This document shows positions 1-24,965 of a stretch of DNA of 24,965 nucleotides, piece by piece. Position 1 is the first letter of the stretch. Every line of letters starts with the position of its first letter. The DNA comes from a virus (taxonomy: Duplodnaviria > Caudoviricetes). The stretch is from positions 1-24,965 of IMG/VR virus record IMGVR_UViG_3300027769_000122. One strand, written 5' to 3'. Made by a program: the position numbers and the translations under genes. Under the pieces are notes generated by a model that ran no database searches, was not told where the DNA came from, and saw nothing but the letters and a program-made list of their open reading frames with translations.

Positions 1-1
1 G

Positions 2-1156
2 ACTGGTAGCATCGAAACTTACAACGTTCTTGTATAGACCCGGTGTAACTTCCTTTACATATGCACCGACAAACTGGTCGTCTTTTGCATAACTTCGCTT
101 AAGCGGAGGAACAATGTTTTTGTGTGCTAGATAGTCACAGCAAATGGTCTCCCAGATGCGGGTGGCAAAGAAAACCGTATCGTAGGTAATCTTTGCCTCG
201 TATGCGATGGATACCGCCAAGTCAATCAGCTTGAGCTTATCGTCAAGCTGTTCAACCAGCAACGTATCTTGGACGTTATACTCTGCAAACTTTTGAAAAT
301 TTTGCGTATAAAATTCTCGCAACGAACCGTATTCGCTATAATCCAGTTTTTGAGCATCTAGTTCCACCTTTGCGATGAAGTTTAGAGCGTAGCTTTCTTG
401 ACTTGTGCCAGAAAACTTCTTATATAGATCCATGTAATCAAGGATCGTGTATCCGGGAAATTCGTATATTTTGTAGTTTTTGCCACCAATATCCGTTTCC
501 CGCATCTTCATCAAACCAAAAGGCAACCAACTCTGTATTTCTGATTCGTCAAAAAAAAGTTTAGCCCTACCAATTATATAGGGGATATCGAAAAGCTTGA
601 TATTCCAGCCAGTGATAATGTCTGCGTCTTCTTTTGAAAGTACTTCAAAAGTCTTCTTGATAAGTTCTTTTTCCGAACTTGTAAGTATTACTTTACAGTT
701 GGGAAGATCGACTGGCTTTGACGTAATTACATAGGTGACCCCCGAAATGCGTATTGTCATCAAATTAATACGCTCATTTGGGTTGTCCAAATCCGGGAAT
801 CCCCCCTCGGTTTCACATTCCAAGTCCAGATAAGCTATCTTGATCTCGGAAAGATTGTATTCCACCTCAGCCGGATAAGTCTCCATGAGGTATTGAGTAA
901 TGAAATCAGTGTTTCCATAAATGGGGCAATCCTCTAGTTCCCTATACTGGTCCAAAAACTGACGACAATCGTACAGCGTGTCAAACCGCATACGGTTGAC
1001 CTTTACGCCGTTTAGAGTACGGTATTTGGTTTCCTTGTCTGTCTTGATGAACAAAGATGGTTTAAAAGAAATGGTGTCCGTAAAACGTTCACCATTCTTG
1101 TAGCCCCTAACCAAAATTTTATTGCCCTTGAGGGCACACGCTGTGTAAAATTTCAT
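2..1156 (-). CDS. 43: Family-B DNA polymerase (T4 gp43-like), N-terminal and 3'-5' exonuclease part; runs off the left edge
   Basis: Missing from the ORF track because it has no stop in the window. My translation from ATG 1156 gives MKFYTACALKGNKILVRGYKNG..., ExoI YLDLECE, ExoII IITGWNIKLFDIPY, ILDYMDLYKKF..QESYALNFIA, ExoIII EYNVQD, FVGAYVKE and VVSFDATS (start of pol region II). The ATG overlaps the upstream TGA (ATGA). Confidence 0.97.
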   Translation of the reverse strand, partial: MKFYTACALKGNKILVRGYKNGERFTDTISFKPSLFIKTDKETKYRTLNGVKVNRMRFDTLYDCRQFLDQYRELEDCPIYGNTDFITQYLMETYPAEVEYNLSEIKIAYLDLECETEGGFPDLDNPNERINLMTIRISGVTYVITSKPVDLPNCKVILTSSEKELIKKTFEVLSKEDADIITGWNIKLFDIPYIIGRAKLFFDESEIQSWLPFGLMKMRETDIGGKNYKIYEFPGYTILDYMDLYKKFSGTSQESYALNFIAKVELDAQKLDYSEYGSLREFYTQNFQKFAEYNVQDTLLVEQLDDKLKLIDLAVSIAYEAKITYDTVFFATRIWETICCDYLAHKNIVPPLKRSYAKDDQFVGAYVKEVTPGLYKNVVSFDATS

Positions 1157-1485
1157 TTTGAGTTGTTGGCTTCTCTCGCTTCTCGGTCATTTATCAAACC
1201 AGCAAGCAGTACACTATAGTTAATCATATCCACAATGGCGTCGTAGACGCTTTCATTGGAAAGGGAAAGATCACCATTCTTCAAAAAAGTAGAAATTCTA
1301 GACATTTTATCAGTCATTCTGATAAGAACACCGAGTTCTGCCGTAGCAAAACCCAAATATTCAGCTCTTTTGAAGTTCATGAAGGGATCGGACCCAGAAG
1401 CATAGTCATTATTCTTCTTTTTCATGAGTTCTAATGCTTCTTCACAGGTATCTTTGTGTAATTTGAATAGTTCATCTCTGGTCAT
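1153..1485 (-). CDS. Nucleotide-modification-associated domain 1 (DUF1599-like), all-alpha NTP-pyrophosphatase-like protein
   Basis: Pattern KKNNDY...DPFMNF...GVLIRMTDKMSRI...NESVYDAIVDMINYSVL is typical of this phage family; translationally coupled to the DNA polymerase gene. Confidence 0.7.
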   Translation of the reverse strand: MTRDELFKLHKDTCEEALELMKKKNNDYASGSDPFMNFKRAEYLGFATAELGVLIRMTDKMSRISTFLKNGDLSLSNESVYDAIVDMINYSVLLAGLINDREAREANNSK

Positions 1486-1494
1486 AGTTTGCGT

Positions 1495-1522
1495 ATTTTA
1501 CACCAAACAATACACTAGTCAA
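1495..1522 (-). promoter_or_regulatory. Sigma70-like early promoter TTGACT-N16-TAAAAT for the Nmad1-gp43 unit
   Basis: Minus strand TTGACT agtgtattgtttggtg TAAAAT acgcaaact ATG; -10 ends 9 nt before the start codon; no Shine-Dalgarno visible. Confidence 0.6.
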
Positions 1523-1524
1523 GT

Positions 1525-1532
1525 TATAAATA
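1525..1532 (+). promoter_or_regulatory. T4-type late promoter TATAAATA
   Basis: Exact T4 gp55 consensus, followed by a GAGGA RBS and ATG 1552; back-to-back with the divergent early promoter. Confidence 0.8.
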
Positions 1533-1551
1533 TTAAGACACGAGGATTTAA

Positions 1552-2142
1552 ATGGATTACATAGATCTTTTTGAAAAAATTGGATATTCCGTAGCTGGTC
1601 TTTTAGGCTTGGGTTATGGAATTAAGAAGTTTTGGAAATCCAAAGAAAAGACCGACAATTTTATAGCAATCCACACAGAAATCCATGAACTCCTTACTGA
1701 ATTAAGATTATCAGGAAAATCGATGCGTGCAACAATTCTCCAGTTTCATAACGGAGAATATTTTATGGATGGAATATCCATGAGAAAATTTTCAATAACC
1801 CACGAATCTTCTCATAAAGGATATGCTTCTCAGGCCGCAAAATTTAAAAATGTTCTTTGCTCTCTGTTCATACCGCTTCTTAACAAAGTAATCGATGATA
1901 AAGCAGTAATATACCAAATTGAATCAATGCCTGACAGCTATGCAAAGCATTTTTTTGAAGATGAAAACATTTCCCACTATTCGTGCCTACCTCTTAAAAA
2001 TAAAAATATTACAGTAGGTTTTATTCTTTTACAGTGGCATTTTGATTTCCCACCTTCATTGGAAAACGAACATGCTGTAATGGAACATTTTAAGACTATA
2101 AAAGAATCTATTCAAATCCAACTTTCATATCAAAAGAATTGA
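1552..2142 (+). CDS. Membrane-anchored GAF-like domain protein (possible holin or lysis regulator)
   Basis: Short N-terminal hydrophobic segment, then IHELLTEL...RATILQFHNG...SHYSCLPL...VGFILLQW, a GAF-like alpha/beta pattern; late promoter and RBS upstream. Confidence 0.5.
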   Translation: MDYIDLFEKIGYSVAGLLGLGYGIKKFWKSKEKTDNFIAIHTEIHELLTELRLSGKSMRATILQFHNGEYFMDGISMRKFSITHESSHKGYASQAAKFKNVLCSLFIPLLNKVIDDKAVIYQIESMPDSYAKHFFEDENISHYSCLPLKNKNITVGFILLQWHFDFPPSLENEHAVMEHFKTIKESIQIQLSYQKN

Positions 2143-2149
2143 GGACAAT

Positions 2150-2584
2150 ATGCCTACAGAATTAATATCTTTATTGGGCGGTGGAGTTACGGGGTTTCTG
2201 TTCCGTTACTGGGCACAGAGAGCACAAGACCAAAAAGACATGTTCAAAATGGTCATTGAGGCCAACAAACAAACAACAGATAACCAAGATAAAGCAGCAC
2301 AACGAGTCCCACTTGATTTAGGCAAAGGAGTGAGACAATTAATAGTTCTTTCATGCCTTTTTGCAGTTGTTGCAGCACCATTTGTTCTTCCATTCTTTGG
2401 AATCTCCACCTTTGCTGAATTTACTCAAAAGCAACCCGAGAGTTTCTTTGGTTTGGTTCCGGAGACAACTCGTAAATATTTTGTAGAAATACCGGGATAT
2501 TTATTTGCTGAAGAAAACCGTCAGGTTCTTTTGGCCGTAGTAGGTTTCTACTTTGGCACAGCCGCAGGGGGAAATAAATCATGA
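2150..2584 (+). CDS. Small membrane protein, 3TM holin-like
   Basis: Three hydrophobic segments (LISLLGGGVTGFLF, LIVLSCLFAVVAAPFVLPFFGI, VLLAVVGFYFG), a coiled linker, C-terminal GFYFG motif; GAGGA RBS. Confidence 0.5.
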   Translation: MPTELISLLGGGVTGFLFRYWAQRAQDQKDMFKMVIEANKQTTDNQDKAAQRVPLDLGKGVRQLIVLSCLFAVVAAPFVLPFFGISTFAEFTQKQPESFFGLVPETTRKYFVEIPGYLFAEENRQVLLAVVGFYFGTAAGGNKS

Positions 2585-2820
2585 AATACCTTTTACCATT
2601 ACTATTTTTAGCTTCCTGCACAACACCACAAATTGTTTCTCCTTTGGACAAGGAAGGAAATCCTGTTCATAGTGTTTTGAAGGAGCCATTTTTTGGAACA
2701 CCAAGCCAAGCTTCCGAGTGGAGCTTTTGGTATGTGGTAATTTGTGCTATAACACTTTGGGCTGTATGGAGAGAGTTTAAATCCGTCAAATGGCCTACGA
2801 GTCAAAACAAAGATAAATAA
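2581..2820 (+). CDS. Lipoprotein with C-terminal transmembrane helix (unimolecular spanin-like architecture)
   Basis: MKYLLPLLFLAS-C lipobox, about 33-aa Pro-rich linker, TM WSFWYVVICAITLWAVW, basic tail; ATGA overlap with the previous gene. Confidence 0.55.
   Translation: MKYLLPLLFLASCTTPQIVSPLDKEGNPVHSVLKEPFFGTPSQASEWSFWYVVICAITLWAVWREFKSVKWPTSQNKDK
2813..2819 (+). promoter_or_regulatory. Late promoter gATAAATA
   Basis: Overlaps the stop of the lipoprotein gene; followed by a GAGGA RBS and ATG 2836. Confidence 0.6.
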
Positions 2821-2835
2821 GATACGAGGAAAATC

Positions 2836-5016
2836 ATGGGCGTAAAGAAACAAATGGATACATTTTTTGCCAGTTTGGGTGAGCAAACTGGATACCGTGG
2901 AAGATTGGTAAACACTCCTATGGGACCGTTCCGCTGGAACGATGCCATTGAATTGTGGGAAAACGTCAACAACGGTATGGTGATGAATAACATTTCTTTC
3001 ATGGATGAATTCGCCATGATGGATTACAGTGCTACCGATGGTGGTGCGGATATTCCTGCAAATAGAATTACTGTTTTGGAATTTGATTTTAGATCTGGTG
3101 TATTGCCTTCTGTATTTAATTTTTACAGAGACTCTATTGGTACTTTTGTAAACTCTCAAGGATATCTTGATTACAGCGAAGATAATTTAATAAGAAATAC
3201 TGTTTTTAGCGGCGCAACCGGAACCACGCCTCCTACAAACTGGGGTACAACTAATAACGGATCTAATACTTTCTCCTTAAATAATAAGGAACTTACTTTT
3301 ACAGCTGGTGTTTCTGCTGCTAGATTTATTATTCAAACATCACCCACCGTATCTGTAATTCCCGGTGTACCATATACACTGCAGTGTAAGGTTGTTGCAG
3401 TGAACTTAACAGTCGATTCTAAACGTTTAGGTGAAGTGATTGGATGGGCGAGCGGTCAACTTGCAGGTTCAGAAATTTATAGAGTAAATGGAATTCAACA
3501 AACAAGCACGTATACAGGTTGGACTGCTGGTGACCTCATATCTTTTACCTGCACACCAACGTCTACTACAAATGCAATAAGTCCAAGATTTGGGATGGGC
3601 GTTAGTGGTGTAGCTCCTGCTTTAAATAATTTCTTGACTATTAAAGAACCTCAACTTGAAGCTGGGGTAAGTGCTAGAAACTATATTGAAAATACAAATA
3701 CATATCCTTATTACGGACCAAGATTTACTTTTGATAGTGTAACCAAAGCACCTCTGGGGCTTCTTTTAGAAGGAAGAGGAGTAAATTTTGCTGCACAAAA
3801 TTACAGTCCAACATTAGCAGGATTTTCAACCTCCTTACAAACACGTACAGCTGCAGGAAATACAGCCGATCCATTTGGTGGGACTGCTGCAGTTGCTTTA
3901 TTTGCTCTCGGTACTGCTGGGGTAAAAACCTTGAGCATGAACATAGTTATGACTAACATTGCTACTTTAGCTGAGCAGGGTAGCAATTTCGGAGAATATC
4001 CGATAACTATTTCTGTGTATGCTCGTCCAAATAATTACAGCAAACTAGCAATAACAGATGCTAATAGTCAATGGGCTGGTGCAACTTTTGATTTAAATAC
4101 TGGAAGCTCCAGAGTTATTAGTGGACCATCTACAGGACCGTTTACGCCTGCTGGAAGTTTGCTTTTTGGAACAACTGCTTATACAGTTCCTCTGGTTGGT
4201 ACAAATGGAATTACTTGGTGGCGTTGTGTTTTGGCTCTACCAAAAGGAAATTCAGCAACCACAATGGCTCTTGGATTTGGTGGTTACACAAATGATTCTG
4301 CTATGTTTGGTTCTTTTGGAGTATCATATATAGGCACCGGAGTTACCGCAGATGGTGTATTTGTATTTGGTCCACAAATAGAATTGGGTTACGGTGCTTC
4401 TTCTCTCATACCAACCGGATTAACTGGAGTAAATCCTGCTATCTCTGGAAGAGGTATTACAAGAGAAAGCGATGCGGCTCAGATAAGAAACATAGATGGA
4501 TACAATATAAGCAGAACAGAAAACAGCTTGTATTTAGAAGGAAGAGTAAACAAGACAACAAGCGATAATGATGCTTTCACGACAGTTTGGGGTCTATACT
4601 CCGACCAAAGCTCTTTCTTGGCATTCGATATTCTAACCTATCCACTAAGAACACAATTTAGTTCAAGAGTACAAGGAGTAACTTTGGGACTGGGTGGTGC
4701 ATCTGAATCGGGCACAAGTATTGTTAGAAATTTACTAAATTCTCCAATAAAAGTAGCAGGAACCATGACTCTAGGTAGTGGAAATCAACTAACATTTACT
4801 GCCATAAACGGATTCTCTGCTGCAAGAAACTATACACCGCTTGGTCAAACCATGTTTATACCAAGCCGGTTTGTTTTAGGTCATCCAGTAGGAGTATCTT
4901 CATCACTTCCATACTCACCACCAATTAATAGAGATAATTTAAGTATGTCTATAGCAAAAATTGGATACTACAATTACGCTCTAGGAAATACAGCTGCTAC
5001 AAATCTTACACTTTAA
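2836..5016 (+). CDS. Virion fibre/spike protein with carbohydrate-binding and lectin-like domains
   Basis: Motifs FNFYRDSIGTFVNSQG, PRFTFDSVTKAPLGLLLEG..N, two PQ(L/I)ExG..A...I motifs and ITRESD are characteristic of phage head-spike/tail-fibre lectin proteins; Gly/Thr/Ser-rich. Confidence 0.65.
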   Translation: MGVKKQMDTFFASLGEQTGYRGRLVNTPMGPFRWNDAIELWENVNNGMVMNNISFMDEFAMMDYSATDGGADIPANRITVLEFDFRSGVLPSVFNFYRDSIGTFVNSQGYLDYSEDNLIRNTVFSGATGTTPPTNWGTTNNGSNTFSLNNKELTFTAGVSAARFIIQTSPTVSVIPGVPYTLQCKVVAVNLTVDSKRLGEVIGWASGQLAGSEIYRVNGIQQTSTYTGWTAGDLISFTCTPTSTTNAISPRFGMGVSGVAPALNNFLTIKEPQLEAGVSARNYIENTNTYPYYGPRFTFDSVTKAPLGLLLEGRGVNFAAQNYSPTLAGFSTSLQTRTAAGNTADPFGGTAAVALFALGTAGVKTLSMNIVMTNIATLAEQGSNFGEYPITISVYARPNNYSKLAITDANSQWAGATFDLNTGSSRVISGPSTGPFTPAGSLLFGTTAYTVPLVGTNGITWWRCVLALPKGNSATTMALGFGGYTNDSAMFGSFGVSYIGTGVTADGVFVFGPQIELGYGASSLIPTGLTGVNPAISGRGITRESDAAQIRNIDGYNISRTENSLYLEGRVNKTTSDNDAFTTVWGLYSDQSSFLAFDILTYPLRTQFSSRVQGVTLGLGGASESGTSIVRNLLNSPIKVAGTMTLGSGNQLTFTAINGFSAARNYTPLGQTMFIPSRFVLGHPVGVSSSLPYSPPINRDNLSMSIAKIGYYNYALGNTAATNLTL

Positions 5017-5534
5017 TTAACGCCAGTCGATCCAAATCCGCCAACCCGGTCTGTCTTCAGGCCGGGTTGGTTGTATATTTCACCAAAATTTACTTGCTCA
5101 TACTTTACAACTTCACCTTGGGCGATTCTATCTCTGTTGTAAATTTTAATAGGCTCTTGTGCGTTTGTGTTGATCATAATTAACTTTGTTTCATACGTAT
5201 AATCTTCATCTACAACGCCCTCGCAGTTTGCCAATGTAAGACCATACTTTAAGGCCATACCTGATCTTGGGTGAAGCCTAATTGAATATCCACTAGGAAC
5301 ATCAAAAGTCAACCCAGTGCGAACCAATGCACGCTCTCCGGGCATAAGAAGAATATAATAATCTTCCTTGTCGTGATCGTACTGTGGTTCGATCTCGCTA
5401 GTCTCTTTTCCTTCCCACACCTTTACTTTTTCATCTTTTGGGATGTAGGCCGCAAGATCAAAACAAGCAGCCATCTTGGTTTGGTAGTTGGGGTCTACAA
5501 TTCTTGGATCAACTTTATAATAGTTTAAGTACAT
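5013..5534 (-). CDS. dut: Trimeric dUTP pyrophosphatase
   Basis: All five motifs present: AACFDL, PRSG, GVVDEDY, DRIAQ, RVGGFGSTG. Confidence 0.95.
   Translation of the reverse strand: MYLNYYKVDPRIVDPNYQTKMAACFDLAAYIPKDEKVKVWEGKETSEIEPQYDHDKEDYYILLMPGERALVRTGLTFDVPSGYSIRLHPRSGMALKYGLTLANCEGVVDEDYTYETKLIMINTNAQEPIKIYNRDRIAQGEVVKYEQVNFGEIYNQPGLKTDRVGGFGSTGVN
5040..5080 (+). terminator. Probable intrinsic terminator of the plus-strand cassette, embedded antisense in dut
   Basis: CCAACCCGG-T-CTG-tctt-CAG-G-CCGGGTTGG (13-bp stem with one U.G) followed by TTGTATATTT, starting about 25 nt after the stop at 5016. Confidence 0.6.
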
Positions 5535-5540
5535 AATATC

Positions 5541-5568
5541 AATATATCACACTGTTATTGTGTGTCAA
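5541..5568 (-). promoter_or_regulatory. Sigma70-like promoter TTGACA-N16-TATATT (TGn-extended -10) for dut
   Basis: Minus strand TTGACA cacaataacagtgTGa TATATT gatatt ATG; perfect -35; ATG 6 nt after the -10; no SD. Confidence 0.65.
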
Positions 5569-5834
5569 CAATCTGAGCAGTCAAAAGAAAATTCAGATTG
5601 TGTTTTTATCCAAGCATAGACATCACTTATAGACAAATTATCAGGAAATTCAGACTCTGGAATGATAAAATTAAAAACTTTAATTGGTTTAGATAAACTT
5701 AATCTTGCTTCTTCTGAAGCATAACCAGATAATTCTACAGTGCGTGTATTGTTCAATAAAAACTTTATTTCAGTAATTTTCCAATACTGAGCAACTGTTC
5801 CATATTCGGTAGAATAAAGTTTTGAAAGCGCCAT
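5565..5834 (-). CDS. Small hypothetical protein, possible fibre-associated chaperone
   Basis: 89 aa; YWKI...GYASEEAR...YAWIK pattern recalled from small genes that follow phage fibre genes; TAATG coupling to the upstream gene. Confidence 0.5.
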   Translation of the reverse strand: MALSKLYSTEYGTVAQYWKITEIKFLLNNTRTVELSGYASEEARLSLSKPIKVFNFIIPESEFPDNLSISDVYAWIKTQSEFSFDCSDC

Positions 5835-7357
5835 TATTCAAAGTATCCGTTTACAGCAAGACTTGAATGGAAAGTCAATGTTGTTGTAGCACTAACACTG
5901 AATGGTCTCATTACAAACAAGAAAGCTGTACCAGCTGGAATAACCAAGGGACTGTTGAATGTTACTTCAAATCCGGGTTTTACGGTTCCTACTGCATCGG
6001 TCGTCAAGAAACCGTGACCACCTACAACAATACCGCGTGGAGCTACCGTGTTAGCACCATCTGTCGTGCTTGTGGCAACAGCACCAGCGTTGTTATAACC
6101 TCCAGCAGTAACTATAAAAGACACAAATGCTGGGTTGGTGGTAGGCGCTGCTGTCATAAATGCTTCACCCACACGCAATCCAGTAATGTACAAAGTTTTA
6201 CCGGGCAAGGTGGGGGTACCAGCTGGATTTACAAAGTTAAAAATTGGATAATCTGTATCAGTTGCCGTGTTTGCAGCTATTGTAAATAGCCCACCCAAAC
6301 TGTTTAAGCTTGGTGCCGACGTTGCCGTGTAAGTACCTGCGGCTCTTGTGGTACCGGATGTGGGCCATCCCTGTGCTCCAGCAGCTGCTCTTGTAACTGT
6401 AGGACCGCTTGCAGATCCTTGCTGAGTTTGATATGATCCCTGACCGGAACCGCACATTGCATGTGACCATGGTTTTGATGAGTTTTGGTCACCTTGGCCG
6501 ACATTTATGAAACCTACGCCAAATTGTCTACCAGCAGATGCAATACCAAAATTCACTACGCGAACACCAACAGGTATATTTGAAGATGCTGTTGGGAACT
6601 GAAGCGAACCGGGGACATCTATGCTTGCGACCAAAACATCGTTAATCCAAAATCTTACAACGTCGTTGTGGAATACAATTAGATAATGGTTTACCTCAGT
6701 AGGGTCATACGATCCAACGCCGTCTCTTGACGGTATATTTGCTGTAACGATGTCAACTGTAGTTTCTACTGCGTTGTTGTTTACAACTGCACGCAATACA
6801 CCACCAGAAAGTCTTCTAAAAAATATTCCGTCAATGTTACCTGCTGTTGGAGTTTGAACAGCTGCTTGAGCAGCAGAAGCAAAATAAAGAAATCCCCATT
6901 CACTTTGCGCATTTGTTGCAGCATAGTTTGCTTCTCTTCCCCATATATCACAGTATGTTGGATATGTTCCAAACGTAGGGAATGATCTATAAGTACGAAC
7001 ATATGCAGCCTGACCTGATGTAGTGGAGGTAGTGCTGTTTACAGTCAAAAAGCCGTTTGCCTGAGCAACGGCCATTGTTGTGTTTTGTTGCAACAAGTGA
7101 CCTTGGGGTATGTTTGTACCTTCAAAAGACAGATTAAATAATGTCTGGTCCAGACCAACACGCAAACGATAGTCATCTGAAACTTCTGCGGGCAAAGTTG
7201 TTCTTTCGCCCAAAACAGTTCCATCATCTACCTCTGAGCTAATATTGACAAATCCAGCAATTGAAGCATCTGTAGGTGTATTTACATTTAAGTCATAATT
7301 GCTGCTTACGTTAGCCAATCCTGTCGAATTATTACCAGTTCTTATTTGAACGCCCAT
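5834..7357 (-). CDS. Virion structural protein, ConA/LamG-like beta-sandwich (paralogue B, 507 aa)
   Basis: Beta-rich; NHYLIVFHNDVVRFWINDVLVAS resembles LamG/GH16 strands; colinear with 7389..8912; late promoter and AAGGAG RBS upstream. Confidence 0.6.
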   Translation of the reverse strand: MGVQIRTGNNSTGLANVSSNYDLNVNTPTDASIAGFVNISSEVDDGTVLGERTTLPAEVSDDYRLRVGLDQTLFNLSFEGTNIPQGHLLQQNTTMAVAQANGFLTVNSTTSTTSGQAAYVRTYRSFPTFGTYPTYCDIWGREANYAATNAQSEWGFLYFASAAQAAVQTPTAGNIDGIFFRRLSGGVLRAVVNNNAVETTVDIVTANIPSRDGVGSYDPTEVNHYLIVFHNDVVRFWINDVLVASIDVPGSLQFPTASSNIPVGVRVVNFGIASAGRQFGVGFINVGQGDQNSSKPWSHAMCGSGQGSYQTQQGSASGPTVTRAAAGAQGWPTSGTTRAAGTYTATSAPSLNSLGGLFTIAANTATDTDYPIFNFVNPAGTPTLPGKTLYITGLRVGEAFMTAAPTTNPAFVSFIVTAGGYNNAGAVATSTTDGANTVAPRGIVVGGHGFLTTDAVGTVKPGFEVTFNSPLVIPAGTAFLFVMRPFSVSATTTLTFHSSLAVNGYFE

Positions 7358-7385
7358 TTTAAAAGATCTCCTTATCGATCTATAC

Positions 7386-7392
7386 TATTTAT
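7386..7392 (-). promoter_or_regulatory. Late promoter aATAAATA
   Basis: Built around the TAA of the upstream gene (GAA TAA ATA G); AAGGAG RBS downstream. Confidence 0.6.
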
Positions 7393-8912
7393 TCAAAATA
7401 TCCATTCACCGATACCCTACCTTGGACGGTCAGGGTGTTTGAAGTTACAACTCCAGCAGGTCTTATAATAAACTGGAAAAAGCAGTTAGGAGGAATAACC
7501 AAAGGACTATTCAATTTTATAGAAAATCCGGGCTGTACTGTTCCCGGTGTCGCACCTGCAGTAAACCCATGTCCACCGATCATGATGGGTCTATTTGCAA
7601 AAGCAGTAGCACTATCTGCTGTTGATGTGTTGATGGTTGAACCAACTGCTGCTATAAAAGAGAGAAAAATTGCATTTGTGCTTGCTGCTGTTACTGCAAA
7701 ACTGTCGCCTACATTAATTCCAGTAATATATAAACTTTTTCCGGTTATTCTTTGATTTGGCGGATAATTTTGCCATGAAAATACTGGATAATCCGCGTCG
7801 GAAGTTAAAGAAGAAATTAATGGCGTCAACCAAAAACCACCCAATGATGGTTTAGCTGGTCCGGAAGTTGTAACCCAAGCTCCAGATGTAAGACCTGTAC
7901 CTGAATCTGGCCAACCAGCAGTACTACCTGTACCTCTTGTTACCGTAGATCTTGAAAAAGTAACTCCAGATTGGTTTTGATATGAACCATTACCAGCACC
8001 AGCCATTGCACCTTCATATGATCTATTTGAATTTTGATCACCCATTGCTACGTTAACAAATCCAAGATACATCTGTCTCGTTGGTGTCGAAGATGTTTCC
8101 GTATTCAGAACTCGGAATCCTACTGGTAAATTTGATGAAGCTGATGGAGTTACGAAAGTTGAACCACTCAAATTTATTTGAGACACCAATCTTTCATTTA
8201 CCCAATATCTTACTCCATCATTATGGTACGAAACCACATAATGGTTGTAATCTTGTGGGCTATATGTAGTTCCGGTCTTTGAAACTAAAATTGATGTTGT
8301 TATTCCCTGAGACAGTTCCAAAGAATTATTATTCAATACTGCAAATAAACTTCCACCAGAAATTCTTCTGAAATATGCACCGTCAAATGATGTTCCACTG
8401 GTTGGGTTGGAAATTATTTCTGAACCAGATGGAACATCAAAAAATCCCCATTCACTCTGAGCATTTGTTGCAGTAAAACCAGTTTCTCTCAGCCACACAT
8501 CCATATATGTTGGATAAGTACCGTATACTGGAAAATGTCGGTATGTTCTGGTATATGAAACACCACCCGAAACACCAGTCGCTCCACTATTCAACAAAAA
8601 ATAGCCAGCGGTTTGTCCGTTTGTCATACCGTTGAAAGTATTCTGTTCTAAATGTGAGAATGGTTGAGCTATTCCCTCAAACGACAGATTAAATATGCTT
8701 TGATCAATTCCTGTTCTTAAACGATAATCATCACTTACATCCAGAGGAAAATCAATACGATTTCCCGTTGCAAGACCATAGTCAAGCAGTCCACCTAAAT
8801 TTAAAAAACCAGAACCATCTGTAGTATTGGGAGTTACTACATTTAGTCCATATGAAGCACCAACGTTTGCTAAACCGGGAGTATTGTTTCCACTCTTAAT
8901 ATTAATAGCCAT
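7389..8912 (-). CDS. Virion structural protein, ConA/LamG-like beta-sandwich (paralogue A, 507 aa)
   Basis: Shares DDYRLR, FNLSFEG, GTYPTY, ATNAQSEWGF, GDQNS, LYITG, NSPLVIP and VNGYFE with 5834..7357; GAGGA RBS. Confidence 0.6.
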   Translation of the reverse strand: MAINIKSGNNTPGLANVGASYGLNVVTPNTTDGSGFLNLGGLLDYGLATGNRIDFPLDVSDDYRLRTGIDQSIFNLSFEGIAQPFSHLEQNTFNGMTNGQTAGYFLLNSGATGVSGGVSYTRTYRHFPVYGTYPTYMDVWLRETGFTATNAQSEWGFFDVPSGSEIISNPTSGTSFDGAYFRRISGGSLFAVLNNNSLELSQGITTSILVSKTGTTYSPQDYNHYVVSYHNDGVRYWVNERLVSQINLSGSTFVTPSASSNLPVGFRVLNTETSSTPTRQMYLGFVNVAMGDQNSNRSYEGAMAGAGNGSYQNQSGVTFSRSTVTRGTGSTAGWPDSGTGLTSGAWVTTSGPAKPSLGGFWLTPLISSLTSDADYPVFSWQNYPPNQRITGKSLYITGINVGDSFAVTAASTNAIFLSFIAAVGSTINTSTADSATAFANRPIMIGGHGFTAGATPGTVQPGFSIKLNSPLVIPPNCFFQFIIRPAGVVTSNTLTVQGRVSVNGYFE

Positions 8913-8924
8913 TTTTATAAATCC

Positions 8925-10595
8925 TCATGAACCCTGACATTTTATAGAATATTTACCATACGTACCATTTGGTGCGTGTCCGATCACGTCAAAACCTGTT
9001 CCACCCACTATATTATTTATTTCAAAAGATACCTGTTCAAGTATGGCATCTTCGGCAGTATGATCTGCTGTAGTCAATCCCAAAACCTTGCAATCTACAA
9101 ATGTATCAGGTGTTATCCAAGTTATTCCCGTTATTGTTTTTATTGTATAAGTTTCCTGTTGGTGAAACAGTGTTTGACTTTGAATATTTGTCCAAAAATC
9201 TCCAGCCGTTGCAGTTGTTATATAAACAGTATTGATTGTTTCAGCTATAATTGCTTCTGCGGTAGTACCAATTCCACCTGTAAATGGTGGTTTTATTATA
9301 AGTCTGGCAGACCAACCATTTGTATCATCATAAAAAGACTGAATGCTTTCTAAAACACAACTGTATCCTACTGCAGATCCAGTATCAAAAACTACAGTGA
9401 CTGGTGGATTGTTTTCAATGTTTCGCAAAATTGTACCGAAATCAACACCAACTCCATAAATTACAAGTTCAATTTGGTTTACCAATTCAGAAAAATCTAT
9501 AGTCTGTGTTGTTGAATATATTGAACTTCCACCGCCACCGGAAGAAGTTGAAGCGATGGTAAATGTATTGCCAGATACACTTAAAGTTATTCCAGTCCCA
9601 GCAGCAAGATTTACTGAACCTGTCAGACCATTGAAAGTAGAAACATATTGAGTTAATCCACTACCGCTTGGAGTTGCCCATGTGATTCCGCTTCCAGTAG
9701 ATGTCAAAACTTGATTGTTAGAACCTTGTGAAGAATTTATCAGTAAAGTATTTGTAAAATTTACAGGTCCAGTAAATGTTGCACCAGAAGCACTTAATCC
9801 AGCATTAAATCTTACAAGACCGCTAAAAGTACCACCAGCAGAACTTAAACCAACATTGAAGGTAGTAAGAGCATCAAATGTCTTTGTTCCTCCAAATGTT
9901 TGTGTTCCAGAAAGACCTGCGAGAATTGTTGTGATATTTGGTAGAGTTACTGTCTGACCTTGAGGATTAAAATCTAAAATAGATTGATTTAATCCATTTC
10001 TCCATATAATATCATTAGCAACCGGATCAATCGTAACGCCCGCGCTATTTAAAGTGTCATCAATGCCAAATACTGCTCCAGATGCAGAAATTGTTTGTGG
10101 GGCACTAAAATTATTATTAACATTTGTACGAGCAACATTCGAAATTGCACCAGTAGATCCATCAATACTCAATACTCCAGTATTCGAAACAGTCAGAGTG
10201 TTTCCAGAAACTGATAGGCTTATTCCAGAACCGTTGGTCAAACCAACAGTTCCAGTAAGCCCCCTAATACTACTCACACCTTGAACTGCACCAGTTAAGC
10301 CATTGAAACTAGATATACCCTGAACAGCACCTGTAAGACCATTGAAAGAAACTACATAGGGCCCAGATATTCCCCCACCACTGGCAGATGAAGAAATTGT
10401 AATTGTATTTCCTGCAGAAGTTAACGTAATACCACTTCCAGCAGAAAGACCTACTGTACCAGTAAGTCCATTTAGGGTATTTACAACAGGTGTGGTGCTA
10501 TATACATCCCACGCAGTTCCGTTCCACTGCCAAGAACGACCACCAAAGGTGTAAATTTCGTTTAGTGATGGGGATGGAGGAAAATCTAATGGCAT
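8925..10595 (-). CDS. Tail-fibre-like protein with (S/T)FNGLTGAV repeats
   Basis: N-terminal FPPSP...YT..GRSWQWNGTAW motif; several NGLTG(A/T/S)V and AGSGITL repeats typical of phage fibres; late promoter 7 nt upstream. Confidence 0.7.
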   Translation of the reverse strand: MPLDFPPSPSLNEIYTFGGRSWQWNGTAWDVYSTTPVVNTLNGLTGTVGLSAGSGITLTSAGNTITISSSASGGGISGPYVVSFNGLTGAVQGISSFNGLTGAVQGVSSIRGLTGTVGLTNGSGISLSVSGNTLTVSNTGVLSIDGSTGAISNVARTNVNNNFSAPQTISASGAVFGIDDTLNSAGVTIDPVANDIIWRNGLNQSILDFNPQGQTVTLPNITTILAGLSGTQTFGGTKTFDALTTFNVGLSSAGGTFSGLVRFNAGLSASGATFTGPVNFTNTLLINSSQGSNNQVLTSTGSGITWATPSGSGLTQYVSTFNGLTGSVNLAAGTGITLSVSGNTFTIASTSSGGGGSSIYSTTQTIDFSELVNQIELVIYGVGVDFGTILRNIENNPPVTVVFDTGSAVGYSCVLESIQSFYDDTNGWSARLIIKPPFTGGIGTTAEAIIAETINTVYITTATAGDFWTNIQSQTLFHQQETYTIKTITGITWITPDTFVDCKVLGLTTADHTAEDAILEQVSFEINNIVGGTGFDVIGHAPNGTYGKYSIKCQGS

Positions 10596-10602
10596 GTCTT
10601 AA

Positions 10603-10610
10603 TATTTATA
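10603..10610 (-). promoter_or_regulatory. T4-type late promoter TATAAATA
   Basis: Exact consensus overlapping the upstream stop; 7 nt to ATG 10595. Confidence 0.8.
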
Positions 10611-11841
10611 CGATTTCAAACCATGAAAGATCTGTATAACCTTGTGTGTTATTTGTCGTAGGAACCAGTACGAGAACAAATGTATCGCTTACTCCCAGTT
10701 GAGTTCTTCCTATTTGAAAATTGAAATCATTTATGGTAGATACATCCAAGGTTCCGCTGCTGCTTATATATCCACCTATAATATCAGTTCCGCCAGTAAC
10801 TCCCGTAGCCGTAACATTATATTGAACATTTCCATTGAAATGTGTTTCCCACGTGTTTCCCGTTAAAGTTGGATTTAATAAAATTCTATATTGCACTACT
10901 AATGGTTTGTTATTTGTTCCCGGCTCTATTGCCACACTAATATTTGACGGTACAATAATACTATCCAATCTATCGGGGGCCATTCGTATTGCAATCAGTG
11001 GATATTGAGTTCCTGCTGTTGTTAAAGTATGGGGTGTGGTTCCACTGTGGGTTACGTTGTATCTTCTGCTGAATCCTTCATATCCACCTTCAGACAATAT
11101 TGTTGAGCAAATTTGCCTCATTGTACTGCTTGTTGCTTGGCTAGAAGTATTTTCAATTTCATATCTCAAAGGCAAACATGCGGTTGTCATGTAAGTTGTT
11201 GAATTTTTATTCGTATTGTAGAATGTATGTGCTACGACTGGTTTTCCATCTATATAAAATCCAGTTCGAACATCACCCACACCCAACCATTCAACATCCA
11301 GCCAAAAAAGATTTCCCTTTGTTACATCTATTGTAACACCAGAATCACCAGTTCCATCAAATTTATCACCATTCCAATTTGACTGTGTTATTGTTTGTGT
11401 AGTTCCGAGTGAAGCAGATGCCAAACAAATTGATAATGTCAACCCATCTTGCTGTAAGTATACACCGTTGTATGGTGTTCCTGATGTGACTCCACCTGTT
11501 ATACCAAAATATCCAACCCTTTGGCGCAATCCACTTTTTGGTTGAGCCATTGCAAATGAGTCAACAATAGTTAAAGATTTTCCCGGTTGGTACGGAAACA
11601 CTCTTTTTGTTTCGACGTACATCTTAGAACCATTTGTTAGACCTGCTGTTAGAGATACCGTGCTTTCTGTTGGATTAAAAGAATAGGTACCACCACTGAG
11701 TCCAACATAATCCCATTTATCACTAAGTGTATATCTTTGCTGACTATCGAATAAAGTAAATGGATTGCTAACTTTTAGTCGATTAAACGCATCAACCACA
11801 TTTCCCTTGAAACCTACTAAATCATTGTATAAGTATGTCAT
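10606..11841 (-). CDS. Virion structural protein, lectin-like fold (DAFxRL family)
   Basis: DAFNRLKVSNPFTLFDS, TKRVFPYQPGKS, WLGVGDVR and MTTACLPLRYEIEN motifs recalled from T4-like phage structural proteins. Start moved from 11856 to ATG 11841 (TAATG coupling). Confidence 0.65.
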   Translation of the reverse strand: MTYLYNDLVGFKGNVVDAFNRLKVSNPFTLFDSQQRYTLSDKWDYVGLSGGTYSFNPTESTVSLTAGLTNGSKMYVETKRVFPYQPGKSLTIVDSFAMAQPKSGLRQRVGYFGITGGVTSGTPYNGVYLQQDGLTLSICLASASLGTTQTITQSNWNGDKFDGTGDSGVTIDVTKGNLFWLDVEWLGVGDVRTGFYIDGKPVVAHTFYNTNKNSTTYMTTACLPLRYEIENTSSQATSSTMRQICSTILSEGGYEGFSRRYNVTHSGTTPHTLTTAGTQYPLIAIRMAPDRLDSIIVPSNISVAIEPGTNNKPLVVQYRILLNPTLTGNTWETHFNGNVQYNVTATGVTGGTDIIGGYISSSGTLDVSTINDFNFQIGRTQLGVSDTFVLVLVPTTNNTQGYTDLSWFEIV

Positions 11842-13694
11842 TATATTATTCTCCATCCATTTCTGTAAATGAAATGTAACCCGGCATTGTCTAGATTAAT
11901 TATTGCTGAACTTTGATTATCAATTGTGTGTGATGCAGTAGCACCCACAATAGTTATTCGTCTTGATGTGCCACCACCTGCATTTCCAGATTCATCCTTT
12001 ACCACAATTTCTCTTCCTGTTTCTGGGTTGGTTGGAAGAGTTATTGTAACGGGGCCCGCGTAACTTACTCCGATATAATAATCGGAAGAAAGAGCTGCGT
12101 ATGTTGCACCAGTGACACCGGTAGTTGCAAGAATAGAAATACTTGATCCAGCACCACCTCCGCTATTTGATGGTTGTATCCATTGAGTGGTACCGTTTAA
12201 ATCTATTATATAAACATATTCAATTCCACTGTCAGAATCCATCCACCTACTGCCAAGTGTTATTCCAGAATTTACAGGAGCATTTTCTTGATAATAAAAA
12301 TCTATTACACCAGTTGAACCTTTGGCTCCAGTAGGACCAGTTGGACCTGTGGGACCAGTTGGACCTGTAGGACCAGTGGGACCTGTTAGTCCTAGATCCG
12401 CTCCACAAGATCCTGCAATTGAAATATCAACATTTTTTCTTCTTCTGGTGATTGTAATATTATCACCAATAAAATTCATCGTATTGACAGAACGAATTAT
12501 CTTATCACCATTCAAAGAAATATCAACTGCGCCACCCCCTGCTGGCGTTGTCATCTGTCCGATGCGATCTATAGCCTTTTGAATATCGTCGTTTTTAAAC
12601 TTGTCCAATATTCCTGAAACATGTTCAGAATTAAAAGACAATATTCCATCTTGTAAGATTAATGGGAACTCTGCTTCAATTACAGGGCTTGTTCCGGCTG
12701 GACCTTGTTCTCCGGGATCTCCTTTTTCCCCTCTTGGTCCAATAGGACCTTGAGGGCCCACAGGTCCTCTATCACCTTTATCTCCCTTTTCTCCACCCGG
12801 ACCTTCGGGGCCAACAGGACCTTGAAGTCCAACCTCACCCGCAATTCCGTCTTTACCGGGTATGCCCTGCTGACCTTGCGGACCTTGAGGACCCATAGGA
12901 CCAATAGGACCAACTTCTCCTTGATCGCCTTTATCACCCTTTTCTCCCCTGTCTCCTTTATCGCCCTTTGGTCCGATTACTCCCGGATCACCTTTAGGTC
13001 CAACTTGACCTTTTTCTCCTTGGGGTCCTGCTGGGCCAATATCTCCCTGTTGACCCGGCTTTCCATCATTTCCTTGAGGACCCATGGGTCCTTGTGGTCC
13101 TGCTGGCCCCATTGGACCAATCTGACCACGCTCACCTTGAAGTCCCTGCGATCCAGCTTGAGGAATTATTTCCTTTACAATTGTTTTTTCTATTAATTGA
13201 ACTACTGGTTTTTCTATTACTTTTGGTAATTGTTCTTTTGGTTTTTCTACTTGTATTTGTTCTTCAAGTAAATTTTTTATTTGAGTAGAATTACCAACAA
13301 ATTTTATTACTTTATTAGAATTTTTTTCAATAAAATATCTCTCGGTTATTCCGTTTCCAAGATATATTTTTTCATCACATGAAAGAGACGTTGTTTCTTT
13401 TAGTAAGCTATTCTGTAATAGAGAACCAATAGGTCTTTTTAATTTAAATATAGACCCTTGAACATTTTCAAACATCATAACAGGTTGAAAATATTCTTTT
13501 ATCTTTGCTGCATTTCCTTCAACAAGATAAGTTTCACCATACTCATCACGTAAATAAAAAGAACTTATTCCCGATCCAATTTAATATTTTTTGGATTTGA
13601 TGCTTGATTCAATTATATGGTAAACAGCACCCATCAGCAGATTTGGATGCTGCTTTACAAGTTTAAGAGTGTTTTTGTTCTTTCCGAAGAACAT
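11841..13694 (-). CDS. Collagen-like fibre protein; full frame from ATG 13694 interrupted by an in-frame TAA at 13581-13583 (ORF track starts at 13478)
   Basis: 52 uninterrupted Gly-X-Y triplets, a (GPT)6 block and a C-terminal VTITLP..PETG..IVVKDESG..TIDNQ fibre domain. ATG 13694 is in frame with 13478 (216 nt apart) and lies 6 nt after a late promoter. Confidence 0.75.
12330..12383 (-). repeat. Degenerate 9-bp tandem repeat encoding (Gly-Pro-Thr)6
   Basis: Six GGT CCN ACN units on the minus strand. Confidence 0.9.
12687..13154 (-). repeat. Collagen Gly-X-Y repeat, 52 triplets (GPQ/GEK/GDK type)
   Basis: Counted from GSQ to GTS in the translation (468 nt). Confidence 0.9.
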
Positions 13695-13700
13695 TTTAAG

Positions 13701-13707
13701 TATTTAT
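13701..13707 (-). promoter_or_regulatory. Late promoter gATAAATA
   Basis: TGATAAATActtaaaATG; overlaps the upstream TGA. Confidence 0.7.
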
Positions 13708-15386
13708 CATGAACCTAGGTACCACGATCCTGTTAGTGTTTGTATAGCATTTTTTGATACCGCTGCGAATTCCGATGTTGCTAAAAAGCTATCTCCGCAC
13801 ATACAGTAGTCTGTCTGTGGTGATAAACATGGGAAAAATGGACATGGCCCGCACTCTGGACGAATAAAATTACCATCACAATCTATCATACCGGGCGTGG
13901 CTGGTGATGCAAATGCCCACACGTTTTCCAACCAGTAATCATCTGATGGGCAAGGACCAGATGGGCCCACTAATGGCCCACCCGGACCGATACCAATATT
14001 ATCACATGAAATTCCAGTTTCTGGCTCAAAACCAACATAAAAACATTGAAGATAGTCTAAATCAAATGCTCTTAAGGTAAATCCTAATGTTGGCACGCCG
14101 TAAAAGCTGGTTTGTGTAGATGAACCGACCGTTCGGCTCCACCCACTAGATTCTTTTAATTCGATCCAAGAATCAAATTCACCTCTATAATATAATCCTC
14201 TATTTGTGTCATTTGGTGTAAACCCAGAAACATGTTTTGGATATCTTGGTTCGGTCAAATAAGTTAAAAATCCAGTTTCATCATTAGTATATGAAAATGT
14301 ACCAACAACATCTGAAAAATTATTTGAAAAATATGTTGCACCGCTATTTGTAAAAAATCCACAAGCATAAGTTGATGGCGGTGAAACAGTTCCTCTAAAA
14401 GCTAGTGGAATACTTATTGAAGTTCCATTTATCCCTCTCTGCACCGGGAAAGAAGACCAGTTTGGTAAATCTGTTGTTGCTGCTATTGTGGTAACACCGG
14501 ATAAAGCCAAAGAACTATTTAAAACAACTGAACTGAACCATGTAGCATTTGTGGCTATACTGTTTGCCACTTCTGTTAAACTACCAGAAAGCAGCCCTGT
14601 AGAATTACCATCCGAGGAGATAAAGTTTATTCCAGATATACCAACTATAGCTTGCCACGATCTTGAATTATTCGAAGGGTTATCAGCTAAATTTACAACA
14701 AAAGCATTAGTTGTATTATTTGTTTTGCCGACATATTTTAATTTTAATGTTCCGTATTCAGAAGAGTTAAAAGAAGGTGATCTGCTTACATATGATCCTG
14801 CAGTAACACTTGGAAATGTTTTTTCTGGACAGTCAAAGCCAGTTTGACAACAGCAATCCGGTTCTTCATATGTGTCAAAAGATATACTCGGAACATTATT
14901 TGTTGCTGTTGGTCCTGAAGTTGTAAATGTGTATACATTTCTTGTTATTGGAATGCCAGCAGTTATCAGTAAAGTATTTGTACCTGTACGTACAACCCCT
15001 CCTGTTGTAGTTTCAGTACTTTCACCAACAAGATTCCAACTTAAAGAAAATTTTGTATAACTGTCTACATTTAGACGAATTAATTCATCTTCGTATACTG
15101 GAGGAAATGAAGGACTCCAATTTAAATAATCCGGATCAATTTTTAAACAATTGACGGCTGCTAATGTAAAAATAGATGGTTCATTTCTGCAAGTCCATCC
15201 AGAAGTCAAAGTCTGTGAGTTATACATCGGATCGACGGTATTTGACGATTGATTTATATTATCATAACTTAAACCTGTGTATGCAGTGAATCCCTTGTAA
15301 AGAGTATCAAAAGCCAATGGAAGAGCTGGCAACGAAGAGTCACACAAGGTACAACCGCACGCTGTCAGTATTCCACCAAGCATCAT
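13707..15386 (-). CDS. Cysteine-rich hypothetical virion protein
   Basis: ACGCTLC at the N-terminus, DCCCQTGFDC internally and a Cys/Pro/acidic C-terminal cluster. Start moved from 15431 to ATG 15386, 2 nt after the upstream TAA. Confidence 0.6.
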   Translation of the reverse strand: MMLGGILTACGCTLCDSSLPALPLAFDTLYKGFTAYTGLSYDNINQSSNTVDPMYNSQTLTSGWTCRNEPSIFTLAAVNCLKIDPDYLNWSPSFPPVYEDELIRLNVDSYTKFSLSWNLVGESTETTTGGVVRTGTNTLLITAGIPITRNVYTFTTSGPTATNNVPSISFDTYEEPDCCCQTGFDCPEKTFPSVTAGSYVSRSPSFNSSEYGTLKLKYVGKTNNTTNAFVVNLADNPSNNSRSWQAIVGISGINFISSDGNSTGLLSGSLTEVANSIATNATWFSSVVLNSSLALSGVTTIAATTDLPNWSSFPVQRGINGTSISIPLAFRGTVSPPSTYACGFFTNSGATYFSNNFSDVVGTFSYTNDETGFLTYLTEPRYPKHVSGFTPNDTNRGLYYRGEFDSWIELKESSGWSRTVGSSTQTSFYGVPTLGFTLRAFDLDYLQCFYVGFEPETGISCDNIGIGPGGPLVGPSGPCPSDDYWLENVWAFASPATPGMIDCDGNFIRPECGPCPFFPCLSPQTDYCMCGDSFLATSEFAAVSKNAIQTLTGSWYLGS

Positions 15387-15388
15387 AA

Positions 15389-17107
<1,719 letters not shown>

Positions 17108-17108
17108 T

Positions 17109-17115
17109 TATTTAT
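17109..17115 (-). promoter_or_regulatory. Late promoter gATAAATA
   Basis: GATAAATAattacaaATG; 7 nt to start 17101. Confidence 0.7.
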
Positions 17116-17121
17116 CTCATA

Positions 17122-19104
17122 TTATATACTTGTTGTTTCAAGATAAATTGATCCCAAAACGGCTCTAGAATCTAAATTTTGTCCTATAAATACATCTAAA
17201 GTTGTCCCTACAATTATATTATTTGCCGCTGTAATATCATAAATTTGAGGCGATGTTGTTCCCGGTATATATGCCGTTGCAGCTGTAATAGTTGGTCCTA
17301 TTTGGGCATAACTTCCCGATGTCAAACCACCAAAAACTTTTATTTCTCTTCCAGACCAGTTGCTGCTGCCACCAACAACTCCATTGATTACTACTTTTAA
17401 TTTATCAATTGCTACATTTTGTCCATATGTTGGAAAACTATATGTAGTTCCGGGCGAGGTTCCTGTTATCAAAAATCCAGATGAATTGTTTATTGAATTA
17501 TAGTTCTTATCCATACCACCAAATACACCACCTGAAAGAGTATATGTAGCACCATATAATTCATGACTGCCCTTCAAACAAATATTTTGAATATTTTTAC
17601 AATTTTGATATATTATAGGTGGAACAACAGAAAACTGAGCAATACCACCAGTCACTGTGAGTATATCTTGTGGTCTTGGAGCGCGTGCACAGTTTTTTAT
17701 TACGACTCCCCAGTTGTTTGCTCCACCTTTTCCTGAGACTGGTTTTCTTTTAATTTTTGGTGTATCCAAACCATCTGTTGTACCCCATTCACCACCGTCT
17801 ATTTCTATAAAGAAATTGTTTCCATTACTTATATCTATTTGATATACGTTTGGATCTGGATTCCCACCCTGTATTCCACAATTTATTAATTTTATATAAG
17901 CACTACCAGTTAAGCCTAGTATCTTACTAGTTCCATTGGTTTTTGGTTCATATTCCCATTTGCAATTTGTTAATATGTATTGAGATACTGCATCAAGACT
18001 TGGTAATGCAACACCTGTCCATGGATTTACCAAATTGCTTCCGGCACCGCCATTGTCAATGGCTAAAAACGTTCCGGGCATTATTATTGTTGCAGTATCT
18101 ATATGGGTATACTCAAATCCATATATATCAAGTGCTTTGTCCCAAATTTCAAAAAATTGACATTCTTTGAAATGATTGCTCAGTGCTTGTGAACTTCTTG
18201 CCCATATTACAGTATTTGCTTCTCTAAAATCGCAACAATCAAATGTATTTGTATCATCATTTGCATTGTTTGTAGAAAACAGTACAACTTTATCAAAACC
18301 ATAGGTGGTAACATTTTTCATTTGAAAACCTTTTCCACCACCAACACCATTTAACCATACCGCATTTCTTTTCATTGTGGGGCCAGTTAAACCTAAACCA
18401 GAAAATCCAATATTTTCAAATCTTAAAAATTGGTGAATATTTGAATAAAACATAGAACCTAAAGTCGTATTTCCGGTTTCCAGTAAACTACAATACTGTC
18501 CATCTCCAACAATACTAAGATTAAAGCATGAGAGTAAATGTACAGAACAAGTTACTCCAGTAAATCCCGTTAATTCGTAACCAGAAGTCCATCCCTGAGC
18601 AGTTCCAACATAAAAATTTCTATCAAGTCTGTAATTTCCTCTAGGTACATATATTGTACCCGAACTTGCGGGAATATTTGGAGCGATAGATTTTACACCA
18701 ACAGGAACTGTAAATCTCAGATAATTATATGCATTTTGAAATGCCAGACTATCATCGGTAACACCATCGCCCACTGCACCGAAATCTTTAACATTTACAA
18801 AATTATCTAATTTTGAATTTATTGTTCTTTGAACAGATGGATATGTTGTAGCTGGTGTATTTCCGTATTGATATTTGTAGGTTGTAGAAAGTGTATACGT
18901 ATTTCCAGATATACCAATCGTTATACCAGATCCAGCAGAAAATCCAATAGTACTTGAAGAAACTGCACCCACGGTAACGCCACCGATAGTAGATCCATCA
19001 CCAACATACAATAATTTGGTATCGGTTGTATAAATTAATTCACCAGTCAAAAGTGCTGTTGATAATCTTTCGGCGTTGGTGCCTCGTCTTAGTTGAAATG
19101 GCAT
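17122..19104 (-). CDS. Tailspike/depolymerase: Mtd_N-like anchor plus pectate-lyase-3 beta-helix
   Basis: QLRRGT...GELIYTTDTKLLYVGDG; VQRTINSKLDNFVNVKDFGAVGDGVTDDSLAFQNA; GTIYVPRGNY; Asn/Cys-ladder beta-helix. Confidence 0.8.
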   Translation of the reverse strand: MPFQLRRGTNAERLSTALLTGELIYTTDTKLLYVGDGSTIGGVTVGAVSSSTIGFSAGSGITIGISGNTYTLSTTYKYQYGNTPATTYPSVQRTINSKLDNFVNVKDFGAVGDGVTDDSLAFQNAYNYLRFTVPVGVKSIAPNIPASSGTIYVPRGNYRLDRNFYVGTAQGWTSGYELTGFTGVTCSVHLLSCFNLSIVGDGQYCSLLETGNTTLGSMFYSNIHQFLRFENIGFSGLGLTGPTMKRNAVWLNGVGGGKGFQMKNVTTYGFDKVVLFSTNNANDDTNTFDCCDFREANTVIWARSSQALSNHFKECQFFEIWDKALDIYGFEYTHIDTATIIMPGTFLAIDNGGAGSNLVNPWTGVALPSLDAVSQYILTNCKWEYEPKTNGTSKILGLTGSAYIKLINCGIQGGNPDPNVYQIDISNGNNFFIEIDGGEWGTTDGLDTPKIKRKPVSGKGGANNWGVVIKNCARAPRPQDILTVTGGIAQFSVVPPIIYQNCKNIQNICLKGSHELYGATYTLSGGVFGGMDKNYNSINNSSGFLITGTSPGTTYSFPTYGQNVAIDKLKVVINGVVGGSSNWSGREIKVFGGLTSGSYAQIGPTITAATAYIPGTTSPQIYDITAANNIIVGTTLDVFIGQNLDSRAVLGSIYLETTSI

Positions 19105-19130
19105 ATTTTATCCCTTATACTAATATTTAT
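18974..19130 (-). repeat. 157-bp imperfect direct repeat, copy 1 (late promoter + RBS + first ~43 codons)
   Basis: Matches 21474..21630 at an offset of exactly 2500 bp, with identical blocks of 50 and 40 bp. Confidence 0.95.
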
Positions 19131-19131
19131 A
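19124..19131 (-). promoter_or_regulatory. T4-type late promoter TATAAATA
   Basis: Exact consensus overlapping the upstream TAA, then an AAGGG RBS and ATG 19104. Confidence 0.8.
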
Positions 19132-21604
19132 TGGTTATTACAGCCATTCCAGAACCAGAACCATTTGCAAAAGTTAATCCTTCAGAACTTATACTCACAT
19201 TTCTTCCAAACCAACTGGTTGTTCCAGCTCCCGTATTATTAAACACAAAGATTACATTTGTACTATGATTACTTAAAATACTATTTACAGTTGCTGTTTT
19301 TCCTGACAAAGAACCAGTTATAATTTCATTTGCAGTAAATCCTATAGTATTTATTCCTATTTGTGTAGTTCCTCTAAATCCTGTTATAGATGAAATTATT
19401 CCACTGCTTGATCCTGCAATATTTTCATTTAACAAGAAACCAGAATTTGTAGAAACACTTAAACATTTTGTATCAGATCCTGTTACATTTCCATGCGTCA
19501 CAACTCTTCTTGATTGGCCTATAAAAATATCAGCTCTTGTTCCTGTAGACAAATTTGCAGTTTGCAATCCATTGAATATTGTATTGTCTGAAACATGAAC
19601 ATTATCAATATAACCATTCCATCCCAAAAGTGTTGATCCCTGTCCTGATACAACGATTGCCGATTCCGCACCTCCAGCTGGTTGTTGTGTTCCTGATGTT
19701 CTAGTTCCATCTATATTATTATTTTTGCAGATAACAGATTTTTTTACGGGACGACAATATAAAGCACTGCCGTCATATGAATTAAAAATTTTATTTCCTT
19801 GAAAAATTACACTATTTGCTATTATATTGCTACCGGCATGTATCAACATTCCTCCAACATTGCTGCATGTATTGTTTGAAAAATTAATAGTATTAAACAG
19901 TGCTTGACATATTCCAGCAGCAGCAGCACCAGCTCCTATATGCGCTGCACCCTGTGGATAATTTTTTCCAGCCTGAATTACATTTCCTTCAATAATAACA
20001 TCTATGTCTTCACCAGTATAACCACGATTTATTAAGGAAAGCCACATTCTTCTGTCAGTATCCCCAGCGGTTCGTGTTTGATTTTCATTAGCGTATTCCA
20101 TTACATTATTGGAAATATTAATTATTCCACCCTGAGCGGTAGTAAAACCTAAAGAATCAAATTGTCCACCAATATTGACAAATACACCAACTGTGTTAAC
20201 ATCTGGTACATTGTTAGTTCGCATATAATTATTTTGAATATTGAGATTTGTGCCTTTTAAGAAACCAACATATATCAAACCTGCATTTTCTCCAATAATT
20301 TGACAACCATCGATTGTTATTTTATCGCCTGCAATATTAAATCCACCATCAACAAAACAATTCACAAATTTAATATATTCTGCACCTAAATGGGTATCAA
20401 CTGCTCCAATTATATTTGATGAATTTGATGAATCTGTAATTCTTAAAGCCGAAATTCCATTAAATGTTATATTTCTGTTAATAACACCTAAAGATGGATA
20501 ATAACGACCACTACCACTAAGATAAGTTGGAGTGGTTCCTATTGTAGTTGCGTGTCGTGCTGCAGTGTAATAACCACCATTTACTAAAATATTTTGGCTA
20601 TTATATATGGTAAGCCCATAATCTAAACCATATTGACCACCGCCAACATCTTCAGCGTAGCAATTATTTACATATAAATTATCACACTGTCCTAAATTTA
20701 ATGCTTCTGCTGAACAATTTGTTACTTTTACATTTTCAATTGCTGTATCTTTTAGATATCTTAATTCTATTCCAATATCATAACTTCCTGATATACCTTG
20801 ACCAATAACACCTAAATTTTTAACACTTCCATTTGAATAATTTAAAACTTTATATAAAGATAAACCAGATAAAGAATAATTATCATAAAAAGTTCCTTGA
20901 ATTACAGCACCCGTGGTTCCCTGTATTAGACCTATTCTTCTTATTTCACCTTTATTTGGTGGAAAATCTGTTATATATAAATTCCAAGCAGTATTTCCGG
21001 TAACCCAAACCATGTCACCTACTGACAATCCGTGTGGTGTTGTAAAATTTAATGTTCTGCTTCCTTCAGAAATACCAGAGACTAAATTTGGTAACAAACT
21101 CCAAGTAACACCAGATACTGAATTTTTTAATACTGGTATTTGCGTACCCCAACAAGAACCTGCGCGACCATCGATCATCGATAAACTTGGACCATCACCA
21201 AAAATAGAAATATCTTTTGGAATTGTAAGAGTCGCATTAACTTTGTAGGTTCCCGCCGGAAAATAAATATTTTGATAACCAGAATTCAAAGCATTTTGAA
21301 TTGCTGTTGTATCATTTGCAACACCATTTCCAAGTGCACCGTATTCTTTTACAGATACAGAATAATTTATTAGTGCGCCAGTTATAGATCCTGTTTTACC
21401 ATTTATCGAAGACACTCCAGTTACAGCACCAGTAAGTCCATTAAATGAAGATACGTTTAAACTATTATTTGCTGTAACGCCACCGATAGTAGATCCATCA
21501 CCAACATACAATAATTTGGTATCAGTTGTATAAATTATCTCACCTGCAAGAGGTGTTATGGTCAATCTTTCGGCGTTGGTTCCTCGTCTCAGTTGAAATG
21601 GCAT
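19127..21604 (-). CDS. Tailspike/depolymerase: Mtd_N-like anchor plus right-handed beta-helix
   Basis: Same N-terminus as 17122..19104; VSVKEYGALGNGVANDTTAIQNAL..IYFPAGTYKV; repeated I.I.NN/GN beta-helix rungs. Confidence 0.8.
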   Translation of the reverse strand: MPFQLRRGTNAERLTITPLAGEIIYTTDTKLLYVGDGSTIGGVTANNSLNVSSFNGLTGAVTGVSSINGKTGSITGALINYSVSVKEYGALGNGVANDTTAIQNALNSGYQNIYFPAGTYKVNATLTIPKDISIFGDGPSLSMIDGRAGSCWGTQIPVLKNSVSGVTWSLLPNLVSGISEGSRTLNFTTPHGLSVGDMVWVTGNTAWNLYITDFPPNKGEIRRIGLIQGTTGAVIQGTFYDNYSLSGLSLYKVLNYSNGSVKNLGVIGQGISGSYDIGIELRYLKDTAIENVKVTNCSAEALNLGQCDNLYVNNCYAEDVGGGQYGLDYGLTIYNSQNILVNGGYYTAARHATTIGTTPTYLSGSGRYYPSLGVINRNITFNGISALRITDSSNSSNIIGAVDTHLGAEYIKFVNCFVDGGFNIAGDKITIDGCQIIGENAGLIYVGFLKGTNLNIQNNYMRTNNVPDVNTVGVFVNIGGQFDSLGFTTAQGGIINISNNVMEYANENQTRTAGDTDRRMWLSLINRGYTGEDIDVIIEGNVIQAGKNYPQGAAHIGAGAAAAGICQALFNTINFSNNTCSNVGGMLIHAGSNIIANSVIFQGNKIFNSYDGSALYCRPVKKSVICKNNNIDGTRTSGTQQPAGGAESAIVVSGQGSTLLGWNGYIDNVHVSDNTIFNGLQTANLSTGTRADIFIGQSRRVVTHGNVTGSDTKCLSVSTNSGFLLNENIAGSSSGIISSITGFRGTTQIGINTIGFTANEIITGSLSGKTATVNSILSNHSTNVIFVFNNTGAGTTSWFGRNVSISSEGLTFANGSGSGMAVITI

Positions 21605-21630
21605 ATTTTATCCCTTATACTAATATTTAT
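21474..21630 (-). repeat. 157-bp imperfect direct repeat, copy 2 (contains ATAAATA at 21624-21630)
   Basis: See copy 1. Confidence 0.95.
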
Positions 21631-21643
21631 TAGTTTTTTAAAA

Positions 21644-22480
21644 TTATAATCCGCTTGCAGAAGTAAAACCAAACCCACCATCAAAGTATACACTATTTGG
21701 TATAGTAACCGATCCCATATCTATAGGTGATGCTTGTATTAAAAATTCTAAAGTGTTAGATACCGTAACACCAATCTGCCCAAAATCTAAACTATATAAT
21801 GCTGGTATATTTGATCCAGAACTACCAGTTATTGTAACATTGCCTGTCTGGCCATTTACAGTATAAACAATATTATTTGCTTGTATTCTTCCGTTTATCT
21901 GAGCAGTACCACCAGAAGGAGTTATTACTAAATTTCCTACTGAACTGACATCTAAATCGACATAATTTGTTAGACCAACTGGAATATTATATCCAAGTCT
22001 TACATTTTTTCCAGTACTGTGGTTTACAAATAATGCTGAAGTTGTATTAGATGTTCTATTAATATTAAAATTAATATTATAAGTTCCACCACGGTAATCT
22101 ATAGCATTGATTCTGTTAACATTAGATTCTATGTATATAGCGGCAGTGTCACCGATAGAAACATCCCGTGAGCCCAGTGATAAACTAACTGGTGCAACAA
22201 CTGAAAATGCGTTGTTGTTATTTATTCCCTCAGCATTTATAAAAGTAGCTGTGCTCGGACGAATTAAAGTTATTCCAGCAGCGCTTATTCCAGATAAAAA
22301 GTTTTGTACTCCAGAAAAATTTTGAGCACTGTTTGTTACGGCCAAATTTGTTATTGCGCCAGTTTGTCCGTTTACAGACGTTACTGCTCCAGTAGGACCA
22401 ACAGGACCTTGAATGCCCTGCGGTCCCTGTAATCCGTATAGTGCCGTATATACAGTTACATTAGGAATTCTATTGCTCAT
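21644..22480 (-). CDS. Short fibre/adaptor protein (short collagen stretch, VNGQTG repeats, C-terminal D-x-G motifs)
   Basis: GLQGPQGIQGPVGPTG, SVNGQTGAIT and TVNGQTGNVT, tail LDFG..IDMG..FDGG. Confidence 0.65.
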   Translation of the reverse strand: MSNRIPNVTVYTALYGLQGPQGIQGPVGPTGAVTSVNGQTGAITNLAVTNSAQNFSGVQNFLSGISAAGITLIRPSTATFINAEGINNNNAFSVVAPVSLSLGSRDVSIGDTAAIYIESNVNRINAIDYRGGTYNINFNINRTSNTTSALFVNHSTGKNVRLGYNIPVGLTNYVDLDVSSVGNLVITPSGGTAQINGRIQANNIVYTVNGQTGNVTITGSSGSNIPALYSLDFGQIGVTVSNTLEFLIQASPIDMGSVTIPNSVYFDGGFGFTSASGL

Positions 22481-22481
22481 T

Positions 22482-22877
22482 TTAGTTTTCTGTTACCTGT
22501 AATAGACTGTTGATCGTTCCTCTCAATAGCGTAACGATGCCACCATTGTTTGGATATTGCATTTGAATGTCGTAGAATACTGGAACATAATCTGGGAACT
22601 GGTTTGTGTAATTTGATCCTACCGTTACGTATATAAGTCCACCTGTGCCAGTTACTGCTATACCACCTGTAACACCGTCGGGTGGATTGAATGTGGTTCC
22701 AGAAGTAACCCCCTGAACATATTTTACAATCTCATTTCCGGGATAATAAGATTTTCTGATTTCCATAGTCAAAGTGACCCCCGTGAGGTTGTATGCGGCT
22801 CCAGTGCCACCACAAACCCCCATGGCCCATGTTACGGTATCACCTTTTACTATAGTAGGATTGTACGAGTCTGCCAT
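22482..22877 (-). CDS. BppU-like/virion adaptor beta-sandwich protein
   Basis: IVKGDT...YNLTG...MEIRKSY...G.IYV...FYDIQM...TLLRG.I pattern. Start moved from 22889 to ATG 22877, which has a GGGAG RBS. Confidence 0.6.
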   Translation of the reverse strand: MADSYNPTIVKGDTVTWAMGVCGGTGAAYNLTGVTLTMEIRKSYYPGNEIVKYVQGVTSGTTFNPPDGVTGGIAVTGTGGLIYVTVGSNYTNQFPDYVPVFYDIQMQYPNNGGIVTLLRGTINSLLQVTEN

Positions 22878-22887
22878 TTTTGCTCCC

Positions 22888-22920
22888 AAAAAATAATAGC
22901 CTTTATTAGAGGCTATTATT
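22888..22920 (-). terminator. Inverted repeat with U-tract, probable terminator after the gp62-regA-GT unit
   Basis: AATAATAGCCT-ctaataa-AGGCTATTATT (11-bp perfect stem) then TTTT on the minus strand. Confidence 0.6.
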
Positions 22921-22923
22921 AAG

Positions 22924-22930
22924 TATTTAG
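22924..22930 (-). promoter_or_regulatory. Variant late promoter CTAAATA
   Basis: CTAAATACTTAA shares TAAATACTTAA with the promoter at 13701; only candidate upstream of the structural cluster. Confidence 0.45.
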
Positions 22931-22943
22931 GTCTTTTTAAAAA

Positions 22944-24167
22944 TTAAAGAGTCACTGCAACTTTTTTAGGATCTATATCCAAAGTTGTCCTATTCATGTT
23001 TTTTGCAGCTTTTTCTGCCCAATCTTTTTGTTGCTCTGCAACCTGTTCTTGGAACTTTTGGAAAGCCTGCATATAAATTTTGTAATTATTTTCTACTCTT
23101 GGTCTGTGTTCGTTAGGCAAGTGTGGCTCGCTTAACAATTTTTGACATGCTGCCATACCTGCTTGCGGTCTTCCAGCATAAAACGCTGTCGTACCGATTT
23201 CGTCAAAAATTCCCCAAAGATAGTTTGCGTTGTCAACGAACAAGATATCATTCTGTGGTAGTGGCATGCTCAGACCCAATGAGGCCACTAGGAAGGCATT
23301 TCTTGGTCTTTCATATTTTCTATAAATGCAAGACAAGTGATATAGTGGTTCGACTCTATTTGGAGCACTTTCAAATGCCATCATGAATGCATCTGCAATC
23401 TGTTCAACTGGCTTGCCCAAAAATTCTCTGCACATACCAACACGCATCCATGAGAAGAATACCTCTTCATGCCAGCCACCTTGCTTAATGCGCTTCATGT
23501 ACTCTTCTTCGGCAATCGCAAACATTCTTGCATCAAATGCCGACTGAGCTGCATAAAATTGCTTTCTTGGTTGATCTGGATTCTTGTCCAAGAATCCCTT
23601 CAAAACGTAATAATCCTTGGTATACTTTTCGATGTCGTTTGATACAGATCTGGAACGACAACCTTCTGTCCTTACTTCCCAAGCATAATCGCCTTCAAGC
23701 TTCTGGACATTCATTGGCTGTTCGCAAATAGCATATTCGTGAAGTGGCTCTTCATACCACCACTTCTTCTTTGCTAGATTGAACAATTGGGCTCTTAGCC
23801 ACTTAAACTCTCCACGCTTGATTTGGACAACATAACCGTCCAAATTATCGTCAAACTTGTCAACTGGTAGAGTTCCAACGATAAAGTCGTCGGCATCAAT
23901 CATCATTGCCCACTTGGTTTTACCTAGGCAAAGTTCAAGTGCCTTAGAACGATTTGTACCGAAGTCAGACCATTCATGGTCGTGAATCTCCCCCGGAATA
24001 CCCTTTTCATCAAAAAACTTTTTGATGATCTCCTTTGTATTGTCGGTGGATCCTGTATCACAGATTACATAGTAATCAATGAATGGTGCGCATGAAGCCA
24101 AGCATCTTTCGATGTTTGGAGCTTCGTTCTTTACGATCATACTCAAAGTTAATTTGTGCATATTCAT
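22944..24167 (-). CDS. Family-2 glycosyltransferase with TPR-like C-terminal domain
   Basis: SMIVKNE...IERCL, DTGSTD, W.DFG.NRS, DADD (DxD), PLHE, followed by helical TPR-like repeats (FYAAQS, PNRVEPLYHL). The second ATG (24161) has the better RBS (TAAGGA). Confidence 0.9.
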   Translation of the reverse strand: MNMHKLTLSMIVKNEAPNIERCLASCAPFIDYYVICDTGSTDNTKEIIKKFFDEKGIPGEIHDHEWSDFGTNRSKALELCLGKTKWAMMIDADDFIVGTLPVDKFDDNLDGYVVQIKRGEFKWLRAQLFNLAKKKWWYEEPLHEYAICEQPMNVQKLEGDYAWEVRTEGCRSRSVSNDIEKYTKDYYVLKGFLDKNPDQPRKQFYAAQSAFDARMFAIAEEEYMKRIKQGGWHEEVFFSWMRVGMCREFLGKPVEQIADAFMMAFESAPNRVEPLYHLSCIYRKYERPRNAFLVASLGLSMPLPQNDILFVDNANYLWGIFDEIGTTAFYAGRPQAGMAACQKLLSEPHLPNEHRPRVENNYKIYMQAFQKFQEQVAEQQKDWAEKAAKNMNRTTLDIDPKKVAVTL

Positions 24168-24169
24168 CC

Positions 24170-24595
24170 TTATGTATTAAAAAACCTACGAAGAGAACCG
24201 GGATTAAACTTTGGGATCAAGTCCCAATCATCCCGTTCATTATATTTAATGATTTTTAAACCTGCCAATGGCATCTTTTCTTTTACTTTTTGCTTATCTA
24301 CTATCTCTAGCAGCTCCCAGTCTTCAAGAAGTTGAATGATGGCATTCCTTCTTTTAATGTCGTCTTCCGAGACATTTGATGGGAGACCATCTAAAGCAAA
24401 TAGTTCTTTAAAATGAGCTACAATGTACACATCATTTTTATGAATGAGATGGCATGATTGATAAAGTATTTTTTTACCTTTTGGGGACACGCCTATCCGA
24501 GATAGGGTTTCTCTTACAACCATGAAATCTTCAGGATCAAATAAGTTTACATGAACGCCTACATTATTAAAAATTTTATCTGAGTTTTCCGACAT
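24170..24595 (-). CDS. regA: T4-like translational repressor RegA
   Basis: DFMVVRETLSRIGV..K..LYQSCHLIHK..YIVAHFKELFALDG...DD..RRN.I..LL.DW.L; canonical position downstream of gp62. Confidence 0.95.
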   Translation of the reverse strand: MSENSDKIFNNVGVHVNLFDPEDFMVVRETLSRIGVSPKGKKILYQSCHLIHKNDVYIVAHFKELFALDGLPSNVSEDDIKRRNAIIQLLEDWELLEIVDKQKVKEKMPLAGLKIIKYNERDDWDLIPKFNPGSLRRFFNT

Positions 24596-24601
24596 ACAGC
24601 C

Positions 24602-24964
24602 TCACTCTTTATTATTAAGTCCACCCTTTTGTAAGAAAAGCTTTAACTTTTCTATATCACTGGGTCCAAGTATATTTAGGACTTCTTGAGCTTTGGCGTC
24701 TGTGTATCCGTAAACCTCTTTAATTATAGCTAGATTGTCTTCGGTTTCTTTTTTGATCCAATGAGAAAACCGCTTTTTTTTCCTAACAGAAAGCCGATAA
24801 AAATCAAACTGCATCTTCTTATCAGTCCACCAATGGCAGTTTATCTCGTTGGCGTGGAATATAGTATCTGCAAAATATGAAAGACACTTATTAACGATAA
24901 ATGGCGGATAGATTTTATCCGCTTTTTCATCCTGATCGAACAGGGGTTTTTTATCGTAATTTAT
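24602..24964 (-). CDS. 62: Clamp-loader small subunit (T4 gp62-like); 5' end outside the window
   Basis: The frame is open to the right edge: INYDKKPLFD...YPPFIVNKCLSYFADTIFHANEIN...KKMQFDFY..SVRKKKRFSHW.K...IKEVYGY...KA. The ORF track shows only the last 70 aa. Confidence 0.9.
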   Translation of the reverse strand: MNYDKKPLFDQDEKADKIYPPFIVNKCLSYFADTIFHANEINCHWWTDKKMQFDFYRLSVRKKKRFSHWIKKETEDNLAIIKEVYGYTDAKAQEVLNILGPSDIEKLKLFLQKGGLNNKE

Positions 24965-24965
24965 G

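Follow-up and report, generated by a model that had tools for sequence, protein, structure and literature searches.

Does a T4-like phage with a glycosyltransferase (GT) gene beside its fibre genes glycosylate its own particle, and is the word Gly-x-Thr (G-x-T), in which its fibre, spike and adaptor proteins are rich, the acceptor? The locus lies in a 24,965-nucleotide stretch of DNA (the window) from an uncultured freshwater phage. Family searches of the window place this phage among the T4-like phages, with gp43, gp62 and regA in T4 order, and gp23, sheath, portal and terminase are present in a relative. Regarding the host, no close homolog was found in the genome contigs searched. An initial annotation had read positions 2836..24167 as one virion-glycosylation system; a dUTPase gene and an 89-aa ORF also lie inside this span and are not of the system. 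The evidence presented below probably reflects SgtA-like O-glycosylation of virion threonines, the acceptor word having spread from collagen to globular domains. The features concerned are the following, with G-x-T counts given as observed versus shuffled.

24170..24595, minus strand: regA (PF01818), fixed upstream neighbour of the GT gene, no G-x-T
22944..24167, minus strand: 407-aa glycosyltransferase with GT2 and TPR, predicted to initiate protein O-glycosylation (Pfam PF00535, profile matches)
22890..22943, minus strand: intergenic CTAAATA, tentatively late-promoter-like, over an 11-pair hairpin and a T run
22482..22889, minus strand: BppU-like adaptor, 135 aa from TTG or 131 aa from ATG, 6 G-x-T (phrog_1084)
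21644..22480, minus strand: 278-aa protein resembling a fibre and including a short stretch of collagen, G-x-T 9 versus 2.8 (position, repeats)
19127..21604, minus strand: 825-aa tail spike, Mtd_N + beta-helix, G-x-T 18 versus 10.4 (family matches)
17122..19104, minus strand: 660-aa tail spike, Mtd_N + pectate-lyase-like, G-x-T 20 versus 8.6, TATAAATA upstream (family matches)
15389..17101, minus strand: 570-aa collagen-like fibre, built in part of GPT/GAT/GST blocks, total G-x-T 46 (Pfam Collagen, triplet counts)
13707..15431, minus strand: 574-aa ORF without known family, start uncertain, G-x-T 9 versus 5.5 (relatives carry homologs in this cassette)
11841..13478, minus strand: 545-aa protein combining a charged collagen block with a GPT block and a conserved C-domain (Pfam, triplet counts, alignment)
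10606..11856, minus strand: o416, 416-aa virion structural protein, predicted ConA-like lectin fold, 13 G-x-T (phrog_1645, E 8e-97)
8925..10595, minus strand: 556-aa fibre-like protein in which S-F-N-G-L-T-G recurs, G-x-T 23 versus 10.9, TATAAATA upstream (motif counts)
7389..8912, minus strand: o507b, 507-aa paralogue b, G-x-T rich, 13 versus 6.7 (motif counts)
5834..7357, minus strand: o507a, 507-aa paralogue a, sharing 47% identity with b but poor in G-x-T, 3 versus 6.6 (internal control)
2836..5016, plus strand (opposite to the others): 726-aa head-spike-fibre-like protein, G-x-T 16 versus 9.0, ATAAATA upstream (NF048003)

The adaptor family, whose G-x-T observed/expected ratio (O/E) reaches 2.96, carries the Atlas row BppU_N on 16% of the members of one cluster. 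The 726-aa ORF matches NF048003 (GTA_spike_fiber) at E 4e-7, below the family cut-off, and the o416 model (pLDDT 81.7) yields Foldseek legume-lectin and ERGIC matches at E about 1e-6. The 278-aa ORF gave no family match in Pfam and PHROG searches, its position and repeats suggesting a virion role; in all, several cassette proteins lack a family match, so that their virion location is putative, a point against virion glycosylation. In the 545-aa protein, Thr occupies position Y in 0 of 52 triplets of the long charged collagen block versus 8 of 10 in the GPT block. The putative intergenic hairpin (-15.5 kcal/mol, z -2.1) is equalled in stability by 7 of 200 shuffles. RNA-library contigs (X8) cover the GT gene and the cassette in 29 of 30 bins, which may or may not reflect transcription. 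An Nmad1-like ORF (PF07659, below cut-off) adjoins the DNA polymerase gene.

The 12 putative structural ORFs contain 192 G-x-T versus 93.4 in shuffled sequences and, once collagen blocks are masked, 144 versus 76.2 (z 9.2), about twice the expectation; the richness of fibre, spike and adaptor proteins that the initial annotation described in and outside collagen is thereby upheld. The masked excess persists with 20-residue local shuffles (144 versus 80.3, z 8.8) and when S-x-N-G-x-T-G, a repeat that recurs in the fibres, is masked (136 versus 74.7), and G-x-T ranks first of 1600 spaced residue pairs. Its best-enriched context is G-x-T-[GA] (47 versus 14.1, 3.3-fold). Control motifs are flat versus shuffles (G-x-S 75/65, T-x-G 78/77, G-x-x-T 65/77), and G-x-S-[GA] is the sole raised Ser context (24 versus 11.8). 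A DNA-level motif as the origin of the excess was rejected: within the 10 non-collagen genes, GGN4AC is raised only in the coding frame (131 versus 69.5), the other frames giving 3 versus 4.1 and 6 versus 6.8, and the reverse strand 43 versus 30. The division between structural and non-structural proteins stands in part, since 11 of the 12 structural ORFs are enriched beyond composition (at least 1.5-fold), while o507a is depleted and the 10 non-structural ORFs also exceed their shuffles (11 versus 4.6). A recount agrees with the six sites reported for the adaptor and none for RegA, and finds three in the GT, to which two had been attributed. About half of the G-x-T sites are expected by chance, which counts against virion glycosylation.

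The way these sites change suggests, at the level of alignments, that G-x-T evolves like a sequon. Over 539 columns of seven families, Thr retention is 0.70 in G-x-T versus 0.52 elsewhere (CI of the difference 0.10-0.26). The middle residue varies in virion G-x-T while Thr is kept; in the GT and dUTPase sites x is fixed across homologs, as in enzyme motifs.

The enzyme harbors a GT2 domain (Pfam PF00535, E 8e-12), and its profile matches consensus TPR over positions 176-298 (E 1.6e-13); TPR_2 is found in 8 of 16 GT members, and Pfam reports no TPR on the window GT alone. A GT2-TPR gene is thus indeed located directly upstream of the cluster, as first annotated. Compared with solved structures, the profile matches GmaR (3e-21) and SunS (1e-16, positions 3-223), so that the likeness to protein and peptide transferases claimed at the outset holds: by profile, these are the best solved relatives. 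None of the 31 solved-structure matches is a DNA-modifying GT. The motifs DTGS, IDAD (90-93), R125-x-Q127 and H143-E144-Y145 are invariant in 16 homologs, and a DxD is present. The single-sequence model is helical in the TPR region, with a pLDDT of 44, too low for a fold search, and TIGR04195 (SunS family) scores 36.2 bits versus a cut-off of 350. Using tblastn, the GT matched 9 of 50,697 phage records, none of them a mycobacteriophage.

Several characterized systems resemble this locus by architecture. In Clostridioides difficile, the gene of SgtA, a GT-A + TPR enzyme, precedes that of BclA3, a Gly-x-Thr collagen-like surface protein; according to Tables 1-2 of PMC7157674, SgtA (GT2 with four TPRs) modifies single-site GPTG and GATG peptides, the very context best enriched in the window phage. 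As that source presents it, however, SgtA/BclA3 belongs to the spore surface, with one known substrate and the motif in collagen repeats only, whereas the phage motif extends across ~11 proteins, mostly outside collagen. SgtA also takes Ser, while G-x-S is flat overall in the phage, which counts against virion glycosylation of this kind. Listeria GmaR (PDB 22ao), the best solved match, likewise has GT2 followed by TPR and acts on a filament protein, adding GlcNAc to flagellin (PMC9638930); at 637 aa, with an antirepressor domain and a flagellin target, it differs from the window GT. SunS and ThuS (PDB 7msn, 7msp, 7msk), prophage-derived and with a peptide acceptor, share GT2 and a helical C-terminus with the window GT, but they S-glycosylate a bacteriocin, and no glycocin precursor is seen in the window. 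To our knowledge, GmaR has no link to G-x-T. In mycobacteriophages (Che8), phage GTs O-glycosylate virion proteins, at the C-termini of capsid and tail-tube proteins, as relayed in PMC13445384 and PMC12619734; in the present phage, a short motif dispersed over fibres, spikes and sheath makes these the candidates.

The GT keeps a constant place, with regA on one side and a variable fibre cassette on the other, and ends the gp45-44-62-regA run. It is directly preceded by regA in 64 of 73 loci and followed by the adaptor in 55 of the 64 loci having a downstream gene. Close relatives without the GT were sought through RegA, and none turned up: the GT follows in 15 of 16 loci, and the remaining contig ends. 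In the window, collagen genes lie 5.8 kb downstream of the GT; in relatives the distance is often two genes. Of 9073 triplets counted in collagen close to phage GTs, 3855 (42%) have Thr at Y, versus 8.9% in viral collagens generally (PMC3368898, Table 4). Full-length GT homologs are paired with Gly-x-Thr collagens across several bacterial phyla: a Thr-rich collagen ORF occurs within 8 kb at 26 of 79 loci (the best 79, with no Bacillota genome among them) versus 0 of 80 GMD control loci (Fisher p 1e-9). No collagen is found at 50 of the 79, which counts against virion glycosylation. A sigma-70-like site at 24268-24239 was discounted (9 found versus 6.7 in shuffles; the -10 hexamer is absent from many relatives).

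Across phage genomes, the excess follows the GT within limits. In three records of the GT lineage (G002, G003 and G010), G-x-T has O/E 1.54, 1.60 and 1.61 and ranks first in each, versus 0.87-1.04 in their other proteins; in the GT-less complete T4-like genomes G006, G007, G008 and S-RIM50 it is 1.11, 1.02, 0.97 and 1.13. Proteins with O/E of at least 1.8 number 13 of 27 versus 2 of 68 in this comparison. GT-less record G005 (0.81; 49% complete, 4 qualifying proteins) was given no weight. S-SRM01 was rejected as a counter-example: its resemblance to the GT is limited to a distant match in the N-terminal GT2 part (E 4e-9), and it reaches 1.69 on one 41-kb stretch but 1.02 over 240 kb. Two huge-phage regions around distant GT homologs contain almost no qualifying Gly/Thr-rich proteins. 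Carriers G004 (1.10) and G001 (1.25) show a weak excess, which counts against the link. Because the 40 GTs of aquatic T4-like phages fall into one clade (SH-aLRT 99, in a quick tree whose 77 rows sample the homologs and leave out the GT of G010), co-occurrence amounts to about one evolutionary event. The expected pairing of GT and motif hence survives as the lack of excess in four complete GT-less genomes, and is weakened by the single lineage and a flat Tunturi_5.

That carrier, outside the lineage, has GPT/GAT collagen beside its GT and O/E 1.02 elsewhere, as if the enzyme acted on Thr-rich collagen blocks only, in the manner of SgtA/BclA3. The dispersed G-x-T would then be a structural habit of the lineage (a beta-turn placed at Gly, with Thr at the start of the following strand) added to inherited fibre repeats, an account that we consider rather unlikely. 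It agrees with the O/E of 0.92 outside collagen at the bacterial loci, with the confinement of the excess to one lineage, with the background of 1.33 already present in outgroup core virion proteins (a point against virion glycosylation) and with the o416 model, in which Gly is off-strand in 10 of 13 G-x-T versus 24 of 30 other Gly, the usual turn pattern. Yet the same folds function without the sites (o507a versus o507b; cyanophage o416), outgroup MCP, sheath and o416 show no gap in Thr retention, and a lineage-specific 9-residue insertion in o416 (residues 118-126) consists of two tandem G-x-T with free x. The excess also grows with the breadth of sharing of a region (2.23 versus 1.44-1.69).

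Sugar-pathway genes were present in 12 of 12 loci scanned, in favour of virion glycosylation; in relatives they form a variable island a few kb from the GT that resembles an O-antigen locus (GMD, epimerases, DegT, FkbM). Such an island could act with the GT on LPS, pili or flagellin of the host, to exclude superinfection or to avoid grazers, as proposed for large cyanophages. G-x-T would then be unrelated, or would serve a different enzyme, of the island or of the host. The large T4-like cyanophages S-SCSM2R and P-SSM2 have comparable clusters of GT and nucleotide-sugar genes, and PMC12801897 proposes host-surface or DNA modification for them. The lack of a late-promoter word upstream of the GT (0 of 47 loci) and its PHROG label, beta-1,4-glycosyltransferase, point the same way, as do LPS core glucosyltransferases, which belong to the same GT2 subfamily. 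This role is nevertheless improbable: TPR and best matches indicate protein acceptors, homologs pair with Gly-x-Thr collagens in several phyla, and the GT stays fixed by the fibre cassette while the island varies. Glycosylation of phage DNA is still harder to credit and very improbable. It would suit a GT at the end of a replication-gene run and the Nmad1-like ORF, and DNA-modifying phage GTs do exist (PMC12619734), but the solved-structure matches, the full-length homologs beside bacterial collagen genes and the G-x-T motif, which it leaves unexplained, all speak against it.

Virion O-glycosylation at G-x-T, the central proposal of the initial annotation, gains from the excess, the enzyme family and the sequon-like evolution, and is still something that we infer from sequence. 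The phage likely sugar-coats its own particle, because G-x-T is at about twice its expected frequency and an enzyme of a sugar-attaching type adjoins the fibre genes. The GT2-TPR enzyme, presumably made alongside the replication genes and ahead of the late proteins, would add the first O-linked sugar to Thr of Gly-x-Thr, best in G-x-T-G/A, in fibres, spikes and further proteins predicted to lie on the outside of the phage's own virion. Nascent chains would be modified in the cytoplasm, as by SgtA with BclA3 Gly-x-Thr peptides, and the variable island of relatives would probably lengthen and decorate the glycan. The ancestral target would be Thr-rich collagen, whose triple helix sugars would stabilise or hydrate, the acceptor word later spreading, in this lineage, into loops of globular virion domains. 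Triple-helix stabilisation, shielding and adhesion, the purposes named in the initial annotation, are all candidates.

If so, mycobacteriophage virion glycosylation, as far as the sources above describe it, and the spore-protein Gly-x-Thr collagen acceptor would extend to a word spread over a phage particle, read by a soluble enzyme whose acceptor motif is very short. Aquatic T4-like phages have large sugar islands to which modification of the host surface is usually ascribed, and these would gain a testable job. We hold it possible, if tentatively, that a widespread aquatic T4-like lineage has self-contained, sequon-directed O-glycosylation, with a fixed GT2-TPR initiator, a hypervariable O-antigen-like chain-building island and a three-residue word selected into newly acquired outer virion proteins; each strain could then have its own glycan coat. 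No description of a phage G-x-T sequon was found in the literature searched, mainly papers available without subscription. The claim can be checked without culturing the phage, since a single gene, synthetic peptides and a set of sugar donors would suffice.

The major capsid protein (MCP), encoded outside the window, was rejected as a discriminator (1.27 in relatives versus 1.50 in outgroup). Its G-x-T lie in the insertion region in relatives, and in outgroups too.

The 25-kb T4-like phage fragment carries, on its minus strand, gp62, regA, the gene of a 407-residue GT2-TPR glycosyltransferase (GT), eleven Gly/Thr-rich ORFs, an 89-residue ORF and dUTPase. These are followed by a four-ORF plus-strand block, and then by an Nmad1-like ORF and the DNA polymerase. 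The features discussed are:

22944..24167 (-), GT
22890-22943 (-), gap between the GT and adaptor genes
22482..22889 (-), BppU-like adaptor
11841-13478 (-), collagen-containing protein
10606..11856 (-), 416-residue phrog_1645 virion protein (o416)
7389..8912 (-), 507-residue ORF, rich in Gly-x-Thr (G-x-T)
5834..7357 (-), its 507-residue paralogue, poor in G-x-T
1153-1485 (-), Nmad1-like ORF

Family matches identify two tail spikes, two collagen fibres, a cyanophage-type virion protein (phrog_1645), the BppU-like adaptor and a head-spike-like protein. Five ORFs of the cassette (the fibre, spike and adaptor genes after the GT) have no family match, and their structural label stems from position and composition. 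Twelve runs hold at least 50% of the sampled words, and 11 of them bear a freshwater metagenome label. TATAAATA or ATAAATA precedes 6 of 12 putative virion genes. The GT/adaptor gap holds a CTAAATA word overlapping an 11-pair hairpin with a T run, seen again in several relatives, which could block early read-through and permit late starts. The protein at 11841-13478 is of mixed collagen type: in its charged block of 52 triplets Y is never Thr, and its second block comprises 10 triplets of the GPT kind. The Nmad1-like ORF, beside the DNA polymerase, matches PF07659 below cut-off and could point to base modification in other parts of the genome.

The initial annotation described the structural proteins as rich in G-x-T, and this is borne out. 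The 12 putative virion ORFs contain 192 G-x-T versus 93.4 in shuffled sequences and, with collagen masked, 144 versus 76.2 (z 9.2) or versus 80.3 with local shuffles. In these ORFs, G-x-T ranks first among 1600 spaced pairs, and G-x-S, T-x-G, G-T, T-G and G-x-x-T are all flat. Enrichment is highest for G-x-T-[G/A] (47 versus 14.1) and for a hydrophobic x (60 versus 19.9); further contexts are raised too, and the excess is confined to the coding frame. Eleven of the 12 ORFs are enriched, the 507-residue ORF at 5834-7357 being depleted, and the ten other window ORFs total 11 versus 4.6. Of the earlier hand counts, only that for the GT needs correction, from 2 sites to three. The x residue is fixed (0.96-1.00) at G-x-T of the GT and dUTPase families and of UvsW of relatives, unlike the virion families, where it is kept at 0.40-0.64.

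In seven in-lineage virion families, Thr retention is 0.70 within G-x-T versus 0.52 for other Thr (bootstrap CI of the difference 0.10-0.26), and also 0.52 for Thr otherwise adjacent to Gly. No such gap is seen in the outgroup (G-x-T/other Thr: MCP 0.44/0.50, sheath 0.47/0.49, o416 0.34/0.38), nor in the in-lineage MCP (0.50/0.72). A nine-residue insertion of o416, missing from its cyanophage homologs, consists of two tandem G-x-T sites whose x varies (I/V/L and V/F/A). The tandem paralogues (47% identity) have 13 and 3 sites, and five further homologs 2-6; the fold therefore does not need them. Cassette regions common to at least 15 other proteins display an observed/shuffle-expected ratio (O/E) of 2.23, and rarer regions 1.44-1.69. 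In the predicted o416 structure (pLDDT 81.7, ConA-like fold), Gly is off-strand in 10/13 G-x-T sites and in 24/30 other cases, with no difference between the two groups. Two of the adaptor sites may be features of the BppU family as a whole.

Co-occurrence of motif and GT was assessed on whole records, counting collagen-masked G-x-T in proteins with Gly+Thr >0.17. The expected association holds for three GT carriers, G002, G003 and G010 (75, 70 and 49% complete), with O/E of 1.54, 1.60 and 1.61, rank 1 of ~1500 pairs each, and 0.87-1.04 in their remaining proteins, versus 0.97-1.13 in four complete records without a GT profile match (G006, G007, G008, S-RIM50). It falters in other carriers, G001 (1.25), G004 (1.10) and Tunturi_5 (1.02), and amounts to about one lineage. 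G-x-T-[GA] reaches 2.02 in G001 and 1.72 in G004. Proteins with O/E of at least 1.8 number 13/27 on the GT side of this comparison versus 2/68 on the other. In favour, 39 further viral loci (GTs 44-70% identical) give a pooled O/E of 1.75. Against the association, outgroup core virion proteins, from phages that may or may not carry the GT, already reach 1.33. In G002 the excess is not limited to the cassette, being seen also in the tail sheath and in two proteins of very large size. Far from its GT, ORF stretches of 1631 and 1447 residues (L140:15104-19999, L141:3-4343), truncated at the edge of the sequence examined and possibly one gene, show G-x-T at 2.1-2.5 times expectation and no PHROG match. 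In G004, flat overall, a protein that is presumably a gp15-like tail sheath stabiliser (L157:9019-9867) has a C-terminal extension dense in G-x-T (10 versus 2.3 expected).

Among viral loci, regA lies directly upstream of the GT in 64/73 and the adaptor next after it in 55 of the 64 having a downstream gene; cassette content beyond the adaptor is highly variable. Nucleotide-sugar enzymes, further GTs or glycan-type methyl-/sulfotransferases occur upstream in all 12 loci scanned (86 proteins). This variable sugar-gene island adjoins the GT in distant relatives; in the closest one (L001, GT 99% identical) it lies ~7 kb upstream, past the window end. One relative's island (L013:1680-2387) encodes a PLOD-type GT domain (PF25342), a type tied to collagen glycosylation. 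Of 9073 triplets in collagen near the phage GTs, 3855 carry Thr at Y; Table 4 of PMC3368898 lists 8.9% for viral collagens. Near bacterial homologs (30-39% identical), a collagen-like ORF is found within 8 kb in 29/79 loci (26 of them Thr-rich), in Myxococcota, Chlamydiota, Actinomycetota, Pseudomonadota, Bacteroidota and Acidobacteriota, versus 0/80 GMD control loci (Fisher p 1e-9, kinship ignored), each set comprising the best-matching 79-80 loci among those scanned. Outside Bacillota, the pairing of GT2-TPR with Gly-x-Thr collagen is frequent (L248-L326; Chlamydiota, Myxococcota, Streptomyces, Pseudomonadota), which suggests a broad bacterial collagen-glycosylation module.

A profile of 16 GT homologs, in which DxD and H-E-Y motifs are invariant, matches GmaR (3e-21), 7msk, SunS at positions 3-222 (1e-16) and consensus TPR proteins at positions 176-298 (1.6e-13). 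With 36 bits against a threshold of 350, the GT does not belong to the SunS family. GmaR is described as transferring GlcNAc onto flagellin (PMC9638930). According to PMC7157674, SgtA comprises a GT-A domain and four TPRs, is encoded upstream of bclA3, and adds beta-O-GlcNAc to Thr of single-site GPTG or GATG peptides, Ser being also accepted. The phage GT resembles SgtA in domain plan, GT2 plus TPR.

The most likely reading, held with somewhat better than even confidence, is an SgtA-like O-glycosylation of G-x-T Thr on fibres, spikes, adaptor and sheath. The GT, with no late-promoter word upstream (0/47), would be made alongside replication genes and start O-glycosylation at this Thr, and the sugar island would probably extend the glycan. 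The main rival, rather unlikely, is an enzyme restricted to collagen, the dispersed G-x-T being a structural habit of one lineage. Near its GT, Tunturi_5 retains a collagen fibre of the GPT/GAT type. In a quick tree, the 40 aquatic T4-like GTs form one clade, and bacterial rows surround the GTs of Tunturi_5, G001 and two huge phages; the dispersed motif therefore represents about one evolutionary event. Host surface as the GT target fits more poorly and is improbable; DNA, likewise a poorer fit, is very improbable. Virion glycosylation is already known in mycobacteriophages, as mentioned in PMC13445384 and PMC12619734 (citing Freeman 2023), and none of the papers listed by literature searches describes a phage G-x-T sequon.

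Other arrangements are seen in relatives. Three loci (L040:10001-12353, L041, L043) carry tandem GT2-TPR duplicates of 410 and 372 residues, the second copy ~63% identical to the window GT. In L047, numerous ORFs look fragmented, including the GT (114 + 267 residues), perhaps from sequencing errors or another genetic code. S-SRM01, with a distant GT2 only, has an O/E of 1.02. A 516-residue protein of this phage (L504:12221-13771) is GT2 at its N-terminus, looks helical in its central part and ends in a methyltransferase-like region, and G-I-G-[ST]-T recurs in the phage's baseplate proteins; this may be a separate system.
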